A stretch of 64,000 nucleotides of DNA from a virus (taxonomy: Duplodnaviria; Caudoviricetes). The notes under the pieces were generated by a model, which had not been told where the DNA came from, ran no database searches, and saw only the letters and a list, made by a program, of their open reading frames with translations. The translations under genes and the position numbers were made by a program. Position 1 is the stretch's first letter. Every line of letters begins with the position of its first letter. The stretch covers positions 32,001-96,000 of IMG/VR virus record IMGVR_UViG_3300047313_000057. One strand, 5' to 3'. Positions 1-64,000 of this stretch are shown piece by piece.

Positions 1-3
1 GGA

Positions 4-951
4 TCACTGCAGCGCCTTCACGACGTACGTGGATGTCCCGTTGATCCGGCGGACGGAAATAATGAACAGGTGGTTATTGACCGTATCGAGCGCGTCGCCG
101 GTGTTGCTGCCGACGGTGAAGCCCGAAAAGGAGATCGTCCCCGCCGATGCGTTGTTGGTGACGAGGATGTCCATGGCGCAGTCCGACGACGGCGCCGCCA
201 GCGTATGGGCGCCGCCGTTGGTGTAGAATTGGTAATTGCTGGTCGCCGGATTGGGTGTGAAGGTGCCCGACGATTGCGTCCCTGCGTTGTTCGGCGTGAA
301 CGTGTAGCCGACCGTGATGGTCGCCGTCGCATTGGACCGCAGCACGTTGGACAGCCCCACGGCGCTGACCGTGGTCTTGGCGAGCTGCCCTCCCGCCGTG
401 TCGTAGAGCAGGAGTTCATCGGTCTGCAGCGGGGACGCCTTGAGCGTCAGGCCATGCAGCCGCGACGGCTGCGAGATCGCGAGCGTCGCGCCGCCGATCT
501 GGGCGAACACGTCGGCGGAGGTGGTCCACACGTCGCCGTTGACCGGCGAATTCGGTACCGATCCCGGCGCGATGTTGAGGCCGGAGATGGCGGACGTCGA
601 TGCGACGGTCGTGAGGTGCGCGGTCAGCGTACCGCCCGAGAAGGCGCCGCCCGCGCCGCCGCCGATCGTGCCGGTCGTCAGGTTGAAGGTCGATCCCCCG
701 ATCCGGCAGAACAGGCCCGATGCGGTCGACCACACGTCGCCATTATTCGGCGACGTCGGCGCGACGCCGATCGCGACGTTGAACCCGGCCGCCGCGGTGG
801 TGGAGGCGACCGTGATCAGCGGCCCCGTCAGCGATCCGCCGCCGGTGCCGAGCAGCGTGATCCCGGGGTCGTCCATCTTCGCCGCGAAGTAGGAATTCCA
901 CTGCGCCGACGTCGGGACCTGCCCCGGGATGAGGCCGGGATTGTTGCCCAT
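4..951 (-). CDS. Tail fibre/spike-like virion protein with a tandem ~60-aa repeat
   Basis: Gly/Thr/Ser-rich; two copies of LT..L.TVAST.A..G.N.A.G..P.SP.NGDVW.T; distal end of the tail operon. Confidence 0.6.
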   Translation of the reverse strand: MGNNPGLIPGQVPTSAQWNSYFAAKMDDPGITLLGTGGGSLTGPLITVASTTAAAGFNVAIGVAPTSPNNGDVWSTASGLFCRIGGSTFNLTTGTIGGGAGGAFSGGTLTAHLTTVASTSAISGLNIAPGSVPNSPVNGDVWTTSADVFAQIGGATLAISQPSRLHGLTLKASPLQTDELLLYDTAGGQLAKTTVSAVGLSNVLRSNATATITVGYTFTPNNAGTQSSGTFTPNPATSNYQFYTNGGAHTLAAPSSDCAMDILVTNNASAGTISFSGFTVGSNTGDALDTVNNHLFIISVRRINGTSTYVVKALQ

Positions 952-957
952 TAATTT

Positions 958-1482
958 TTATCCCAGAAGCTTATCCACGTCGCCGCGCGTCACCGCCGTG
1001 CCGCGCCGGATCTCGGCGAACGCCGTGTTCATGTTGGCATGCGCGAGGTCGATGAAGGCAAAGGCCTGGGTGTGGAGCGCGAGGATATCGGACGCCGTCA
1101 GCACGGCTTCCCAGCCATTGTCATGGTCCACCCATGTCGCCGACGTCGCGGCATTGCTGCGCGCCATCACGGCGAGTTCCGTCAACCGTGTGCGATCGAC
1201 CCAGTTCAGGGCGACGCGCACGGGATGATCCGGGATGGCCGATACGCGGGTCAGGAACCCCTTGCGGATTTTTTCGTTCACCGCGCCGCGAGCATAGTTC
1301 ACGAGGTCGGAAGCCGTGGCCGCGGGATCACTCCTGCGGGCGATGGCCGCTCCTTCCCGGACGTCGCCGATGTTGGCGGTTTCCGAGGGAAACACCGTGA
1401 GGCCGTCGGGCGGCACATAGCCGTCGCCGACGATCACGACGTGCTCGACCCGGCCTTGTTGATTGATGAGCGCAGCGCGCAT
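958..1482 (-). CDS. Tail fibre assembly chaperone (DUF4376-like C-terminus)
   Basis: Follows the fibre gene; N-terminal MRAALI...V.HVVIV...ANIGD and W.D.DN...LTA.DI.AL pattern typical of fibre chaperones. Confidence 0.6.
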   Translation of the reverse strand: MRAALINQQGRVEHVVIVGDGYVPPDGLTVFPSETANIGDVREGAAIARRSDPAATASDLVNYARGAVNEKIRKGFLTRVSAIPDHPVRVALNWVDRTRLTELAVMARSNAATSATWVDHDNGWEAVLTASDILALHTQAFAFIDLAHANMNTAFAEIRRGTAVTRGDVDKLLG

Positions 1483-1499
1483 CTAGAACTCCAAGACGA

Positions 1500-2786
1500 C
1501 TAAAACTCCAGGACGACGCAGAACCCTGACGCGCCATTGGCGCCGGCGCCGCCGGAATCAGCACCGCCGCCGCCGGCGCCGTAAGCGCGGCCGGGATTGC
1601 CCACGATATTGGGGGCGCCGAGACCGCCCCCGCCCCAGAACGACGATCCGCCGGTTCCCGAGCCGAAGCCGGGTGCCTGGTTCTCGACGGTGACGCCGTC
1701 GCCGCCCGGGATGACGATGCCGCCGGTTCCCGTCGCGCTACCGAGCCCGCCCGAGTTGGTGGCCGGCGCACCGAAGCCACCGTTGGCGGTGGCGAAAGCC
1801 CCGAACGACGACGGCGAGCCGTTGCCGCCGGCGCCGTTGAACACTCCGGCACCGCCCGCGCCGATCGTGACGGGCAGCGAACTGAACGAGATCCCGACCA
1901 GCGTCATCACGGTCGCGCCCGCGCCGCCGCCGCCGCCGCAGCTCGACGCCGAGCCGCCGGCCCCGCCGCCGCCGGTGATGAGCACCAGCGCCTTCGAGGC
2001 GCCGGTGAAGGGCACATAGGTGGCGGACGCGGTGAACCCCTGGATATTGAGCAATCCGCCGCCGCTCGCGACCTGCTCCAGCTGAAACTTGGCACCGTCG
2101 TAGATGAAGGTGCCGATCATCCCTACCGCCAGTTGGCCGGCCCTGACGGCAGCCCCGGTCGGCGTGACGATCACCTTGGCGCCGAGCAATTGCCCGTTGG
2201 CGCCCATGACGTTCAGGGTCGGCGTCGTCGTCGCGTTGGCGTTGGCGATCTTGACCTGGAACCGCTGGTATTTGGCGTAGGCGACCGGCGCCGGCGCCGG
2301 CGCGATGACGTAGTTGTCGGCCGACCCGGTATCGTCTGCCGAGACGTAGGCGCCGTTCTGGATCGGCGTGATGAAGGCGACCCCCGCCCAGCCCGGCGCG
2401 CCTGGCGTCGTGTCGGGATTGGTGACATTGTTGTCGGCGGTACTCACCCAGGCATTGCCGGGCATCACCGATGCGATCAGCGACCCCTGCATGTAGCCGC
2501 CGACGGCGGCGGCGAACGTGGCGTCGAAGAAAGTGAGACCGCCGGCCGCGGTCCACCGCGACCACGCCGTGATCTGGTTGAACAGGCCGTTGAAGTCGCG
2601 GCCCCACGGCGGCGTGCCACCGGCCCCGACCGGGAGAAAGGTGACCGGCGGAAACCCGTCGTTGAGCGACGCCGCCCCGGCGGTGATGCCGATCTGCGAG
2701 AGCACCGGGATCGCGTTGATGTACTGTGCCGCCGCCGCGTTCGCGAACGGAATCGTGAACTTGCCGGGGACCTGGCTGATCTGCAT
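1500..2786 (-). CDS. Tail fibre protein with glycine-rich C-terminal domain
   Basis: N-terminal PFA...IP...GAASLNDGFPP.T..P..AGG.PP.G.DFNG anchor; GGGGAGG-rich C-terminus. Confidence 0.8.
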   Translation of the reverse strand: MQISQVPGKFTIPFANAAAAQYINAIPVLSQIGITAGAASLNDGFPPVTFLPVGAGGTPPWGRDFNGLFNQITAWSRWTAAGGLTFFDATFAAAVGGYMQGSLIASVMPGNAWVSTADNNVTNPDTTPGAPGWAGVAFITPIQNGAYVSADDTGSADNYVIAPAPAPVAYAKYQRFQVKIANANATTTPTLNVMGANGQLLGAKVIVTPTGAAVRAGQLAVGMIGTFIYDGAKFQLEQVASGGGLLNIQGFTASATYVPFTGASKALVLITGGGGAGGSASSCGGGGGAGATVMTLVGISFSSLPVTIGAGGAGVFNGAGGNGSPSSFGAFATANGGFGAPATNSGGLGSATGTGGIVIPGGDGVTVENQAPGFGSGTGGSSFWGGGGLGAPNIVGNPGRAYGAGGGGADSGGAGANGASGFCVVLEF

Positions 2787-2793
2787 GCTGGGG

Positions 2794-3585
2794 TCACATG
2801 AGGGAGGGATAGACGATGGTGTTGGCGACCCCGGACGGCTTCGGCAGCACGCCCGACGTCGACACGATCGCGAGTTCGGCCTTGGTGATCGGGAAGGTGA
2901 AGACGATCTGCATCGTCATGTTGCGGCCGTCCGCGACGTAGACGTTGCCGCGGTTGGGAAACAGCGCCCGCAGGATGGCATTGATCGAGGGGACCGAGCC
3001 GTCGGAGATGTTGGCCATCGCCTTCGCGAGGATGAGCTGGCGGAACGTCTTGTCGGCAAGCGCGAAGTTCGAGGTGGCGGCAACGCCGTTATAGAACGGC
3101 CCGACACCGCCGGGGCCGAAGTCCTCGACCGTCGCCGGGGTCTGCTCCTCGAACCCGAAGAACTTGCCGGTCTGGATCTGCACGACCCGCACCACGCCGA
3201 CGATGCGCCCCCACACGTCCAAACCGTAATCGCGCGCCGTCGCGATGTTCCAGATGTTGTCGAACAGCGCGTCCATGTTTTTCGTCTGGTCGATATACTG
3301 CTGGAAGTTGCCGATCAGCGTCGTCAGAATCGGCGAGTTCGCATACTGCGAGATGATCGTATTCCAGAACGAGAACGGGATGATGTCGCCGATCGGCGAG
3401 GCGCCGATGACGAACGTGCCGATGCCCGGCTGGACCGGGAACTGCGGTGGCGGCGGATAGGGCGGCCCGGTCGGCGGACCGACCTGGAAGCTGCGCAGCG
3501 TGCGGAAATCGGCCGGCGAGAAATCGACCGGATCGAAGTCGTCGGTGCCGAAGTCGAGGGTGGAGAAATCCGAGCCTAGAGGCAT
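2794..3585 (-). CDS. Baseplate wedge protein (DUF2612-like)
   Basis: TIISQYANSP, W.I.TA..YGLDVWGRIVGV, FR.LI..KA..NI, GVLPKP.GV motifs. Confidence 0.8.
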   Translation of the reverse strand: MPLGSDFSTLDFGTDDFDPVDFSPADFRTLRSFQVGPPTGPPYPPPPQFPVQPGIGTFVIGASPIGDIIPFSFWNTIISQYANSPILTTLIGNFQQYIDQTKNMDALFDNIWNIATARDYGLDVWGRIVGVVRVVQIQTGKFFGFEEQTPATVEDFGPGGVGPFYNGVAATSNFALADKTFRQLILAKAMANISDGSVPSINAILRALFPNRGNVYVADGRNMTMQIVFTFPITKAELAIVSTSGVLPKPSGVANTIVYPSLM

Positions 3586-3599
3586 CGGCGCGGCCTATG

Positions 3600-3845
3600 C
3601 TATGCCGCCGCTGCTTGATCGGAGCGCTCGATCGCCGCCGCGAGCTGCCCGCACTGCGCCTCCGCCCGCTCCGCCCGCTCGATCTGCTGTTGCAATTGAG
3701 CCGATATCTCGCCGATGCGCGCTTCCAGCTCGGCGGCGCGCGCCCGCGTCATCTCCAGCTCATATCCGAGCTTAGCGTTGTCCACGATGACCTGCCCGAG
3801 CGCGCCCGCGACGCGCTGCTCGACGGATTGCACGTTCTGTGTCAT
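3600..3845 (-). CDS. Small coiled-coil protein
   Basis: 81-aa heptad-rich ORF in the operon. Confidence 0.5.
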   Translation of the reverse strand: MTQNVQSVEQRVAGALGQVIVDNAKLGYELEMTRARAAELEARIGEISAQLQQQIERAERAEAQCGQLAAAIERSDQAAAA

Positions 3846-3875
3846 GTGTGTTTTTTCCAGATCGAAGAGGAAAAT

Positions 3876-4211
3876 ATGATTCCGAAAGAGGTGATAAACA
3901 AATTCGCCGAAGAACTGCGCAAGTGGTGGTCATTCGACGATAGGCAGATTCACACCCATACTTGGCATTCGCGGGAAGACTTCATTGTCGAAGTGCTTCC
4001 CGGCTTGTTCGCTACCGCCATGTCCTCCCAGAGGGGGATGGAGAAGTTGATTACCCGTCTGGAAATGCTTGTTGCTGACCCGCGAGTGTCGGACGAATTG
4101 ATCGGAATCACTGTTCGGAACTTTTTCGCAGAACCCGTACCATTGACGGAGAAGCAAAAGCAGCGTGTGGAGCGATTGCGCAATCCCCTTCCCCCAACCA
4201 CTCAGAAATGA
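3876..4211 (+). CDS. Hypothetical antisense accessory protein (111 aa)
   Basis: GAGG RBS before ATG 3876; fills the gap between two minus-strand genes; lower GC. Confidence 0.6.
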   Translation: MIPKEVINKFAEELRKWWSFDDRQIHTHTWHSREDFIVEVLPGLFATAMSSQRGMEKLITRLEMLVADPRVSDELIGITVRNFFAEPVPLTEKQKQRVERLRNPLPPTTQK

Positions 4212-4212
4212 A

Positions 4213-5106
4213 CTATGTCGTCCCCGTTCCCATGTAATCCACCATGATGACCGCCGACCCCGCCGAGGATGGCGTCCCCGTCTGCGTCAACCGGATGAAG
4301 AAGTTGGCGACGCCTGCGGGCCCCGGCATCGACGCGAGATTCGCCATCGCCGCCGCCGCATTGGCGGTCCAGTTGGGATTGACGAATCCCAGCGCCTTGA
4401 TGTTGGTCGCCGTCAGATAGGCGTTGTCGCCGATCGCCGTTCCCGCCGTCAGGTTGACCGATCCGCTCGCGCCGAACGAGCCGGTCGTGTAGGCCTGTAT
4501 CCCCAGCAGGGTGACGCCGGGCGGGATGATCATCGAAATGTCGGTGGTTGCGACCGTGCCCGAGCACGTGCCCGTCACCTTCTGCCCCGCCTCGACCGGC
4601 GAGGCGACGATGTTGCCGTAGAGCGACATCGTCCCCGACAGCGTCGCCGTATTGCCAAGCGCGGAAATGGTCAGCGTCGCGGTGCCGGCCGCCGAGCCGT
4701 TCATCTGCAACTGGCCGGCGGTGCCGAGCGATCCGATATTGAGGAAGCCGCCGAAGTAGCCGTTGCCGCCGACGCCAAGGCCACCGGGCGAGTTGATGAT
4801 GACGGTGCCGGTGATCGCCGACGTCGTCGAGACGCCGGCCGCGAAGATGTGCTGCCCGGTCCAGATCGGCGCGATGCCGACGTTGAGGGCCGGTGCCGCA
4901 TCGGCACGCATCGCACTGGTGGACGATCCGGCTTGCGAAGCGAGTCCGATCTGGGCGGACGGAGACGCAAACCCGGTGACGCCGCTCTGGAAGACCGCGG
5001 CGTTCATGTCGCGCAGCACCTGCCGCAAGGTGGCCGCGGTGATGTCGATGCCGGAAGCCAGCTGGGTGTTGATCTCTGAGTCGAGGTTGGATTGCGTCTG
5101 GGCCAT
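4213..5106 (-). CDS. Tail fibre/baseplate-associated structural protein
   Basis: Coupled to the baseplate J stop; ITAATLRQVL.DM motif; Gly/Thr-rich beta-type sequence. Confidence 0.55.
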   Translation of the reverse strand: MAQTQSNLDSEINTQLASGIDITAATLRQVLRDMNAAVFQSGVTGFASPSAQIGLASQAGSSTSAMRADAAPALNVGIAPIWTGQHIFAAGVSTTSAITGTVIINSPGGLGVGGNGYFGGFLNIGSLGTAGQLQMNGSAAGTATLTISALGNTATLSGTMSLYGNIVASPVEAGQKVTGTCSGTVATTDISMIIPPGVTLLGIQAYTTGSFGASGSVNLTAGTAIGDNAYLTATNIKALGFVNPNWTANAAAAMANLASMPGPAGVANFFIRLTQTGTPSSAGSAVIMVDYMGTGTT

Positions 5107-7181
5107 TACTGATAGCTCACGGCGATGTTGCCCGCGGCGACCTGCGGGATCTGATCGAGATGGACGGCGACGCTGGTCTGGTCGGCGGTCGCAAGGCCGA
5201 GCACCTGCTGCACGGCGGCACTCGCACCGCTCGGCACATAGGTCTTGACTGCACTGCCGACGTCGATCTGTGCACCAAACACTTGGATTGTCGTATTACT
5301 CAGAATGTCGGTTCCCCCGGTCGTCACATTATTGGAATTGCCGGAAAACGACATGAACAGCGTGGTGGCGGTATTGGTTTGAACCGTCACCGAACATCTG
5401 AAAAAGCCATTGGCAGCAGGTTGCACCGACGTCGACACAAGGCTGAATGGATTTGCACCTCCGCCGATGGCCGGACCCAGCGAGACCTGGCCCGTCACCA
5501 GATTGAAGGTTGTATCGACATTGTTGGTAAAACTGGAGACGCTCCCGTCGCTGATGAACATGCCGAGATAATTGCCGGTGCCCGGCTTCGCATCTATACT
5601 GTAGGTGAAGATGATGCCGGCGGCGGTCTTGGGAATGGTCTGGGACACCGACGCATTCGCGGTGCCGGAACGCTGCCATGTCCAGGCATCGTTGGTGCCG
5701 TCGGGCGACGTGCCGGCGGTTCCCGTTATCGTGCAGTTGCTCGTCGCCCAGGTCGTGCTGAAATTATTGGATTGCAGAACGAGATTGCCGATGCCGAGAT
5801 ACTGCAGCGCCGAGACCGTATAGACGCCGGTCCCGCCCGCCGAGCCGCTCACCTGACTGAGGATCGTCGTCCCCGGAATCACGACGCCCGACCCGTTGGA
5901 AATCGACACCGTCTGCCCGACGCCGATCGATCCCGACGTGAGCGACGTCACGAACAGCGATGTGCCGGTGCAATAGCCCAGCGCCGTCGCCGCATCGGAA
6001 TTGTTGTTCGAGCCGATCTGAATCGAGATGACGTTGCCCTGCGCCCAGGTGCCGAGCGCGGCGATCGGCGGCACGAAGCGGCTGGCCCAGATCTTCGCCC
6101 CGATGGTCGCCGCCGGCCCGTCGATGACGTTGACGGCATTGGGGTTGCCGGCCGCCGCGGCAATGATGGCGTTCTGGATGAGCTGCGTCGCGTTCGCCGG
6201 CACCGCGACGCTGTTGACGATGGCGACGGAAAACAAGAGCGGCAGCGGATTGGGGATCTGGTAGGTGACGGTGTAGGCCGGGAACGGCGGGGCATAGCCC
6301 GGTGAGGTATCCTGGATCGTCACCGTGGTGTTGCCGGCAGCGTAGGCGCAGCCCGGCGCCTTCTTCGACCAGATCGCCTGCGCGACCTGCTGCGGATTGC
6401 CGCCGAACGCCGCGACATAGATGGAGTTGGCCGCGAGCGAAACGTTGCCGACGGTCTGCGGGGTCGCCTGCGTGTTTTCGGTCACATACGCCTGCAGCAC
6501 TCCGGGCACCGAGAGCACGGTGCCGAGCACCGAGGGCAGGCTGCCCAGCGAGTTCGCCGCGGTCGAAAGGCCCCGCCGGGTCTCGAAGGCGGCCCGCGAC
6601 TCGGTCGGCTGCCCCTGCACGCCGGAGAGCAGCGTCGCCGTATCCCATCCGGTGATCGCCTGAAAGATCGACACCGAGGCCGGCACCGCGAGCGCCCCCA
6701 GCGATCCTGTCGCAGTGGCAGCGAAGGTGAGCGCGACGGTGCCGCTGGCGCCGATGACGCCGCCGCCCAGGCAGGCATACGGATTGCCGCCGGGATCGGC
6801 GATGAGCGCCCCGATCGGAATCACGGTGCCGACCGCGCCGGTGCACTGGATCAGCAGCGTGGTCGGGATCGGACCGTTGCGTTCGATATCGTAGATGCGC
6901 CCGATCGCATCCTGCATCCGCCCTTCGGCAAACGCCGGGTCGGTCTGCGTCGAGAAGTGTAGGAACGTGTCGTAGACATTGCCGATGATCGCCGCCATCG
7001 ACGCCGCCAGCTGGCCCTGCGGCGTGGCATTGGTGAGCGAGCCGCCGGTGGTGCCGAAGTTGAGGTTGCCGCCGAACGCGGTATTGATGTCCTGCGAAAC
7101 GCCGGCCAGCACGGCGGATTCGGCGGGCGCGACGAAGCCCGTCGGCGCAAAGGTGACGCCGGGAACGTTGGTGCCTGTCAC
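5106..7181 (-). CDS. Baseplate J-like protein with inserted Ser/Thr-rich module and C-terminal carbohydrate-binding-like domain
   Basis: TPQGQL, DP..AEGR.QDAIG.IY.I.R, ES.A.FE.RR, VA.AIW.KKAPG motifs; NL.LQSN.F...W domain. Confidence 0.85.
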   Translation of the reverse strand: MTGTNVPGVTFAPTGFVAPAESAVLAGVSQDINTAFGGNLNFGTTGGSLTNATPQGQLAASMAAIIGNVYDTFLHFSTQTDPAFAEGRMQDAIGRIYDIERNGPIPTTLLIQCTGAVGTVIPIGALIADPGGNPYACLGGGVIGASGTVALTFAATATGSLGALAVPASVSIFQAITGWDTATLLSGVQGQPTESRAAFETRRGLSTAANSLGSLPSVLGTVLSVPGVLQAYVTENTQATPQTVGNVSLAANSIYVAAFGGNPQQVAQAIWSKKAPGCAYAAGNTTVTIQDTSPGYAPPFPAYTVTYQIPNPLPLLFSVAIVNSVAVPANATQLIQNAIIAAAAGNPNAVNVIDGPAATIGAKIWASRFVPPIAALGTWAQGNVISIQIGSNNNSDAATALGYCTGTSLFVTSLTSGSIGVGQTVSISNGSGVVIPGTTILSQVSGSAGGTGVYTVSALQYLGIGNLVLQSNNFSTTWATSNCTITGTAGTSPDGTNDAWTWQRSGTANASVSQTIPKTAAGIIFTYSIDAKPGTGNYLGMFISDGSVSSFTNNVDTTFNLVTGQVSLGPAIGGGANPFSLVSTSVQPAANGFFRCSVTVQTNTATTLFMSFSGNSNNVTTGGTDILSNTTIQVFGAQIDVGSAVKTYVPSGASAAVQQVLGLATADQTSVAVHLDQIPQVAAGNIAVSYQ

Positions 7182-7194
7182 GCGGATCTACCTT

Positions 7195-7590
7195 TTACGG
7201 CGAAACCGAGACGCCCATCAGGAACGAGGCGAAGTCGGCGACCGAGAGCACCTGCCCGCCCGGCCCCTTGATCTGCACCTGTCCGGTCAGCACGCGGGTG
7301 CGGTCGATATTGGCGATGAAGACGCTCGCCGACTGCACACCGGGAACGAGCAGCGCCGCCGCACGATAATGCGCGCGCAGCAGGGCAAGCGGCGGCATCT
7401 GGCCGAGGATTTCCTGGAAATACGGGACGCCCTGGGTGGTGTCGTACCAGAGTTCGTTTAGGAACAGCCGGCACTGGCTCGCCGCGTCCTGTGCAAGCGC
7501 GTAGGGTTCTTGCGCAACGGCGATGTTGCCGAAGCTGTCCACGCATAGATCCCACGTGCTGATATCGAGCAACAGGGTATTGGCCATCAC
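7195..7590 (-). CDS. Baseplate wedge/sheath initiator (gp25-like)
   Basis: TLLLD..TWDL..D..GNIA, AQD....RLF..E.WYDTT.GVPY. Confidence 0.8.
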   Translation of the reverse strand: MMANTLLLDISTWDLCVDSFGNIAVAQEPYALAQDAASQCRLFLNELWYDTTQGVPYFQEILGQMPPLALLRAHYRAAALLVPGVQSASVFIANIDRTRVLTGQVQIKGPGGQVLSVADFASFLMGVSVSP

Positions 7591-8315
7591 GACCCCGGCG
7601 TCGGCGGCCCGCCGGTTCCCGACCCGCCACTAAGCGTATGGGTATGCTGCTGCAGCTCCACAGAGTCCCCGCCCCCGAACCCCGCCGTCACGTTCCCGGT
7701 CGCCTGTACCTGCCCCTTTATCGTGACGATGCCGTTGGCCGGTGCCAGCGTGATGCCGCCCTTGCCGTCCATTATGACGGTGCTCCCCGCCGCATCACCG
7801 ATGACGATGCTGCCGTCCTTCTTGAAGGTGACATACTGCTTGGGCTTCTTCGATAGGATCCCGCCCATGTAGACCGAGTCGGCGAAGTCGTGGCGCCGCC
7901 GCGAGTTTGGCGTGAACGGCCCGGTGTTGCCCTGGGCATAGCCGTCCTTGAACGAGGAGATGTCCCGGTCGGCCACCTTCACGAAGCCGACGTCGCCCAC
8001 TGTCGGGTCCATGATGACCGCCGCATTGCCGCCATAGGCCCGGGTATAGGGGATGTGATAGATCGTTCCGTGATCCATCTTCTGATTGTTGCCGTCGGCC
8101 TGGCTGACCAACGGCTGGACATCGACGAAGCCTGCCTCCTCCACGTCGCCCTGGGTCTTTGCGGTCTTGCCGTCGATCTTGTAGACCTTGACGACCTTGA
8201 CCGGCATCAGGCCGCGGAGCTGAGCGAGATCGCGCTCGTTGTGGAAGGCGACGCGATCGAATTCTGAAGCCCCGTTGGGCCAGAGCATGTAGCCAAAGCC
8301 GTCGGTATTGCTCAT
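7587..8315 (-). CDS. Central baseplate spike (gp138/gpV-like)
   Basis: VDVQPLV, P.VGD.G....DRDIS, RRHD..D and C-terminal HTH metal-binding tip. Confidence 0.85.
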   Translation of the reverse strand: MSNTDGFGYMLWPNGASEFDRVAFHNERDLAQLRGLMPVKVVKVYKIDGKTAKTQGDVEEAGFVDVQPLVSQADGNNQKMDHGTIYHIPYTRAYGGNAAVIMDPTVGDVGFVKVADRDISSFKDGYAQGNTGPFTPNSRRRHDFADSVYMGGILSKKPKQYVTFKKDGSIVIGDAAGSTVIMDGKGGITLAPANGIVTIKGQVQATGNVTAGFGGGDSVELQQHTHTLSGGSGTGGPPTPGS

Positions 8316-8330
8316 GAAAGGAGATTTCCT

Positions 8331-8546
8331 ATGAATCCGCGTACCGTCGTCATAAGCGCCATCGCAGCAATCGGCGTCGTCATGCTAGTGATGATCGCGT
8401 GGGTCGAAGGCATCTATTGCGCGGAAAACGACATCAGCCTGTCTCAACAGGTCTATGCCGACTGCATGAAAGGGATGCTGTCGTCCGGTCCTCTATGCAG
8501 CCGCACTGCAAAAGACGTGTCATGCAAGCGATGGGCACGATGGTAG
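8331..8546 (+). CDS. Small antisense membrane/secreted Cys-containing protein
   Basis: AAAGGAG RBS; N-terminal hydrophobic helix; four Cys. Confidence 0.6.
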   Translation: MNPRTVVISAIAAIGVVMLVMIAWVEGIYCAENDISLSQQVYADCMKGMLSSGPLCSRTAKDVSCKRWARW

Positions 8547-8559
8547 ACCAAGAGTTCAC

Positions 8560-9057
8560 CTACCGCATCGACCCCCAATTGAGCATCTGCGATCCGCCGC
8601 CCGGCGGGTCGATCGTCGCGTTGGGGAACGCCAGCAGGAAATCCTCGCTGCCAGCGAGCACGTCGGGGTCGAACGGCCCCTGTCCGTAGTCGTCGGGCAG
8701 TTCGGCCGGAAAGTGATAGACCAGCACGAACCGCGAGGTAAGCGGATTGCCGAGGCCCTCGAAGTCGGGAGATGCTCCATTGCCGCCCGCCATCTCCATC
8801 GTGGTCATCGACGGGCCGAACTCGTCGTGGAAATGCAAGTCCCCGACGAAGCCGAGATAGGACGAGCGGACGACGAAGTTGCCGTCCTGGCAGATGACGC
8901 CCTGCACGATGGGCTGCAGCGTGCCGGCGATGCTCACGAACAGATCGAGGAACAGCCCGAAGAATTTCTGATAGACGTTGATCGTGCACACCTGATTGTT
9001 CAGCACGATATTGAGCGTCTGGCTGGGCAGCGCCTGAAGCGGGATCAGCAAGGGCAT
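8560..9057 (-). CDS. Baseplate plug-like protein
   Basis: Start ATG 9057; IPLQA.PSQTL.I.L.NQ.C.I...QK..GLF.DL and YLGF.GDL.F.D motifs. Confidence 0.7.
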   Translation of the reverse strand: MPLLIPLQALPSQTLNIVLNNQVCTINVYQKFFGLFLDLFVSIAGTLQPIVQGVICQDGNFVVRSSYLGFVGDLHFHDEFGPSMTTMEMAGGNGASPDFEGLGNPLTSRFVLVYHFPAELPDDYGQGPFDPDVLAGSEDFLLAFPNATIDPPGGGSQMLNWGSMR

Positions 9058-9713
9058 CACTGCACCGGCAAGGATGGCGTGATCTGCGAGGGTGACCCGC
9101 TCCCACCGCCGGTGTCCGCCGGCACCGGCGCGACCGCCCCGATGCTCTGCTGGTCGGCGCTGGCGGGATTCTGCACGCTCGACGCCAGGAGCGCGCCGGT
9201 GTTCTGCGGGATCACCTGGCTGAGCCACACGTCGATGACGACGAGGCCGACGCCGCGTTGCGCCTCGCGCCGGTAGTCGTAGTGCGAGATCGAGGCGGAA
9301 AGGTAGGTGATCTCCGGCGTAACGACGGAATAGACCGGCTGCTGGCCGCCGGTGACCGCAGCGACTGCGGCGATCTGGTTCAGGAGATTGGCGCGCGCCT
9401 GCGCCGACGAACCCGATGCGAACCGCACCTTGGCGAGATAGGGCAGCAGCACCTTGTCGTAGGACTCGAAGGTACCACCCTCGACCGGATAATCTGAAAT
9501 CGTCCAGTCGTTCCTGAACTCGAAGCCGGTGACAGACTCCGCGGTGATGACCGGTGCACCGCCCAAGAAGATTCCCCATTGCGGGCTGAACACGGAGGAG
9601 AACTGGCTGACGAGATCGCCGGTCAGGAGCGCGGGCAGCGCGGCCCCGCCGGGCGTCGCGAACGCCACCGGCGGGACGCCGGGGACATTGGGGACCGTAA
9701 CGAGGAAGGCCAT
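9057..9713 (-). CDS. Tail tube initiator/Dit-like baseplate protein
   Basis: Start ATG 9713; ISDYPVE.G.F.SY.KV..P and VVTPE.TY motifs. Confidence 0.75.
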   Translation of the reverse strand: MAFLVTVPNVPGVPPVAFATPGGAALPALLTGDLVSQFSSVFSPQWGIFLGGAPVITAESVTGFEFRNDWTISDYPVEGGTFESYDKVLLPYLAKVRFASGSSAQARANLLNQIAAVAAVTGGQQPVYSVVTPEITYLSASISHYDYRREAQRGVGLVVIDVWLSQVIPQNTGALLASSVQNPASADQQSIGAVAPVPADTGGGSGSPSQITPSLPVQ

Positions 9714-9715
9714 CG

Positions 9716-10588
9716 CTATCCCGAAATAGCCGGCAAGGATTGCCCCGGCTTGGCCTGCGCCCCCTGCACGTTGGAGAACCATTCGCCGTCCGGCGTGAAC
9801 GCCTGCAGGCTGTGCTCCAGCCGCGTGATGGTCCAGGTCCCGTTGGCGGGTGTAATGACTGAGCCCTGGACCGTGATCTGCCCGCCGATCATCAGGTCGG
9901 GCGAGTAGAGCATCTTGAGGCGGATGCCTTCCGACGACCACGACGGATAGCCGACGAGGCCCTTGCCGGGCCCGGTGACGGCATTCCCCGAACGGTTGCC
10001 GTCACGCGGCCAGATCGCCAGCTTGCCGCGGTCGAGCGCCATGTAGATGTTGGCGTGCTTGGCGAGCTGAAACGCCTGATTTTTCGGACTGCCGGGCAGG
10101 TAGGGGTAGGCGATCTTGACGTTGACGTTGTTGTTCTCGAACTGCAGGCCCATGGTGCCGGCGAGCTGGCCCATGATCTGCGCGACATCCGCCGACTTGC
10201 TGTTGATGCTCGTCGGCTTGGTCACCATGCCGGCTTCGCGGCTTCCCATATGCGCCACGACATGGAACGGCACGTTGGGGCCGCCCTGAAAATCCGAATA
10301 GGCGACGAAGATGGTGCCGCGGTAGACGTGACTCATGCCGGTAAGCGCATCGCCCGCATAGACGTCGAGCTGATCGGCCCCCGGCTTCTGGACGCGCCAG
10401 CCGAGCGTCGAGAGCTGGTTCATGTGGGCGAGCGTCATGCCGTAGATCTGCACGTCGCATTGCGCGAGGCTGTTGCCGCCCATCGCCAGCGTATGGCAGA
10501 AGATGCGCATGCCGGACAGCTGGATCGGCGAGAAGGCACCGCCGCCGCTGGTGAAATTCACCTGGATGATCTTCTGGGTGAAGGCCAC
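9716..10588 (-). CDS. Baseplate hub protein
   Basis: IYGMT...MNQLS, G.I..AY.DF...P, GLVGYP, ANG.W....L.H.L....P.G.WF motifs; follows tape measure. Confidence 0.75.
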   Translation of the reverse strand: MAFTQKIIQVNFTSGGGAFSPIQLSGMRIFCHTLAMGGNSLAQCDVQIYGMTLAHMNQLSTLGWRVQKPGADQLDVYAGDALTGMSHVYRGTIFVAYSDFQGGPNVPFHVVAHMGSREAGMVTKPTSINSKSADVAQIMGQLAGTMGLQFENNNVNVKIAYPYLPGSPKNQAFQLAKHANIYMALDRGKLAIWPRDGNRSGNAVTGPGKGLVGYPSWSSEGIRLKMLYSPDLMIGGQITVQGSVITPANGTWTITRLEHSLQAFTPDGEWFSNVQGAQAKPGQSLPAISG

Positions 10589-10594
10589 AATCCG

Positions 10595-12061
10595 TCACTC
10601 GAGACTCTCATTCGCGTGAACCGCGTAGCTGCCGACGCTCAGATCCTTGGCAATCGAGGACGGCGCCTTCCCCATCGCCGTGTCGTCCGCCCGCGAATGG
10701 AACGACATGCCGCCGATCGTCACGCTGCTGTTGGTGGTGGTCGTCGTGGTCCCGGCCGGCGATGCTGCGGCGGCATTGGCCGAACGCGGCAGATTGGTGA
10801 GAGCGGTAAAATTGCTGGGCGCCTCGAGCGAGGAATGCGGGACGCCGCGCATCCAATTGCGCAGCAGATCACCGCCATTGCCCGCGTTAGGCGGCGGCGC
10901 AGGGGCGAACCGCTCATCGAATGTGCCGGGGGCCTCATTGTCCGGCGCCATGCCTCCGTTGCCGGTGCGCGGATCGATGTAGACATTCCCGGGATGCGGC
11001 GCCGGGGCAGGAACCGCGGAAGACGTTCCCGGGGCGCTGGTGAAGGGATTCCACCCCGGTGCCATTGGCCTCCCCGGATCAAACCAGCTGGGCCAGCCGG
11101 ATGAAGGAGGTGCGGGCGTCCCAGGTGAAGAGGCACCTGGTACGGGCGCCGCTGGCGCTGGCGCGCTGCTGAAGGGATTCCAGCCCGGCGCCACCGGCCG
11201 GGAGGGATCCCACTGCAGCCCGCCGGGGGCCAGCGACTTGATCCAGTCATCGATGGCTGCCGCCCCCTTGCGCAGCATCTCCAGGACTTTTTCGATGGGC
11301 TTTTCCAGATAGGTGACGAGATCGCGCGACACCGCCTCCGCCGTCTGTCCGAGCTTCGTCCATGCTTCGTTGAGCCGCCGGAACGTCTCGATGTTCGCCT
11401 GCGTCGGCGCCGTCGGGCGCGTCTCCTCAAGCCGCCGACGCAGATCCTGCGTGAACAGCCGCTGCGCCGCGACGCCATTCCAGCCAAACGCCTTGAGGTA
11501 TTCCGCCCGCTGCGCCGCCGACAGGTTCTGCCGCGCCATCGCGTCGGCGATGTCCTTGTTGAAGCGATCGAGATCGTACTGGCCGGTGCGCTCGTTGAAG
11601 TAGGTCTTCCAGTCCGGTAGGCCGAGCCGCTGGGCATAGCCGAGCCACGACGGCGCGCCGCTGGTGATGCGGGTCTTCTGCAGTTCGGACTGCTGGAACT
11701 TGAACGCCTCGCCGGCATCCCTGGCACTGCCGCCGACCCGCGCGAGCGCCTGCTCCCACAGAGCGAGCTGCTCGACGCTCATGCCGGCGACGTCGGCGAG
11801 ATTGGCGAATTCGGTGCCGGTCTGGGCGATGGTGCGGGAGGCTTCCAAGCCCTTGATGGCAGTCTCGATCGACAGGAAGGCGGCGGCGACGCTGCCAAGG
11901 AGACGCACCAGCCCGCCGAGCGCGGCGTCCCACACCTTCGACTGCCGCTCGAAGTCTTCGCGCCGCTGGCGGACGACCTGCTCGACTTCCTTGCCGGATT
12001 CGAGAAACTTCCTGATGTCCCAGCCGAGTTCCAGCGTCAGCTGATCGAGGATCGTCGGCAC
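10595..12061 (-). CDS. Tape measure-like protein 2
   Basis: MPTILD.L..ELG.D N-terminus; helical body; paralogous to the upstream gene. Confidence 0.7.
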   Translation of the reverse strand: MPTILDQLTLELGWDIRKFLESGKEVEQVVRQRREDFERQSKVWDAALGGLVRLLGSVAAAFLSIETAIKGLEASRTIAQTGTEFANLADVAGMSVEQLALWEQALARVGGSARDAGEAFKFQQSELQKTRITSGAPSWLGYAQRLGLPDWKTYFNERTGQYDLDRFNKDIADAMARQNLSAAQRAEYLKAFGWNGVAAQRLFTQDLRRRLEETRPTAPTQANIETFRRLNEAWTKLGQTAEAVSRDLVTYLEKPIEKVLEMLRKGAAAIDDWIKSLAPGGLQWDPSRPVAPGWNPFSSAPAPAAPVPGASSPGTPAPPSSGWPSWFDPGRPMAPGWNPFTSAPGTSSAVPAPAPHPGNVYIDPRTGNGGMAPDNEAPGTFDERFAPAPPPNAGNGGDLLRNWMRGVPHSSLEAPSNFTALTNLPRSANAAAASPAGTTTTTTNSSVTIGGMSFHSRADDTAMGKAPSSIAKDLSVGSYAVHANESLE

Positions 12062-13867
12062 CTAACGCGCCTTTTCATTGAGCATATCGGGCGCATATTT
12101 GCGCTTCAGATAATCGACATAGTTGTCCACCTGCTGATGCCGCGCCGCCTCAGCGTCCGGCTGCGGCATCGACAGCTGCCGGCCGATTTCCTGCTTCACG
12201 TCCTTGGCAATGCCGGCCGCGTCGGTCGCCGACGTATTGACCGTGACATGGTTGACGACGGCTGACGTCTCGTTGTTGATCGTGCGGTTCTCCGGTCCGG
12301 GCGCCATCGCCGCCGCGGCGGCGCCGGTCGCAACGTTCGGAATGGCAGACAGCGGCGCATCGATGCGCTTGAGCGGATATCTGAAGGGGCCTTCCCTGAA
12401 ATAGCTCTCGGAGGTTCCTCGCGCCGCCGGCAGCGTATAGCCGGGCGTGCCGCGCGCGAACTGCCGCGCCGCGACGCCCGCCGACGCATTGCCGGTCATC
12501 GCGCCCTTGCCGGGCTGCGAGGACAGATCCGATCCCTTCAGCACCGGCTCAAGAATGTCGCGCTTGAACCGTTCCACCTCGGCGGCCGTCACCGGATGAT
12601 AGGTATCGGCCGCATAGTAGCCGCGTCCCGGATCCTCGGAGACCGAAAGCAATGCCTGCTGCAGGGAATGTCCGCGCGACTGCGCCCGGTTGAACGCCGT
12701 TTCCAATTGCACGATCTTGGTCGATGACGGCGCGGTGTCGCCGACCTCTCCCTTGACCATGCTGGCCATCTTGGTGATCAGCGATGGATTTTCCTCGATT
12801 TCTCTCAAGAATTGCGATCGATCGATGCCGCCGACGACCCGTCCGGCATCGTCGCGCTTGAATTCTGGCACCGGCCCGAGATTAGTGATCGAACGGCCGG
12901 GGGCCGCGGAACCACGAGAGCTGAGGCCGCCGCCGCGTGACGGCCGGAAACCGCCGAATCCCGAACGCCGTCCGATCATGGGAGGAGGAGCAGCAGGCAC
13001 GGACGCTGGTGCAGGCGCAATTCCTGACCCGATCAGTGACCGCTCGACCCGGTCCAGCCATTCCAGGGCGATTTTGATGCCATCGAGCACCTTGTTGAGC
13101 AGCGGTTCCATCAAGGTGACGAGATCGCGGAGCGTCGCCGTTGACAGCTGCTCCAGGGTCGCAAACTTCTCCTTCAGCCGCTCCGCCGCCCCGACCTGCT
13201 CAGGCGTTGGCGCCGTCCCGAGCGTCTCGATCTCCTTCAACTGCCGCTGCAGTTCTTGAGGCTTGGTCAGCACCGACAGCGTCTCGGGGGAGAGCGGCAG
13301 GCCCGGCAAGAATTGCTTCAGCGCCATCGGCGGCAGCCCCTGCGCCCGCCGGCTGACCTCCAGCAGGGTCTCGTCGGGACTGCGGCGCAGGATCTCCGTC
13401 GCGCTCATCCTGAAGGGCTCAAGGCCGAGCCGCGTCATCCATTCGGGCGGCGTGCCGCCCATCTGCGCCTGGGTGATGTCGGAGCGCATGGCGGCAAGCA
13501 CCGATCGCACGTCGCCAGCCGCGCCGCCGGTGCGTTCCAGCGCCTGCTCCAGCGCGCCCACCCGGCCCGCCGCCACGCCCGCGGCCTCCGAAAACCGTCC
13601 GAGCGAGGTGCCGGCATCCGCCACGTCCACCACCATGCGGCGGAAGCCCTCGAAGCTCAGCACGATCCCCATCAGCCCGGCGACGTAGCGCAGCGCCGTG
13701 TTGATGCTCTCGCCGATGTTCTTCGTGAGCCGCTCGATGTCGTCGCCCTGCTGCTTGAGCCGCGCCTTCACGCGCTCGATCTCGCGCGTCGCCGCATCGC
13801 CGCCGCGCATGACGCCGGAGCCGTCGATCGCCACTTGGATCGAGATGAGATCGGAGACCGTCGGCAC
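12062..13867 (-). CDS. Tape measure-like protein 1 with putative cell-wall hydrolase domain
   Basis: Directly after the tail chaperone; helical N-half; GEVG...ETAFNRA segment resembles SleB/Hydrolase_2. Confidence 0.7.
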   Translation of the reverse strand: MPTVSDLISIQVAIDGSGVMRGGDAATREIERVKARLKQQGDDIERLTKNIGESINTALRYVAGLMGIVLSFEGFRRMVVDVADAGTSLGRFSEAAGVAAGRVGALEQALERTGGAAGDVRSVLAAMRSDITQAQMGGTPPEWMTRLGLEPFRMSATEILRRSPDETLLEVSRRAQGLPPMALKQFLPGLPLSPETLSVLTKPQELQRQLKEIETLGTAPTPEQVGAAERLKEKFATLEQLSTATLRDLVTLMEPLLNKVLDGIKIALEWLDRVERSLIGSGIAPAPASVPAAPPPMIGRRSGFGGFRPSRGGGLSSRGSAAPGRSITNLGPVPEFKRDDAGRVVGGIDRSQFLREIEENPSLITKMASMVKGEVGDTAPSSTKIVQLETAFNRAQSRGHSLQQALLSVSEDPGRGYYAADTYHPVTAAEVERFKRDILEPVLKGSDLSSQPGKGAMTGNASAGVAARQFARGTPGYTLPAARGTSESYFREGPFRYPLKRIDAPLSAIPNVATGAAAAAMAPGPENRTINNETSAVVNHVTVNTSATDAAGIAKDVKQEIGRQLSMPQPDAEAARHQQVDNYVDYLKRKYAPDMLNEKAR

Positions 13868-13868
13868 T

Positions 13869-14129
13869 CTATTTGCTCTTCTGCATCGCCCGCTTGTTGA
13901 GCAGCCGTTTGTTGTAGTTGTCGACCTGGGTGATCTCCAGCATCACGTAGACGTCCTCGACGGAATACCACTCGTCGAGCTCCCGGAGAGTCGCCTTCCC
14001 GGCGGAGATCGCCGCGGCGATGGCGTTGCCATAGATGGCGCGGACGTTGTCGTACTCGGCGATTCCCCTGACGTCGATGTCGTCGTCGATGTCGGCGAGG
14101 TCGACAGGACGCCAGGCAAGGAAAAACCC
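13869..14129 (-). CDS. Frameshifted C-terminal extension of tail assembly chaperone (gpGT-like)
   Basis: -1 frame after GGGTTTT encodes ATLRELD..YSVED...MLEI..VDNYN and ends 2 nt before the tape measure start. Confidence 0.75.
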   Translation of the reverse strand, partial: GFFLAWRPVDLADIDDDIDVRGIAEYDNVRAIYGNAIAAAISAGKATLRELDEWYSVEDVYVMLEITQVDNYNKRLLNKRAMQKSK

Positions 14130-14527
14130 GAGTGCAGCGCGAACACCTCCGCGCGCAACTTCACCATGGTGGCGATCTCGTCGATGTCGGATCCCTCGCC
14201 GTCGGGACCGCCCCAGTAGAGCGGCCGGGTGATCTCGGGGTGCTTGGGATCGGGCTGGAGGGTCACGCACTGCCACATTTCGTCAAGGAGAGGCTGCACC
14301 TCGTCGAACGACAGCTTGGACAGCGCCTGGAACCCGAGATAGGCGATGCCCGCCCAGCCGGCGCCCTCCGCATTGGCCGGCATCTCCACGCCCGAACGGG
14401 CAAGGGCTAAGAGCGCGCGGGTCGCCCACCGCTCCGCCTGGGCGGCGGGCGCCTCCTTGAGGACGAAGACCTTGCCGCGATCGCGGCCTTCGTCGGTGAT
14501 GGTGACAACGGCGGTTTTTCGTGCCAA
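13943..14527 (-). CDS. Tail assembly chaperone (gpG-like)
   Basis: TTG start with AGGAGG; GRD.GK.F.L.E.PA.QAE.WA.RA and I.E..T...LR.EV..LH.GF motifs. Confidence 0.8.
   Translation of the reverse strand: MARKTAVVTITDEGRDRGKVFVLKEAPAAQAERWATRALLALARSGVEMPANAEGAGWAGIAYLGFQALSKLSFDEVQPLLDEMWQCVTLQPDPKHPEITRPLYWGGPDGEGSDIDEIATMVKLRAEVFALHSGFSLPGVLSTSPTSTTTSTSGESPSTTTSAPSMATPSPRRSPPGRRLSGSSTSGIPSRTST
14123..14129 (-). promoter_or_regulatory. -1 programmed ribosomal frameshift slippery site G GGT TTT
   Basis: X XXY YYZ heptamer in the chaperone frame; the -1 frame is open to 13869. Confidence 0.8.
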
Positions 14528-14560
14528 ATGGCCTCCTGAATTTTAGGGGAACTGCACGAT

Positions 14561-14749
14561 ATGACAGATCGCGAATATACATGCGCCCACTGCGGCGGCA
14601 CGTTCAAAAGAGGCTGGTCTGAAGAAGAAGCATTGGCCGAGAAGCAGCAGCTTTGGGGCGACCTTCCCTTGGAAGAGTGCGCGCAGTTATGCGACGACTG
14701 CTTCGTTGAATTCAACAAGTGGCTACGTGAAAAAGAAGGCCATGGATGA
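14561..14749 (+). CDS. Small antisense zinc-ribbon protein
   Basis: CAHC...CDDC; AGGGGA RBS. Confidence 0.65.
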   Translation: MTDREYTCAHCGGTFKRGWSEEEALAEKQQLWGDLPLEECAQLCDDCFVEFNKWLREKEGHG

Positions 14750-14951
14750 CGCAATCGAACATCTTGCGAAAAGGCTCCATTGGAAAATGGAACACCTTGA
14801 TCCGACGGAGGATCCTGATTGGGATTTGCTGACCGAACGCCAGCGGGATTTTTACCGCCTTTGCATCAAGTCGCTTCTTGCCGAAAGATCGGCAATAGAG
14901 GAAGCGTTGCAACTTACTGCACCGGCCCCGGCGTCACCGCTTGCCACGTGA
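14742..14951 (+). CDS. Small antisense hypothetical protein
   Basis: Overlaps the previous gene's end; W..L...QR..YR pattern common in small phage proteins. Confidence 0.55.
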   Translation: MDDAIEHLAKRLHWKMEHLDPTEDPDWDLLTERQRDFYRLCIKSLLAERSAIEEALQLTAPAPASPLAT

Positions 14952-15378
14952 TCCCGTACCGTCGCGGCTGCAGCAGCTTCCGCACGTCGGCGAGCGGGTG
15001 ATAGGTCGTCAGCGACCCGTTGACGAGCGCATACTTCGTCTGGATCGTGGTCAGGATGACGACGCCTTGCGCTAGGAACACGTCCTTCGTCACCTGCATC
15101 GAATTCCACCACGCATCGAACAGCGCATTGCTCACGGAATCCGCCTGCAGGGTGATGGTCTGCCGCACCGGCACGTAGACGAAGCCCGCGGAAAGGATCC
15201 CGTCGACGCCCATCAGAGTCTCGACGGAGGCGAGCGGCTCAGTCGCGAAGGCATCGTCCGCGGCGAAGCCCTGCAGCTGGACCGGCGCGGCGAACAGCGT
15301 CGGCGACACCTGCGGCGCAAAGGCGGGCGGGGCGATCTGGAGCGTAAAGACGGCGTTGGCGCCGGTGATGGTGCCCAC
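14914..15378 (-). CDS. Tail tube protein
   Basis: GTG start with AGGAG; TIT.ANA, LQGFAADD.F, MGVDG.LSAGFV, TITLQADS motifs. Confidence 0.85.
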   Translation of the reverse strand: MGTITGANAVFTLQIAPPAFAPQVSPTLFAAPVQLQGFAADDAFATEPLASVETLMGVDGILSAGFVYVPVRQTITLQADSVSNALFDAWWNSMQVTKDVFLAQGVVILTTIQTKYALVNGSLTTYHPLADVRKLLQPRRYGITWQAVTPGPVQ

Positions 15379-15426
15379 GGGGGAAACTCCTGTTAGAAGA
15401 GCAGCAGAAATCGGAAAGGAATCGTC

Positions 15427-15831
15427 ATGGCGCGCTTTCACACGCCGACCGTCGAAGAGGAAAAATGTTGGCAGGACTGGATTTCAGGGCGTCCCGCTGC
15501 GATGCGCGAGATCCTGCACCGGATCGATCCGTGGACGCTTTACCGCTTGAAGCCGACCGGCCAGCGCGTGACATTTCGCTCGGTTTTTGAGGATGGCACG
15601 CTGAGCGTCTATGTATCGGCAGAATTCAACGCGCTTGCATTCGAACGGTCAGTGTTTGGAATCAAGTTGGACGATCTCGAAGAATGCGATCTGCCGGAAG
15701 CTCGCGAACCCGTCGGCGCGCTTCTGACAGATCAGGAGGTCGGAGAAAATATCGACCTCCTACGTGTTACTATCCGTCCCGATCTTTGGGAGATGGGACC
15801 GGATGGCAAAGCGCAGCGAAAGAACAACTGA
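15427..15831 (+). CDS. Antisense hypothetical protein (134 aa)
   Basis: GGAAAGGA RBS; lies between tube and sheath. Confidence 0.65.
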   Translation: MARFHTPTVEEEKCWQDWISGRPAAMREILHRIDPWTLYRLKPTGQRVTFRSVFEDGTLSVYVSAEFNALAFERSVFGIKLDDLEECDLPEAREPVGALLTDQEVGENIDLLRVTIRPDLWEMGPDGKAQRKNN

Positions 15832-15846
15832 GCGTCAGAAACCCCG

Positions 15847-16161
15847 ATGAACAGATCGAACACGACCAACAGCATCGGCGGTGCCGGCGGAACCTTCGAC
15901 GATCACGATTCAATGGAAGACTTCGACGCTCTTCCGCCTGCCATCCGCGAATGGATGCGCTACGCCATCATGCAGTGGAGCGCTCGCTACGTGCGCACGA
16001 CGATTCTTCCGTATGCGGCCCATCACGCGTCGGGCCGCGCCACCGAGGCCGTGCTGAATTACCTGGACTTCGACAACAGGAAGACGCACGACGAAGCATC
16101 GCGCGCCGGCATCGTGCCGATGCAGAACACGCTCCGCGTCGAGCGGATCAAAGGACGTTGA
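15847..16161 (+). CDS. Antisense hypothetical protein (DUF6525-like)
   Basis: M..FD.LPP.IR.W...A...WS motif. Confidence 0.55.
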   Translation: MNRSNTTNSIGGAGGTFDDHDSMEDFDALPPAIREWMRYAIMQWSARYVRTTILPYAAHHASGRATEAVLNYLDFDNRKTHDEASRAGIVPMQNTLRVERIKGR

Positions 16162-18112
16162 TCGAGTTCATCACGATTTTTTGCACGCTCTGTCCGTCCA
16201 TGTACCAGAAATTCATCTGCGGCGAACCGCGCGCCTGCCTCACCGCAACGCCAGGGTCATTGATCTGCAAATACCATCCGCGCTGATTTAGCGTCTGGGC
16301 GATGTTCAGCCCCGCCATCGAGTTGACCTCGGCCTGTTCCGTCTGCGACAGCGTCACGCCGGCGCGGAACGCCCCAAAGTTTCCCGCCGCGGTGATGACC
16401 GTCGAGCACGCCGCGTCGATCAGCCCATAGCCCGCCGGATTGAAGGGGATCGAATAGACCTGCTGGAGGAGCTGCATCAGCGTGAGCTGGAAGTTCGAGT
16501 TCATCCAGATCTGGTTGACGTAGCTGTCGAGCCACAGGAACGGCCCCGACACGCTTCCCGGATAGAAGAACACGAAGTTCGATGCCGCGGTCGCATAGGC
16601 CCCATGGAAATTGTAGCCGTTGGCGATGAGGTTCGCGGCGACCGTCGCGTTGGTCACGTCGGCCGTGAGCCCGGCCTGCGACTTGAAGGCAAAGGTGATG
16701 CGGCCGTTCAGCTGGGTGAAGTTGATCGAGGCTGCCGCCCCCGAGACGAAGCACTGTTTGAGGGTGTCGCTCGGCTGCCAGATCAGGCAGGTGCCGGTGT
16801 AGTTGCCCTGCTGGAGCGCAAAGCCGTAGCTGCCGGTGGCCGGCACGGTGATCGTGGGGCTGGGATCCGTATCCCAGGTGATGAAGGCATAAGCCTGGTT
16901 TTGCGGCGACTGCGACGCCCACAGACTGAACAGCAGTTTCTGTGCCCCGCCCGGCACGCCGAAGTCCGGGTCGAACGCCGTCATGAACGTCGCCCAGTTC
17001 TGGGTGATCGCGGTCACCGACGCCATGAACGCCCCGGGCGTCATCGGGTTGGCGCCCTGGCTGAGTACGGCGCTGGTCGCCGCGGTCCACGACAGCAATG
17101 TCGCCGCGCCACCGGTCGCGAAGGCCGCCGTCGAGGCTGCGCCGGTCACGCCGGAGGTGAGCACCAGCGCGCCCGACACCGAATCGAATGTCACGGTGAC
17201 CGGCGTCGGCTGCCCCGTCAGGGCGATCGATCCGACCGTCTGCGAGTTGTTGACGTAGTAGGTCCCGACCGTCCCCACGGCCGTGCCGAGTTGGGTGATG
17301 AGCGTGCCCGCACTGGGTGCCGCGCCGGTGCCAACCACAGTCTGTCCCACGCTGAGCGTACCGGCCGTGATCGCCGTGATATTGAGGACGCCGTAGGCTT
17401 CCGTCAGCGCCGTGCCGGTCACCGCCTGGGCGACGCTCACGGCATAGGTGCCGGTGCCCCCGGGCGCGGTTCCCGTCTGCGTCAGCTGTCCGGTGATGAG
17501 CGTGTTCGCCGCGACCCCGCCGGCCGTGCCCATGACGCCGCCGGTGACGATGATGCCGCCCGCGACCGCCGTTACGGTCAGCACGTTGCCCTGGATCGAT
17601 CCGGTAAAGCTCGCAGTTCCGGGCCCGATGCTGCCGGTGCAGGAGGCAAGCGTCGCCGGCCCGGTGTTGAGCGTCGTCGCAATCAGCGCGCCGGCCGCGG
17701 AGAAGCTCGTCGCCGACGACAGGTTGATGGTGCCGGAACGGGTGTAGCCGTCGACCGTGACGGAGAGCGCGCCGGAGATGCCCTGCAATTGCGGGACGGT
17801 CAGGGTAGAGATGTTGCCGCCGCGCATGTAGGCGGCAACCTGGGTGCACGGCATTTGCGCGAACAACAGGGCCTGTGGTACGCCCGAGGCTCCGGTAAAT
17901 CCGGTGAAATAGACGCCCGCCATCAGCGCCTCGTGGGCGCTGGCGCCGAAATAGGTGTTGACCGAAGTCGCCAGCGGGAAGCTCAGCACCTGCCCGATCG
18001 GCACGCGGGTGTTCTGCGTGACGACAAGGCCGATGACCTGGAGCTGGTTGCCGACGGCGCCGAGGACGCTCGGCAAAACCTGGACGATTTGTGATGCCGG
18101 GATGGTCGCCAA
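16148..18112 (-). CDS. Contractile tail sheath protein (DUF3383)
   Basis: TIPAS.IV.V.P.VL, QNWATF.T, GRITFAFKSQ.GL, WLDSY.NQIW, R.SP...FWY.DG.SVQ. Confidence 0.9.
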   Translation of the reverse strand: MATIPASQIVQVLPSVLGAVGNQLQVIGLVVTQNTRVPIGQVLSFPLATSVNTYFGASAHEALMAGVYFTGFTGASGVPQALLFAQMPCTQVAAYMRGGNISTLTVPQLQGISGALSVTVDGYTRSGTINLSSATSFSAAGALIATTLNTGPATLASCTGSIGPGTASFTGSIQGNVLTVTAVAGGIIVTGGVMGTAGGVAANTLITGQLTQTGTAPGGTGTYAVSVAQAVTGTALTEAYGVLNITAITAGTLSVGQTVVGTGAAPSAGTLITQLGTAVGTVGTYYVNNSQTVGSIALTGQPTPVTVTFDSVSGALVLTSGVTGAASTAAFATGGAATLLSWTAATSAVLSQGANPMTPGAFMASVTAITQNWATFMTAFDPDFGVPGGAQKLLFSLWASQSPQNQAYAFITWDTDPSPTITVPATGSYGFALQQGNYTGTCLIWQPSDTLKQCFVSGAAASINFTQLNGRITFAFKSQAGLTADVTNATVAANLIANGYNFHGAYATAASNFVFFYPGSVSGPFLWLDSYVNQIWMNSNFQLTLMQLLQQVYSIPFNPAGYGLIDAACSTVITAAGNFGAFRAGVTLSQTEQAEVNSMAGLNIAQTLNQRGWYLQINDPGVAVRQARGSPQMNFWYMDGQSVQKIVMNSINVL

Positions 18113-18145
18113 GACGTATTACTCCCCTAGACGGAGGTAAAGCTC

Positions 18146-18361
18146 ATGAAGATGTCAGACGTGAAGGTCGGGATGCGGCTGCGGTCTCATTTCAGCGATG
18201 TCGGCGGCGACGTCACCGTGACAGCATTGACGCAGCGCGGTTTCGTATATCGCTACGACGCACCTGTGTGCGTTAATCCGCGGCTCGGAATCGTATGGGC
18301 GGCGGAAGGCCATGAGCATTTCGGCTGCAATGGCGAAGCGCTTTACGAACCAGCCGGATGA
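18146..18361 (+). CDS. Small antisense hypothetical protein
   Basis: GGAGGT RBS; MK.SDVKVGMR SH3-like start. Confidence 0.6.
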   Translation: MKMSDVKVGMRLRSHFSDVGGDVTVTALTQRGFVYRYDAPVCVNPRLGIVWAAEGHEHFGCNGEALYEPAG

Positions 18362-18362
18362 A

Positions 18363-18602
18363 CTACCGCGTCACGTTCTCCGCCACGAGGCGGCGGTCCG
18401 CCCCCTGCCGGATCCAGTAGTCTTTTCCGGGATCGTGCGGGGAATAGACGACGTAGGAGCCGAACGCGGGCGGGATGAAATGATTCTCCGGCCACAGCAC
18501 GACGATCGGCTGATTGCGCAGCACGCCCCAGGTCATGTAATCTGCCTTTATCTCGCGGCGGCGGAGCAAGTTCTGCAGGACGAACTCCGCTGGCAGAAGC
18601 AC
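18363..18602 (-). CDS. Hypothetical protein
   Basis: 79-aa ORF filling a gap. Confidence 0.4.
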   Translation of the reverse strand: MLLPAEFVLQNLLRRREIKADYMTWGVLRNQPIVVLWPENHFIPPAFGSYVVYSPHDPGKDYWIRQGADRRLVAENVTR

Positions 18603-18668
18603 AACGGGTCGGCAAACCCGGGCCGTGTTATGTCTGAGGTCACTGCCGGCCTTGCCGCGAGAACCTCT

Positions 18669-19466
18669 TTAACTCTGCGCTACTGGAGAGACATCCGCCT
18701 CCAGCAGCGTCATGACCAGCGTATCGGCGAAGTCGCGCGCCACCGTCACGACGGCGTTGGTTTGGACGCAGCAATCCACCGTCCAGCGGTATTCGTATTG
18801 TTGCTCGGCGTTGACGAACGCATGCTGCGTCGGCTCGTCGGCATAGAGGCTCATCATCCCGACATACTTCTGCGGCAGCGTTCCGCCGAACGGAATCGGT
18901 CCCCATCCTGGCGGCGCGGTGCCGAATGCCGAGAACGCATCGACAGCATACTGATCGCGAAACAGCGTCGAGATGATATGCGCATTGTCCGTCGAGTTCG
19001 GCCCATGCACGTCGCACTGGATCGTCAACTCGATAGGCTCAAGTGCGAGAAATACACCAGTGGCCATCTTCGCGCTGGGAAACGCGCCGATCGTCCCCGA
19101 GAGCTGATAGGTCCCGACGCCGCCGGTCCCGCTCAGCGATCCCGACACGAATGTTGACGGCGGAATGCCGACGCCGAGCAACTGATTTCCGACCGCCACA
19201 ACACCGTGCAACATCTGCGAGATCGAGAGCACGCCCGCCGTACTGATGCTGGCGATGAAGGCACAGTCGGCAAAGACATCCACATTAAAACTTAATCTTG
19301 ACTGGTGGATGGGCGTCATCACGACGAAGTCGGGCGTCGCCGGCTCCGCGACGCGATTGTCTTGGCCTTTTACCACTTCGCAGGGAGGCGGCAGGATGCC
19401 GAGCAGGAAGCTCCGCATCGCCGTGAGGACGGCTGAGTTGTTGAAGTTGACGGACGGGAGCGTCAC
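18669..19466 (-). CDS. Neck/tail terminator protein with Ser/Thr-rich insert
   Basis: GQDNRV.EP...FVVMTP, Q.DVHGP, LYADEP....F.N.EQQYE.RW motifs; upstream of sheath. Confidence 0.8.
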   Translation of the reverse strand: MTLPSVNFNNSAVLTAMRSFLLGILPPPCEVVKGQDNRVAEPATPDFVVMTPIHQSRLSFNVDVFADCAFIASISTAGVLSISQMLHGVVAVGNQLLGVGIPPSTFVSGSLSGTGGVGTYQLSGTIGAFPSAKMATGVFLALEPIELTIQCDVHGPNSTDNAHIISTLFRDQYAVDAFSAFGTAPPGWGPIPFGGTLPQKYVGMMSLYADEPTQHAFVNAEQQYEYRWTVDCCVQTNAVVTVARDFADTLVMTLLEADVSPVAQS

Positions 19467-19832
19467 CTATGCCCCACATGCCACATTGACGACGCTGGTC
19501 GGCACCCCCGGCAGCGTCATCAGCCACAGGAACGTGTTGCTCCCCGAGACGCTGAGGATGACCTGACTGGCGCCGCCGGCGCCCAGCGGCAGGATCGGGA
19601 TGCCGCCGTTGAGCGACGTGATATTGGTAAAGGACGGCGAGCCGACGCCAGAGCCGCTGAGCACGCCTAGCGACGGCACCGACGACGCGCCACTGCCGCC
19701 CAGCGTCCCGTAGACGGTGGAGAGGCCGAGATTGGTGATGAGGCACGTCGTGCCCGAAACCTGGACGGCGAGCGGCGTCGATGACACCGCAAGCGTCGCG
19801 GCGCCATTGGGCAGGAAATTGGCGAGGGCCAT
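19467..19832 (-). CDS. Small beta-rich virion protein
   Basis: Ser/Gly/Thr-rich; abuts the neck gene. Confidence 0.5.
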   Translation of the reverse strand: MALANFLPNGAATLAVSSTPLAVQVSGTTCLITNLGLSTVYGTLGGSGASSVPSLGVLSGSGVGSPSFTNITSLNGGIPILPLGAGGASQVILSVSGSNTFLWLMTLPGVPTSVVNVACGA

Positions 19833-19838
19833 GGCGGA

Positions 19839-20099
19839 TCACTCCAGCGCGACCGTGAAACTGCGATCGTCCTGGTTCGTGATCGTGCCCTGTGCGCGGT
19901 GTGCTGCCTGCTCGAACAGATAACTCAAACGCATGGCTTGCGCTGCATCGAAAGTAATGCGCACGTCATCCACCCCGAGAGTCATGTCAGCCCCTTTCAG
20001 ATCAACTTGGAACAAGACCTTGTTTTCTCCGATCGGCGCGCTGATGAAAGGATTGGCGGCGTGCGGCGTCACTTCGCCGTCTGGAATACATTTCTTCAT
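19839..20099 (-). CDS. Hypothetical protein
   Basis: 86-aa ORF in the operon. Confidence 0.45.
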   Translation of the reverse strand: MKKCIPDGEVTPHAANPFISAPIGENKVLFQVDLKGADMTLGVDDVRITFDAAQAMRLSYLFEQAAHRAQGTITNQDDRSFTVALE

Positions 20100-20108
20100 C
20101 GCGATCTC

Positions 20109-20441
20109 TCACTCCAGCGCGAACACCATCTCCTGGGTGACGATGTCGAAGCCGGCATTCTGCCTCAGCCATTCGTTCCAGAAGTCGCCCGGCACGTCGG
20201 TGACGCCGTACTCATGCGGGGCGTAGTCGCTGCCGACGGTATCGATCATCCGCCTGACGGTGTCGGCGACGCGCTTGTGGGCGTCGGTTGCGACGTTGCG
20301 GGACGGCGGCTTGCCGTTGTTGAGATCGGGCACGATCGACGGCTCGCCGGGCGGGCCAGCGATGAAGAAGGTGACGTGGTTGCCGCTTTTGCGGGGCAAG
20401 GCGAGGGTGATCCCCCCGGGCCACCGGCAGGCTATCCTCAT
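20109..20441 (-). CDS. Conserved phage protein, paralog of 43754..44302
   Basis: IAC.WP.G..L and YGVT.VP.DFW.EW..QN motifs. Confidence 0.65.
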   Translation of the reverse strand: MRIACRWPGGITLALPRKSGNHVTFFIAGPPGEPSIVPDLNNGKPPSRNVATDAHKRVADTVRRMIDTVGSDYAPHEYGVTDVPGDFWNEWLRQNAGFDIVTQEMVFALE

Positions 20442-20526
20442 GCGATGTCTCCTGATATAAGTCGCGGCGCGCGCCTAGTTAACGACGCACGGTAGTGTTG
20501 ACGGTCACCAAGAAAGGAAGATTTCG

Positions 20527-20748
20527 ATGTCATCCCTCGAAGAACTGGACCACGTCGTCAAAGAAATGCATGAAGGACGCCATAATGAAGAACTTGGGCG
20601 TCTTGCCGATGGGCTATTCGAAGCCTTCAACAAGGTCAGCCCAATGGCCGGAGCTTCTCACTGGTATAGAAAGGAAGTCATGGATTTCCTGACAGAAGCA
20701 TGGTCGACCGTGAAACGTATTGCCGTCAAAGAGCGTCAATCCACCTGA
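20527..20748 (+). CDS. Small antisense hypothetical protein
   Basis: AAAGGAAG RBS; 73 aa. Confidence 0.55.
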   Translation: MSSLEELDHVVKEMHEGRHNEELGRLADGLFEAFNKVSPMAGASHWYRKEVMDFLTEAWSTVKRIAVKERQST

Positions 20749-21179
20749 TGGGTGATGCTGTTCAGCATATGTGAGGTGTCGATCAGCGGCTTGTCGAACC
20801 CCTTGCGCTTGACCGTGGCCGGCGCCAGCGGCGGGTCGACAAGCTCGGTGATGCTCTGCCGCAACTGTCCCGCAATCCCCGCCCCAAGCTGCTCCAGCGC
20901 CGTCTTGGCGTCGTAGTCGCTGGCCTTGAGCAGCTTCTGCAGCGCGCCCGGCCACTCGCCTGACTTCGCCTTGATCATGCGGCGGAAGAACGGCCGCGGC
21001 GGCTGGCCGCGCGACGGGGCGCCGAATTCATTGATGGCGGCAACCATGGGAACGGACGTGCCATCGGGGTAGGTGGCGCTCTCCATGAACCCGACCGTGA
21101 CGGTCTTGGCGCTGGTGAGCTTGCGGCGCATCTCGTCCAGCTTTTCCTTGTAGGCGGTGCCGCCTTTCAGGGTGGCCAT
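20736..21179 (-). CDS. Tail completion/virion morphogenesis protein (HK97 gp10-like)
   Basis: VGF.E.ATYPDGT.V..VAAINEFG, PPRPFFR, T..RKGFDKPLIDT.HM motifs. Confidence 0.85.
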   Translation of the reverse strand: MATLKGGTAYKEKLDEMRRKLTSAKTVTVGFMESATYPDGTSVPMVAAINEFGAPSRGQPPRPFFRRMIKAKSGEWPGALQKLLKASDYDAKTALEQLGAGIAGQLRQSITELVDPPLAPATVKRKGFDKPLIDTSHMLNSITHQVD

Positions 21180-21553
21180 CAAATATTTGCTCCACGGGCG
21201 AGACGTCGAGCGTCGAGAAACTGCCATTTGACCATCTCGTTTAGTAAGTCCTCACGACTCTTGCTGCTACTTCTGGGTTCGCGTCCCAAGACTTCTTTCG
21301 CAATATCGCGCATTTTCTCTTTGGTGATCGACTTATCTGAACGAAGCTTGGCAATAAGTTCATCAAACTTTGCACTATCTAAGTATGCGCTTTTCAAGCT
21401 ACTGCCGTATCCTGTTCCCCCGGCACTGCTTCCAGATGTGAACTGCCCGAATTCACCGCGGGGGTGCTTTGCCTCTTCGAAATCGGCGTCCATGACTATA
21501 TCGCGCAAACCTGCGTGCGGACTGTCACGTCCACCCCAACGGCCCATTGTCAT
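21179..21553 (-). CDS. Putative head-cargo protein (GRWGGR leader + KHPRG motif + helical domain)
   Basis: Coupled at both ends (ATGA and TGATG); motifs and domain shared with other genes in the window. Confidence 0.7.
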   Translation of the reverse strand: MTMGRWGGRDSPHAGLRDIVMDADFEEAKHPRGEFGQFTSGSSAGGTGYGSSLKSAYLDSAKFDELIAKLRSDKSITKEKMRDIAKEVLGREPRSSSKSREDLLNEMVKWQFLDARRLARGANI

Positions 21554-21924
21554 GCTCCGTTCTGTAACGTGACGCTCACCTTAGTGAAGGTGGACCACTG
21601 TTCAAGCACGGCCGTCGTCAACCAGACAGAGCCGTCCGTGAACGTAATCAGATCGCCGCCCTGCTGCGTCCATCGCACGGCACCCGCGACAGGACCCGGA
21701 AAATAAATGGTACGCGACGATCCTTGGATGTTGAGGGCGTCCAACTGGCGCAAGTCACGGTGCGTCAATTCCTGCACCTGTGCTTGCACTACGATCGGCG
21801 TCGCATAGCTCGGGGTGCGGCTGCCGTCGGCGTTCGTCACGTTGCCGGTCGAGAGCTGGACGGCCACGTTCTGCATGGGGTTGACCACGGCGATCTTGTT
21901 CGCCGTGATGCCGAAGAGGTTCAT
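21550..21924 (-). CDS. Head closure (head-tail joining) protein
   Basis: MNL.GI....I..VNP, AQVQ.L...DL..LD.LNIQG, GGDL....G..WL...VLEQW. Confidence 0.8.
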   Translation of the reverse strand: MNLFGITANKIAVVNPMQNVAVQLSTGNVTNADGSRTPSYATPIVVQAQVQELTHRDLRQLDALNIQGSSRTIYFPGPVAGAVRWTQQGGDLITFTDGSVWLTTAVLEQWSTFTKVSVTLQNGA

Positions 21925-22232
21925 AAAATGATTCTAGTGATTTCTAGGACCGGACTTGCTTCGATCCAACGGTCCATGTTCGTTTTACATGAAAATGTCC
22001 GCGAGAAGTTATGACCGTCACTATAGATGCCAGATATAGTGTACGGACCATCATTCGGAGGTGGCGATGTCGGTGAAGGATTTGCCTGTTGAAGCGCTAC
22101 CATATCCTGCATTTTTTCCCTGTATGCTGCAAGCATGCGCTCTCGTGTGAGAGGGAGCCCCATTATGGTATCCACCTTCGCGTCAAATCCGGGATCATTT
22201 GTAGGAAGCCCCCTAGGAACGAAAGTTTGCAT
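21921..22232 (-). CDS. Hypothetical protein (lower GC)
   Basis: ATG 22232; stop overlaps the next start. Confidence 0.5.
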   Translation of the reverse strand: MQTFVPRGLPTNDPGFDAKVDTIMGLPLTRERMLAAYREKMQDMVALQQANPSPTSPPPNDGPYTISGIYSDGHNFSRTFSCKTNMDRWIEASPVLEITRIIL

Positions 22233-22236
22233 TTTG

Positions 22237-22557
22237 CTAATCTTTCCACTCCACGCACACCCGCGGCAGCCCCGTGTTGCTCTTCTGCCCGTCCTTCCCT
22301 GCGTTCTCGCGCTTCTCGACCACCTTGCCCTTGCGGCCGTTGAACACATAGGTCTTGCCGATGACGAGGCCGCGATAGACCCCGTAGCGCACGGAAATCC
22401 ATTCGCACGCGCCCTGATCGATGGCGAGATTGGGCGAGACGTTCTCGCGCCCGCCGCGGCGGCCGATGGACCGCAGCATGACGCTGAGCGGCGATTCCTC
22501 GGTGAAGTCGCGGGTGCCCGCGTATTCGCTGACGCGCCCGCCGTGCCGGCCGGTCAT
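22237..22557 (-). CDS. Putative head-cargo protein with GRHGGR leader
   Basis: ATG 22557 in an ATGA overlap; begins MTGRHGGRVSEYAGTRD. Confidence 0.65.
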   Translation of the reverse strand: MTGRHGGRVSEYAGTRDFTEESPLSVMLRSIGRRGGRENVSPNLAIDQGACEWISVRYGVYRGLVIGKTYVFNGRKGKVVEKRENAGKDGQKSNTGLPRVCVEWKD

Positions 22558-22793
22558 CTGTTCCACCATTTGCGGCGCTCCGAATAGTCCTTCGGCGGAC
22601 GCGAATACTTGAGTTTGGGCTTCTTGAACACCGGCCCATCGCGCTCTGGCGGATAAACGATGATGCAGCCGTCCGGGATGGTCGGCCAACCGGTGAGGGT
22701 CGGCCAACCGGTGACGGTTGCCCCGGTGTATTGCTGACAACTGCAGCATGTCGCCGTGCACGAACAATGCACCGGCATGGGCCACGCAATCAT
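22554..22793 (-). CDS. Small Cys-rich hypothetical protein
   Basis: ATGA overlaps at both ends; CSCTATCCSC. Confidence 0.5.
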   Translation of the reverse strand: MIAWPMPVHCSCTATCCSCQQYTGATVTGWPTLTGWPTIPDGCIIVYPPERDGPVFKKPKLKYSRPPKDYSERRKWWNR

Positions 22794-23740
22794 GACGCCC
22801 TCGCCAGCGCGATGGTATCCGTGCGCAGGTTCATCTTCACCTCGGCGAGCGCTCGCCCCAGGCAGTGCTGCGGGGTCAGCATCTCCTTGAACTTGGCGAA
22901 CTGCGCCGCGTGGACGCCCTTGTAGCCCATGGCCCGGGTCATCACCGCGAGGTTCATGAAATGATCGAGGTCCTTGGCGAACTTGACGATCTGCGGCCAT
23001 GGCGAATCGTCCGAGGCCGAATGCGGCTCGGCGACCACCGGCCGGCCCAGGCACAGCGCGGTGTTGCACCGTGTCGATGAGATCAGCCCCATCTCGTCGT
23101 ATTTGCGGATCTGCAGGATCACCCGCGCCTCGCGCATGATGCGGTCGCGCGTCACCTGATCGGGGAATGTCGCCTCGACCCGGACCGCCTTCTCAGTGCC
23201 GATGAACCGCGCCAATGCTTTCAGGATCTTCAGCCGGCGCTTGGACAGCGAGCCGAAGAACCCGAAGTCGAACTGCGGCTCGACGCCGTCGGGCGCGCGC
23301 ACTAGGCTCGGCGCATAGCCGAGTTCGATGTAGGCCGCGGGCGCCCATTGATTGTACCAGTCGTGGACGTGGGCGCCCGGCACCAGATAGAGGATCGCCT
23401 CGGCAAACTCGGCGGCACGGGGGAATTCGGACTGCCGCTTGACCATCTCGGCATCGCGCCCGTGGTTGAACCCCTTGGGCGTCGGTTCTTCGGTGGCGAT
23501 GAACAGGAAGCGGGCCCCCTGTGCATGGGCGCGCCGCAGCACCTCGGTCGATCCCGGCGTGAAGCCCTCGACGATGACGTTGATGCCCGAATCCGGCATC
23601 AGGAAGCGGTCGTTCTTCGGCTCCCACACGACGTTGTGGCCCAGCGCCTTGAGCTGGTGGCCGACGATGCCCATCGGGTCTTCGAGGGAGCGCTGGCCTA
23701 ACACGTTATGGTTGAAGAGATTGAATAGAAGTTGTGTCAT
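22790..23740 (-). CDS. Putative GT-B glycosyltransferase (paralog of 31930..32844)
   Basis: FDFGFFGSLS.RR..IL, RD.....A.V.L.I, S..R...AL..G..VVAE pattern. Confidence 0.65.
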   Translation of the reverse strand: MTQLLFNLFNHNVLGQRSLEDPMGIVGHQLKALGHNVVWEPKNDRFLMPDSGINVIVEGFTPGSTEVLRRAHAQGARFLFIATEEPTPKGFNHGRDAEMVKRQSEFPRAAEFAEAILYLVPGAHVHDWYNQWAPAAYIELGYAPSLVRAPDGVEPQFDFGFFGSLSKRRLKILKALARFIGTEKAVRVEATFPDQVTRDRIMREARVILQIRKYDEMGLISSTRCNTALCLGRPVVAEPHSASDDSPWPQIVKFAKDLDHFMNLAVMTRAMGYKGVHAAQFAKFKEMLTPQHCLGRALAEVKMNLRTDTIALARAS

Positions 23741-24468
23741 CGCACGATCATCCTCAGCGCCTGTTGCAGGCGCTCCTCGCGCGGCCATTCCTGCGCCGCG
23801 AGATCGCGCGAAAACGGCCCCTCCATGCCGTCCGTGCAGCTTGCCGCGCACCACCGCGCCCAGATCAGCAGGCGCGGCCGGCGCTGCGGGCGCGGCGCCA
23901 TGTGGCATCCGTGCGGATCGATGAAGAACGTCGTGCCCGCAGGGCCCAAAACCGTCCGAGTCGGGCGCGCCGGGCGGTAGCCGTTGTAATTTTCGCCCCT
24001 GTCCTCGTCGCGATGTGACCCGATCTCGTAGAGATGCGCGCCGTCGTCGAACGATTCCACGTCCGTCCCGTACATGAATGCGACCAGCATGCGCGGGTTG
24101 TCGCGGTCGCGGTGCCAGTCGTGCGTATCGCGATAATGGTGCGGCGACGGCTGGGTGACGAAGGCGCTGATCGAGTAGAGCAGCGCCTCCTCGCCGAAAT
24201 AATCCGCGGCGATGTCGTAGCTGCCGAGCGCCCAGGTCAGATAATGGGGTGCGGCAAGGACCTCATCGCGATCAAGGCCCATCATCGGCCAGCCGGGGTT
24301 TCCCCACACCTCGTCCAGCCGGGCGCGTCGGCGGCCGGACCCGAAGGTATGGTTGTCGCTGCATGGCGCCTGCTTCAAATGGTGCAGAAGGGCTTCGAGC
24401 TTTCCGGCAGACAGCGGCTCTCCGACGGCGGCGCCGTCGCGGCGCAATTCTTCAGCGATATCGGTCAT
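23737..24468 (-). CDS. 2OG-Fe(II) dioxygenase (PhyH-like)
   Basis: WHRD.D, G.H.Y..GSH, GPAGT.F..D..G.H facial-triad pattern. Confidence 0.75.
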   Translation of the reverse strand: MTDIAEELRRDGAAVGEPLSAGKLEALLHHLKQAPCSDNHTFGSGRRRARLDEVWGNPGWPMMGLDRDEVLAAPHYLTWALGSYDIAADYFGEEALLYSISAFVTQPSPHHYRDTHDWHRDRDNPRMLVAFMYGTDVESFDDGAHLYEIGSHRDEDRGENYNGYRPARPTRTVLGPAGTTFFIDPHGCHMAPRPQRRPRLLIWARWCAASCTDGMEGPFSRDLAAQEWPREERLQQALRMIVR

Positions 24469-25073
24469 GTCGGATAATAAGCCGGCCAGAGCTCCAGATA
24501 GCGCGCATGATCGCTGTCGAAATGCCGGTGCTTGTTCGTTTCGATGGCCTCCCGACCCTGATGCTGGATCCGGGCGTCCCGGCAGATCGCAACCGATCCG
24601 CCGGCTTCCCAGCAGCGCATCGAAAAATCGACATCGCCGTAGAAGCTGGCATAGGCCGGATCGAAGAAGCCGATCATGGCGATGGTCTTCCTCGACGTCA
24701 TGCCCCAGCGGGCATAGGGCCGTATGCCGGCCCGGCAGCCATCGTCGCCGACGAAGAACTCGCCGATGAACGGCGGGGAATGCCGGTCGATGAACTCCAT
24801 CATCGTCTCAAGGCAGCGGGTCGTCGGCTTGATTTCGTCGGACAGCCACGCGACGTGCGTGCTTTTCGAGCGGGTGTGGTCGAGCGCGAGCGCGATCGAG
24901 GCGGCGCTGCCGATGCGGTCGTCGTGCACGTTGGTCGCGCGCTTGACCTTGAACGAGGGCGAGGCGACGACGACGTCGAGGGTGATCGAACTGCAGGCCC
25001 GCAGGTCGTCCACGAGAATCTGCGTGAGCCGGCGCGAGCGCGCCGCGGGAATGATGACGGAACAGAGATTCAT
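24465..25073 (-). CDS. Glycosyltransferase family 2
   Basis: SVIIP, IGFFD.....Y.D.DFS.R...AG motifs. Confidence 0.75.
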   Translation of the reverse strand: MNLCSVIIPAARSRRLTQILVDDLRACSSITLDVVVASPSFKVKRATNVHDDRIGSAASIALALDHTRSKSTHVAWLSDEIKPTTRCLETMMEFIDRHSPPFIGEFFVGDDGCRAGIRPYARWGMTSRKTIAMIGFFDPAYASFYGDVDFSMRCWEAGGSVAICRDARIQHQGREAIETNKHRHFDSDHARYLELWPAYYPT

Positions 25074-25840
25074 CTGATCGCCATGATGGCCGAAGGATCG
25101 TGGTTTTGCCGGATCGTGCAGTCATCCGTCACGAGATGCGCATGAGCGCCGACGCTGACGTTGACGTTGAAGTCCTGCAAGACCGCCGTGTTCCAGCCCC
25201 CGCCATAGCGCGGTGCCCAGCGCGCGACGAAGCGGTGATAGTCCGCCGGCTCATAGAGTTTCGACTTGCGCACGACGTCGACCAGGCGGCCGTCGGTGTC
25301 CTTCGACAGGAAGATCGCCGGCCGGCTGGAAAAGGCACAGAAGCCGCCGAGGTTCCACACGCGCATGCCGAGATCGCAATCACTGAAGCCCTGCCGGTAA
25401 TCGCCGTCGAACCAGCCGGCAGACACCGCCCCGGCGCGCCGCATCATCGGGAAGTTCGGATAGTACAGGCCGAAGCAGGTCCCGGCCCAGTCGCTGCCGT
25501 CATGGCGGTCGTAGCGCAGGCCCATCACCAGCGGCGTGGGACGGGCGTTTTCGAGTGCCTCGAATTCCGGGATGAGCCATTCGTCCCAGCCATCGCAGAA
25601 CTCGAAATCGTCGGCCAGCGCAATGACGAAATCGCCCTTTGTCCATTGCAGTGCGGCATGCTGAGCCGCAGCCGCCCCGCGCGGTTCGTGTTCCAGCACC
25701 CATACGGCGGACGGGGGCGGACGCTCTGGGCTGACGACGACGATCTCATGGCTGCAGCGCGTGCCTCGTTCAATGCTGGCAACGCAGCGGGCGAGGTCAT
25801 GCGGGAAGATCGACGGGATGATGATCGAGACTACGGGCAT
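25070..25840 (-). CDS. Glycosyltransferase family 2
   Basis: VSIIIP, EIVVV, GDFV..LADD, GWFD..Y..G..D.DL..R motifs. Confidence 0.8.
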   Translation of the reverse strand: MPVVSIIIPSIFPHDLARCVASIERGTRCSHEIVVVSPERPPPSAVWVLEHEPRGAAAAQHAALQWTKGDFVIALADDFEFCDGWDEWLIPEFEALENARPTPLVMGLRYDRHDGSDWAGTCFGLYYPNFPMMRRAGAVSAGWFDGDYRQGFSDCDLGMRVWNLGGFCAFSSRPAIFLSKDTDGRLVDVVRKSKLYEPADYHRFVARWAPRYGGGWNTAVLQDFNVNVSVGAHAHLVTDDCTIRQNHDPSAIMAIR

Positions 25841-26735
25841 TCAAGTCTTGAACCTTTGCCAGGACATCCCGCCAGAACACGCGCGGATGATGGTGCTCTG
25901 TCACATGGGCGTGGAAGCGTCCGGCCATATCCCTGAGCGCATCGTCATTGCCGCGAGCCCAGGCGATCTTCTGCAGGGCGTCTCCGGGATCCTGGTATTG
26001 AAGGTAGAGGTCGTCCGGAAACCACTTGGCTGTGCAGGCGTTGGCCTTTTCGAGGCAGCATGCTCCAGCCCAGCCTGCTTCGATCACGCGCCCTTTGACG
26101 TGCATGCCCCGGCCGGTACCCATGATAGGATGATTGGGGACGATTTTGCAGCCACCGAGAAAGCGTCCCATGTCGTGGGGCGACATCCCGTGACGGCGAT
26201 CAAGCTGCGCATGATCGATCAGCACGTGCACGAAGGCGATACGCTCCGCATGACCGCCGTCCTCTCCGGCCATGCCGAGAAATGTCGGCCTCGAATCCCA
26301 GGCCATCGGCACGAATAGTTCCGGGTCCGTCGGCGTCAACTTGACGATCCCGTTGGTAAAGCCGGCGAGCGGCGTGTTGAGGTTCCCATCGATGCTGACC
26401 TGTGCCGAAAAACATTGCTCCCTGTCGTACCGGATCAGCCAGTCCCACCAGTAATCATCGCCCGCATCGCAGCAGATGAGAATCGTTGGGGCCAGATCAT
26501 GGATTCTTTTGAGGATGTCCACGGACGGAACTGGACGATTGTAATACTGCTCCACCGCTCCGACATAGATGACGATCTCCGGCTTGAGCAACTCGACCAG
26601 CGCGACAATCTCGCTCTGACGGTCGTGCGAATAGATGTCGTATCGTTCGACATGGCAGACGTTGCCGGTGCAGATCCACGAGCGCCAGAAATTCTCGCAG
26701 TTCATCGAATGGCTGACGAGGAACAGGGCTTGCAT
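25797..26735 (-). CDS. CgeB/YkvP-like GT-B glycosyltransferase
   Basis: HVKGRV.E.G.AGA..LE....WF C-terminal motif; paralog of 27346..28233. Confidence 0.7.
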   Translation of the reverse strand: MQALFLVSHSMNCENFWRSWICTGNVCHVERYDIYSHDRQSEIVALVELLKPEIVIYVGAVEQYYNRPVPSVDILKRIHDLAPTILICCDAGDDYWWDWLIRYDREQCFSAQVSIDGNLNTPLAGFTNGIVKLTPTDPELFVPMAWDSRPTFLGMAGEDGGHAERIAFVHVLIDHAQLDRRHGMSPHDMGRFLGGCKIVPNHPIMGTGRGMHVKGRVIEAGWAGACCLEKANACTAKWFPDDLYLQYQDPGDALQKIAWARGNDDALRDMAGRFHAHVTEHHHPRVFWRDVLAKVQDLNARSLDHHPVDLPA

Positions 26736-26749
26736 GCGTCAGACCTCGA

Positions 26750-27349
26750 TCATCTCAATAATGTCGCCAGCAGTCCGGTGTCACGCATATTCCTTGCAAG
26801 ATCGGCGTGGGAATATCCTGGTATCAATGTCGGCTCGACACCAAGACGGCGCGCCATGTGAATGTCGAGTTCCGTACCTGGGCCGTCGCTGACGAACGCC
26901 TTGATGTTGGAGGTGCAGCCACCCTTGAAGAGGGGAAGAAGATCGTCAATCGTGAATGGATCGTGTGGCGCCGGCGCCACACGATGGTGCCATTTCGGAT
27001 CAATATCATCTGTCGCCGTGCCGGTGGTCACCGGTGATATTGCGATGATCTCTTCGACTCCAGCAAGTTGTCCATACAGCAGTGCCGCATAGGCGCCGGA
27101 AGACACACCTGCCGTCTTGACGCGGTAGCGTCGCGCAAGATCGCGCAGATAATCGGCGACGGCCTGCCGATCACCGATGCCTTTGATGCCGTGCTGATAC
27201 CAGCGCGTCGCCGAATCTCTGAACAGAACATGAGGCAACTGGAGAGCGCTCAACAACCGGCCGAATTGAAACACATGCTGCGTGCCTGCAGCAAATGCAG
27301 CAATACATGTCGAATTCCCGGCGTGAAGTCTCTCTTCAAAATCGATCAT
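26750..27349 (-). CDS. Alpha/beta hydrolase (esterase/acyltransferase-like)
   Basis: G.SSGAYAALLYG nucleophile elbow; FRD...WY..G; late His. Confidence 0.7.
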   Translation of the reverse strand: MIDFEERLHAGNSTCIAAFAAGTQHVFQFGRLLSALQLPHVLFRDSATRWYQHGIKGIGDRQAVADYLRDLARRYRVKTAGVSSGAYAALLYGQLAGVEEIIAISPVTTGTATDDIDPKWHHRVAPAPHDPFTIDDLLPLFKGGCTSNIKAFVSDGPGTELDIHMARRLGVEPTLIPGYSHADLARNMRDTGLLATLLR

Positions 27350-28233
27350 AGAACACAGGCTTTCGTCAGAACCTTGTCCCAGAATACACGCGGATGATGC
27401 TCCCGTTCGACCTTGTCATGAAATCGCGCGGCGACATCATCGCCCGCTTGCGTCCTGATGATGGCCTCCACTTCGTCGATCGTTTGGGCCGCAAAATATT
27501 CATCAGGACGGAACCAGTCCCCCATCAGAGATGGACCGTATTCGATGAGTGCGGCTCCGGCAAAGCCACACTCGACAACGCGACCCTTGACATGGGATCG
27601 CGTGCCGGTTCCCGTCAACGTGTGGTTAAACACGAAACGGGAATTGCCGATGATCGCGGCCATGTCCGCATAGGACCGGCTCGGGGACATCTGATAGAAC
27701 TGCAGGAGGCCGCGTTCGCACAACCGCGTAATCACATGGCTTCTATCACCGCCGCCGATGTTGCCGACGAAACTGAACGGAATCTCCCGCTCATGCCATG
27801 GCCGCGGAGAAAACACGCGCGTATCCACAGGTGTCAGCAACGTCATGCCTTCGGAAAACGCCGAGAGCGGCGCGTCATGGCCGCCGTCGATGCTCACCTG
27901 AACGGTGAAGCATGCCTGATCGTGATAAGTCTGCAATTGCGGCCACCACGGCGGATCGGCGGCATCGTCGCACATATGGATGAACGGTGTCACATCGCGG
28001 ATTCTTCGCAGAATATCGACATTCGGCACTGGGCGGTTATGAGATTGTTCGCAGGCGCCGATGAAGACCGCAAAATCCGGCGCTACGCGGCGCACTTCTT
28101 CAACAAGTTCACCATGACGGTCGTGCGGTCTGTCGTCGTACTGAATGAGATGCACATCATGCCCTGCGGCCTGCAGCGACATCCATTTGTTTTCACAGTC
28201 GGACGAAAAGGTATGAAACACAACCGCTTTCAT
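27346..28233 (-). CDS. CgeB/YkvP-like GT-B glycosyltransferase
   Basis: FSFVG.....R, Y.....NS..V.N, HVKGRVVECG.AGA, F.P.EY. Confidence 0.75.
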   Translation of the reverse strand: MKAVVFHTFSSDCENKWMSLQAAGHDVHLIQYDDRPHDRHGELVEEVRRVAPDFAVFIGACEQSHNRPVPNVDILRRIRDVTPFIHMCDDAADPPWWPQLQTYHDQACFTVQVSIDGGHDAPLSAFSEGMTLLTPVDTRVFSPRPWHEREIPFSFVGNIGGGDRSHVITRLCERGLLQFYQMSPSRSYADMAAIIGNSRFVFNHTLTGTGTRSHVKGRVVECGFAGAALIEYGPSLMGDWFRPDEYFAAQTIDEVEAIIRTQAGDDVAARFHDKVEREHHPRVFWDKVLTKACVL

Positions 28234-29009
28234 GATACGACAAGCCTGATTGCTTCCTGGATCTCCGGATCGGCCGGATAGCGGTCACCGATCAGCGCCT
28301 TTGGTACAGGACGCAGATCATCCCATCCGTAGGCCGCAGGAGGATCACTGACGCCGTAACGTGCCCATATGAACAGCCGCGGTCCACTGCGCGGGCGCTG
28401 TCCCATATGAACGCCGAAGGGTTGTTCGACAAACAGTGTTCCGGCAGGCCCTTTGATCGTGATGATTGCTTCCGGCGGTGGATTGCCATTGGCGGGACTA
28501 TGAGATGAACCGCGCTGATACAAATGGAAGCCGTCATTCAAGACATCGGTGCCGAACATGAACAAGCCGAGTTGCTTGCGATCGTCTTCGTCGCGGTGCC
28601 AGTCATGGGTTTCGATATAATGCCCGCTTCCCGGCTGGGTCCAGAAGCAGTGCAACGAATAAAGGCGCGGAAACTCGCCATCAAAATACTGTTTGACCAG
28701 CGGAAATACGCTGATCGCGCATTCCAGCCAATGCGGAGCCCCGACAACCGTCTCCATCGTCGGGGCGAACGCGGGCCATTCCCCATCGGACCGGGCTTGG
28801 CGCATCGTCTTGCTGCCCGCCGGAAATTCCGGCACTTTCGATCTGGAGGCGACATGCGCACGCCAGACCGGGCGCTCGTCCATGTAGGCGATCATTTCGG
28901 CGAGTTCCTGCTCACCGAATCGGCTCGGCGCAATAACGACGCCATCGCGCCGTAAATCGTCAAGCAAAGCCGTCCATTCAATCAACGGCATTTTCATCTG
29001 CATCATCAC
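28230..29009 (-). CDS. 2OG-Fe(II) dioxygenase (PhyH-like), paralog of 23737..24468
   Basis: THDWHRD.DD, GPAGT.F.....G.H, PRL.IWAR shared with the paralog. Confidence 0.75.
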   Translation of the reverse strand: MMMQMKMPLIEWTALLDDLRRDGVVIAPSRFGEQELAEMIAYMDERPVWRAHVASRSKVPEFPAGSKTMRQARSDGEWPAFAPTMETVVGAPHWLECAISVFPLVKQYFDGEFPRLYSLHCFWTQPGSGHYIETHDWHRDEDDRKQLGLFMFGTDVLNDGFHLYQRGSSHSPANGNPPPEAIITIKGPAGTLFVEQPFGVHMGQRPRSGPRLFIWARYGVSDPPAAYGWDDLRPVPKALIGDRYPADPEIQEAIRLVVS

Positions 29010-29050
29010 TGCGCCGCCGCCCGCTCCCGTGACACTTCCTCCAGCAGCTT
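29006..29050 (-). repeat. Diverged duplicate of the radical SAM gene 3' end (copy of 30394..30444)
   Basis: Encodes KLLEEVSRERAAAQ* versus KLLEEAHAPRERVAAQ*. Confidence 0.8.
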
Positions 29051-29125
29051 GCCTGACTTCAAGCGCCGCAGACTTATGGTCATTTCACATGCCTGTCACA
29101 GAGGCATGCCGATATGAGACGGCTC

Positions 29126-29458
29126 TCATATCGTCTTAAAACTTCCAGACGGCTGGAAAGAACCATTCTGAAACAAAACGATAATCTGCGTTCCAGTCAA
29201 GTTGCCAGATGGCGTGTTCTGCTTCTGAGTAACCAGCGGATCCCCAGCGCTATCCACTTCGATTACGGTTGGCGCATATGACGGTGTCACTTCTGTACCG
29301 GCTTGCCAGCCTCGTGATACCGCGGCGGCATCTGCGGTTAATATAAAGGCACTGCATACAATATCCCCGACGCGAACGGAATTGGGATTTACGGAACACT
29401 GAACGTCTGCGGATGTAGAGTCTACACCCGTCACCGTAGCCATGTAAAACAGTTTCAT
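29126..29458 (-). CDS. Hypothetical protein (AT-rich island)
   Basis: GGAG RBS; 110 aa; beta-rich. Confidence 0.55.
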   Translation of the reverse strand: MKLFYMATVTGVDSTSADVQCSVNPNSVRVGDIVCSAFILTADAAAVSRGWQAGTEVTPSYAPTVIEVDSAGDPLVTQKQNTPSGNLTGTQIIVLFQNGSFQPSGSFKTI

Positions 29459-29479
29459 TGATCTATCTCCGTCTCTAGC

Positions 29480-30397
29480 TTAGTTTGTCCAAAGGTGAGG
29501 CTCACCTTGTGTGGTCCCGCCCATTGGGGGAATTACCACACAAGACGAAAAGTATTCTCGCAAGTGCGCTGCAGGATAGTTTCCTAACGTTGGTCTCGGA
29601 CAACCCAGCGGAGTCGTGCTGTTGTCCTGGTTCTGCTCAAAGAACACGCCATGGTGTCCAATCAACCTGGATATTCCTTCTCCATAGACTCGGACTTGGT
29701 GAACTGACATCTCAGCCATGGATAACGTGTTTATCACCAAATCAATTGGTTTCACCAAGGATTCAAACAGGTAATTCGGAACCAGACTAACGCGATCCAT
29801 TTCACCAGCCAGCGCCAAGTATGATCCAGAGAACAACAAACATTCTGGCAAGTCACAGATTGTGTATTTCGCTTTTGGGAATATTCTCAACAATGCCAAT
29901 GCGATACTTCCGTACCCCCCGCCAATCTCCAAAATCACAGGTTCCGCTATCTGATCCAATTTATCCAGAACACCACCTGATAGCATCAGATTAATACGTT
30001 CCTGATAGACAGATGTATCATGATTGACAATCACCCCGCGGATCACGGGACCACATTCACCGGGGAGCGGCAACGGGTTGACAAGATACCGATCTGCAAT
30101 GTTGGCTGTGTCCGCTGTCCACTTGGCAACGCTTGAGTCCAGCTCATGCGAATCTGGAATGCTCCTTCCCGTGAATTGTGCACTTTCATGCCGAAGAACG
30201 TAAGGTATACTATCAATATCACAATCACGGAGCTTACGATAAGATTCCGTCATGTGACGGGTCTCAAGATTCCAATTGCAATCGGGCATGCCAAAGGATC
30301 TATCGATCCCGCGTTCTGCTATGATCTCCTCCCGCACCTCAACGAGATAGGAAATGTTTTGGCGCAGTCTAATAATATCCACTGATCCGGCTTTCAC
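29480..30397 (-). CDS. Putative sugar O-methyltransferase (class I SAM-dependent)
   Basis: ILEIGGGYG, Y.I.DLPE.L..S..YL, DLVINT.S..EM motifs. Confidence 0.8.
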   Translation of the reverse strand: MKAGSVDIIRLRQNISYLVEVREEIIAERGIDRSFGMPDCNWNLETRHMTESYRKLRDCDIDSIPYVLRHESAQFTGRSIPDSHELDSSVAKWTADTANIADRYLVNPLPLPGECGPVIRGVIVNHDTSVYQERINLMLSGGVLDKLDQIAEPVILEIGGGYGSIALALLRIFPKAKYTICDLPECLLFSGSYLALAGEMDRVSLVPNYLFESLVKPIDLVINTLSMAEMSVHQVRVYGEGISRLIGHHGVFFEQNQDNSTTPLGCPRPTLGNYPAAHLREYFSSCVVIPPMGGTTQGEPHLWTN

Positions 30398-31908
30398 TGC
30401 GCCGCCACCCGCTCCCGCGGCGCATGCGCCTCCTCCAGGAGCTTCCTCGGCAGCGTCCTCAATGCCATCTGTCCCACATGCCTGACCGCCTCCGCGCCGA
30501 ACTTCCTCCCCGTATCGTCAAGGAACCGGGCCGAGGAGAAATACGTGCGGAACGCCTCGTCGCGGAAGCCGAGCACCGCCGCCGCATCGACGTGGCGGGT
30601 ATCGAGCGGCCTCGTATCATAGCCATGCTGGCTATAGCCCGACCAGCAGTCCGGTAAGGCCCAGCCCTTCTTCACCGCCTCGTCATAGAGCGGCGATCCC
30701 GGATAGGCCATGGCCGAATAGAAATTCGCCCATTCGGTGCGCAGGTCCATCGCCATCTGCAAGGTGCGGCGCATCGAGTCGAGGTCGTCGTCGGGCAGGC
30801 CGAAGATATAGTTGCCGATGACGTTGATGCCGGCATCCTGGATCGTCTTGACCGTACCGGCGATATCGTCGCGCCTGAGGCGTTTGCCGGCGCCGTCGCG
30901 CACATAACTCGACTCGCTCTCGATGCCGAGCGCCAGCCAGCGGATGCCCGCCTTGCGCAATGCGCTGAGGTTCTGCGGCGGCACCGTGTCGACGCGGGTA
31001 TAGGCCCAGATATTGAGATCGTCCGCGAACGGCAGCGCCGCGAGGCCCTCGCAGATCGCACCATAATGGGCCGGGTCAAGCACGAACATCTCGTCGGTGA
31101 TCTTCAATGTCCGCACGCCGTAGCGCCGGTAGAGCCTCTCGACTTCGGCGATCACCTCGGCCGGCGCGCGCTTGCGGTAGCGCCGTCCGCCGAACGGCGC
31201 GTTGATGCAGCAGAACGAACAGGCGAACGGGCAGCCGAGCGAGGTATAGATCGAAGCATAGGGCTGCCGGCTGGTGAGGTCGTCGAGGCATTGCCAGTTG
31301 TGGGCCCGGTATTTCCCCATCGGCAGCTTGTGCCACATGTCGCCGTGATAGAGCGAGAGGTCCTCGATCGGGGCAAACGGCATGTTCTTGACGAACGATC
31401 CGCCGCCACCCCGCCACATCAGCCCGGGGACGTGATCGATACGCTTGCCCTGCAGGAGGTCGCAGAGGGTGGCCGGCCCCTCGCCGGCGCAGACATAGTC
31501 TATGGCCTCGCATTCGCGCAGCGTCTGTTCCGGCAGCGCCGAAACATGCCCGCCGACGACGGCGATCTTGGCCGCCGAGCACGTGCGCAACGACCGTGCG
31601 ATGGCGTAGACCGTGTCCATCTGCTGCGTCGAGGCGGACGGCTGATGGCCGTAGGCGACGATGCAGGCGACGCGCGGCGCCAGCGCAAAGGCGTCGAGGC
31701 CGACGGCCGAGGGCGCGAGGCCGTTCGCCTCGGCGTCGATGATCCGCACCGAATAGCCGCGGTCCGCGGCATAGCCCGCGATCAGCCGGCACCACAGCGG
31801 CGGCTCGACGGCGATCAGATCCCCCGGCAGGTCGCCATAGGCGCGCCCCGAGCCGGGATGGATCAGCAGGAGGTCCAGCGGCGCGTTCACGACGTTGAGT
31901 TCAACCAT
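30394..31908 (-). CDS. B12-binding radical SAM enzyme (class B methyltransferase-like)
   Basis: N-terminal cobalamin domain (GGHVSALPE, GEG); GCPFACSFC CxxxCxxC motif; GIES; YPGSPLY. Confidence 0.9.
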   Translation of the reverse strand: MVELNVVNAPLDLLLIHPGSGRAYGDLPGDLIAVEPPLWCRLIAGYAADRGYSVRIIDAEANGLAPSAVGLDAFALAPRVACIVAYGHQPSASTQQMDTVYAIARSLRTCSAAKIAVVGGHVSALPEQTLRECEAIDYVCAGEGPATLCDLLQGKRIDHVPGLMWRGGGGSFVKNMPFAPIEDLSLYHGDMWHKLPMGKYRAHNWQCLDDLTSRQPYASIYTSLGCPFACSFCCINAPFGGRRYRKRAPAEVIAEVERLYRRYGVRTLKITDEMFVLDPAHYGAICEGLAALPFADDLNIWAYTRVDTVPPQNLSALRKAGIRWLALGIESESSYVRDGAGKRLRRDDIAGTVKTIQDAGINVIGNYIFGLPDDDLDSMRRTLQMAMDLRTEWANFYSAMAYPGSPLYDEAVKKGWALPDCWSGYSQHGYDTRPLDTRHVDAAAVLGFRDEAFRTYFSSARFLDDTGRKFGAEAVRHVGQMALRTLPRKLLEEAHAPRERVAAQ

Positions 31909-31929
31909 CCATCACCTTTCATTTGCGGA

Positions 31930-32844
31930 TCACGCCAGTCCTATGCGCCGCAGCGGCTCGCCTAAACAGCGTTCCGGCGAGAACCGCTCCCGCAGCCGGG
32001 CGAATTGATCCCGATGGACGTCGCGCCATGCCGCCTGCATCGCGATCGCCTCGATAAAGAAGGCGTCCAGGGACGGGGCAAACCGTACCACCTCGTCCCA
32101 CGGCCTGCTGAGGTCGTGTGGCTCGGCGATGACCGGGCGGCCGAGCATCAGCGCCACATTGCAGCGCGACGACGACACGAGGCCCATCGGCTCGAACTTG
32201 CGGATCTGCACGACGACGCGGGCTTGCCGGATGATGCGGTCGCGGGCCGCCTGGGGCACGAACGATGCCTCGATGCGCAGCGGCTTGGCGATGCCGGCGG
32301 CGGCGGCATATCGGGTCAGAACCTCGAGGATGGCCTGCCGGCGCTCGCTCAGGACGCCGAAGAAGCCGAATGCATAATCCGGCTCGACACCGTCATCGCG
32401 GCGGACGAGACCGGGGGCGTACCCCATTTCGATGAAGGCGGACGGCGCATATTGGCCATACCAGCGCTGCACGTGGTCGCCGGGAACGAGATGGAGGATG
32501 CCATCGAAGTACCGCGCCGCCTCGCCGAACGCCTCCATGCGTGCGGTCATGCCGTCGCCGCAGCCGTGATTGAAGCCCTTGCCCTCGATCGGCTCTTCAG
32601 TGGCGAGACAGACGAAGCGCGCCCCCTTGGCGTGCTCCCGCGCCAGGACGGCGGTCGCTGCGGGGCCGAAGCGCTCGAAGACGAGGTTGACGCCCTCGCT
32701 CCGGCGCAGGAACCGGTCATTCTGGGGACGCCACACCGCGCTGTGGCCCAGCGCCTCCAGCTGGCGGCCGATGATGTAGACGAGGTCGTGGAGCGGGACC
32801 TGTTCGGATTCACTGTGATTGAACAGTTGAAATAGAAATTGCAT
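31930..32844 (-). CDS. Putative GT-B glycosyltransferase (paralog of 22790..23740)
   Basis: Shared ATEEP..KGFNHG, ELGYAP.LVR..DGVEP...FGFFG, SS.RCN.AL.LGRPV.AEPH. Confidence 0.65.
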   Translation of the reverse strand: MQFLFQLFNHSESEQVPLHDLVYIIGRQLEALGHSAVWRPQNDRFLRRSEGVNLVFERFGPAATAVLAREHAKGARFVCLATEEPIEGKGFNHGCGDGMTARMEAFGEAARYFDGILHLVPGDHVQRWYGQYAPSAFIEMGYAPGLVRRDDGVEPDYAFGFFGVLSERRQAILEVLTRYAAAAGIAKPLRIEASFVPQAARDRIIRQARVVVQIRKFEPMGLVSSSRCNVALMLGRPVIAEPHDLSRPWDEVVRFAPSLDAFFIEAIAMQAAWRDVHRDQFARLRERFSPERCLGEPLRRIGLA

Positions 32845-32914
32845 TCCCCTTCCTCCTATGGTCCACAGGATATGGATCATAGGAGTTAACGTTTCCTTAG
32901 AAAAGTGCCGGCTA

Positions 32915-33373
32915 TTAATCCGCCTCGGCTACCTGAGCACAAGAAATCCCGTTGCGCCGCCACATGGCCACGACGATCGATCGATCCTCGAATGCCATTA
33001 TCGGTTTGTAGCCATCGGTTCTGATCTGTGCCAGATATTCCTCCTTGACAATGTCGTCATCACGTCGGTCATGATGATCTTCATCCTTGCGCATATAGAC
33101 GCGGGGATCTGTGATGCCAAGATGCCGTGAAAGCCATTCCTGCGTCTTGACGCGAACACGATCAGGGCGGCCTGTGGCGAACAGGATCACTTGATTCGCA
33201 GAAATGAGCGTTTGCGCCAGCGAGATCATATGCGTGATAGGCGCATCATCCTTACATGCTTCGAAATATGTATCCCAGTCCTTTGGTTCACTCTCCAAAT
33301 GATGCTGACGATGCGCAGGATCAGCAAGCGTGCCGTCAACATCAAAGAGATAACATGGAATTGCTTCAATCAT
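32915..33373 (-). CDS. HAD-family phosphatase (polynucleotide kinase 3'-phosphatase-like)
   Basis: FDVDGTLAD, TGR, MR...D.R.D..VK, EDR..VV.MWR..G..C.QV. Confidence 0.85.
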   Translation of the reverse strand: MIEAIPCYLFDVDGTLADPAHRQHHLESEPKDWDTYFEACKDDAPITHMISLAQTLISANQVILFATGRPDRVRVKTQEWLSRHLGITDPRVYMRKDEDHHDRRDDDIVKEEYLAQIRTDGYKPIMAFEDRSIVVAMWRRNGISCAQVAEAD

Positions 33374-33385
33374 GGCGCGGTTTTG

Positions 33386-33550
33386 CTAGACGTTGCGATG
33401 GTCATACCGGAGCATATCGTCCCAATTGCGCCCCGTCGCAAAGACCGGTACGCCACGGGCGGCAGCCGGCGCGGCCATGCCGGAGACCCCGGTGACGGGC
33501 GCGGCGAGCGCCGCAAGGCCGAGCCACTTCAGCCAGGTACGTCTGTTCAT
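33386..33550 (-). CDS. Small peptide with twin-arginine-like signal
   Basis: MNRRTWLK + hydrophobic stretch + AxA; GGAG RBS. Confidence 0.5.
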   Translation of the reverse strand: MNRRTWLKWLGLAALAAPVTGVSGMAAPAAARGVPVFATGRNWDDMLRYDHRNV

Positions 33551-33588
33551 CTGCTGTATCTCCGGAGTCATCGCTGAAAGACTCTTGC

Positions 33589-33993
33589 TCACGGCCAAAC
33601 TTGCCGCGCGAAATAGACGATGACCGCCGTTGAGACCAGCACGATGAACGGCAGCACCCGGTCGCCGGCTTTGCCGCCGTTCGTCCGCGGCGGATCGGCG
33701 GGCGGCGCCAGCAGCCGCGGGTTCTGTGCCGATGCGCCCGCATCCGGCGCGCCGAACTCGCCGCAGAAGCCGTGGGCCGCATCGACCCACCGCCAGCTCA
33801 TGCAGCCTGAGGCGCGGCAGCGGTAGCACTGATACTTGAAGTCGCGGTACCACTGCGGCTGCCAGAGTTTCTTGATCCGGCTCTTGATTTCATCGCGGAC
33901 GGTGTCGCGCGTCACGTTGTAGCTGCCGTTCGCCGAGCGCACGCGCACCAGCGGGCACCATTTCTTCTTGGCTTCTTTTTCCGTGAGGATCAT
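33589..33993 (-). CDS. Conserved Cys-rich phage protein with C-terminal TM helix
   Basis: TE.EA..KWCP..R, C.AS.CM.WRW, G.CG motifs. Confidence 0.65.
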   Translation of the reverse strand: MILTEKEAKKKWCPLVRVRSANGSYNVTRDTVRDEIKSRIKKLWQPQWYRDFKYQCYRCRASGCMSWRWVDAAHGFCGEFGAPDAGASAQNPRLLAPPADPPRTNGGKAGDRVLPFIVLVSTAVIVYFARQVWP

Positions 33994-34916
33994 ACGTTGC
34001 CGTGCTCGAAGCTCTTGAACATGCGGTAGCCGCGCAGCAATTCGGCAATGCCGTCATCGAGCGAATGGCGCGGCGCCCATCCCGTCGCTTCGATCTTGGC
34101 GTTCGAGACGACGTAATCCCGCTTGTCGGGATCCTCGCCGATCGCCGCCTCGGTGAAGGTGAACGGGACGTGCTTGGCGATGCGCTCGCACAGCTGGAGC
34201 TTGGTCAGGTTCGCGCTGGACAGTCCGACATTGTAGACGTTGTCCTTCATCGCCTCCCAATTGTTCAGGGCATGGACGAAGGCGCGGGCGGCATCGCGGA
34301 CGTGGACGAAGTTGCGGCGGAAGTGGGCCTCGAAGAGAATAAGGGCACGGTCGCGCAGCGCGCGCAGCACGAAGTCGTTGACGAGAAGGTCGGTGCGCAT
34401 GCGCGGCGAGATGCCGAACAGTGTGGCGAGCCGCAGGCTCACGGCGTTGCCGCGGTCCATGACGAGCTTTTCCGCCTCGACCTTGGTGTGGCCGTAGGTA
34501 CTGACAGGGTGGAGCGGGGATTCCTCGGTGCATTCCGCATCATCGCCGATGCCGTAGCCCGAGTTCGAGATCGGGATCACGATCCGCTGCTCGGCCGATG
34601 CCGCGTGAGCCAGCATCCTCACCGCGTCGACGTTGATGCTCCAGGCGTCGTCCCACCTGGCCTCACACAGCGGCGCCCCGACCAGCGCCGCCAGCGGAAG
34701 GATCACGTCGGCGCTGCGCACCAGCACTCTCAGGATGCTGGCTTCGCGGACATCGCCGCGGTGGATTTCCAGGTTCGGATTCGCGCACCATGGTGCGAGG
34801 CTCGGCACGCCCCAGGAGAAGTTGTCCAGGACAATGACGTGGTGACCGTCCTGGAGGAGTTCGCCGGTGAGGATCGAGCCCAGATAGCCGGCGCCGCCGG
34901 TGACGAGGATCTTCAT
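33990..34916 (-). CDS. NAD-dependent sugar epimerase/reductase (extended SDR)
   Basis: ILVTGGAGYLGS, YGHTK (YxxxK), HVRDAA. Confidence 0.9.
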   Translation of the reverse strand: MKILVTGGAGYLGSILTGELLQDGHHVIVLDNFSWGVPSLAPWCANPNLEIHRGDVREASILRVLVRSADVILPLAALVGAPLCEARWDDAWSINVDAVRMLAHAASAEQRIVIPISNSGYGIGDDAECTEESPLHPVSTYGHTKVEAEKLVMDRGNAVSLRLATLFGISPRMRTDLLVNDFVLRALRDRALILFEAHFRRNFVHVRDAARAFVHALNNWEAMKDNVYNVGLSSANLTKLQLCERIAKHVPFTFTEAAIGEDPDKRDYVVSNAKIEATGWAPRHSLDDGIAELLRGYRMFKSFEHGNV

Positions 34917-35134
34917 GCCCGCAGCGCCTTGTGTATTATTTCGTCAGCCGTCTGATATTCTTTGACCGTCAGCGCCTCATATTCCTTGATCGCTGCCACC
35001 ACCGCCTTTGCCATGATCCCAGAAATAAGACGATTGGTGGATGCGTCTCTTGTGTCCATCTTGAGCCGATGAAATTCGGCCATGCACTCGGTCACAAACC
35101 GCTGTTCGAGCATGTCCCAATCGGCCGGGGTCAC
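34913..35134 (-). CDS. Hypothetical protein
   Basis: Coupled at both ends. Confidence 0.5.
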   Translation of the reverse strand: MTPADWDMLEQRFVTECMAEFHRLKMDTRDASTNRLISGIMAKAVVAAIKEYEALTVKEYQTADEIIHKALRA

Positions 35135-36318
35135 GTCAGCGCCTCCCGCATGACCCCAACGGCCTTCTCGATCTGCGGGGTGAGGTCCAAGGGCCCGTTC
35201 CCCAGGAACAGCCCGCAGTCATGGATGCGGTCGGCCCGCGGCGCCGGCTGATCGGCCCATGGCGCGCCGTAGCGATGACGCCGGAACGAACCGCCGGTCG
35301 GCAGACGGCAATCGATGCCGGCCTCGCGCAGCTTGTGGACGAGGTGATTGCGCCCACGCCAGCCCATGCACTCGAAGTGCAGGCCGAACGGACTTTGCGT
35401 GCCGTTGGAAACCGGCAGCTTGACCGGCAGGTCGGCCACCAGTGTCTGGAACAGTTTCCAGTTTGCGGTGCGCTTTTCGATGAAGATCGGCAGCTTCCTG
35501 AGCTGCTCGCGCGCGACGGCGGCGTAGATTTCGGTCGGACGCAGGTTGTAGCCCATGAGGTGAAAGTCGTACTCATCGCAGAACGACGCCGGCTTGCGGA
35601 CATCCCGGCTCCAGCCATGGGCGCGCAGCATGCGGCAGAGCTCGGCGCATTCATCGTCGCTGGTCAGGACGACCCCGCCTTCGACCGCGGACAGTTGATG
35701 CGACCAGAACAGCGAGAACGTGTTCATCAGCCCGCGGGTGCCGCACTTGCGGCGCTTCAGATCGACGGCGCCGATGCTCTCGCAGTTGTCCTCGATAATC
35801 GGCCAGGGCGCTTCGCCCCAGAAGTGCGCCGGATTGCCGAGGATGGAGCACACGACCTGCAGGCTGATCGCCGGCTCGCCATGGTACTGTCCGACGTTCC
35901 ATTGGTCGTTGCAGTCGGCGACCACCAATTCGAGCCCATGCTGCACCAGCGGCGCGTAGGTCGTGGCCCAGGCGAGCGCCGGCACGACGACCTTGTCGCC
36001 GCGCTTGAGCGGGCGGTCCTGACGATGGAACATCGCCGCGACCGCGACAAGGTTGGCCGATGAGCCCGAGTTCACCATGACGGCATGCTTCATGCCGTGC
36101 CATTGTGCGAACTCGTGCTCGAACGCCTCGACCTCGGGTCCCATGGTGAGGCGACCGGAGGCCAGCACCCGCGCGATGGCCGCGTGTTCTTCCTCGCCCC
36201 AGACGGAATAGGCGGTGGGAAAGAAGCATTCTTTCACAGATTTATTGGTTATTGCCGGATGGGCGTTGGCCAGGATTTGGCGCGATTCCGCAAGTTCCGT
36301 TGTACTAAAAACCGTCAT
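35131..36318 (-). CDS. DegT/DnrJ/EryC1/StrS family PLP enzyme, ColD/RfbH-type 3-dehydratase
   Basis: VNSGSSANL, EDNCES.G, FS.FWSHQ....EGG with His at the usual catalytic Lys position, GYNLRP. Confidence 0.85.
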   Translation of the reverse strand: MTVFSTTELAESRQILANAHPAITNKSVKECFFPTAYSVWGEEEHAAIARVLASGRLTMGPEVEAFEHEFAQWHGMKHAVMVNSGSSANLVAVAAMFHRQDRPLKRGDKVVVPALAWATTYAPLVQHGLELVVADCNDQWNVGQYHGEPAISLQVVCSILGNPAHFWGEAPWPIIEDNCESIGAVDLKRRKCGTRGLMNTFSLFWSHQLSAVEGGVVLTSDDECAELCRMLRAHGWSRDVRKPASFCDEYDFHLMGYNLRPTEIYAAVAREQLRKLPIFIEKRTANWKLFQTLVADLPVKLPVSNGTQSPFGLHFECMGWRGRNHLVHKLREAGIDCRLPTGGSFRRHRYGAPWADQPAPRADRIHDCGLFLGNGPLDLTPQIEKAVGVMREALT

Positions 36319-36330
36319 GATGCTTCGTTC

Positions 36331-36855
36331 TCAATACAGCGCCGCATCTTCCACAAGAATCGCCGGTCCGTTGTTGTCAAGCGCACAGGCGTAATAGTCG
36401 TGGATGTCATCCACAGTTTTCAAACGATGCACGGCGACGGTTTTCAGCATCAGTCCGAACGCCTCGGAAAAATCCCCGAGATGCTGCGGTCCCGGGTCGA
36501 GCGGCTGGTCGGTCGCGACCGCCGTCCTGATGATGACCTTCGGCCGGTAGCCGCCGCCGGAATAGAGCGGCAGCTTGTCGAGGTGGTTGACGAGCTGGTT
36601 CGTCGCGCACAACAGGAAATTCCAGCGCGGATAGATGCAGACCGGAATGAGGCCCTCCAGCGACAGGCCGATGGCCATGCCCATCTGCATGTCCTCGGCA
36701 ACCGGCAATTCGATCTTGCGTTCGGGGGGAACGGCCTGGAGAGTCTTGAACATGGCCGTGCCGGGATAGGCGACGGTCTGGCCGATGAACACGGTGCGGG
36801 GGTCCGCGGCGAGCTTTCCCATCGCCGCGCACAGGGCGTCGAAGTAGGCCGTCAT
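36331..36855 (-). CDS. TPP-dependent enzyme, E1-beta/transketolase pyrimidine-binding subunit
   Basis: FIGQ.V, ELPVAE..Q.G.A.GL.L.G..P, NQLVN, PG.QH. Confidence 0.85.
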   Translation of the reverse strand: MTAYFDALCAAMGKLAADPRTVFIGQTVAYPGTAMFKTLQAVPPERKIELPVAEDMQMGMAIGLSLEGLIPVCIYPRWNFLLCATNQLVNHLDKLPLYSGGGYRPKVIIRTAVATDQPLDPGPQHLGDFSEAFGLMLKTVAVHRLKTVDDIHDYYACALDNNGPAILVEDAALY

Positions 36856-37028
36856 TTATTCCTGCTTCTACGGCGGTCTTCGTCCGTCCAGCCTTGCCGC
36901 CAAGCAGCCCACATTTCATCGAGCTTGAAGGGCGGACATGCTGTTATCGTCATGTCCATGGCACGCGCTGCCGCGCCTTCCTGTTTGAGGCTATGCTCTA
37001 TGTCGGTAGCAAGCAGCAACTTTAACAT
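36852..37028 (-). CDS. Small Rmf/CrpP-fold-like protein (58 aa, not in the ORF track)
   Basis: TGATG and ATGA coupling; EG..A......CP......W..W.QGW. Confidence 0.55.
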   Translation of the reverse strand: MLKLLLATDIEHSLKQEGAAARAMDMTITACPPFKLDEMWAAWRQGWTDEDRRRSRNK

Positions 37029-37630
37029 CAGAAATTCACCCTTACGCCTGCCCCACTATGGGGCCATGGCAGCTTGTACTGGAAATACTCCACATAGATG
37101 TCGCTGTTCGGATTCCTGTCCTCACCCCAAGTCTCTTTCGTCGGCGTGCACACCGATAGCCCGTTGTCCGCAATCACGAACCGCATCGGCAGGCCGTGGC
37201 CGTGGGCATAGCGCACGCATTCCCAGTACATGCCGGAGGCCCCCGTCATGTCACCGACGAAGCACCAGACCTTTTCAGTGCCCCCGCGCCGCTTCACCGC
37301 CATGGCGAGACCGGTCCCGATCGGCAGGATGCCGCCGACGATGGCCGAGGAAAGGATCCTGTAGTCGGGATAGCACAAGGTAATCGAATGGCCGGCGAGG
37401 ATGTCCCGCCGCAGCCGTTCGGGGGAAACGCCCTTGAGCAGGCACTCATAATGCGAACGCCATTGCACCAGGACCCAATCCTGCGGCTGCACACCCTCGA
37501 AGATGCGGATCAGGTCCTCTTCGCAACCGCCGGCCAGATGCACCGGGGCACGGATTTTGCCCGCATTGAAGTCGTCGGCGATCTGGCGCTCGAAGGCGCG
37601 GAGGCTGTCGGGCGTATGGCCGGTCTTCAC
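37028..37630 (-). CDS. TPP-dependent enzyme, E1-alpha-like subunit
   Basis: VHL..G.E, WRSH, IVGG..PI..GLA, GD...DN TPP-binding motif; GTG start. Confidence 0.85.
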   Translation of the reverse strand: MKTGHTPDSLRAFERQIADDFNAGKIRAPVHLAGGCEEDLIRIFEGVQPQDWVLVQWRSHYECLLKGVSPERLRRDILAGHSITLCYPDYRILSSAIVGGILPIGTGLAMAVKRRGGTEKVWCFVGDMTGASGMYWECVRYAHGHGLPMRFVIADNGLSVCTPTKETWGEDRNPNSDIYVEYFQYKLPWPHSGAGVRVNF

Positions 37631-38139
37631 GCCGCACCGTTGCCGTTGAACACATCCCAGTTCCCGAACTCCGCCACCAGCTCCGCCGCAAAGCAATCCA
37701 GCTTGAAGTCATGCCTTCCGCCGTCCACCGCCGCGAGTTCGTTCTTGGCCGCATTGCGCACGCCGTTGATCGAGTGGGTGAGTTTCAACAGCTTGTCCTG
37801 TTCGGCGCCCCCCGCGCGCGCCTTGCTCTCGTTCTCCCAGATGAAACGATTGCTGAGCATGATCACGCAGATCGCCCGCACTTCCTTGGCGCCGATATGC
37901 GCCCCTTTTACCGCAAGGCCATCGAGGATCATGTCGACGTCATGCATGATGTCGGCCATCTCCGCCATGTAGGCGTCCTTCTTCTCGGAAATGAAGATGG
38001 CCTTCTGCTGGACGATGGTGAGCCTGTCGATGAGGTCGGAGAGGGTCGGGAGGTAGCGGCGCTGCGGCACTGCAGGCCCAGGGAATGACTGCACCAATTG
38101 ACCTGAGTCGATGAGAGACTGCATCTGCATCGCATCCAT
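37627..38139 (-). CDS. Helical protein (DUF4254/DUF6165-like)
   Basis: DLIDRLTI...K, N..IW..E...R, N..R...KN.L motifs. Confidence 0.6.
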   Translation of the reverse strand: MDAMQMQSLIDSGQLVQSFPGPAVPQRRYLPTLSDLIDRLTIVQQKAIFISEKKDAYMAEMADIMHDVDMILDGLAVKGAHIGAKEVRAICVIMLSNRFIWENESKARAGGAEQDKLLKLTHSINGVRNAAKNELAAVDGGRHDFKLDCFAAELVAEFGNWDVFNGNGAA

Positions 38140-38480
38140 CAAAATGTCGTCCTGTTTGCCGGATTCCCGGTCAATGTGAACTGCCCATCTTCGACTGAGA
38201 CCGGCGGACTGCCCGGCGTCTCGACGCTGTAATACACGATGCCCGCCGCCGCCCCGCGGCTGTCCCACTGTCCCGACCAACTGCCATCGGCATTCTGCGT
38301 CATCGCCACGATGACCGACTGCGCCGTATTGTCGGACGCCCGCGTATAGCTGATGTTGACCTGCGGCGTTCCGGTCGGCTGCTGCGCGTGGCTGAAGGCA
38401 TCGAAGAAGTTCGAGGTGATCTCGATCGTCGCGCCGCGCGAGAACACCGGCCACACCTTCTGCAATTGCGGCGTCGCCAC
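38139..38480 (-). CDS. Ig-like/BppU-N-like small virion protein
   Basis: F.RG.T..I...F.D, G.W...WD....G..YY beta-sandwich pattern. Confidence 0.55.
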   Translation of the reverse strand: MATPQLQKVWPVFSRGATIEITSNFFDAFSHAQQPTGTPQVNISYTRASDNTAQSVIVAMTQNADGSWSGQWDSRGAAAGIVYYSVETPGSPPVSVEDGQFTLTGNPANRTTF

Positions 38481-39971
38481 CTAACTGACCTCGGTGTCCG
38501 AGCCCGCGCCGCCGACCGCGGAAACCGACGCGGTCGCGCTCGCCGTCGAGCCTGAGAGCATCTGCCGGACGGCGGAAATCGAGGTGATCGCGGTCACGAT
38601 CGAATTACTGAGCATCGCGGTGACCCGGACGATGGCATAGACGACATTGGCCGCGGGCAGCGGCGGCGGCGGGATGATGGCGTAGGCGACAAGCGGCGGC
38701 TGCACGACCTGCTGCCACCAGGGCGCCCGGTCGTCGTAGTTGAATCTCCAGAACCGCGGCAGAACCTGCCCCGGCTGGCCGAAAAACTTCGCCTGCGTTG
38801 CCGTGAGGACGGCGGCATGGCTGGGTTGTACCGGCCATGTCCAGACGCTGGCGTCGTTCTGCGTGAAGTTGGGCCGGAACGGCGGCACCTGCCCCGGCTG
38901 GCCGTAGAAGCGCGCCTGGACGAAGATCGTCCGCATCGGCGGCGGCAACCACGTCCAGGCCGCGTCCTCCGAATAGAACGAAGGACGCGGATGGACGAGC
39001 GGGGCGCTGACCTGAAGGAGGGACCGCGAGGACGGCAGCGGGCGCGTCCACGCTGCGGGATCGTCCTGCGTCGCGTTCCAGCGGAACGGATACCCTTGAC
39101 CGGGCTGGCCATAGAACCGCGCCTGCGTCGTGGTGACGGCGGCCGAATAACTCGGCAGCGGCGCGCCCAGCCATGACGGCAGCTCGTCATAGGCCCGCTG
39201 GTATTGAATCTGATACGCGAACGGCTGCTGCTGCTGCGTCAACCCAAAAAGGATTGCAAACGGGATGTTCTGGTCTTCGGGAACAATCGACCATGGCGCC
39301 GTATCTTCATACTTGGTGCCAAACTTGACGATATGCTGGCCCGCGGCGAGCACGGCGCCGAACAAATGCCGTGGTGCCGGACGAAATCCCCAGATCGCCG
39401 GATCGTCGACGATGTAGCCCCAGACATAAAGCGAGCTGGCTGGAATGACCGGGTTCGTCGTCAGCAGATTGCTGTTGAGTGTCTCCGACGGCGGCTGCCA
39501 GTTCGCGGCATCGTCAGAGAGCTGATACGGCCACCACCGTTTGCTCGGGGCCTGCCCGCCCGCGCCATAGAAGCGCTGCTGGGTCAGGTTCGCGATGATC
39601 CACGAATCGAGGTTCTCAGTCGGCGGCTGCCATGACGGTGGATCGTCGATCGCCGCGAGCAGCGGCCGATTCCAGTTCTTGGCCGGGGCCTGCCCCGGCT
39701 GGCCGAAGAACTTGGCCTGCGTCGTGGTGAGCGCGATCGCACCGTCGCGATGGCTGATCGTGCCGGGGCCTGTCCAATCGCTGGCGTCGTTGTAGAGTTC
39801 GTAGGGCCACCACCGCTTGGTGGGCGCCTGCCCGGGCTGGCCGAAGAACTTGGCTTGCGTCCTGGTAAGCTGGATCGCCCCCGAGTTCATCCATTCCAGC
39901 TGCGGCCCCGTCCATTCCGCCAGATCGACGGGGCGCGGTGCCCAGAATGGCGCGCGGAGGACTTGGGCCAC
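38481..39971 (-). CDS. Trp/Pro/Gln-rich repeat protein
   Basis: Six copies of (T)Q(A)[K/R]F[F/Y]G[Q/A][P/G]GQ followed by a D-D/N-D...W motif. Confidence 0.7.
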   Translation of the reverse strand: MAQVLRAPFWAPRPVDLAEWTGPQLEWMNSGAIQLTRTQAKFFGQPGQAPTKRWWPYELYNDASDWTGPGTISHRDGAIALTTTQAKFFGQPGQAPAKNWNRPLLAAIDDPPSWQPPTENLDSWIIANLTQQRFYGAGGQAPSKRWWPYQLSDDAANWQPPSETLNSNLLTTNPVIPASSLYVWGYIVDDPAIWGFRPAPRHLFGAVLAAGQHIVKFGTKYEDTAPWSIVPEDQNIPFAILFGLTQQQQPFAYQIQYQRAYDELPSWLGAPLPSYSAAVTTTQARFYGQPGQGYPFRWNATQDDPAAWTRPLPSSRSLLQVSAPLVHPRPSFYSEDAAWTWLPPPMRTIFVQARFYGQPGQVPPFRPNFTQNDASVWTWPVQPSHAAVLTATQAKFFGQPGQVLPRFWRFNYDDRAPWWQQVVQPPLVAYAIIPPPPLPAANVVYAIVRVTAMLSNSIVTAITSISAVRQMLSGSTASATASVSAVGGAGSDTEVS

Positions 39972-39974
39972 GGT

Positions 39975-40253
39975 CTACTCACCGTAGGTATGCTTGAGCA
40001 GAAAGTTTCCCGGGCCGCAGTTCGATCCGCCGACGTCAAGACTGGAATTGTTGTTGAGATGCGGCGCCGAGCCGACGGCAGTGGCATAGCAGCCCGGACA
40101 GATCGGCCGGTTCTCGGAGGCCGCCACGCCCTGCCCGACGATGAACAGCGCCTTATTGAGAAACTCGCGCTCGCCGAGCGTCAGCGGCACCTTTTCCTCA
40201 AAAGGATTCTGGCACCAGCCGCAGCGTCTAAGCGGTCCGTGTCCCGGGATCAT
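39975..40253 (-). CDS. Small zinc-binding protein
   Basis: CGWC...CPGC; ATGA coupling. Confidence 0.5.
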   Translation of the reverse strand: MIPGHGPLRRCGWCQNPFEEKVPLTLGEREFLNKALFIVGQGVAASENRPICPGCYATAVGSAPHLNNNSSLDVGGSNCGPGNFLLKHTYGE

Positions 40254-40480
40254 CGCACGGTGTCGATCGACTGCTCGCGCGCGCGGTTTTTTTGCTTGGT
40301 GTTGCGCGGATTCCCGTCGATATGATCCGCTACCGCCACGACGCCCATCTCGACCGCGCGGCGATATTCGGTGCCGCAGCCTTCCCACGGCGGCGCAAGG
40401 AACACCTTGCAATATTCGCGGTGGAAGGCGCGGGCGAGATCGTCGATATACTTTTCGCGCTCGGCGTTGGCGCGCATCAT
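40250..40480 (-). CDS. Small hypothetical protein
   Basis: Coupled to both neighbours. Confidence 0.5.
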   Translation of the reverse strand: MMRANAEREKYIDDLARAFHREYCKVFLAPPWEGCGTEYRRAVEMGVVAVADHIDGNPRNTKQKNRAREQSIDTVR

Positions 40481-40995
40481 AATGCCTCGTAGATCAAATG
40501 ACTGCCGACGGCCCCCATCGTGCCGCCGGTGAACGCGGACAATGATACCTCGCCGTTCGTGGCGGCAGTATTCCCGTACAGCATCGGACACTCCTCTAAA
40601 CGGTTCGCGCGCCAGAAGTACACGCCGCCAAAGGCGTTGAGCGAACAGTTGAGCAGGTGGCCACCGAGCGAGCGCACCGGCGCCGACGTAACAAAAACAT
40701 TCCCTGAACCTGTGGCGGTTCCGAGCGTCGTGAAGTTCGGGTTCAAGAAGTTGTCGCTGCCGGTGCCGTAGCTCTGGGCGCCGACGCCGACCGTCGAATC
40801 GTAGGACAGGATGATGAACATCGGCGATGACGACGACGCCGCCTGTCCGTTGATGCTGATCTCCCAGACATAGACTTGCTGAGTCGTGTTGCTGCCCTTG
40901 AGGGCGTGCAGATAGGTGCCGTTCACGAGCGCAGCGCCGTCGGCATAGGCCGCCATGGCGGCGGTCGTCGGAATGTTGGCAATCCTGCGTGCCAT
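40477..40995 (-). CDS. Putative virion structural protein
   Basis: GAGGAG RBS; Gly/Ser/Thr-rich beta-type sequence. Confidence 0.6.
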   Translation of the reverse strand: MARRIANIPTTAAMAAYADGAALVNGTYLHALKGSNTTQQVYVWEISINGQAASSSSPMFIILSYDSTVGVGAQSYGTGSDNFLNPNFTTLGTATGSGNVFVTSAPVRSLGGHLLNCSLNAFGGVYFWRANRLEECPMLYGNTAATNGEVSLSAFTGGTMGAVGSHLIYEAL

Positions 40996-41013
40996 GGTTC
41001 AACTCCTCAAGAA

Positions 41014-41370
41014 TCAAGGAACGATGATCCTGCCCTTTGCCGCGGCGTCCATGTGCTCGTCGACGATCCTCTGCCACGGCCGGCATTCGCCGGTAAGCAC
41101 GCGCGCCGTCTCGCACGCGTCGCACACGAAGCCGTCGCATTTCGGACAGTAGCCGCGGGACCGCGTGCGATCGGGGTTGATGACGACGATGCGCGGGCAG
41201 TGCCGGCATTTCTTGGTGACGAATTGCAGCCTCTTGCTCGCCGGCTGCGCAATGACCGGCGCCGGGCCGCGATAGCCCGCAGCCGCGGCCTCCGCGCGGG
41301 AAATGCCGGGGGATTCCCGGTTGTCGATTTCGAGGTAGCCCTCGAACGAGGATTGCAGAAGGCGCGTCAT
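41014..41370 (-). CDS. Zinc-binding phage protein
   Basis: GYL.ID.R, CRHC, R.R.RGYCPKCD..VCD.C. Confidence 0.65.
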   Translation of the reverse strand: MTRLLQSSFEGYLEIDNRESPGISRAEAAAAGYRGPAPVIAQPASKRLQFVTKKCRHCPRIVVINPDRTRSRGYCPKCDGFVCDACETARVLTGECRPWQRIVDEHMDAAAKGRIIVP

Positions 41371-42125
41371 ATCATGAGAAGCGGCGTCGATCCCTGCAGC
41401 GTATCGGCACCGCCGGCCGGATTCTCGATGGCATCGCCGGTCAGCAACCAGCAGTGCGTATTGGTTCCGAACGCGACGGTCGCGTTGCTCTGCGAGGAGG
41501 CGAACAGCCGGTATTCGCTGGCGATGGAGCAGGCGTTGGAAGCGCCGCCGTTGGCGGCGGCGTCGATCAACGTGAAGTTCGTTCCCTGCGTTTCCGTGAT
41601 GGAGTTGCCGCACAGAAAGAAGCCCAGCACCATGGCCGGATTGTTCGTCGCGGCGCCGCTCACTGTCACTGCGGAATCGCTGGACGACGTCGTGTTGCTG
41701 GTCTGGGCCGGACAAGCCACATTCGACGTCCAGACCGGGACGTTGGAACTGTCATAATTGACGCCGAAGGCGCTGATGCAGGCATCATCGATCGTCGCAT
41801 TCGCGGTGACTTTGAAAACCGCGCCTGTCAGCGCCGTCGTCGCAGAGGCCGACCACACCTCCAACGACAGGCCGCCTTCGTTCGCGATCGAACCGGGATT
41901 ATCCACGTAAAGCGACGACCGCCGGGTGAAGGTGCCGACGGTGCCGGTGCCGCCGGTCTTGCTGATGCCCGAAACGATTGCGTGCGTATTCCCCGCGACC
42001 ACCTCCAGCGTCACGGCGATGACGATCAGGTCGTTGGCATTCGCCGTTGTCAGTGTCACCGAGGCGTTATTGGCCGAACTCCAGTTACTGACGACGGCAT
42101 GGCCGTCAAGCGACAGCGTCGCCAT
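41367..42125 (-). CDS. Putative virion surface protein (Ser/Thr/Ala-rich beta sandwich)
   Basis: TT..AND.IVI.V, LEVW.A.A pattern. Confidence 0.6.
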   Translation of the reverse strand: MATLSLDGHAVVSNWSSANNASVTLTTANANDLIVIAVTLEVVAGNTHAIVSGISKTGGTGTVGTFTRRSSLYVDNPGSIANEGGLSLEVWSASATTALTGAVFKVTANATIDDACISAFGVNYDSSNVPVWTSNVACPAQTSNTTSSSDSAVTVSGAATNNPAMVLGFFLCGNSITETQGTNFTLIDAAANGGASNACSIASEYRLFASSQSNATVAFGTNTHCWLLTGDAIENPAGGADTLQGSTPLLMI

Positions 42126-42130
42126 TTACG

Positions 42131-42529
42131 TCACACATTGCAGTTAGCCATCGTGTTCCAGGCGGCGGCCACCGCATTGTTGATGTCCGAATCCGTCGCG
42201 CCGGTCGATGCCGGCGTCGCGGTGGTGACGGCCGCGGCGACCGTGGCGTCCGTCGTCGCCGTGGTGAAATTGGCGGCGTTCTGCGTTACCACGTCGTTGG
42301 CAAGGATTGGATTTGATGCCGCCGCCCAGGCAAAATCCGCGATGTAGACATTCGGGTTGTTCAAGACCTGAAAGGCGTAGGCTTTTCTGGTCACATGGTT
42401 GGCGATGTTCTGCCCTTCGGCCCCGATCGAATAGACCGCATAGTTGAATACCGATGCCTGGACGCGCTGGACGAACACGGCATCGATGGCGATCCGCGAC
42501 ATGTCGTAGAGCGTTGCCGTGACGGTCAT
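42131..42529 (-). CDS. Putative virion structural protein
   Basis: F..RV, NH..R..YA..V, TD.DI..AV...W..MA. Confidence 0.6.
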   Translation of the reverse strand: MTVTATLYDMSRIAIDAVFVQRVQASVFNYAVYSIGAEGQNIANHVTRKAYAFQVLNNPNVYIADFAWAAASNPILANDVVTQNAANFTTATTDATVAAAVTTATPASTGATDSDINNAVAAAWNTMANCNV

Positions 42530-42541
42530 GGCTGCGTCCTC

Positions 42542-42976
42542 TCAACGGAAGGGAAAGGGGCTGACCGGCCGGGGATGGCCGGGAATGTAGCGCATGGTGC
42601 GGAAGATCGCGGTCGCGCGCCAATACGCAAAGCCGTACTTCGTCTGATCGAACCACGCCGCTGTTCCTGGCGGCACGCCCGTGTCAAACCCGGCGCTCAC
42701 GCTGCCTTGGCCCGCCGTGGTGACGCGGCCGACCGGATCGTTGGCGCTTGCCGGGTTGGCGCTCGTCCCGAAATAGAGCTGCGCGAGATGCGCCACCATC
42801 ATGTTCAGGAACACGGTCTGTGCCGCCGCGTTCCTGACCGGCCCGCCGCCGTCGTTTCTATGATAGATCGTCGCCTCGGCGAACAGTTCGCCCGCCTGCG
42901 TGGAGTTGACGCTGCCCGCAAACTCCGGATATCTGGCAACCCACTGATCGTAATTGAAAGCGACGGAAACGCCCAT
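42542..42976 (-). CDS. Head-tail adaptor (DUF4054)
   Basis: F.Y..W..RYPEF, L.MMVAH.A.L, VGRV..A.QGSVS, WF.QT.YG..YW. Confidence 0.85.
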   Translation of the reverse strand: MGVSVAFNYDQWVARYPEFAGSVNSTQAGELFAEATIYHRNDGGGPVRNAAAQTVFLNMMVAHLAQLYFGTSANPASANDPVGRVTTAGQGSVSAGFDTGVPPGTAAWFDQTKYGFAYWRATAIFRTMRYIPGHPRPVSPFPFR

Positions 42977-43379
42977 GTCATGTCCTGACTTGATTTCCCG
43001 CCTTGACGCTTTGACCGGCCCAGATCCCAAAATAGACGCGGAGATTTGCCCCTATCCGGTAAAGCGCAATGAACATCCAGATATTCTAAAAGATGGCGAC
43101 TGGCTCTATGAACTTCCCCAGCACCACGGACGCGCCTGGGATTATGTGCCCCGCTACACCGCCTCCATCGACGCGGCGCTGACGCTGGTGCCGAACGGCT
43201 GGCATCCCGTCATCGACTATCGCGACAAGCTCGATGGATCATCCTCTGTAGTGCTGTACGAATTTCCGCAGCCTTGTCGTCGCATTCCAGAGGCACCATT
43301 CTCGATCATCAAGACGTCAGCGGCCATCGCCCTTCTCATCGCCATCTTGATAGCGCGAGAGGCCATTATCGAGTCGTAG
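42975..43379 (+). CDS. Antisense phage protein (ABA-sandwich/BC1872-like)
   Basis: LI.RL...TGPD..IDAEI, P.YT.SIDAA.TLVP.GW, AIAL..A.L.AR. Confidence 0.7.
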   Translation: MSCPDLISRLDALTGPDPKIDAEICPYPVKRNEHPDILKDGDWLYELPQHHGRAWDYVPRYTASIDAALTLVPNGWHPVIDYRDKLDGSSSVVLYEFPQPCRRIPEAPFSIIKTSAAIALLIAILIAREAIIES

Positions 43380-43402
43380 CTGAAAGCGACGATGACGCCC
43401 AT
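43373..43402 (-). repeat. Diverged duplicate of the DUF4054 5' end (copy of 42947..42976)
   Basis: 24/30 nt identity; MGVIVAFSYD versus MGVSVAFNYD. Confidence 0.8.
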
Positions 43403-43408
43403 TCTGGA

Positions 43409-43753
43409 TTACCTGTGCTTGGGAAGTTGCTGCTGAACCTCGATCTTGTTGGACCTCACCTCATGTTCGAGTTCGGAGAGCCGCGACGCCAAACTCTCGA
43501 TCTTGAGGTCACGCAATTGAAAGTCCCGCATGGCATCCCCCGCCGTGTAACGCGTCGGCGCCCAGCTGTTGAGTTCCGCCGACAGGACGCGGACGTCGGA
43601 TTGAAGGCTGATGATCGAGACCAGAGTCCAGCCGAGAAGTCCAAGTGCGGCGATTGCTGCACCCCGGCCTAGTACCGTAAACCATGAGTTTTGAGCGAGA
43701 TCGTAACCGGCATTACTAAGGCCGTCCATTATACCACCCATGACAGCCAGCAA
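43409..43753 (-). CDS. Single-TM coiled-coil membrane protein
   Basis: Hydrophobic helix followed by a coiled coil. Confidence 0.55.
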   Translation of the reverse strand: MLAVMGGIMDGLSNAGYDLAQNSWFTVLGRGAAIAALGLLGWTLVSIISLQSDVRVLSAELNSWAPTRYTAGDAMRDFQLRDLKIESLASRLSELEHEVRSNKIEVQQQLPKHR

Positions 43754-44302
43754 TCACCGCGCCGCGCGGTTGCCCATCTCTTCGGCGGTCTCGATCTGGC
43801 CCGCCTTGAAGCCCCGCGGCGGTTTGGTCGGATCGACCGGCTCGAGCCCCGTCACCAGGCTCTCGTTGTCGATGCAATGGCGCTCGGCGTCCTCCATCGA
43901 CTTGTGGGCGACGATCAGCTCGTTCCTCACATAGTCGGCGTCCTTGTTCTGAGCGTACCAGTCGTTCCAGAACTCCTCCGGGATCCCCGAGGTCAGCGCA
44001 TAGCCGCCGGCAATGAGATATCTCGGGACCTGCCCGACCGGGAACGCCGGCCCCTTGACGACGTAGCGCGGCCCGACCTTGCGGCCGATCTGGATGTCGC
44101 GATGGCCCCCGCCCATCACCGGCTCGATGGTGCGCTCCATGGTGGAGAGCTGGAGGATCAGCCCATTCGGGATCTTGCACCCGACGATCACCGTTCCCGA
44201 AGTGGCGCGGGTCGTCGTGCGCAAATCGGAATCGGCGCCTGACGTGCCGATGACGCGCTCCTCGGCGCGGCGCTCCTTTTTCTCGGCGTTGGTACTGGCC
44301 AT
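43754..44302 (-). CDS. Conserved head-region phage protein
   Basis: V.VGCK.PNGL.L, YALT..IP.EFW..W..QN, GLEP.DP motifs; usual position between capsid and adaptor. Confidence 0.75.
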   Translation of the reverse strand: MASTNAEKKERRAEERVIGTSGADSDLRTTTRATSGTVIVGCKIPNGLILQLSTMERTIEPVMGGGHRDIQIGRKVGPRYVVKGPAFPVGQVPRYLIAGGYALTSGIPEEFWNDWYAQNKDADYVRNELIVAHKSMEDAERHCIDNESLVTGLEPVDPTKPPRGFKAGQIETAEEMGNRAAR

Positions 44303-44401
44303 TGATGTTTGCCTCGTTTCAGGTGTTGACGGATTATCAATCGCGCTTTATATATGGATGGAAGACATCATCGTTGGCTGCGCTTGAAAAGGACCGTCCA
44401 A

Positions 44402-44650
44402 ATGAACGACCACCCGACCATGGAACAATTCGAGACGCTGGAAAAGCGTGTGGCCGAACTCGAACACGCTCGACTCAGCGTTGATGCTGCCATCGACCGC
44501 GTCGGCATCGCCATCGGCGAGACAATCAGCGCCAGACTGGCAACAGTGTTCGATGAGAACATTCAAACGCTGGTACGCAAAATCGATGACAATAACGCCG
44601 CGGTTTTAGCGCAGTTTGAAAAACTGCATGAGGGTCCGCAAGAACATTGA
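44402..44650 (+). CDS. Coiled-coil hypothetical protein
   Basis: AAAAGGA RBS. Confidence 0.55.
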   Translation: MNDHPTMEQFETLEKRVAELEHARLSVDAAIDRVGIAIGETISARLATVFDENIQTLVRKIDDNNAAVLAQFEKLHEGPQEH

Positions 44651-44661
44651 GAGGTACGGCC

Positions 44662-44862
44662 ATGAAACTCGGCGAACTGATCGCGCTCAGTAGAGAACTC
44701 AAGGGATGGTCGCTGCGCGATCTCGCACAGCGCAGCGACATGTCCAGCGGCGCGATTTCCCAGATCGAGACCGGGTACATCGCCGAGCCGTCATTCCGCA
44801 AGATCGTGCGGATTGCCAAGGCGCTCGGCGTGTCGCTCGACCGCCTGGCCGCTACCGAATAA
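44662..44862 (+). CDS. Xre/Cro-family HTH regulator
   Basis: R..KGWS...LA......ISQIETG...PS......IAKALGVS. Confidence 0.9.
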   Translation: MKLGELIALSRELKGWSLRDLAQRSDMSSGAISQIETGYIAEPSFRKIVRIAKALGVSLDRLAATE

Positions 44863-44873
44863 GGAGAACGACA

Positions 44874-45266
44874 ATGTTGATCGTGTTAGGTTGGATCGTG
44901 CTCGCCATCGCTGCCGGTGCCGTCGCCAGCGCCAAGGGACGCAGCGGCATCGGCTGGTTCCTGCTGTCGCTCCTCATCACGCCGGTCTTGACGCTGCTCA
45001 TGCTGGCGGCGCTGCCGAATCAGCATTACGTCGACGCCTCCGGCGTCCGGCGCCGCGTCATGACGCAGCACGAATATGACCGCAGCCTCGCCGGTCCCCA
45101 GGAAATCGCCATCCCCCGCAAGCTTGAACTCGGGCTCTTCTATGCGCTTCTCGCCGTTCTCGTGATCGGCGTCATCGCGACCTTCGTGACCACCAGCATG
45201 CAAGCGCCGCAGCCCGCGCGCACCGCGACGGAAATGCAGCAGCCGGCGCCCTGGCAACGTCAGTGA
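44874..45266 (+). CDS. Membrane protein
   Basis: AAGGAG RBS; A..KGRS..GWF.L...P motif; several TM segments. Confidence 0.7.
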   Translation: MLIVLGWIVLAIAAGAVASAKGRSGIGWFLLSLLITPVLTLLMLAALPNQHYVDASGVRRRVMTQHEYDRSLAGPQEIAIPRKLELGLFYALLAVLVIGVIATFVTTSMQAPQPARTATEMQQPAPWQRQ

Positions 45267-45302
45267 AATAGAAGCTTTAACCCCCAGGAAAGGAACCTCA
45301 TC

Positions 45303-45488
45303 ATGGCAACATGGAAATGCGAGAAGTGCGGCGTTATCAATCAAGGGGCAAAGAAGAAATGCTCCTTCTGCGGGCAGCATTATCCGCGGCTCCGGCACCG
45401 CAGTGCTGCCGAGCAAATTGTCGAGTTCGTCTCCTGTCAGGCGGAAGGAGACGAGGAACTTCTCCAGATCGTGGGTGCCATTATCTAG
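45303..45488 (+). CDS. RanBP2-like zinc finger protein
   Basis: W.C..C...N......C..CG. Confidence 0.6.
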   Translation: MATWKCEKCGVINQGAKKKCSFCGQHYPRLRHRSAAEQIVEFVSCQAEGDEELLQIVGAII

Positions 45489-45498
45489 GTGCGCGCCA

Positions 45499-45699
45499 TC
45501 ACGCCGCCTTTTCCAGCGCCGCCTTGAGCCGCCGAACCATGACGACATAGCGCATGTACGTCTCGCACGCCGGGCGATTGAGCCGCAATGTCGATTGCTC
45601 GACGGCGTTGAGGCCGAGCGCGATGTCGGCGTCACAGCGCTGCAGCGCGAACTCGACGAGATCGTCGGCGAGTTCGATGGTGCGGGTGGCTTGGCTCAT
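45499..45699 (-). CDS. Hypothetical protein
   Basis: ATGA-coupled to the HNH gene. Confidence 0.45.
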   Translation of the reverse strand: MSQATRTIELADDLVEFALQRCDADIALGLNAVEQSTLRLNRPACETYMRYVVMVRRLKAALEKAA

Positions 45700-46019
45700 T
45701 GCTTTCGTGATGCAGAGACAAGGGGCAGCGGCAGCGGCAACTGATTGTCGTTCGCCGCGACGGGCACCTTGTGCAGTTGGTCATGACAGGCGCGGCACAC
45801 TGCGAACAGGTCTTCGGGTTGCTCGTGGTAGAGCCGGTCGTAGTGGAGATGGTGGACGATCATGGCCGCCCGGACGTGGCAGCGTTCGCAGAGCCATCCG
45901 ATGCGGCGCATGTAGTCGGCGCGCGTGCGTTTCCACGCTGCCGAACGCAGGTAGACGCGGTAGTACCAGTCGGTACGGGTGAGATTTTGTATGCTATTGC
46001 GTTCCGACGCTGGTTTCAT
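45696..46019 (-). CDS. HNH endonuclease (small, zinc-binding)
   Basis: YL.S..W...R, CERC, VHH..Y......DL..VC..CH...H. Confidence 0.85.
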   Translation of the reverse strand: MKPASERNSIQNLTRTDWYYRVYLRSAAWKRTRADYMRRIGWLCERCHVRAAMIVHHLHYDRLYHEQPEDLFAVCRACHDQLHKVPVAANDNQLPLPLPLVSASRKQ

Positions 46020-46530
46020 GTTCTCGAATCCTTTCCTCAAGTAAGGAAAGGACATTGCCCACATCACCTCTCAAATATCTACGACAGAAATGTAGCAACT
46101 CGTCATTCTCAAGGTTACCCAACAATAGCGGACTAAAGCCAGTGACACGTTGATATACTTCTGCCTCGCCATGACCCAAGAAAAGACACGCAAATAAAAT
46201 TTCTACTATCAATGACTGTTCCATGTATTCGACAACGTCGATATTTTCTTGAGAAATATCGCATCCGAAATAAAGTGCCACTCCCCTAAGGTCCAATCTT
46301 AAAGGGCTTTTTTCTTTTGTGAGATCTCTTAGCCAAGGAATAACGTCCTTGACTTTTCTTTTTTCACCTAAAGCTCTCCGAATTGTAAATCTTGACCATC
46401 CCTTATGATAAATTTGGAGGTCTTCCATAAGCTTGGAAATCTCTTTATCCGACATAAGGACATTAAGGAGTGCCTTTTCAACAACAGCTTTGCCAAAGGC
46501 ATCTCCCCAAAGATCTGACACGACGTCCAT
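45994..46530 (-). CDS. AT-rich hypothetical protein
   Basis: 178-aa ORF in a low-GC island. Confidence 0.5.
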   Translation of the reverse strand: MDVVSDLWGDAFGKAVVEKALLNVLMSDKEISKLMEDLQIYHKGWSRFTIRRALGEKRKVKDVIPWLRDLTKEKSPLRLDLRGVALYFGCDISQENIDVVEYMEQSLIVEILFACLFLGHGEAEVYQRVTGFSPLLLGNLENDELLHFCRRYLRGDVGNVLSLLEERIREHETSVGTQ

Positions 46531-46635
46531 AGAAAGCTTTCCCAGATGCGTCTACTGTGCCTACAATAATAGCTTTTTCCCCTTAATAAAAGGAAACCAA
46601 CAGAAATGTACCTGCTACACAAATGTAGCAACTCG
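46088..46635. repeat. 15-bp direct repeat AAATGTAGCAACTCG (46088..46102 and 46621..46635) flanking an AT-rich island
   Basis: Exact match seen in the sequence. Confidence 0.75.
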
Positions 46636-47496
46636 CGCTTTCCGCCTCATCGGATTGCGATCGCCGACCATGTCAGGCCGGGACACGCCGCCCGCAGCCG
46701 CCTCTCGCTCCCGGCGCTTGCGCTGGCCTTCCTTCCGAGCCGCTGACTGCTGAGCCCGGTACTCCGGATCATTCCATAGCTCAGACTGCTTGCGTGCCCG
46801 GCTGGCCCGGCCGGCCTCGGTCTTGGTCCAGTGTTCGTCGGCGCGCGCTTTGTGTGAGGCGCTGATCTTGGCGGCGTTCTCGGGGCGTTTGTTGGCGTGG
46901 TTCTCGCCGCTCAGCTCGGAACGGCGCATCGGGTTCCGGTCGCCGGTCATCCGAATGCCCTGGCGGGCATGCGCTTCTGGTGTCTGTAACGGACTGCCGG
47001 GGCCAGATTTGCCAGCACGATATCGCGGATCACTCATCGCAGCGCTTTGCGTAGCGCTGGCCATGGCGCTCATGGCTGCACGATATTCGGGATCCTGCCA
47101 CTGAAGGCGCATGACCTCGACGTATGCACGCTTAGAAGTCGCATATTGCAAAGGAGTTGTTTTTCGCTTCCTGCCCTTGGTCATGCAGACAAGCGCGAAC
47201 AACATCTTTTTATACGGTTCGCCCCGCTTGCAAAATCTCGGCAGCAACCAATGGGCAATGAAATGTTCGCGAAAATTCAGATGGACGACGGAACTCCGCG
47301 TACCGCCAAAAGCACTCGGTATTGCGTGATGAATTTCGCGCTCTCCGCTCGGCAGTTTGCCACGCTTCAGCGCTTTTCCCATCAGCGCATCATAAAGCCG
47401 CTCTGACCAGCAACCGCACTTGGTCCTGTCACGCCAGGACAACTCGGCATCATAGGCACTTTCACGCATCGGTCTTCTCCGCGTCCGGCCGATCAA
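46615..47496 (-). CDS. Free-standing HNH homing endonuclease with repeated DNA-binding modules
   Basis: E.HH.IP...GG, L..REHF.AHWLL; repeats W.DPEYRA and GDRNPMRR; true start may be ~47469. Confidence 0.85.
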   Translation of the reverse strand: MIGRTRRRPMRESAYDAELSWRDRTKCGCWSERLYDALMGKALKRGKLPSGEREIHHAIPSAFGGTRSSVVHLNFREHFIAHWLLPRFCKRGEPYKKMLFALVCMTKGRKRKTTPLQYATSKRAYVEVMRLQWQDPEYRAAMSAMASATQSAAMSDPRYRAGKSGPGSPLQTPEAHARQGIRMTGDRNPMRRSELSGENHANKRPENAAKISASHKARADEHWTKTEAGRASRARKQSELWNDPEYRAQQSAARKEGQRKRREREAAAGGVSRPDMVGDRNPMRRKARVATFV

Positions 47497-47605
47497 GCCC
47501 GCGACGCATCGGGGGTTGCTCTCGCAACACCGAACGCGAAGAAGATTCGTGAAAGGGTGCTGCGTCGTTCAGATCGCGGCTGATCGCCCGCGATGATCTG
47601 ACCCG

Positions 47606-47634
47606 AATATAGGAGAGACTGGACCGAAACTCAA
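47606..47634 (-). promoter_or_regulatory. Putative sigma70-like promoter upstream of the HNH gene
   Basis: TTGAGT-N17-TATATT in an AT-rich intergenic region. Confidence 0.45.
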
Positions 47635-47724
47635 CAACTTTTACGTGATTTTAATTAGTAAGATTTTGCCATTAACTTAGGCGTTATTTTACCATACAAC
47701 TTTCAATCTATATTGCAAAAAACG

Positions 47725-48816
47725 TCAGACGCCCAAAAGTGACGAAATTGCAAAGGGTTGGCGGATGATGGCTCCCCATGTTCCGGCCAGCACTTTTTGT
47801 CGGAAACTTGAAAGTTGTCGAACTATAGGTTGCGCATGCATCTTCTCGTTGTAGGCCGCATACCCCGTAACCTGCCCTTCCACCTCCTCCGCGATAAGCT
47901 GCACGAGATTGCCCGCCGACTGCCCCTGCGGGTTCGACGTGCTGGTCTTGCCGTACTGGACCGCCGTCTCGAACCGGATGTTGGGGAAGTTCTTCTTGAG
48001 AAGATCGAACACGTTGACGTTGAACGTGTTGGTCGCCGTCAGCGCCACTTCCGAATTGGGCGACATCGCCAGCACCATCTTGGTGTCGGCTTCGACCAGA
48101 CCCTGCGTCTGGCTGATGAGCTGGAAGAACAGCGCCTGGATGTCGTTGAACACCTCGTTCGCGGTGGCATTGATGCTGCCGCCGGTGGTGAACCAGGTGG
48201 TGCCGCCCGCGGCCTTGGTCGCCGGGGTGATCGAGGCGGTCAGCGCCGGATCGTTGAGGAGGCCGTAGTTTTGCAAACCTGCTACTCCGAAGAAGTAAGT
48301 CAAGTTTGAAAACTTATTCAAAATAGTTGCGGCTCCCTGGTCGATTTCGGAAACCCAGTTAATACGCGCCAAACCTGCACGTTCTAACTCGCGGTCACCA
48401 TACTCTTTAATAGTTTGAAAAAGGTATGCCTGCCTTTGTGGCCAAATTGTGTTAACATTCGCGCGCCCGCTTTCCGCGAAGTCGCCGTAGGAACTCACCT
48501 CTCCCGTGTGCTCGACGGTCGGGAACATGGCGGTCTCGTCCAACCACGTACCCTTCCTCACCTCGCCCAGGATCACCGCCGCCCGGTTGGGGGCGAACAG
48601 GATCTTGAACACCGCGGGATCGATCATCGTGGTGAGGAACAGCGGCACGCCGGCGTTGGGCGTGGTGGCGAGGGCCGGCAGCGCGTCCATCGCCATCTCG
48701 AAGTTGCGCTTGAACTCCTCCGGGACGTAGCTCACCACGTCCGGAAGGGTGACGCCGCGGGCGACGAGCTGAGCGGAATCGGCCGCATAGGCGGCCATGG
48801 CTTCTTGAAGATTCAC
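47725..48816 (-). CDS. Major capsid protein (DUF2184 family)
   Basis: GTG start with AAGGAG; DP.V..IL.AP..A..I.GE..KG.W, YGD, RQ.Y.FQT...YG..E, F.QK...GTWG.II.QP. Confidence 0.9.
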   Translation of the reverse strand: MNLQEAMAAYAADSAQLVARGVTLPDVVSYVPEEFKRNFEMAMDALPALATTPNAGVPLFLTTMIDPAVFKILFAPNRAAVILGEVRKGTWLDETAMFPTVEHTGEVSSYGDFAESGRANVNTIWPQRQAYLFQTIKEYGDRELERAGLARINWVSEIDQGAATILNKFSNLTYFFGVAGLQNYGLLNDPALTASITPATKAAGGTTWFTTGGSINATANEVFNDIQALFFQLISQTQGLVEADTKMVLAMSPNSEVALTATNTFNVNVFDLLKKNFPNIRFETAVQYGKTSTSNPQGQSAGNLVQLIAEEVEGQVTGYAAYNEKMHAQPIVRQLSSFRQKVLAGTWGAIIRQPFAISSLLGV

Positions 48817-48841
48817 GTTGGTTACTCCTTTCCGCCGTCGC

Positions 48842-49846
48842 TCAGCCGTAGAGCCAGCTTGAGATCTTGACCAATTCGCCCGCCGCCCCCGACGAGGTGG
48901 CGATGAACTTGGTCTGGATGTTGCCCTGTCCGGTGATCGTCTGTGAGCCGGCGATCGTCTGCGAGGCATTGACGAGGTAGGTGCCGGTGCCGCCCGAGCC
49001 GGTGCCGAACGCCGAGACGTAGGTGCCCACGATCGGGTTGGTGCCGGTCGACGCGGTAAGCAGCATCCCGAGACCGATGGTCCCGGTGACGGCGGTCACC
49101 GTCATCAGGCCGGCGGTCTGCGAGAACGTCGCGCCGGTCACCGTCTGTTCGGGGATGTTGAGAGCGTAGGTCCCGGCGCCGCCCGGCGTGCCCGAGAGCT
49201 GCGAGATGATCTGGGTGCCGGTCGCCGCAGCGCCGGTGCCGCCCGAGGAGGAGATGGTGCCGCCGACGGTGACGGTGCCGGAGGCGAGCGCGGCCACGGT
49301 GAGGATGTTGCCGGCGATCGATCCGGTAAAGGATGCGGTCTGCGGCCCGATCGACCCGGTAATGCTCGCGGTGGTGCCGGAGACCGTGCCGGTGCCGATC
49401 GCCGACTGTGACCCGTTGGCGAACAGCACGCGGCCGTCGGCGAAGTTCGCGAACGCATACTGGCCGATGGTCGCCTGCGTCGAACCGTCGTTCTTGACCC
49501 AGAAGTCGCCGGCATTGAACACGGTGACCGGGAACCCGGCCGGGATCACCATGCCGGCTTCGGAGAGGAACGTCGTAATCAGCGCCTGCTGCTCGCGGTG
49601 GACGATGCCCGCGGGTGCCCCCGGCGCGAGGACCGATGCCGTCGCGAAGTTGTTGACCTGCGCCGGCGCGTTGTCGGTATCGGCCGACGTATACGAGAGC
49701 CACGCAAAACGGCCGACGGTGACGCCGGAAGGCCCGGCGACGAGGCCGCCGGGGCCCGCATCGACGGTCGCGCGCGGATTGGTGCTCGCGAAGTCGCCCG
49801 CCACCGCGGGGGCGGGCTGCACGTTGACCTGATTCGGGAAAGGCAT
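48842..49846 (-). CDS. Capsid cement/decoration protein with Ser/Thr-rich insert
   Basis: F..QVN..PAPAV.GDFAS.NP, G.VHREQQALIT..L, GDFW, GELVKIS. Confidence 0.85.
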   Translation of the reverse strand: MPFPNQVNVQPAPAVAGDFASTNPRATVDAGPGGLVAGPSGVTVGRFAWLSYTSADTDNAPAQVNNFATASVLAPGAPAGIVHREQQALITTFLSEAGMVIPAGFPVTVFNAGDFWVKNDGSTQATIGQYAFANFADGRVLFANGSQSAIGTGTVSGTTASITGSIGPQTASFTGSIAGNILTVAALASGTVTVGGTISSSGGTGAAATGTQIISQLSGTPGGAGTYALNIPEQTVTGATFSQTAGLMTVTAVTGTIGLGMLLTASTGTNPIVGTYVSAFGTGSGGTGTYLVNASQTIAGSQTITGQGNIQTKFIATSSGAAGELVKISSWLYG

Positions 49847-49868
49847 GGCCTGGTGCTCCTCAAAGAGA

Positions 49869-49923
49869 CCGGCCCATGAAAAAACCCGCCGCGCCGGGAC
49901 GCTGCGGGCTTTTCATGAGCCGG
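49869..49923 (-). terminator. Long inverted repeat/intrinsic terminator-like hairpin
   Basis: CATGAAAA-GCCCGC...GCGGG-TTTTTTCATG; T-tract on the minus strand and a shorter one on the plus strand. Confidence 0.6.
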
Positions 49924-49940
49924 AGGGGTAAGCGAAAATG

Positions 49941-52052
49941 TCAGGTAAGCCGGATGCGACCGGCGTCGGGATAGCGGTCGAGGAACGAGCCGACCTGCAC
50001 GGATTCGTCGGCGGCGACCCGTGCCGCAAGCCGTGGCTTGGCACCGGGCTTGGGCTGCATCTCGAGGATGGTGCGCAGCGCACTTGCATGAACGCGGTCG
50101 ACGCCGGGGACGCCGAGCATCTTGAGTGCCTTGCGGTAGACCTGCTCGTCGGAATCAAACGCCATGGCGAGGTTGCCCACCCACGGCTGGACGATGCGCT
50201 CCGCGTCGCGGATATCGCGCTGGATCTTGCGCTCGGCTTCCGCCGCCGCCCGCAGCGCCTTCTCCATCTCGTCCTGGGTGATGTACTTGCGGTCGCCGGA
50301 GACCTTGCCTCCGGGGGTGGGGTTGCCCTTGAATGCCGGGGGCTGGTCTTTCGCGGTCATGTGGTCTTCCTTCTCCTCATGTTCTTCATCGGTGGCAGCT
50401 TCGCCTTTCCGCACGGCGTCTTCGGGATCCTCAGCGGCACCCTCATGGGCAGCGCCGAGTTTCTCCAGCTGCTCCTCGCCCTTGGCGTTCGGCTCGCCTT
50501 CGTCGGCCTCGACGGAGGCCGAACCGATGCCCATCATTTCGCAGACGCGGGCGAAGTCCTCTTCCGAAAGCTTGCCGCGGAGGAAAGCCTTGAGTTCCTC
50601 GTTGTCGCCCTCGTCCTCATCGACGGGGCCTGCGGGCTTGGCAATCTCCGCGCCGTTCGGCCCCTTCGGCGCGGGCTTGCCTGCGGGCTCGATCCCGGGC
50701 TGCCCTGCCTCCTGCCCCGGCTCCAGTCCAGGCGTCTCCTGCGGCTCCAGCACGGCAGTGTTCTCCATCGACTTCTGGATGCCCGGATCGACCGCCTCGT
50801 CGGCATCATCGATCTCGCCGCCGTGCGCCTCCAGCATGTCGAGGAATTCGGCGACCTCGCCCAGCGAGGTATCCCGGGCGAGCTTGCCGCGGCACGCCTT
50901 CTTGAGGGCCGCAGCCACCGCCGGCTTGCGGTCGCGCAGGTCTTCGGCCGTCAGGCCGCACAGGATGGGCCGCAGGTCGATCCCCTTGTCGGCGGCGAGC
51001 TTCGACCTCACGTAGGGAGCGAGAACCCCGATCGCGATCGCCGCGGTTCTCGTCATGGGCTTCTTCGCCATTTTCAGGTTCTCCTTGGAATCGCCAACCA
51101 CGACGTCGGCGCCGGCCCTTCCTTCGCGGACCAGGGCGACGTGATTTCCGACGATCGCCGTCATGACGCCGTCGTATTTCTCACTCTCGTAAATGCCGGG
51201 CTTCATCACCGGCTTGTAGTGGTAGCCGCAGCTCAGTTCTTTCTGCTCGCCGCTCACGATCGCCCTGATGGCGTCGCCGTCCCAGATCTTGAGACTGCAG
51301 CGCAGGAACGGCGCTTCGAATACGCAGTCCGATCCGGTCGTGCCGACCACATATTTCTTGGCCTGGTCGGCGTAGTCTTCGGCAAAGACCGGGACGTGCT
51401 GGGACAGGACGGGCAGATTGCAGAACGAAGGCGCGGCCTTCGCCAGTTCCTTGGGGTCGCGCAGCAGCTGATAGATGCGGCCGGGATCAAGCCCCAACTC
51501 TTCGGCGCCGGGGATTTCTCGACCGATGTAGGGGTTCACCCGTGCCGCGGAGATGTTGGTGATCTCGACGTCGAGGCGGCCGTCCTGGTCGATCTCGCGG
51601 ACCGACGCGCGGTCAAGGGCCAGTCTTTCAAAAGGAACAAACGGAAGTTCCGCCAATTTAATTGCTAACGCTCTAACATCTACTGCAAAAGGAAAACCAT
51701 GATTATCAAGATCATCAGCTATCTTTAGCAAAGCTGCTGAAGTATTTACTTTGATCGCTTTCTTTTCCTGACTAATAATCCCTTGCTTAGCAGCCCTAGT
51801 GCGCAATACACCATAACTACGCTTCTCCACCAAAGCTCTTGTCAAAATCGGAGTCGGCACCGGCACGCCCCAGTAGCCGCCCACCGCGGCCTCCGTGCCA
51901 AGCACCGCATCGAACACGATGCCGTGCTCGTCCACGGTCCAGGCATGCTCGACGGGCACACCGTCAGCAAGGACGGCGTAGCCCTCGACGTAGGTGCGCC
52001 CGGTCGCCAGCGCGTCATGCGCCGCGCGCCGGCAGGCATCGATGGCGGGCAT
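49941..52052 (-). CDS. DUF2213 head maturation protease/scaffold with extra N-terminal domain
   Basis: R..D.DGRL, V.PY.G.EIP, ELSCGY, NHVALV..GRAG core; acidic scaffold-like C-half; N-terminal YVEGYA...HAW domain. Confidence 0.85.
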
Positions 52053-52053
52053 C

Positions 52054-52941
52054 TCAGTCGCGGTTATGGAAGTTGAAGTGGAATATGAGGCATGACAAAT
52101 CGGCCCCGGATTTGCGGAACTCCGACAGATCGACGAGCACCGGCTTGAACCCCATCACCTCGATCGTGCGCTCCAGCCGCTTGCGGCTGTCGGCTTTCTC
52201 CTGACCCGCCTCGTCGCGCGGGATATCGACCAGGATCTTGTCGTTGAGCCGCACGCCGTTGGTCCAGCCGTCATAGACGCAGTCCTTGGGGACCGGAATC
52301 AGATCGAGCACCGCCTCCAGCTTCTTCACGTCCGCCGGATCGAACACCGAGACCGAGGCCAGCGCCGCCTCGCCCGTGATCGGGAAGAATGAGCAGTCGA
52401 AGTGGTAGAGCTTCTCGTCGGTCATCCGGACCGGGATGACGTTGCAGCCCAGCTCTTCGGCCATCCAATCGTAGGTCTTGGCGTCGGTGCGGATGCCGCA
52501 GCCGCCGGCATAAAGGTTCCCGTGCAGGTACTTGAGATCCGCCTCGCCCTCCCAGAAATGCGGCGACTGCGCGATCCTGTAACCGAGGCCCTCGAAGAAC
52601 GCCGCCCCGACCTTCTCCTCGCCGCGCCGCGGCCTGGACTTGAAGTTCGACAGTGCCACCGTGCCGTCATGCGGCAGGTACGCGCCGATGTTGGCGACGA
52701 ACGGCAGGTCCTGGAGGTCGTCCTGCCCGTAATCCGGCATGACCATCACGAGGGCATCGTCCGCGGTGAGCGCCTGGTAAAGATCGCGCCATTGCGAGAA
52801 CGCCTTCTCGTAATCGTAGGGCTCGCCCTCGGTCTCCTTCATCAGCGGATTGTTGGCGGCGCGGTTGTCGACCGTATAGGGAAAGTTCATCATGAAGGCC
52901 GGCGTATCGAGCTGCGAAGGCAGCATCACCCGGTTGGCCAT
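52054..52941 (-). CDS. Amidinotransferase/dimethylarginine dimethylaminohydrolase family protein
   Basis: N..M, QW..L, D..F.AN, R.GE, EGE.D, YH.D, SEF.K.G....C pentein motifs. Confidence 0.85.
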
Positions 52942-55001
52942 TTCCCCGCGTCCCGGTAGAGCCATATCTTGCCGATCCGCTCCGGCTGGAAATACTTCTT
53001 GACGAGGTCGATGACGGCGCGCGGATCGAACGCCGCACAGGAAAACAGGTCGAAGTAGAGGCACCACTGGTCGTCGTCGCCGTGGAAGGTGATCGTCGAT
53101 GTCGTGATGATCTGCACCGCGGTCAGGCCGCGCCCCTCCTCTGGATTATCGACGCGGACCACGATCAGGTCGCCGATCGGCTTCATCTTGGTGATGGCGA
53201 GCAAATCTTTGAAGAACGCCCGCACCGTCGTCTCGTCGTCGATCCCCTCGTTGCACCCGGAAATGTCGAGGATGAGATGATAGCCCCAGTGCTTTCCGGC
53301 CTCTGACTTCTTCGGATTGTCGGCGACTTCGATCGGAGCTTCCAGCGTACCGGTCTCATCGCCTGTCATGAAGGCGCGGCCGTGGCGGAGCACAAAACCC
53401 TCGACCGAACGCGGGCGGCGCCGCGCCTCAAGTTCGAGGCAGCCTCTGACCAGTTCGTCCTTGGCTTTGGCGCGCTTGGATAATTCCTTTTCTGCCCCTT
53501 TCGACGCGTTCTCCTTCATCCATGCAAGCGTTTTGCGTATCGTATCGTCGAACTCGGCCTTTCGCTTGGCTTCGTCGGGCTCCATGTTCGACTCGCGGCG
53601 CGCCGCGCGCACGTTAAGCATGTTCCACTTGGCTATCTCGTCGATCATGCCCTTGCGCGTTTTCTCGCGGGTATTGGGGTGGCCCATGCCGGCCGAGATT
53701 TGCTTCATCGTTTCGAGGCTGATGCTTTTGTCCGCCTTCAGCTTCGCAAGCAGTTCATCGAACTTGGCCGGGTCGGCGTAGTTTTTGTAAAGCCCATCGA
53801 TGTAACTTTGCGAACTCGATACCGCCGGTTTTGGCTTCGCCTCCTTTTCCGCCATCGGCTTCTTCGGTTTCACGCCTTTGTTGCTCCCGATAGGAGTCTT
53901 TTCGCTCTTGACCTCCCTTGTCGTTGCACTCACGTTGAGCGCAGCGCTCATGAGCGTGTCTTTTGGAATCTGCTCGGAAAGCTCGTTGATCCAAGCTGCC
54001 AAGTCTTCCTTCGTCGGCTCGCCTTTGAACTCGGCCTGATAACCCTTCTTGGTGAGCTCGCTGCCAAGACTAGCGGCAGCCTCTGGAACCTTCAGCTTGC
54101 GCCGTGTCAGCAGGAGATAGGAAATCTCCTTCGCAGGGCCGCTTATTTCGGCCTTCGGAGGCTGCTTTTTTGATTTCCCTTTTCCATGCAGTATCTGCTG
54201 GAGTTCGACGAAATGCTCCGGCGACAGCTTGTCGCGAAGGAAATCCTCAAGGGCCTGTATCTTCGCTGCTTGGCCGCCGCTCTTCTTTTCGGCCTTAGCC
54301 TTCGCGGTTTTCTCGGTGCCAGCGTTGCCCCCGCCTCCGCCGCCTGACGTAAACTGCCCGGCATTGCCCGGCTGCCCGCGCGGATGTTTACCTTCCTCCC
54401 AGTCGGCATCCGATGCGGCGAGAACTTCGTGCTCTTCATCAAAGGCCGCGTCTTCGCCGCGTGCGAACGATTCATCAATCGCCCGCTCGCCGTCTTCATT
54501 ATCGTCCGGCGGATACCTGATCGTGTCGCGCACCGTATTGCCGCGATCCTCCCGGCCATCCTGCCCCATCCCCTTGATGGTCGAGACAAGCCCCGGATGC
54601 GTTGGCTTGGGCGGCGCCTCCAGCGGCACCCAGGCATGGCCGTTGTGCTCGCCGTTGAGCCGCGGCTCCAGCGCCTTCGGCACTTGAACCATGAACGTCG
54701 TATAATCGACGTCGGGGGTCGCGGTATGGCCGACCATCTTCAGGGATCCCGGATCGTTGATGACGATGCCGGTCTCCTCCTTGAGTTCCCGCATGGCGGC
54801 CTGGACCGGGATCTCGTGCGGCTCGACCCCGCCGCCCGGGATGCTCCATTCGCCCGGGTGATCGCCCTGGCCCGAGCGGCGCAGGAACAGCGCCCGGCCG
54901 TCAGGTGTAACCAGCAGGATGCCGGCGGCGCGCATCGCGGCATCGGCGGCCTTGCGCGCCAATGGAATGCCGGCATTGGCTGCGGTCGCTGCTGCGGTCA
55001 T
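52926..55001 (-). CDS. Polyprotein: NUDIX hydrolase + KHPRG motif + helical domain + SpeD-like pyruvoyl decarboxylase
   Basis: Nudix box GGVEPHE....AAMRELKEETG; C-terminal WGYHLILD..C, I.TS.IT.H, Y.DLFSC..FD; internal in-frame ATG at 53369. Confidence 0.85.
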   Translation of the reverse strand: MTAAATAANAGIPLARKAADAAMRAAGILLVTPDGRALFLRRSGQGDHPGEWSIPGGGVEPHEIPVQAAMRELKEETGIVINDPGSLKMVGHTATPDVDYTTFMVQVPKALEPRLNGEHNGHAWVPLEAPPKPTHPGLVSTIKGMGQDGREDRGNTVRDTIRYPPDDNEDGERAIDESFARGEDAAFDEEHEVLAASDADWEEGKHPRGQPGNAGQFTSGGGGGGNAGTEKTAKAKAEKKSGGQAAKIQALEDFLRDKLSPEHFVELQQILHGKGKSKKQPPKAEISGPAKEISYLLLTRRKLKVPEAAASLGSELTKKGYQAEFKGEPTKEDLAAWINELSEQIPKDTLMSAALNVSATTREVKSEKTPIGSNKGVKPKKPMAEKEAKPKPAVSSSQSYIDGLYKNYADPAKFDELLAKLKADKSISLETMKQISAGMGHPNTREKTRKGMIDEIAKWNMLNVRAARRESNMEPDEAKRKAEFDDTIRKTLAWMKENASKGAEKELSKRAKAKDELVRGCLELEARRRPRSVEGFVLRHGRAFMTGDETGTLEAPIEVADNPKKSEAGKHWGYHLILDISGCNEGIDDETTVRAFFKDLLAITKMKPIGDLIVVRVDNPEEGRGLTAVQIITTSTITFHGDDDQWCLYFDLFSCAAFDPRAVIDLVKKYFQPERIGKIWLYRDAGKWPTG

Positions 55002-55105
55002 GACGGGTCAGCCTCGCGCCACCCTCGCGGCTCACGGAGGATGGACAAGCAGGAGAGGGCGGCGGCGAGACCTCATCCGGCACCAAGGGCTTGGCCGGAT
55101 CCCTT

Positions 55106-55387
55106 TTAGAACTTCTTGAACACCGCGAGATTACTGATGACATAGCGGCCGAGCGGGCCCATGCCGCAGCCGACCTGGGCCTCGAATCCCGCGAGATGCA
55201 TCTCATCCAAGAGCGCGCACACCGGGCCATGCACTTCGGCCAGCCGCTGCTTGAACTCCGCGGCGAGTTCCTTGTCGGTCTTGCCGGGGACGACTTGAAC
55301 GACATTACCGCCGTTGCCGCCTGTGTACGCGGGTTTGTAATCGTTGCTAGCGTTGCCGCTCGTCCCTGAACTAAACTGCTGCGTCAT
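55106..55387 (-). CDS. Hypothetical protein
   Basis: GAGG RBS; 93 aa. Confidence 0.6.
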   Translation of the reverse strand: MTQQFSSGTSGNASNDYKPAYTGGNGGNVVQVVPGKTDKELAAEFKQRLAEVHGPVCALLDEMHLAGFEAQVGCGMGPLGRYVISNLAVFKKF

Positions 55388-55525
55388 GACATCCTCGATG
55401 GAATTGACGGGACGGCCGGCAAGCCCCTTTGCTTGCGATTGCGAACCTCACGACCGTCCCTGCTATGTGTCGCCGTTATCGAGGCGACGCCGAATTTCTC
55501 AACTCTTCGTCACGACATCCTTGAT
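55379..55525. repeat. 21-bp imperfect direct repeat (55379..55399 and 55505..55525) enclosing a hairpin-rich spacer
   Basis: 18/21 identity; stem 55409..55418 pairs with 55451..55460. Confidence 0.65.
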
Positions 55526-55710
55526 CCCATCGGCGCGTCCATGACCCTGCCCCGGGTGCCGGCATGGCCTATCATCTGATCAGCAACGGTGCGCGCCTCG
55601 AAGAGATGGCCGAGCATCCGGTCGCGCAGCACGCTCTCAGGCAATTGGCCCGCCGCGGTGATCGTCTCCATCAGGAGGTTGATGACGCGCTGCTGGATTT
55701 GCGTGGTCAC
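55510..55710 (-). CDS. Hypothetical protein
   Basis: 66-aa ORF. Confidence 0.45.
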   Translation of the reverse strand: MTTQIQQRVINLLMETITAAGQLPESVLRDRMLGHLFEARTVADQMIGHAGTRGRVMDAPMGSRMS

Positions 55711-55852
55711 CGCACAAACCTCGCCGGTTCATTTCCCATAAAACGTCGTTACGCAGTTCCCAGACATCTTCGCCATCGACTTCACGATCATACAGGCGCT
55801 CTTCATATTCTATCAGAGCTGCATCGGTCCAACCGTCCCAATCTGCCATCAC
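55637..55852 (-). CDS. Small acidic hypothetical protein
   Basis: GTGA overlap with the MuF stop. Confidence 0.4.
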   Translation of the reverse strand: MMADWDGWTDAALIEYEERLYDREVDGEDVWELRNDVLWEMNRRGLCGDHANPAARHQPPDGDDHRGGPIA

Positions 55853-56682
55853 GTCAATCCAGGCACCACAGGCTTGCTCACGCAACGGCAGTTAACCAAA
55901 AACCCGGGTTGTATCCACATTTTTTCATCGGGATCCCACATGCCGCGCGCAATGTCGAACGTGCGTCCGTTCATCGCCACATGCGCCGGCCGCGGCGTCT
56001 TGCCGGCCGACGAATGCAGCCACACGGCTTCCGTGATCCCGATTTCGAGATGCCGCACCCGGCTCAGCGCCGCCGTGGCCTTGTTGGACTGATCGCGGGA
56101 TATCAGCGCCGCCCGCCGCTTCGTAGCGCCGAATTGCCTCTGCAGCGTCTTTGCGAGATCGTCGAGCTTGCGCCCGGTCTGTACCGAACGCGCCACATGG
56201 CCTTCCACCGCGCGCAGGTACTGTTCCGGGATCGAGCGGATCAGCGCCACGTTCTGCTCGACCGTCGCCCCCAGGACGTCGTTCTGGGCCCGGCTGAGCC
56301 GGAACTCGACGGAAAACCCGGCCTTCTTCAACGCAGCCTTGAGGGCGGCATCCGACCGATCGGCGACGCTTTGCGCGAACCAGTCGGCGAGATCGTCGGC
56401 AAGGATCGAGAACCGGCGCCGCCAGCGGCGCCCGAGCGCGGCGACCGTGCGCATCAGTTCGGCGATCGGGGAGTCGTCAGTCGCAAGAGACTGGGACAAT
56501 TCCACGACTTCCGGGGGGTTCTTCTTATAGGCCGCGGAGAGCCAGTAGAGGACGCTGCCGTGCATCTCCGCGATGAGAGCGGTGAGCCGGCGGCGGTATT
56601 CGGACTCGATGCCAGCGTTGGCGCGGATGGGGCGGAGCGTCTTAGGTTTGGGGCGCGGCCTAGGGCGGGGCGGATTTGGCAT
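55849..56682 (-). CDS. Head morphogenesis protein (MuF/SPP1 gp7)
   Basis: NV.LI.SIP.QY, RA.LI.RDQ..K, W.HS.....RP.H, PG...NCRC. Confidence 0.9.
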   Translation of the reverse strand: MPNPPRPRPRPKPKTLRPIRANAGIESEYRRRLTALIAEMHGSVLYWLSAAYKKNPPEVVELSQSLATDDSPIAELMRTVAALGRRWRRRFSILADDLADWFAQSVADRSDAALKAALKKAGFSVEFRLSRAQNDVLGATVEQNVALIRSIPEQYLRAVEGHVARSVQTGRKLDDLAKTLQRQFGATKRRAALISRDQSNKATAALSRVRHLEIGITEAVWLHSSAGKTPRPAHVAMNGRTFDIARGMWDPDEKMWIQPGFLVNCRCVSKPVVPGLT

Positions 56683-56962
56683 TGGCCTCCGCCTTGGCGT
56701 CCTCTTCATTCGCGGCCACGTCCAGGAGCAGCTGCATCGCGATGCCCTCGGTGCGCCCGCGGTAGAGCCAGTCGAGCGTCAGGCCGGGAACGGCGTCGGC
56801 GAGCTTGTCGGCGACCTCGACCGGCAGCAGCACCCCGGCGCTTTCGTGCTTTGCCATGTGCGCGGCGGCGATGTCCAGCGTCTGCGCCAGTTCATGGCGC
56901 CCCAGCCCGAGAAGCCTCCGGATGGCCTGCAATCTTCGTCCGACGGCTGCCCTGTCGATCAT
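56660..56962 (-). CDS. Xre-family HTH protein
   Basis: VG.RL..IR...GL...ELA..L, E.G, LDWLY.G. Confidence 0.75.
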   Translation of the reverse strand: MIDRAAVGRRLQAIRRLLGLGRHELAQTLDIAAAHMAKHESAGVLLPVEVADKLADAVPGLTLDWLYRGRTEGIAMQLLLDVAANEEDAKAEANAKSAPP

Positions 56963-57033
56963 GCCGACCCGATAGCATGACCGGACCGGGATGTCATCAG
57001 TACAACTTATGCGTGTCCTGGCTGTCGAATGCG

Positions 57034-57258
57034 TTAACTAGCCAATTCAAGCCATCGCGACCGCGATGGGAGACGTGAACGACTTCCTTGTTGAGAAAGC
57101 TTCCGCATTTCGCGACGATAGACGATTGAATTGACGGAACGTCCGTCGATTTCACACTTTTCGACGCCGGATGGATACCGAACACGCAAGAACTCGTGGC
57201 CGTGTATAAGCTGATACGACTTCATAGGACCCATGATGACAAAATACTTCTGATCCAT
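57034..57258 (-). CDS. Hypothetical protein
   Basis: TGATG coupling. Confidence 0.45.
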   Translation of the reverse strand: MDQKYFVIMGPMKSYQLIHGHEFLRVRYPSGVEKCEIDGRSVNSIVYRREMRKLSQQGSRSRLPSRSRWLELAS

Positions 57259-57671
57259 CAATACAACCTCTCCACTTCGCCATCGAAGGCGTTGCAGCAC
57301 GCCCGCGGCTTGACCCGAGCATCCAGCGCCCAGATCTTGGGAAACGCCTTGTTCAACTGGCGGAACAGATCGCAGGCTTTGTCGCCTCGGTCAAACGCGT
57401 TGCAGTTCTCGCAGCGCACGTCGCCGCGGACAAACCCGACTTCCTGCTTGGTAAGCGCGCCGGTCGGGCGCACCCGCGGCGCATCCTCGCTGCGGATCGG
57501 CGGGCCCTGCACATATTCGATGCACGTGTCGCCCTCAAGGACTTCGTCGTTCGGCTGCAGCCAGTAGCAGCGGTCGATGTCCTTGAGCCACAGGACGCAG
57601 GTCTTGCATTGCGCGAACTTCGGTGCGTCGCCGACGGGCTCGAGGTAGCCGAAGGCTGAGCGGTCACGCAT
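57258..57671 (-). CDS. Protein with two HiPIP-like four-Cys metal-binding modules
   Basis: CKTC..W....C...C..Y and CENC..F....C...CC..F. Confidence 0.6.
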   Translation of the reverse strand: MRDRSAFGYLEPVGDAPKFAQCKTCVLWLKDIDRCYWLQPNDEVLEGDTCIEYVQGPPIRSEDAPRVRPTGALTKQEVGFVRGDVRCENCNAFDRGDKACDLFRQLNKAFPKIWALDARVKPRACCNAFDGEVERLY

Positions 57672-58068
57672 GGCCCAACGCGCCGGGCTGATCTTCCCAT
57701 GTGCCACGTTTGCCGCTGTAGCGCGTTTCATGCGGTGCCGCGCTGCGCATGATGTACTGGCCTACCGCCGTCCAGATCATATTGTTGAAGCGCATCTCGT
57801 CGCAGACCAGGGTGCCACGATCACGCTTGCCGCCGCAGAATGTCAATGTTGCGCAGACGTGCCCCATGCCGATCGGTTCACGCTTTGAGGTATGCGTTGC
57901 CACCCGCAACAGCCCGTGCCGCCCTGCGAGCCGGTAGTACGTCGCCTCGCTCTTCATTGAGGCACAGACGTGGACGAACCCGGCCACCTTGAGAACCTCA
58001 GCGGCTCTCGCGGCAAGCAGCAGGCAGTTCTGTCGCGCCTCCGGGGGCTTGGGTCGCTTGCGTGGCAT
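57664..58068 (-). CDS. Hypothetical protein
   Basis: S..SEA.YY......LRVA.H motif. Confidence 0.6.
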   Translation of the reverse strand: MPRKRPKPPEARQNCLLLAARAAEVLKVAGFVHVCASMKSEATYYRLAGRHGLLRVATHTSKREPIGMGHVCATLTFCGGKRDRGTLVCDEMRFNNMIWTAVGQYIMRSAAPHETRYSGKRGTWEDQPGALGHA

Positions 58069-58082
58069 TTTTCCGGGAGCGG

Positions 58083-58220
58083 TTAACCTTGATCTACCCC
58101 GCCGATGTTACCCTTGTTCTTGCTCGCGTAGAAGACCCGCTCGCCCTTCTCCGGTCCGTATTGCTCCTTCATCGACTCCATGATCTCCTCGCCCTTCGGC
58201 GTCAGCGGATCGGTCGCCAT
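58083..58220 (-). CDS. Small conserved phage head-region protein (45 aa, not in the ORF track)
   Basis: MATDPLTPKGEEIMESMKEQYGPEKGERVFYASKNKGNIGGVDQG; TGATG coupling. Confidence 0.75.
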   Translation of the reverse strand: MATDPLTPKGEEIMESMKEQYGPEKGERVFYASKNKGNIGGVDQG

Positions 58221-58552
58221 CACCTCAGTTTTTTTTTAACTCCCGGCGGCTGGTCCGACGTCATCTTGTGGTCGGTCTTCTTGGCCATGTTCGGAGATCC
58301 GGGCTTTTCGCCGGGCGGTTTGGAATTGCCGGAATCGCGCTTCTCGCCCAGCATCTCCTTGTTGACGCCGCTCTTGTTGGCGGCCGGCTTGAAGCCGGAG
58401 ATCTTCTCGCCCTCCAGCTCGCGGCCGACCGAACCGGTCTTTGGCGCCGAGGTGAATGCCGGTTTGCCCAGGGTCTCGCCTTGCGCTGCGGGGCCGACGT
58501 CCTTGCCGATGTGGGGGCTTGCCCTGCCGCCCCAGCGTCCTGTACCTGCCAT
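58220..58552 (-). CDS. Putative head-cargo protein with GRWGGR leader (Lys/Gly-rich, disordered)
   Basis: GGAG RBS; begins MAGTGRWGGRASPHIGKD. Confidence 0.65.
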   Translation of the reverse strand: MAGTGRWGGRASPHIGKDVGPAAQGETLGKPAFTSAPKTGSVGRELEGEKISGFKPAANKSGVNKEMLGEKRDSGNSKPPGEKPGSPNMAKKTDHKMTSDQPPGVKKKLR

Positions 58553-58555
58553 GAT

Positions 58556-59002
58556 CTATTCTCCCGGATGCTTGCGGTAGTGCAGCTCCTTGCGCTTGTC
58601 GGTCTCGTCCTCCAGCGCCTTGGCGTTCTCTTCGGCGATGTACTTTTCCGCCTCCTGCTGGGTGTTGAACTTCTTGACCTTGTCGGCCGGCCCCTTTTCG
58701 GGATCGTTGCCGGCGTCGGAATCGACGACATGCCACGGCTGGGACTCGACGGCGACGTAGCGCAGCTCGAAGCGGGAGCCGTCGCGGGCCTGGTCGTAGC
58801 CGCGCACGTACTCGGGCGACATGCCGCTCGCGTGCTCGCCCATGGCATGCGGCGGGCGGCCGGTGCCCTGCGTGCCGGAGAACGGCGCCGCCTTGGCATC
58901 GAGGCGGTGGCCCTTCTCGGTCGCGTTTTCATCGCGGGCGACGCGGCGGAAGTCACGGCTGCCGGCCGTGCCGCTCGATCTGCCGCCCCATCTGCCGGTC
59001 AT
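58556..59002 (-). CDS. Putative head-cargo protein with GRWGGR leader
   Basis: AGGA RBS; begins MTGRWGGRSSGTAGSRD. Confidence 0.65.
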   Translation of the reverse strand: MTGRWGGRSSGTAGSRDFRRVARDENATEKGHRLDAKAAPFSGTQGTGRPPHAMGEHASGMSPEYVRGYDQARDGSRFELRYVAVESQPWHVVDSDAGNDPEKGPADKVKKFNTQQEAEKYIAEENAKALEDETDKRKELHYRKHPGE

Positions 59003-59014
59003 TCGTCTGTCGTC

Positions 59015-59203
59015 CTACAACAACTGGGCCAGCGGCTGCGTCGCAATCCACGCTGCGGCAAGTTGCAGATCGACCACCGTCTGCGTCGTGACCGTGGTGT
59101 TCTGCATCAAGGCGGCGAGGGTGATCGACTGACCGGCTTGGTAGACCTGCTGCTTCGCCTGGAACATCGCGCAGACCTGCTGCGGATTGGGAACTGTGGC
59201 CAT
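59015..59203 (-). CDS. Small Gln/Thr-rich protein
   Basis: AGGAGG RBS. Confidence 0.6.
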   Translation of the reverse strand: MATVPNPQQVCAMFQAKQQVYQAGQSITLAALMQNTTVTTQTVVDLQLAAAWIATQPLAQLL

Positions 59204-59212
59204 GGTTGCCTC

Positions 59213-59425
59213 CTAGAACAGCATCTCATAGAGCTGCTGGTACTGCGCGTTCGTCAGCCCGGCGCCGCCGGTCTGGATGTTGCCGCTGGTGTCGGTCGTC
59301 AGCGCCGGGACGTCAACCGCCTGCAGATACGTCAAGAGCTGGTTGAGGCCCATCGTGGTGCCGCCGATGCCCTGCGTATTGACGCGGTTCTGCACCGCGG
59401 TGATGACGCTTGCCGTGAAGGCCAT
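59213..59425 (-). CDS. Small Gln/Thr-rich protein
   Basis: AAGGAG RBS. Confidence 0.6.
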   Translation of the reverse strand: MAFTASVITAVQNRVNTQGIGGTTMGLNQLLTYLQAVDVPALTTDTSGNIQTGGAGLTNAQYQQLYEMLF

Positions 59426-59430
59426 GGTGA

Positions 59431-59733
59431 TTACTCCTTGTGAACCGTCTCAGACGAAGGGGAGGTCTCTTCGCCGGGCGTGCCGCCGTAGTTCTGTGCC
59501 GCGGCGACCTCGGGGCTGTGATCCTCAGCGTCGTCCTCTTCGTCTTCATCATCGAAGAGGCCCTCGTCGCCTTCCTCTTCCCCGTCAGGATCACGCGTCG
59601 ACAGCCACGCCGTTTCACCGTCATCGTAGATGATCTTGATCAGATCGGCGTCGTCCTTCTCCGCTGGCTCAAAGTCCTCGGTAAGATACGCCACGGTCGC
59701 CTCGCGGCCATCGATGGTCTGGCGTTCGATCAT
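59431..59733 (-). CDS. Small acidic protein coupled to the portal-peptidase gene
   Basis: ATGA overlap; very Asp/Glu-rich. Confidence 0.6.
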   Translation of the reverse strand: MIERQTIDGREATVAYLTEDFEPAEKDDADLIKIIYDDGETAWLSTRDPDGEEEGDEGLFDDEDEEDDAEDHSPEVAAAQNYGGTPGEETSPSSETVHKE

Positions 59734-62700
59734 GGTGCGCCCAACGATGAAAAGTTGCCGTGCTTGCCCCAATGCTTATCGTATAACTTTTCCACGGCCT
59801 TGAACAGATCTTCCCACGCCTTGTGGCTCTGCTTCTCTTCCTTGCCTCCGATTTCGGTCGAGATGCCTTTCGTCTTGCGCAATTCCTGATAAGCTTGATA
59901 CCTGTTGCCGTACGGCGTCGGCAGCTTGCCGTCCCGATCCAGCAAATAGCTCATCTCGGCCAGCGTCTCGTTGACGGCCGTATCGAAGCTGCACTCGCCC
60001 TTGTGATAGGCATGCCAGTATTCGCGGCTGTAGGCGCTCACCCCATCGGTCAGTGAGAACAACTGGTGACGCTTGCTGCGGAACACCTCGTGCATCTTCT
60101 GATAAATTTCATACTCCTTCTTGAGTTCTTTATTCTCCAGAACTCTGGTTGAAAGAGACCCGTCCGGCCTTAGCCACGGGTTGGGACGCACAATGCGGGT
60201 AGTGAATTGCTTGACGCCGCCGGGTCCCTCGCTCTCCTCAACGACGGTCCCTTCCTCCTTCGCCAAGCGATTCAGCGTCTGCGAATTTATTGAATAATTC
60301 CTCTCCACGAAATTCCACTTATCGTGCATCACCTCGTGGGCCAGGACGCCGCGCACCGTCGCGACGGACGCGGTCTTCTCGTAGATCTTTATCTCCCCCG
60401 TAGAGTTATTGTAAGTGCCGGCGGCAAAACATGTGCGTCCATTCAACTCGAACGGCCATATTTCATCAACAACACGGATCCTGTCCAGATTCTTAAACCC
60501 GCGATTTCGTCCGACCTCGCGCGCAGCCTTCTTGATCTCCGCAGCATATTCGGTAGTGCTGGCCGCCTCTGTATGCGCTTCGCCGTACGACGACCCAAGC
60601 TTATGCAGCCGCTGCCTGAAATCCCTGGCCTTCAGATAATCGCCGTTCTTCTCCGCCTTCTTCAGCGCGGCCACGTACGAATCAGCCAGCTTCTCCTTCA
60701 GCTCCAGTTTCTTGTCCTTGTCGGACTCAGCGCGGATCGCCTTGCGGATCTCTGTTCGCTCGCGCTCGGTTCCAGGCCGCGGCCCTGAAGGCACAGACTT
60801 CTTTTCCGCGCCACCGCCCCCGCCGGGCGACTTGGCAAACTGCCCCTTGTTGCCCGGTTGCCCTCGCGGGTGCTTCGCCGGGTCCCAGTCGTCTTCGGCC
60901 CCGTCATCCTCCGCGAGCGCTTGATCGAACACCGCGTCCGCGATCAGCCCCGCCTTGCGCGCCGCAATCCGCATCTTGAGATAATTGCGGTTGGCCTCCG
61001 ATCGTTGGGCGGCGCGCTCATGGAACGGACCCTGCCCGTCCTTCCACGCCTGCTGCCGTGCATCGGCACGTTCATAGACCGGACGATCGCGCAGGAGATG
61101 CCCCAGCTTGCGGGCAGCGACGCGTTCACGGAACGGGGACAGGCCGACGACATTCTTCTGGACCGCGGCAAGGTGCCGTTCTCCAGGTTCCGCTTCTTCC
61201 TCCCAGGTGACCTGATCGGGGAATTCGTCTTCTTCTTCGCCGGAAGCACCGCCGTGCCCGCCGGGCTTGGGCAGCTTGGTTGCGCCAGCCCCTTCCGGAT
61301 CAAGACCCGCCTCCTCTTCGGCCCGCAGGTCCGGCATATCCTCGACGTCGATCGAGGCGTAGCGGCTGTCGGGATCGGCCGCCAGCGTCTTCCTCACCTC
61401 GTACTGCGACAGCACTCCGCCGTCGATGTACGCCATGTCGGTCTGCGCCTTTTTCTGCATGAGGTCGGCGCGCTGCTGTTCATCCATCTCGCGCAGCGGC
61501 TCGAACTCGAACACGATGGTGTCGTCGATGTCGCCGAAGAGATGCAGCTGGACGAAGTCCATGACCGTGGTCAGCGGCGCCCGCATCCGCTTTTCCTGCT
61601 GGGCGAGAATCCAGTCATAGAACATGCGGATGCCGCCCTCGTCCGAGGCGTTCAGTCCGGTCGGCTGGATACCCAGGAGCTTGACGATGGGGATACTGGC
61701 GACGCTCGCCATCTGCTCCTGGCTCTGCGCCTGCAGTTCGTGCAGGCCGGCGGTCGGCGCCGAGACGTTGGCGAAGTCCTCGCTCTCCTTGTCGAGCGCC
61801 ATCAGTCCGCGGTTGTCGCGGAGATCGTTGAACATGGCGATCCGGCGGAACAGCTGGTCGCCGGCATCGGTGAGCGAGGTGCCGAGATTGGTCTTGAGGA
61901 CGAACACGGTGAAGGAATGCAGGAGGTCGGAGACGCTCTGGCGGGTGCGGATCCAGTTGTCGACATAGGGCCGGGCCATCTGCGTCATCGACAGACCGCC
62001 GAACGAATAGGCGGGTTTCAAGAGGTCCGGCACCTCGCGGCCGACGAACTTCAGCAGACGAGTATGATGGACCTGCTTTCCCAGGACAAACCACGTCTGC
62101 GGCTGATACCAGTCGTCGCGCAAGGGATCGATGGCGGTGTAGTCGATCGGATAGACCCATACCGGCTCGACGGCGCGCAATGCCTTGAGATGGCCCTTGC
62201 CGAACTTGGCGCGGCTGACCTCGTTCCTTCCATCGCCGAGCGATGTCTTGAGTTCGTCGCGGTTCTCGGTCGCCCCGGTGTCGATGTAGAGGTGGCTGCG
62301 GCCGAACCATTCGTCCAACTCGATGCACTTGCGGAACACGTCGCGGGCCCGCAGCCGCTCCAGCTCGGCCATGATCTCGCCGATGCGCTGCTCACGGCCG
62401 CCGTCCTCGTTGCTGGTGGACGAGATGTGGATCCACTTGCGGGTCATCTCCGTCGCAAGGATCTCGCCGAACTTGCGGAACTCGGGCCGCTGCGCCTGGC
62501 CGGCCAGATTCGCATAGCCGGGGAAGACCAGCCCTTCCTCGAAGATGCCGCCGATGAACGGCGCCGCCCACGAGGTCTCCGCGTTGCCCCAGTTGACGTC
62601 CCAGTTGGTCTGGCCCCAGCTCATGCCCTGGTCCAAGGCCATGTGCAGGGACTTGTCGGCCGGCATCGCATTGGGCGGGAATTGCGGCAGGCGGAACGGA

Positions 62701-62837
62701 TTGGGCGGCTTCTTGCGCCCCGCCCGGGCGCGCGCCGCCGCCATGTCGGAGACGACGATGGGCGGGGGCTTGGGAGACGGCTTGCGGGAAACGGGCCGGG
62801 GCTTCGCAGCGGCCTTTGCGCGCTTTCTGATGGGCAT
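59730..62837 (-). CDS. Portal protein (DUF1073) fused to KHPRG motif and zincin-like metallopeptidase
   Basis: FPGY..LA, EMTRKWI, VH.TRL, LKPAY.FGGLS..Q, IP.VKLLG..P.GLNAS in the N-half; LAHEVMH...VS.YS..YW...NETLAE in the C-terminus. Confidence 0.85.
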   Translation of the reverse strand: MPIRKRAKAAAKPRPVSRKPSPKPPPIVVSDMAAARARAGRKKPPNPFRLPQFPPNAMPADKSLHMALDQGMSWGQTNWDVNWGNAETSWAAPFIGGIFEEGLVFPGYANLAGQAQRPEFRKFGEILATEMTRKWIHISSTSNEDGGREQRIGEIMAELERLRARDVFRKCIELDEWFGRSHLYIDTGATENRDELKTSLGDGRNEVSRAKFGKGHLKALRAVEPVWVYPIDYTAIDPLRDDWYQPQTWFVLGKQVHHTRLLKFVGREVPDLLKPAYSFGGLSMTQMARPYVDNWIRTRQSVSDLLHSFTVFVLKTNLGTSLTDAGDQLFRRIAMFNDLRDNRGLMALDKESEDFANVSAPTAGLHELQAQSQEQMASVASIPIVKLLGIQPTGLNASDEGGIRMFYDWILAQQEKRMRAPLTTVMDFVQLHLFGDIDDTIVFEFEPLREMDEQQRADLMQKKAQTDMAYIDGGVLSQYEVRKTLAADPDSRYASIDVEDMPDLRAEEEAGLDPEGAGATKLPKPGGHGGASGEEEDEFPDQVTWEEEAEPGERHLAAVQKNVVGLSPFRERVAARKLGHLLRDRPVYERADARQQAWKDGQGPFHERAAQRSEANRNYLKMRIAARKAGLIADAVFDQALAEDDGAEDDWDPAKHPRGQPGNKGQFAKSPGGGGGAEKKSVPSGPRPGTERERTEIRKAIRAESDKDKKLELKEKLADSYVAALKKAEKNGDYLKARDFRQRLHKLGSSYGEAHTEAASTTEYAAEIKKAAREVGRNRGFKNLDRIRVVDEIWPFELNGRTCFAAGTYNNSTGEIKIYEKTASVATVRGVLAHEVMHDKWNFVERNYSINSQTLNRLAKEEGTVVEESEGPGGVKQFTTRIVRPNPWLRPDGSLSTRVLENKELKKEYEIYQKMHEVFRSKRHQLFSLTDGVSAYSREYWHAYHKGECSFDTAVNETLAEMSYLLDRDGKLPTPYGNRYQAYQELRKTKGISTEIGGKEEKQSHKAWEDLFKAVEKLYDKHWGKHGNFSSLGAP

Positions 62838-62851
62838 CTAGGCGGATTGGC

Positions 62852-63094
62852 TCACGACACGAACGTGCACGGCTCGACCCGGGAAACATCGACGTCGGCG
62901 CCGCCTCCCGCAGAGAGCCACTGGCTCGCCGCCGCCATCGACGGGAAGGCGCGCTGGAACGCCCCGCCGGTCGAGATCAGGGTGCCGATCAGCAGCACGC
63001 CCGCGGTCTCGGCAATCATCTTCTTCTGTGTGTGGCCGGCGACCGTGGAGATGGTCGTCTGCACGGCGCCGACGGTCTTGATGGTTGCAGACAT
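62852..63094 (-). CDS. Hypothetical protein
   Basis: 80-aa ORF between terminase and portal. Confidence 0.45.
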   Translation of the reverse strand: MSATIKTVGAVQTTISTVAGHTQKKMIAETAGVLLIGTLISTGGAFQRAFPSMAAASQWLSAGGGADVDVSRVEPCTFVS

Positions 63095-63121
63095 GGCTTA
63101 GAATCCCATTGATATCCGCAT

Positions 63122-64000
63122 TCACCCGATGCGTTCCGCGGCTGCCGGCGGCGGCCGGGTCAGCCGCAACGGCACGTCCCGCTGCCCGGGCGGCGGCGCA
63201 GGCGCATCGCGCGGCGGCAGCGGATAGTCCTTGTGCCGGCGCACCGCGTCCGCCGTGTGCGGCTCCTTCGCGCGTTCCAGCACGGCATCCGGAATGTCGA
63301 ACCCGCCGGCCGGGACCGGCCAGAAGCACATCACCACGGCATCGGCCAAGTTCGGCGACTTGGTGCCGTCCGGCTTCTTGTCGATCAGGAGCTTCATCCG
63401 CGAATTGTGATCCTTGGTCGGCTGAGACAGTTCCTTGACGAGCTTCCACACCAGCGGCAGGTCGGACGGCAGGCTGATGAGGTCGTCCTCGTCGAAGGTG
63501 AAGCTGTCATCGCCCTTGGCCTTGGCCTGCACGGCGCAATGGGTGGCATAGACCCGGCGGCGCAGCTCCCACCATGCCTGGGCCTTGAGGTTGGCGTAGA
63601 AGTCCTCGTTCTTCGGCGATTCCCGGTCATCGGGGATGACCCGGCGCTCCGGGTAAAGCGGCGTCGCGCCGGCGTTCCACGGCACCAGCCTGAGCCCGCG
63701 CGGGCGCAACCCTTCGTCGCCGAGCCGGTTCCACTCGCTCTTGACGTTGGTCCCCATGCCGACGGCGTCATACTGCATGGCCACCGGGCAGATGTCGCGG
63801 CAGGCATCGATCGCCTTGCGGGCCGTCACGCCGGGATCACGGGCGCCCCATTCTTCGAGATAGCGGAGGATGATGCCCTTGCGCTTCGCCAGCGCGTTGG
63901 TGTCGCCGCCCTCGTCGGCGATGTCGAGCGCCGCGCACCAGCGGCCGTCGCCTTTGAGGCCGAGCACGACATGGGCGTCGATGCAGGAGCGCACCCACTC
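63122..64000 (-). CDS. terL: Terminase large subunit, C-terminal nuclease domain (truncated by the window edge)
   Basis: ALD.ADEGGD, YD..G.G, F.NLKAQ.WW.LR, ELSQP, SPNLADA motifs. Confidence 0.9.
   Translation of the reverse strand, partial: EWVRSCIDAHVVLGLKGDGRWCAALDIADEGGDTNALAKRKGIILRYLEEWGARDPGVTARKAIDACRDICPVAMQYDAVGMGTNVKSEWNRLGDEGLRPRGLRLVPWNAGATPLYPERRVIPDDRESPKNEDFYANLKAQAWWELRRRVYATHCAVQAKAKGDDSFTFDEDDLISLPSDLPLVWKLVKELSQPTKDHNSRMKLLIDKKPDGTKSPNLADAVVMCFWPVPAGGFDIPDAVLERAKEPHTADAVRRHKDYPLPPRDAPAPPPGQRDVPLRLTRPPPAAAERIG

Follow-up and report, generated by a model that had tools for sequence, protein, structure and literature searches.

Why do four small proteins of one phage begin with the same short peptide when the rest of their sequences is unrelated, and what could such a peptide do? 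The question arises from a stretch of 64,000 nucleotides (the window), which is part of a complete phage genome of 118 kb with terminal repeats. Here we describe the proteins which carry the peptide, its occurrence in other phages, the protease which could act on it and the explanations which have to be weighed.

A common leader in four late genes

The ORF listing and six-frame scans located the pattern GR[W/H]GGRxSxx[A/I]G(x)[R/K]D in four ORFs of the minus strand which start at 59002, 58552, 22557 and 21553, here called genes A to D (Table 1), and in each of them it stands immediately 3' of the start codon. A search of the whole genome (118,244 bp) found no further leader copies, and the extended pattern, present four times in the genome, was not found in any of 200 shuffles, 100 of them mononucleotide and 100 trinucleotide-block shuffles. 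These results confirm the N-terminal leader common to the four ORFs which a preliminary description of the window had reported. Its two accompanying claims, that the conservation lies at the level of the peptide and that the proteins diverge completely behind it, were also upheld: pairs of leaders have 8–11 identical residues, of which only 2–6 are encoded by identical codons, at the two positions where Arg is invariant the codons AGA, AGG, CGC, CGG and CGT all occur, and BLASTP comparisons of the post-leader parts gave either no match or an E value of at least 0.5. Each ATG is preceded by a Shine-Dalgarno-like motif. Gene C could also start at 22569, which would prepend MVEQ. The GC3 values of A, B and C are 0.89, 0.79 and 0.90, and that of D is atypical, only 0.50. 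A Sec/Tat signal-peptide test on the leader proteins found no hydrophobic stretch after the motif.

Table 1. Positions in the window of the leader genes, their processing sites and the neighbouring head genes.
Feature	Position	Strand	Sequence or remark
Gene A, 148 aa	58556..59002	-	MTGRWGGRSSGTAGSRD
Gene A leader, residues 1-17	58952-59002	-	ORF listing, six-frame scan
Gene A canonical site V-A-R-D, residues 21-24	58931-58942	-	
Gene B, 110 aa	58220..58552	-	MAGTGRWGGRASPHIGKD
Gene B leader, residues 1-18, ending G-K-D	58499-58552	-	
45-aa ORF, starting M-A-T-D-P	58083..58220	-	coupled to B by a TGATG overlap
Gene C, 106 aa	22237..22557	-	MTGRHGGRVSEYAGTRD
Gene C leader, residues 1-17	22507-22557	-	
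Gene C internal, degenerate second copy	22417-22464	-	GRRGGRENVSPNLAID; its end is a canonical L-A-I-D
Gene D, 124 aa	21179..21553	-	MTMGRWGGRDSPHAGLRD
Gene D leader, residues 1-18	21500-21553	-	
Gene D I-V-M-D, residues 19-22	21488-21499	-	
Gene D KHPRGxxGQF motif	21455-21472	-	helical domain also present
Portal with C-terminal extension of ~500 aa	59730..62837	-	PF06381
Portal, predicted N-terminal site H-M-A-L-D, residues 65-69	62631-62645	-	
Portal KHPRG	60861-60878	-	
Portal HEVMH	60324-60338	-	
NUDIX - KHPRG - helical domain - AdoMet_dc-like fusion, 691 aa	52926..55001	-	head-module protein
MuF-like head morphogenesis protein	55849..56709	-	PF04233, phrog_324
Protease-scaffold protein, 703 aa	49941..52052	-	predicted processing enzyme; PF09979 (E 6e-47), phrog_2229 (3e-107)
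Major capsid protein	47725..48816	-	GTG start at 48816, AAGGAG ribosome-binding site upstream; phrog_264 (2e-59)
Capsid predicted maturation site E-M-A-M-D, then A, residues 40-44	48685-48699	-	

The four cargo parts differ in character. In A, the VARD site is followed by a disordered linker and then by a small alpha/beta domain, and the leader and the FRR[VI]ARD stretch are invariant in the orthologues P0013 and P0024. An AF2 model of A, of low confidence (overall pLDDT 54), predicts disorder for the first ~73 residues, and an ESM Atlas search with the cargo gave no usable lead. The cargo of B is basic (pI 9.9) and rich in Lys, Gly and Pro; B has no Pfam or PHROG match, and no canonical [A/G]-x-D site lies near its leader. 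The 45-aa ORF coupled to B bears a module, '..YGxxKGExVFYASxNKGxIxGVD', which follows a GRWGGR leader in P0066, P0058 and P0033 and precedes one in P0028. The small basic cargo domain of C follows the second copy of the motif, and both copies are kept in the orthologues P0020 and P0042, where the second ends in LAAD or LGMD. The cargo of D is paralogous to the middle part of the NUDIX–AdoMet_dc-like fusion, matching residues 198–219 and 400–473 of this NUDIX-SAMdc head protein (E 7e-6 and 2e-15).

All four genes lie within late structural modules. A and B are directly downstream of the portal gene, between it and the MuF gene, while C and D stand beside a head protein and Neck1, D being located between the head protein (phrog_1912) and the Neck1 gene.

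The profile search found no Pfam family for A–D. Their sole PHROG match, phrog_30637 (E 9e-4), is to the KHPRG stretch of D and does not cover the leader, and ten further leader proteins from relatives had no Pfam-A or PHROG match on the motif. A full-text literature search for GRWGGR or RWGGR returned no paper. The leader motif is thus new, in that we found neither a family model nor a paper which describes it; the preliminary description likewise knew of no account of it.

Occurrence in uncultured phages

A profile of the leader matched 47 proteins at E<=1e-3 among 1.84 billion representative proteins, and when these were pooled with those of a second search we obtained 70 proteins from uncultured phages with 98 copies of the motif. 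The consensus is a unit of 15 residues, (M or D)-(S)-G-R-W-G-G-R-A-S-D-K-A-G-A-R-D. Is it restricted to N-termini, as had been anticipated? This was not borne out, there being only a bias: 61 of the 98 copies are N-terminal (starting within the first 12 residues), 32 are internal and 5 are C-terminal. At least two copies (two or three) are found in 25 of the 70 proteins, and most leader proteins have one N-terminal copy ahead of a distinct conserved cargo. The anticipated co-occurrence with DUF2213 and DUF2184 did hold, since the five motif-bearing contigs with enough flank all combine a DUF2213 protease with a DUF2184-like capsid protein. In adequately flanked contigs the neighbours of the leader genes are portal, MuF or neck genes, with a similar placement in seven loci (L004, L003, L002, L086, L087, L098 and L100), and the portal-to-MuF interval, bounded in our phage by the MuF-like gene, is the site of leader genes in related contigs too.

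The motif is nevertheless far from general. No copy was found near the portal in 80 phages whose portals are 44–54% identical and whose protease and capsid proteins are similar. Because so many phages with portal, protease and capsid proteins of about 50% identity do without it, the leader is a lineage-specific addition and not a general trait of DUF2213/DUF2184 phages. A tblastn search with the 24-residue consensus leader gave no match in 50,697 cultured phage records, a result limited by the low-complexity filter and the short query, and GRWGGR is absent from the first 40 kb of PB1, so that no cultured carrier is known. With the two-copy protein P0008 as query, tblastn matched three phages, solely through a DUF3008-like module. 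In 596 Gb of prokaryote genomes the DNA pattern of the leader had 37 matches, which were chance-like; nine of them encode the strict peptide in frame, these frames being rich in Arg and the genomes rich in GC, and not one of the nine lies 3' of a start codon. KTSC genes occur near leader genes in four loci (L004, L086, L098 and L100) and are missing from the 80 motif-free portal relatives; a KTSC-domain protein was considered as a receptor and dropped, as there is none in the genome of this phage.

The other motif-bearing virus records lack the cargo domains of A and C, and cargo which differs among phages is to be expected of accessory head-internal proteins. The DUF3008-like module follows a GRWGGR leader in 17 of the 70 leader proteins, forms the N-terminus of the protease-scaffold ORF in 11 of 59 relatives and is also N-terminal on the protease-scaffold protein of Shewanella phage vB_Sb_QDWS. 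In our phage, cargo is fused in the portal extension and in the NUDIX-SAMdc protein. The leader appears to substitute for a covalent link of cargo to head proteins. An alternative loading route of the latter kind is known from MuF-fused polymorphic toxins and 'polyvalent' head proteins, in which the cargo is covalently fused to a head protein, whereas the leader proteins are free-standing.

A predicted prohead protease and its putative cleavage sites

In the protease-scaffold protein the DUF2213 domain comprises residues 140–345, with H219, S274 and H304 invariant, and is followed by an acidic linker. The AF2 model of the protein has a pLDDT of 82. The best PDB match of the DUF2213 model is T4 gp21 (Z 10.6, rmsd 2.9 A over 130 residues), and herpesvirus assemblins reach Z 6–9; as modelled, DUF2213 is a protease of the T4 gp21/assemblin fold. 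Where would this enzyme cut? In a 26-sequence alignment the protease-scaffold protein has conserved [A/G]-x-D sites at residues 147, 355, 394, 569, 633 and 682, a site of this type is also conserved in the N-region of the portal, and in PB1 the capsid protein, the portal and the protease each contain A-M-D-S. At the N-arm junction of the capsid protein [LIM]-A-M-D-A is kept in 29 of 39 relatives, and the site of our phage aligns to A-M-D at residues 62–64 of Pa193 gp26, the model of which starts from residue 66. The Edman N-terminus of the capsid protein of the PB1-like phage KPP12, SNFTAPVTTPS, shows a cut directly after Ala-Met-Asp (PMC3474789). From the conserved sites and this Edman result we infer that the protease cuts after the Asp of [A/G]-x-Asp. 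In PB1-like phages it is predicted to cut A-M-D-S between Asp and Ser in the portal (residue 76) and in the protease (residue 400).

The terminal Asp of the leader fits this putative rule. Small-x-D is found at the end of 72 of the 98 leaders, and VARD, LAID and IVMD stand between leader and cargo in A, C and D, respectively. However, canonical sites almost invariably have Ala two residues before the Asp, where the final Asp of the leaders in this phage is preceded by S, G, T or L, and for this reason the leader's own end may stay uncut. When the complex of leader (alignment A2) and protease-scaffold protein (alignment A3) was predicted, the score was 0.00 against a mark of 0.32, which is evidence neither for nor against their contact. 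The zincin-like HExxH domain on the portal was also considered as the processing enzyme and dropped, as relatives of it are missing from the other motif-bearing loci examined.

Possible roles of the leader

We hypothesize that the leader is a capsid-targeting tag, removed by the protease, which brings variable cargo into the phage head; judging from sequence comparisons and structure models, we give this reading a probability of about one half. The 15-residue unit would be a portable, intrinsically disordered leader that identifies small accessory proteins as cargo for the procapsid. Their genes would be co-expressed with the head and neck genes, as their position suggests, and GRWGGR would bind a component of the assembling prohead, most likely the protease-scaffold protein or the capsid shell on its inner side, so that the cargo becomes enclosed. 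The scaffold-embedded Ser-His-His protease of DUF2213, which would also trim the capsid protein, portal and scaffold, would then cut after the Asp of [A/G/small]-x-Asp, at the end of the leader and at the hydrophobic-[A/G]-x-Asp site frequently found behind it. The freed cargo would remain in the head and probably exit with the DNA, in the manner of the T4 internal proteins. Of the Asp-terminated address tag proposed in the preliminary description, the portable peptide on unrelated cargo, the location in head and neck modules and the agreement of the Asp with the putative cleavage rule have stood, and the purely N-terminal form has not, as the motif is also internal or C-terminal and often multicopy. 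These 37 of 98 copies count against a targeting tag, a C-terminal copy being impossible as a classical propeptide, and so does the atypical GC3 of D. Moreover, the receptor is not obvious, given the 80 portal relatives which have similar protease and capsid proteins and lack the motif, and the status of a protease substrate does not by itself prove that GRWGGR is an address.

Could the leader instead be a processing signal only, an extended element by which the prohead protease recognises or docks onto its substrate, or a pro-region which keeps the cargo inactive or marks the cut, with entry into the head by other means? The conserved terminal small-x-Asp and the canonical sites after the leader would agree with this, as would the 8 of 37 internal or C-terminal copies bracketed by x-D on both sides (e.g. 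K-D-S-G-R-W) and several other short modules of leader proteins which are likewise bounded by A-x-D. But the canonical sites in the capsid protein, portal and scaffold have no GRWGGR, so the six most conserved residues are unnecessary for cutting, and cutting at the C-terminal copies would free just 2–7 residues; we consider this explanation unlikely. The bracketing Asp sites would release a 15–16-mer, and it may be asked whether the unit is itself the product, either as a peptide rich in Gly, Arg and Trp of which many copies would be set free inside the head, comparable to the T4 internal peptides II and VII, or as an RGG-like binder of packaged DNA. The proteins with two or three copies and a composition similar to that of RGG boxes speak for it, but the single N-terminal copy ahead of distinct conserved cargo in most proteins does not, the invariance of Trp, Ser and Asp speaks for a specific pocket and not for neutralisation of charge, and the net charge is only about +2, all of which makes such a role improbable.

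Less probable again is a role in the host after ejection, in which the motif would serve injected or early proteins as a binding element for a host factor, as a degron or as a localisation signal. Small variable cargo is indeed typical of host-directed accessory proteins, but no leader gene lies in an early region, all being in the late structural modules, the motif ends in a predicted protease site common to structural proteins, and neither the profile search nor the prokaryote DNA scan found a cellular homologue with the motif. Lastly, conservation of the nucleic acid itself, in the form of a translation-initiation or regulatory element overlapping the starts, is close to refuted: four of the five motif copies in the window do lie at start codons, but the codon differences with five Arg codons, and the mid-protein and C-terminal copies in phages of differing GC content, argue against it, and an element at the level of RNA is ruled out by codon usage.

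For the capsid-targeting tag the nearest precedent is the capsid targeting sequence (CTS) of T4, which is carried by IPI, IPII, IPIII and Alt and removed by gp21. Both are short N-terminal tags common to unrelated, variable proteins, here on four ORFs of one phage, and both end in an acidic residue, the predicted P1 in the leader, after which a prohead protease of the gp21 fold, encoded here according to the DUF2213 model, would cut. The two differ in that the CTS has no sequence similarity to the leader, that the predicted P1 is Asp in the leader phages ([A/G]-x-D) and P1 is Glu in T4 ([L/I]-x-E), and that the GRWGGR core, with six near-invariant residues, is far more conserved; unlike the CTS, GRWGGR is also internal, C-terminal and multicopy, and the protease is fused to the scaffold. 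The CTS has been demonstrated to target foreign proteins (PMC3012670, PMC9026906), whereas targeting by GRWGGR is a prediction. A gp21-like protease trims many head-internal proteins of phiKZ-like and SPN3US giant phages at [S/A/G]-x-E (PMC5694885, PMC10052503). Their propeptides resemble the leader in the small-x-acidic motif, but no common conserved short motif has been described for them, and the leader is a discrete unit of 15 residues across non-homologous proteins and phages. With herpesvirus assemblin (R and M sites) the phage shares a scaffold-fused Ser-His-His protease of the assemblin fold and a conserved site some 22 residues before the C-terminal end of the scaffold (VAAD then E, residue 682 here). 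Herpesvirus sites are cut between Ala and Ser, unlike the x-Asp followed by Ser or Ala of the leader phages, and no cargo tag is known there.

The varied position of the motif recalls the cargo-loading peptides of encapsulins, which are likewise short and conserved, joined by a disordered linker to diverse cargo, sometimes repeated and found at either terminus, and which serve a compartment whose shell protein has the HK97 fold; that GRWGGR binds the shell is hypothetical. An unassigned density of ~16 residues lies under the hexons of Pa193 (PMC11456595), although the motif is absent from PB1-like phages. Proteolytic removal is not known for the encapsulin peptides, and their sequence is unlike GRWGGR. 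It is possible, and we suggest it tentatively, that GRWGGRxSxxAGxRD is a position-independent cargo-loading peptide of tailed phages, defined by its sequence and the viral counterpart of these targeting peptides, which would attach to scaffold or shell inside the procapsid, perhaps multivalently, and be clipped by the Asp-specific DUF2213 protease.

Proteins which are carried in the head and injected include anti-defence factors, and they are difficult to predict from sequence. If the leader is a loading tag, it would be a recognisable one, and metagenomes alone would yield lists of head cargo; the set of packaged and injected proteins could be read from sequence in a clade of uncultured phages of ~110 kb. 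Foreign proteins could then also be loaded into capsids by a second system that does not depend on T4. The [A/G]-x-Asp rule, if true, would extend to cultured DUF2213 phages, including the PB1-like Pseudomonas phages used in therapy, and would predict the mature ends of their capsid protein, portal and scaffold.

Distribution of the leader

All four leaders were found where the preliminary description had placed them, each right behind the start codon of a minus-strand gene (A to D), and no further copy was present in the whole 118,244-bp genome; an extended leader pattern matched four times in this genome and never in 200 shuffles. The frames of these genes look coding, since each ATG has a Shine-Dalgarno-like motif upstream and GC3 is 0.79-0.90 in A, B and C, the composition of D (0.50) being atypical. 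Conservation at the peptide level was borne out: pairs of leaders agree in 8-11 residues but use the same codon for only 2-6 of them, and the two invariant Arg use five different codons. Past the leader the four sequences are indeed unrelated.

With a degenerate DNA pattern, four further IMG/VR contigs were seen to carry the motif, in frame within a small ORF in every one. Searching a set of 5.8 billion proteins with a profile built from eight leaders gave 37 proteins, and exhaustive scoring of 1.84 billion cluster representatives with a leader profile (E<=1e-3) gave 47; the pooled searches comprise 70 leader proteins with 98 motif copies. The consensus is (M or D)(S)GRWGGRASDKAGARD, in which Gly1, Arg2, Gly4 and Arg6 are invariant or nearly so, and Trp at position 3, Ser at position 8 and Asp at position 15 occur in 71, 84 and 82 of the 98 copies. 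The expected restriction to the N-terminus turned out to be a bias: 61 copies start in the first 12 residues, but 32 are internal and five C-terminal, and 25 of the 70 proteins contain two or three copies. As a control, 596 Gb of prokaryote genomes yielded 37 matches to the DNA pattern, nine with the strict peptide in frame; these lay in Arg-rich frames of genomes with 57-75% GC, none of them after a start codon. In L095, a complete 109-kb relative (G001, ~45.1-46.0 kb), the terminase frame reads ...SQMGRW just ahead of its own stop, and a ~269-codon open frame directly after this large terminase gene has two degenerate leader copies (GRFGGRASEKSGQRD then SAVAMD, and RRFGGRGSDKAGGRD) and a DUF6496-like module at its end.

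Genomic setting

The window spans positions 32001-96000 of its 118,244-bp IMG/VR record, which has direct terminal repeats, is complete according to CheckV and has a GC content of 62%. Genes in the window lie almost throughout on the minus strand and belong to the late structural region. Past the sugar/glycosyltransferase insert the order is C, a head protein (phrog_1912), D, Neck1, the tail terminator and the DUF3383 sheath. The capsid protein is only ~50% identical to its closest cultured relatives, which come from ~45-kb phages, and this points to an uncultured myovirus-like lineage.

Features of the window
Feature	Position	Strand
Portal (PF06381, ~500-residue extension)	59730-62837	minus
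Portal hydrophobic-[A/G]-x-Asp site, N-region	62631-62645	
Portal C-terminal extension	59730-61300	
KHPRGxxGQF in extension	60861-60878	
HEVMH in extension	60324-60338	
Small ORFs including A and B	between portal and MuF-like gene	
Gene A	58556-59002	minus
Gene B	58220-58552	minus
45-aa ORF	58083-58220	
MuF-like protein	55849-56709	
NUDIX/AdoMet_dc-like fusion	52926-55001	
Pentein-fold gene	52054-53067	
DUF2213 protein (703 residues)	49941-52052	
Cement protein gene	between DUF2213 protein and major capsid protein	
DUF2184-like major capsid protein	47725-48816	
Capsid hydrophobic-[A/G]-x-Asp site, N-arm junction	48685-48699	
Homing-endonuclease-like ORF	46615-47496	
Sugar-modifying/glycosyltransferase-like block	22790-38139	
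Gene C	22237-22557	minus
Gene D	21179-21553	minus

The long sugar-modifying and glycosyltransferase-like block (partial Pfam matches) breaks up the structural operon, with the head genes on one side and gene C on the other, and the homing-endonuclease-like ORF (phrog_655, E 9e-19) adjoins the capsid gene. The zincin-like part (HEVMH) of the portal extension has no relative among the other fetched loci. Directly upstream of the protease gene, the NUDIX - KHPRG - helical - AdoMet_dc-like fusion and the overlapping pentein-fold (DDAH-like) gene may encode head-packaged enzymes or a polyamine-related pair.

Where the flank is sufficient, leader genes elsewhere lie in comparable positions: between portal and MuF both in L004 and on a 108-kb contig that encodes leader protein P0002, directly upstream of the portal in L003, close upstream in L098, directly downstream in L100, behind the capsid genes in L087 and behind the sheath gene in L002. 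The proposed co-occurrence with DUF2213 was seen in all five motif-bearing contigs having enough sequence. No leader lies within 10 kb of the portal in 80 related IMG/VR loci (portals 44-54% identical, similar protease and capsid genes), so the motif is an addition specific to its lineage. In other motif-bearing virus records only the leaders of A and C find a match and their cargo domains are missing, so the cargo set turns over. KTSC-domain genes lie near leader genes in L004 (4011-4511), L086 (9525-10001), L098 (7443-7664) and L100 (8980-9210); none was found in the 80 motif-free relatives or in the window's own genome. As to the relatives' portals in L098 (1755-4970) and L100 (4535-7696), one carries a fused type IB topoisomerase and another is intein-interrupted.

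The DUF2213 protease and its predicted cut site

For the predicted model of the DUF2213 domain (residues 140-345, mean pLDDT 82), Foldseek ranked herpesvirus assemblins and T4 gp21 at the top, and VIA-align gave Z 10.6 for gp21 (rmsd 2.9 Å, 130 residues) and 6-9 for assemblins. His219, Ser274 and His304, invariant across 25 relatives, match the Ser-His-His triad expected of this fold. Proteases of the gp21/assemblin fold act within the prohead in all systems studied, as established for T4 gp21, HK97 gp4 and herpesvirus assemblin.

What would such an enzyme cut? In an alignment of 26 protease-scaffold proteins, [A/G]-x-Asp is kept at the N-terminal boundary of the protease domain (L-A-x-D-R) and at five positions of the scaffold part, one of which lies ~22 residues short of the C-terminus. 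Capsid proteins of the family carry [L/I/M]-A-M-D-A immediately before the ordered HK97 fold, with A-M-D-A present in 29 of 39 loci. The site aligns with residues 62-64 (A-M-D) of Pa193 gp26, for which the cryo-EM model begins at residue 66 (PMC11456595). When the capsid protein of the PB1-like phage KPP12 was sequenced by Edman degradation, it read SNFTAPVTTPS..., beginning right after A-M-D (PMC3474789). Portals across the family have hydrophobic-A-M-D ~60-75 residues from the N-terminus, and in Pa193 neither cryo-EM nor LC-MS detected portal residues 1-93. PB1 itself has A-M-D-S in its capsid protein, portal (residues 74-77) and protease (residues 398-401). From this conservation and the KPP12 Edman data we infer a cut after the Asp of hydrophobic-[A/G]-x-Asp; P1 would be acidic, as it is in T4 gp21. 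Throughout the DUF2213 phage group (L004-L085, PB1) the site is kept in the N-terminal parts of capsid protein and portal and at six scaffold positions. This looks like a general Asp-specific cleavage rule for DUF2213 phages, of which we found no statement in the literature searched.

Small-x-Asp stands at the end of 72 of the 98 leaders, and [A/G]-M-D, mostly (I/M/L)-A-M-D, follows within 12 residues in 12 (background in the same proteins ~0.002 per residue); x-Asp-Ser lies ahead of internal copies in 8 of 37 cases. Gene A has V-A-R-D at residues 21-24, invariant in two orthologues, gene D has I-V-M-D at residues 19-22, and the second leader copy of gene C ends L-A-I-D directly before the folded cargo (L-A-A-D and L-G-M-D in orthologues); gene B is without a canonical site. 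With such ends and nearby sites the leader proteins resemble substrates of a prohead-acting enzyme, and they look like predicted substrates of the DUF2213 protease. Canonical sites have a near-invariant Ala two positions ahead of the Asp, whereas the leaders of this phage end with S, G, T or L at that position, so the leader's own end may escape cutting.

The leader as a candidate address tag

We favour, with a probability of about one half, the reading that the leader is a capsid-targeting tag which the protease would remove. Could it be purely a processing signal? This is doubtful, as the canonical sites of capsid, portal and scaffold carry no GRWGGR and the leader's most conserved residues thus seem dispensable for cutting; we think that the GRWGGR part may be an address, beyond a mere cut-site element. 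The C-terminal and multiple copies, which resemble encapsulin targeting peptides, are also easier to reconcile with a binding tag than with a classical propeptide. It seems quite unlikely that the released leader peptide is itself the product, and very unlikely that the leader has a host-directed role, while an RNA-level element at the leader starts is scarcely credible given how few codons leader pairs share.

A further argument for an address is that cargo modules are met in two arrangements, joined to a head-internal protein or free-standing after a leader. Protease-scaffold ORFs begin with a DUF3008-like module (PxVSExQxRAMxAA..GKSxLGIPxxVGKEF, with its own A-x-D end) in 11 of 59 relatives and in Shewanella phage vB_Sb_QDWS, and this module stands behind the leader in 17 of the 70 leader proteins; the cargo of D is paralogous to two stretches within the NUDIX head protein. 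The module of the 45-aa ORF (MATDPLTPKGE...VFYAS...GVD), which is coupled to B via a TGATG overlap, is fused behind a GRWGGR leader in three leader proteins of other phages (P0066, P0058 and P0033). This module, DGGPGSGP, WSPEAREAAAKAR and the DUF3008-like and DUF6496-like units are short modules shuffling among these small proteins. The 68-aa PB1 gp20 (L101 12276-12482), between MuF and protease, resembles the DUF6496-like module seen in leader proteins; according to the Pa193 paper, virions contain small unassigned ORF products encoded in the MuF-protease region.

The concept is already known from the T4 capsid targeting sequence, giant-phage propeptides and encapsulin loading peptides. What would be new is a strongly conserved, portable and sometimes multivalent leader, covered by no Pfam or PHROG model and with its GRWGGR in no paper of the literature searched, that is tied to a predicted Asp-specific DUF2213 protease.

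Follow-up and report, generated by a model that had tools for sequence, protein, structure and literature searches.

A Conserved Peptide Tag Ahead of Cargo Modules in Predicted Head-Internal Proteins of a Tailed Phage

Results

The window analyzed here, 64,000 nucleotides in length, is part of a 118,244-bp phage genome, and its source record, which has direct terminal repeats, is a complete virus genome. A head module of the DUF2213/MuF type is present, with the genes for the portal, MuF, the DUF2213 protease, a cement protein and the major capsid protein adjacent on one strand. The portal is a fusion protein of 1035 aa (P0003, positions 59730–62837, minus strand) in which a Phage_portal_3 core (residues 116–467; PF06381, 253 bits vs. 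a gathering cut-off of 33.8) is followed by an acidic linker, the tag described below, Lys-rich helices and a zincin-like metallopeptidase (residues ~763–1030) with HEVMH at residues 834–838 (window 60324–60338). The polyprotein P0002 (691 aa, 52926–55001, minus strand) runs from a NUDIX domain (residues 23–135; PF00293, 74.6 bits vs. a gathering cut-off of 21.1) through an acidic linker, the tag, a Gly linker, a helical region and a four-helix domain to an AdoMetDC-like domain (residues 575–676; AdoMet_dc, PF02675, 52 bits vs. a gathering cut-off of 25). The third protein, P0001 (124 aa, 21179–21553, minus strand), comprises a leader, the tag, a linker and a four-helix domain, and its gene is flanked by a head-protein gene (phrog_1912) on one side and a Neck1/tail-completion gene on the other. 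The MuF protein (SPP1 gp7-like minor head protein, 286 aa, 55849–56709, minus strand), in which the MuF domain occupies residues 168–277 with no extension, and the DUF2213 head maturation protease-like protein (703 aa, 49941–52052, minus strand) are both untagged.

A preliminary description of this DNA reported a KHPRG..GQF motif in three proteins, each copy preceded by an Asp-rich stretch and followed by a Gly linker, and all of this holds. When the window and the entire genome are scanned by regex in six frames, exactly three copies appear, also with loose patterns; KHPRG occurs 3 times vs. 0.055 expected from 200 triplet shuffles. All three copies are on the minus strand, in frame and within long ORFs of high GC3, the late genes for the portal fusion, the NUDIX..AdoMetDC polyprotein and the 124-aa neck-module protein. 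In P0003 the tag spans residues 646–667 (60837–60902, minus strand; core W651–F667, window 60837–60887), with a GAEDD acidic prefix, W-D-P-A-K-H-P-R-G-QPGNK-G-Q-F and then a Gly linker. In P0002 it spans residues 196–217 (54351–54416, minus strand; core W201–F217, window 54351–54401), with the prefix ASDAD, W-E-E-G-K-H-P-R-G-QPGNA-G-Q-F and then six Gly in a row. The copy in P0001 (residues 20–38, 21440–21496, minus strand; core F25–F38, window 21440–21481) reads F-E-E-A-K-H-P-R-G-EF-G-Q-F after the prefix VMDAD and leads into a Gly/Ser linker. An acidic stretch (..SDAD, ..AEDD, ..VMDAD) thus stands before each copy and a Gly-rich linker after it, and the tag joins three otherwise unrelated late genes of the phage into one predicted head-internal protein set.

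The start of P0001 merits a correction. The first ATG of its gene shares bases with the stop codon upstream (ATGA). The protein more likely begins at the second ATG (21547) as MGRWGGR.., which would give 122 aa, because a GGAG box lies 7 nt 5' of this codon and the homologues begin in the same way. The GRWGGR leader (21527–21544, minus strand) opens three proteins, P0001 and the products of the ORFs at 58556–59002 and 58220–58552, and P0001 does carry both leader and tag, as described earlier.

The polyprotein illustrates how the tag relates to what lies behind it. A close relative, P0208, is 66 and 55% identical to P0002 in the NUDIX and AdoMetDC ends, respectively, and lacks residues 197–514 of P0002 (53460–54413, minus strand), which run from the tag through the helical domains, so that NUDIX is there joined straight to AdoMetDC. 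Since P0208 is without the segment from the tag to AdoMetDC, this segment is an insert in P0002 with the tag at its left edge, and the left breakpoint coincides with the tag prefix. The N-terminus of P0208 itself bears a different cassette, a tag with an ART domain. That breakpoints fall at the tag in architectures that are highly mosaic might suggest that it is mainly a recombination joint, a conserved in-frame junction at which cassettes are swapped from one head gene to another and whose peptide does little; in polymorphic toxins, pre-toxin junction motifs may likewise facilitate swaps. We regard this as very improbable. The three local DNA copies share only short exact runs and differ at synonymous sites, so it is the peptide that is conserved, under selection; conservation at the amino-acid level extends across phyla of very different GC content, and the motif is found on the left cassette edge only.

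KHPRG..GQF is best read as this phage's version of a peptide tag that is widespread and ~20 residues long. Its parts are, in order, a short lineage-specific prefix, a conserved core with the consensus W-[DE]-E-x-[KE]-H-P-R-[DG]-x(2-9)-G-x-[FW], and a Gly/Ser linker. A scan of IMG/VR with W[DEN]Ex[KE]HPR[GD], a pattern that leaves G-x-F/W unspecified, located the motif in at least 119 stretches, and it also occurs in prophages of many phyla. Although unsearched, G-x-F/W is present 2–9 residues downstream in 135 of the 137 distinct IMG/VR matches. The same pattern in bacterial genomes gave G-x-F in 66 of 115 matches, and those without it resemble out-of-frame chance matches and act as an internal control. 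A profile search returned 135 proteins with the same architectures. The motif is a feature of phages of many phyla and not of one phage, a spread that the preliminary description missed.

The motif search combined with a catalogue of downstream domains, a check outlined earlier, shows varied cargo domains behind the tag. Downstream are ADP-ribosyltransferases, topoisomerase IB, 2H phosphoesterase, PBECR1, SAM lyase, RelA/SpoT and proteases, with NUDIX, Acb1 and zincins as further cargo domains that start with the tag. Upstream are DUF2213 proteases, MuF, NUDIX and 17 portals, while no portal lies downstream. Among 93 complete ORFs, the tag falls within the first 60 residues in 36, many of which begin M-x(1-6)-W-D-E, and near the C-terminus in only 2. 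Many free-standing proteins open with the tag, and most annotated neighbors of their genes are head genes. The tag behaves as a single unit with its linker and cargo, a unit that can stand alone, be repeated in tandem or follow a portal, MuF or DUF2213 head protein as a fusion. This phage has three such units, one with the tag between portal and zincin, one with NUDIX before the tag and helical domains and AdoMetDC after it, and one with the leader before the tag and the helical domain after it. The preliminary description had proposed that the motif becomes the new N-terminus of released cargo and may direct ejection or DNA binding. The part that stands is that a cargo module has the motif at its N-terminal edge, as the position bias, the occurrence of portals only upstream and the insert relative to P0208 all indicate.

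For DNA binding, we found nothing that points to it, and the core is flanked by acidic residues. It belongs to a broader alternative in which the tag acts after injection by binding DNA or a conserved host component, or by recruiting refolding factors, which would make the ejected effectors active at the site of entry. A universal target of this kind would fit a tag that is kept across very different phyla while portals and proteases are not. However, the targets of the cargo domains are unrelated to one another, the tag is also present on head proteases and MuF, whose action belongs to assembly, the acid-flanked core matches no known DNA-binding or hub-binding motif, and none of the 135 profile matches has the polyvalent architecture typical of conjugative elements. 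A role after injection seems quite unlikely on these grounds.

We also considered whether the tag is solely a protease recognition and cleavage site, as in viral polyproteins, where the embedded zincin or the prohead protease would cut each tag and so free the domains, without any role of the tag in docking or delivery. There is one tag per module, in chains that reach 15–16 tags per protein, and metallopeptidase autoprocessing of polyvalent proteins has been proposed (Iyer et al., 2017, PMC5512222). In 163 tagged proteins HExxH is observed 73 times vs. 9 expected, an approximately 8-fold enrichment, mostly in the last, C-terminal module, which is itself tagged. Like protease subsites, the prefix is phage-specific, with positions −4 to −1 being 29–40% identical within one protein and 11–18% between proteins, while the sequence far upstream of the tag is unrelated even where the prefixes within a protein are alike. 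Such a restricted role is nevertheless unlikely. In many proteins the tag lies 1–8 residues after Met, where cutting releases nothing, at each natural gene boundary the invariant core lies with the cargo, and some tagged portal fusions have no zincin nearby. It would also be unusual for a substrate to have a 17-residue core that is near-invariant across phyla though the protease families differ.

For the zincin of P0003, an alignment of 17 sequences has H195, H199 and E318 invariant and E196 and E322 nearly so, and AlphaFold models the fold with confidence; local Foldseek matches are the minimal zincins selecase and abylysin, at a probability of 0.89–1.0 with E-values that are not significant. 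When tag and zincin are modeled in one chain, the tag is of low confidence and outside the active site, the tag region being modeled as flexible (pLDDT 36–64).

As to what the tag might engage, MuF and DUF2213 are candidates in this phage for the partner of tagged cargo and for the processing enzyme, respectively. MuF was found in 7 of 10 tag-bearing records, which at the sensitivity used means frequent and not universal, and one record rated 100% complete is without it. A zincin as universal partner is rejected as well, the head modules of Orimi01 and PhiXhv-5 having portal, tag and cargo without HExxH. Tag-bearing phages in culture include the Pseudomonas phages Orimi01 and Orisa, where portal, tag and ART follow one another, and the Xanthomonas phage PhiXhv-5. 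Portal families vary among the tag-bearing phages, and no single candidate partner is universal across them.

At E up to 1, the 101 tag windows have no Pfam family in common (five families match, with one weak window each), and no PDB sequence matches the tag profile at E up to 10. Literature searches with the literal motif strings or related terms returned no relevant paper from limited libraries, and given those limits it is not proof of absence that papers, Pfam and the PDB gave nothing for the tag. Megablast of the head region vs. cultured phages gave no match, a portal-based IMG/VR scan gave one distant relative, which is untagged, and tblastn with a 57-aa tag segment gave no match at E up to 1. 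A consensus-like segment of 30 aa at E up to 10 gave eight tblastn records. Seven fall in genes for portals or in unnamed genes that occupy the portal position, and one, with E = 6, is doubtful.

Discussion

The reading we favor, if by a modest measure, is that cargo cassettes of phage polyvalent proteins are packaged in the capsid and bear the tag as a recognition peptide, which serves their loading or handling in the head. From sequence we infer its function, its partner and the site of cleavage alike. Polyvalent proteins with tagged cassettes are presumably packaged in the capsid, and the flexible tag would be recognized inside the assembling head, so that cargo could be loaded or kept there and the proteolytic machinery of the head could handle it, with the DUF2213 protease or the portal-borne zincin as candidate processing enzymes. 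The most likely site of cleavage would be immediately ahead of the aromatic residue, within the phage-specific prefix, and the released cargo would begin with the tag, as free-standing proteins do. The likeness of prefixes, the enrichment of HExxH, the flexibility of the tag and the synonymous differences are hints of recognition or processing. Within-protein prefix likeness could instead stem from duplication or gene conversion and not from co-evolution with a partner. It speaks against a loading role that portal-fused cargo keeps the tag although it should not need a loading signal, and so does the finding that no candidate partner is common to all tag-bearing phages.

In phage T4, the capsid targeting sequence is a short N-terminal peptide of ~10 residues on unrelated packaged internal proteins, tied to the prohead protease, which addresses the T4-type scaffold core and is removed at an L/I-x-E site. 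The tag has no sequence likeness to this signal and follows another position rule, occurring internally too and appearing to stay with the cargo, so the likeness is functional only. Polymorphic toxins have pre-toxin junction motifs (VENN in CdiA, DPxGL in Rhs), and encapsulins have cargo-loading peptides, which dock cargo inside an HK97-fold shell. These also resemble the tag in that a short conserved peptide with a flexible linker bounds a variable cargo domain; they differ from it in sequence, in delivery machine and in the side on which the cargo lies, and capsid binding by the tag is only putative here.

The domain repertoire agrees well with the polyvalent proteins of Iyer et al. (2017, PMC5512222), which share portal, MuF, NUDIX, ADP-ribosyltransferase, 2H phosphoesterase, PBECR and zincin domains and, in the phage type, have their genes in the head module. 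Our proteins combine at least two unrelated domains in one chain (NUDIX, helical and AdoMetDC-like in P0002; Phage_portal_3 and zincin in P0003), lie in the head module of a portal-terminase phage (adjacent portal, MuF, DUF2213, cement and capsid genes), and in P0003 include a zincin-like module with HExxH and a downstream Glu. We propose the same logic of capsid packaging, injection and metallopeptidase processing (Iyer et al., 2017, PMC5512222). A search of the main text of that work gave no mention of a conserved junction peptide, whereas here one tag stands before every cargo module, giving tagged chains a repeating grammar; we have found no description of such a peptide, which sits on an already described repertoire of domains. 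The MuF polymorphic toxins (Jamet et al., 2017, PMC5576092) are alike in having an N-terminal head-protein domain and then a variable C-terminal effector. The MuF protein of this phage, in contrast, is short and carries no C-terminal toxin, and a search of the text of Jamet et al. (2017, PMC5576092) gave no match for linker, conserved motif, cleavage or pre-toxin.

A bolder and distinctly tentative possibility is that tailed phages use the tag as a portable, near-universal address label, under which any protein with the tag behind a flexible linker would be loaded into the capsid and delivered with the DNA. If true, the injected proteome of uncultured phages could be read out by a simple motif search, and chosen proteins could be loaded into capsids by means of the tag. 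Packaged and injected phage proteins include many anti-defense enzymes and toxins and are hard to spot from sequence; a conserved tag per cargo module would provide a cheap finder for them in metagenomes and clean module boundaries within giant polyvalent proteins. It would also be a concrete peptide for probing how cargo is loaded, processed and released in phages outside the T4 and P22 models.

The domain of ~70 aa that the preliminary description saw in both P0001 and the polyprotein is genuine. Residues 49–124 of P0001 (21182–21409, minus strand) and 400–473 of P0002 (53583–53804, minus strand) are 39% identical (E 2e-15), and the structure prediction that had been suggested for this domain gives a confident four-helix unit (AlphaFold, pLDDT above 90). 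Foldseek returned no match for it at E 0.001 or better, and the C-terminal domain of the clamp loader was rejected as its fold, since the top Z of 6.1 in a wide search is at noise level for helical bundles. Matches in the protein atlas are unnamed Pseudomonadota clusters only. The architecture of leader, tag and helical domain is found again in other metagenomes, and P0011, a free-standing protein of this kind, is collinear with the middle of P0002.

The tagged proteins and their genomic setting

Selection acts on the KHPRG..GQF motif with its flanks (hereafter the tag), a conserved peptide that stands at the N-terminal edge of cargo modules; these modules move as cassettes between head-associated genes of tailed phages. 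The translations match the preliminary description, which had placed the motif in three proteins of this phage: a portal fusion (P0003, 1035 aa), a NUDIX..AdoMetDC polyprotein (P0002, 691 aa) and a 124-aa protein (P0001; window 21179–21553, minus strand) composed of a GRWGGR leader, the tag and a four-helix domain. Six-frame scans of the window and the whole genome, loose patterns included, find exactly these three copies, all in frame in real genes, and triplet shuffles give KHPRG a chance expectation of 0.055. Across 44 residues, acidic lead-in included, the copy in the portal fusion and that in the polyprotein share 52% identity. The domain said to be common to P0001 and the polyprotein was likewise recovered, with residues 49–124 of the former aligning to 400–473 of the latter (39% identity, E 2e-15).

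The window covers bases 32001–96000 of the genome, a 118,244 bp IMG/VR record rated complete that has 127-bp direct terminal repeats; the GC content is 57–66%, with nearly all genes on the minus strand. In transcription order, the head module begins with the portal fusion (Phage_portal_3; window 59730–62837, minus strand), followed by several small ORFs, two of which start with GRWGGR, a MuF/gp7-like protein (55849–56709), the polyprotein (52926–55001, minus strand), a DDAH-like amidinohydrolase-fold protein (52054–53067) and a DUF2213 head maturation protease-like protein (49941–52052), 3' of which it ends with a cement protein and then the major capsid protein. The P0001 gene lies about 26 kb beyond the module on the same strand, with a head-protein gene on one side and a Neck1/tail-completion gene on the other; a tail sheath gene lies downstream of the locus. 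The DDAH/amidinotransferase-fold gene overlaps the 3' end of the polyprotein, whose AdoMetDC-like last domain lies at 52974–53279.

P0001 has two ATGs (window 21547–21560, minus strand), the first overlapping the upstream stop codon (ATGA). A GGAG box stands 1 nt before the first and 7 nt before the second, and this Shine-Dalgarno spacing favours the second as the putative start, from which the protein reads MGRWGGR.., the same N-terminus as its homologues; a public gene call begins at Met21 and the leader is lost. The leader stands at the N-terminus of three proteins, and in P0001 and its homologues, including those without the tag, it ends in an [LM]-D element. Since the other two leader proteins (window 58220–59002) carry neither tag nor [LM]-D element, leader and tag are separable signals. 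The four-helix domain also forms the C-terminal part of an untagged ~225-aa family (P0018, P0021, P0029, P0030, P0033, P0039) with a conserved ..K-[SP]-W at the C-terminus and a helical, unrelated N-terminal half; with the P0001 model as query, the protein atlas gave Pseudomonadota clusters of about this length, which may be the same family.

Spread and anatomy of the tag

The motif search in phage proteins suggested earlier finds the motif to be general, far beyond this phage. A DNA pattern encoding only W[DEN]Ex[KE]HPR[GD] matches at least 119 IMG/VR stretches; among the matches listed, G-x-[FWV], which lies outside the search pattern, follows 2–9 residues further on in 135 of 137 distinct contexts, most of which continue with a Gly/Ser-rich stretch. 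With one genome per bacterial species, the same pattern gives at least 115 matches, and the 49 of the 115 listed that lack G-x-F (66 have it) look like out-of-frame chance hits, a useful control. True bacterial matches lie in prophage-like ORFs of Firmicutes, Bacteroidetes, Actinobacteria, Cyanobacteria/Melainabacteria and Planctomycetes, and further such ORFs in Desulfovibrio, Spirochaetes, Elusimicrobia and Proteobacteria. Prevalence from both scans is a lower bound. An exhaustive HMMER search with P0001 as query yields proteins of 7334 and 5313 residues with 15 and 16 tags. Cultured phages carry it as well: the portal is followed by an acidic linker, the tag and an ADP-ribosyltransferase-like domain in Pseudomonas phage Orimi01, and by the tag and one more domain in Xanthomonas phage PhiXhv-5. 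Some four-helix-domain homologues (P0026, P0041, P0056, P0087, P0068, P0084, P0058, P0090) have variant N-terminal peptides where the tag would be (N-H-D-P-x-x-G-E-F, E-P-R-D-x-R-G-R-W, G-H-G-S-N/D-P-R-G). If they are diverged versions of the tag, as may be the case, the H-P-R pattern undercounts the family.

Over 137 instances the consensus is W-[DE]-E-[SGA]-[KE]-H-P-R-[DG]-x(2-9)-G-[KRQ]-[FW], and the positions after it are rich in G, S, T and A. Among the matches listed, the tag falls within the first 60 residues in 36 of 93 complete ORFs, many starting M-x(1-6)-W-D-E, and within 70 residues of the C-terminus in just 2. Within 500 residues upstream, Pfam gives 17 portals from four different families, together with DUF2213, ART-PolyVal, NUDIX, MuF and Acb1; those downstream are ADP-ribosyltransferases (12), topoisomerase IB, MuF, 2H phosphoesterase, PBECR1, NUDIX, SAM lyase, RelA/SpoT, poly(A) polymerase-like domains and head proteases, and Pfam found no portal downstream of the tag in the tagged ORFs. 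Among 5.8 billion proteins, a profile search picked out 135, which show these same architectures; conjugative-element hallmarks occur in 0 of the 135. Where the genes next to free-standing tagged ones are annotated, they mostly encode portal, terminase, MuF, protease or capsid proteins. A rival reading would have the motif act in the host once the phage has entered.

Cassette behavior

The closest relative of the polyprotein, P0208, matches P0002 at 66% identity through residue 196 (the NUDIX part) and at 55% from residue 515 on, and joins its NUDIX and AdoMetDC parts directly, so that P0002 residues 197–514 are an insert; its left end is the tag prefix, the residues just before the aromatic residue of the tag. 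Because P0208 keeps them together, the NUDIX and AdoMetDC pair looks like a conserved core. At its own N-terminus P0208 has another cassette, tag plus ADP-ribosyltransferase. P0011, a free-standing protein from another metagenome, consists of leader, tag, linker and helical domain and aligns collinearly to the middle part of P0002, and in several NUDIX relatives the tag comes straight after NUDIX, followed by different cargo. One could instead regard the tag as a recombination joint; its three DNA copies in this phage differ at synonymous sites.

The system is a phage-type polyvalent protein (Iyer et al., 2017; PMC5512222) and overlaps with the MuF polymorphic toxins (PMC5576092), and term searches of the main texts of these two papers gave no mention of the junction peptide. 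The motif strings had no relevant match in an incomplete literature search, and no Pfam model or PDB chain in the incomplete sets searched covers the tag. Novelty is thus provisional, given this coverage of literature and databases.

A candidate role in the assembling head

In the AlphaFold models the tag region is flexible (pLDDT ~50–64 in P0001, 36–54 in the portal tail), and the structure prediction proposed for the shared domain gave a confident model downstream of the tag in P0001; the portal-tail domain downstream of the tag is also modelled confidently. Where a protein has several tags, the four positions preceding the aromatic residue are specific to that protein, with 29–40% identity within a protein vs 11–18% between proteins (pairs with unrelated far-upstream sequence). 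Many copies of this lineage have a prefix close to [AV]-[LM]-D-[AG]-[DEG], which in this phage only copy 3 fits fully (..VMDAD); the [LM]-D element at the end of the GRWGGR leader resembles this prefix.

Across 163 tagged proteins there are 73 HExxH motifs vs 9 expected, usually in the last module, itself tagged. The portal tail of this phage belongs to this tagged-protein zincin family; in 17 aligned sequences both His residues and E318 never vary and E196 and E322 hardly do, and the core resembles selecase and abylysin in local fold matches. The family also occurs in a distant IMG/VR relative (L004), there as a separate 389-aa gene (9641–10810) behind a 509-aa ORF (8122–9651) that is probably the portal; this locus has no tag, as if the portal fusion had here a split and untagged counterpart. 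No one partner of the tag is present throughout: tag bearers differ in portal and protease family, HExxH is absent from the Orimi01 and PhiXhv-5 head modules, and MuF is found in 7 of 10 tag-bearing records.

Every function given here for the tag is one that we infer. It may serve as a recognition peptide during head assembly, by which cargo inside the head is loaded or retained and is also handled by proteases; a rival reading would make it a pure cleavage site. For the recognition peptide, cleavage would most likely fall within the prefix, and released cargo would therefore start with the tag. In this phage the actors could be the twelve portal-borne zincins or the DUF2213 protease, either of which might detach the zincin from its portal, separate NUDIX from the helical and AdoMetDC part, and take the GRWGGR leader off P0001. 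DNA binding by the motif, also raised in the preliminary description, found no support. A second HExxH ORF (242 aa, ..A-I-H-E-A-G-H-V.., minus strand) lies at genome position ~16474, ~15.5 kb before the first base of the window, and no further long ORF of the genome has a zincin-like motif in a plausible hydrophobic context.
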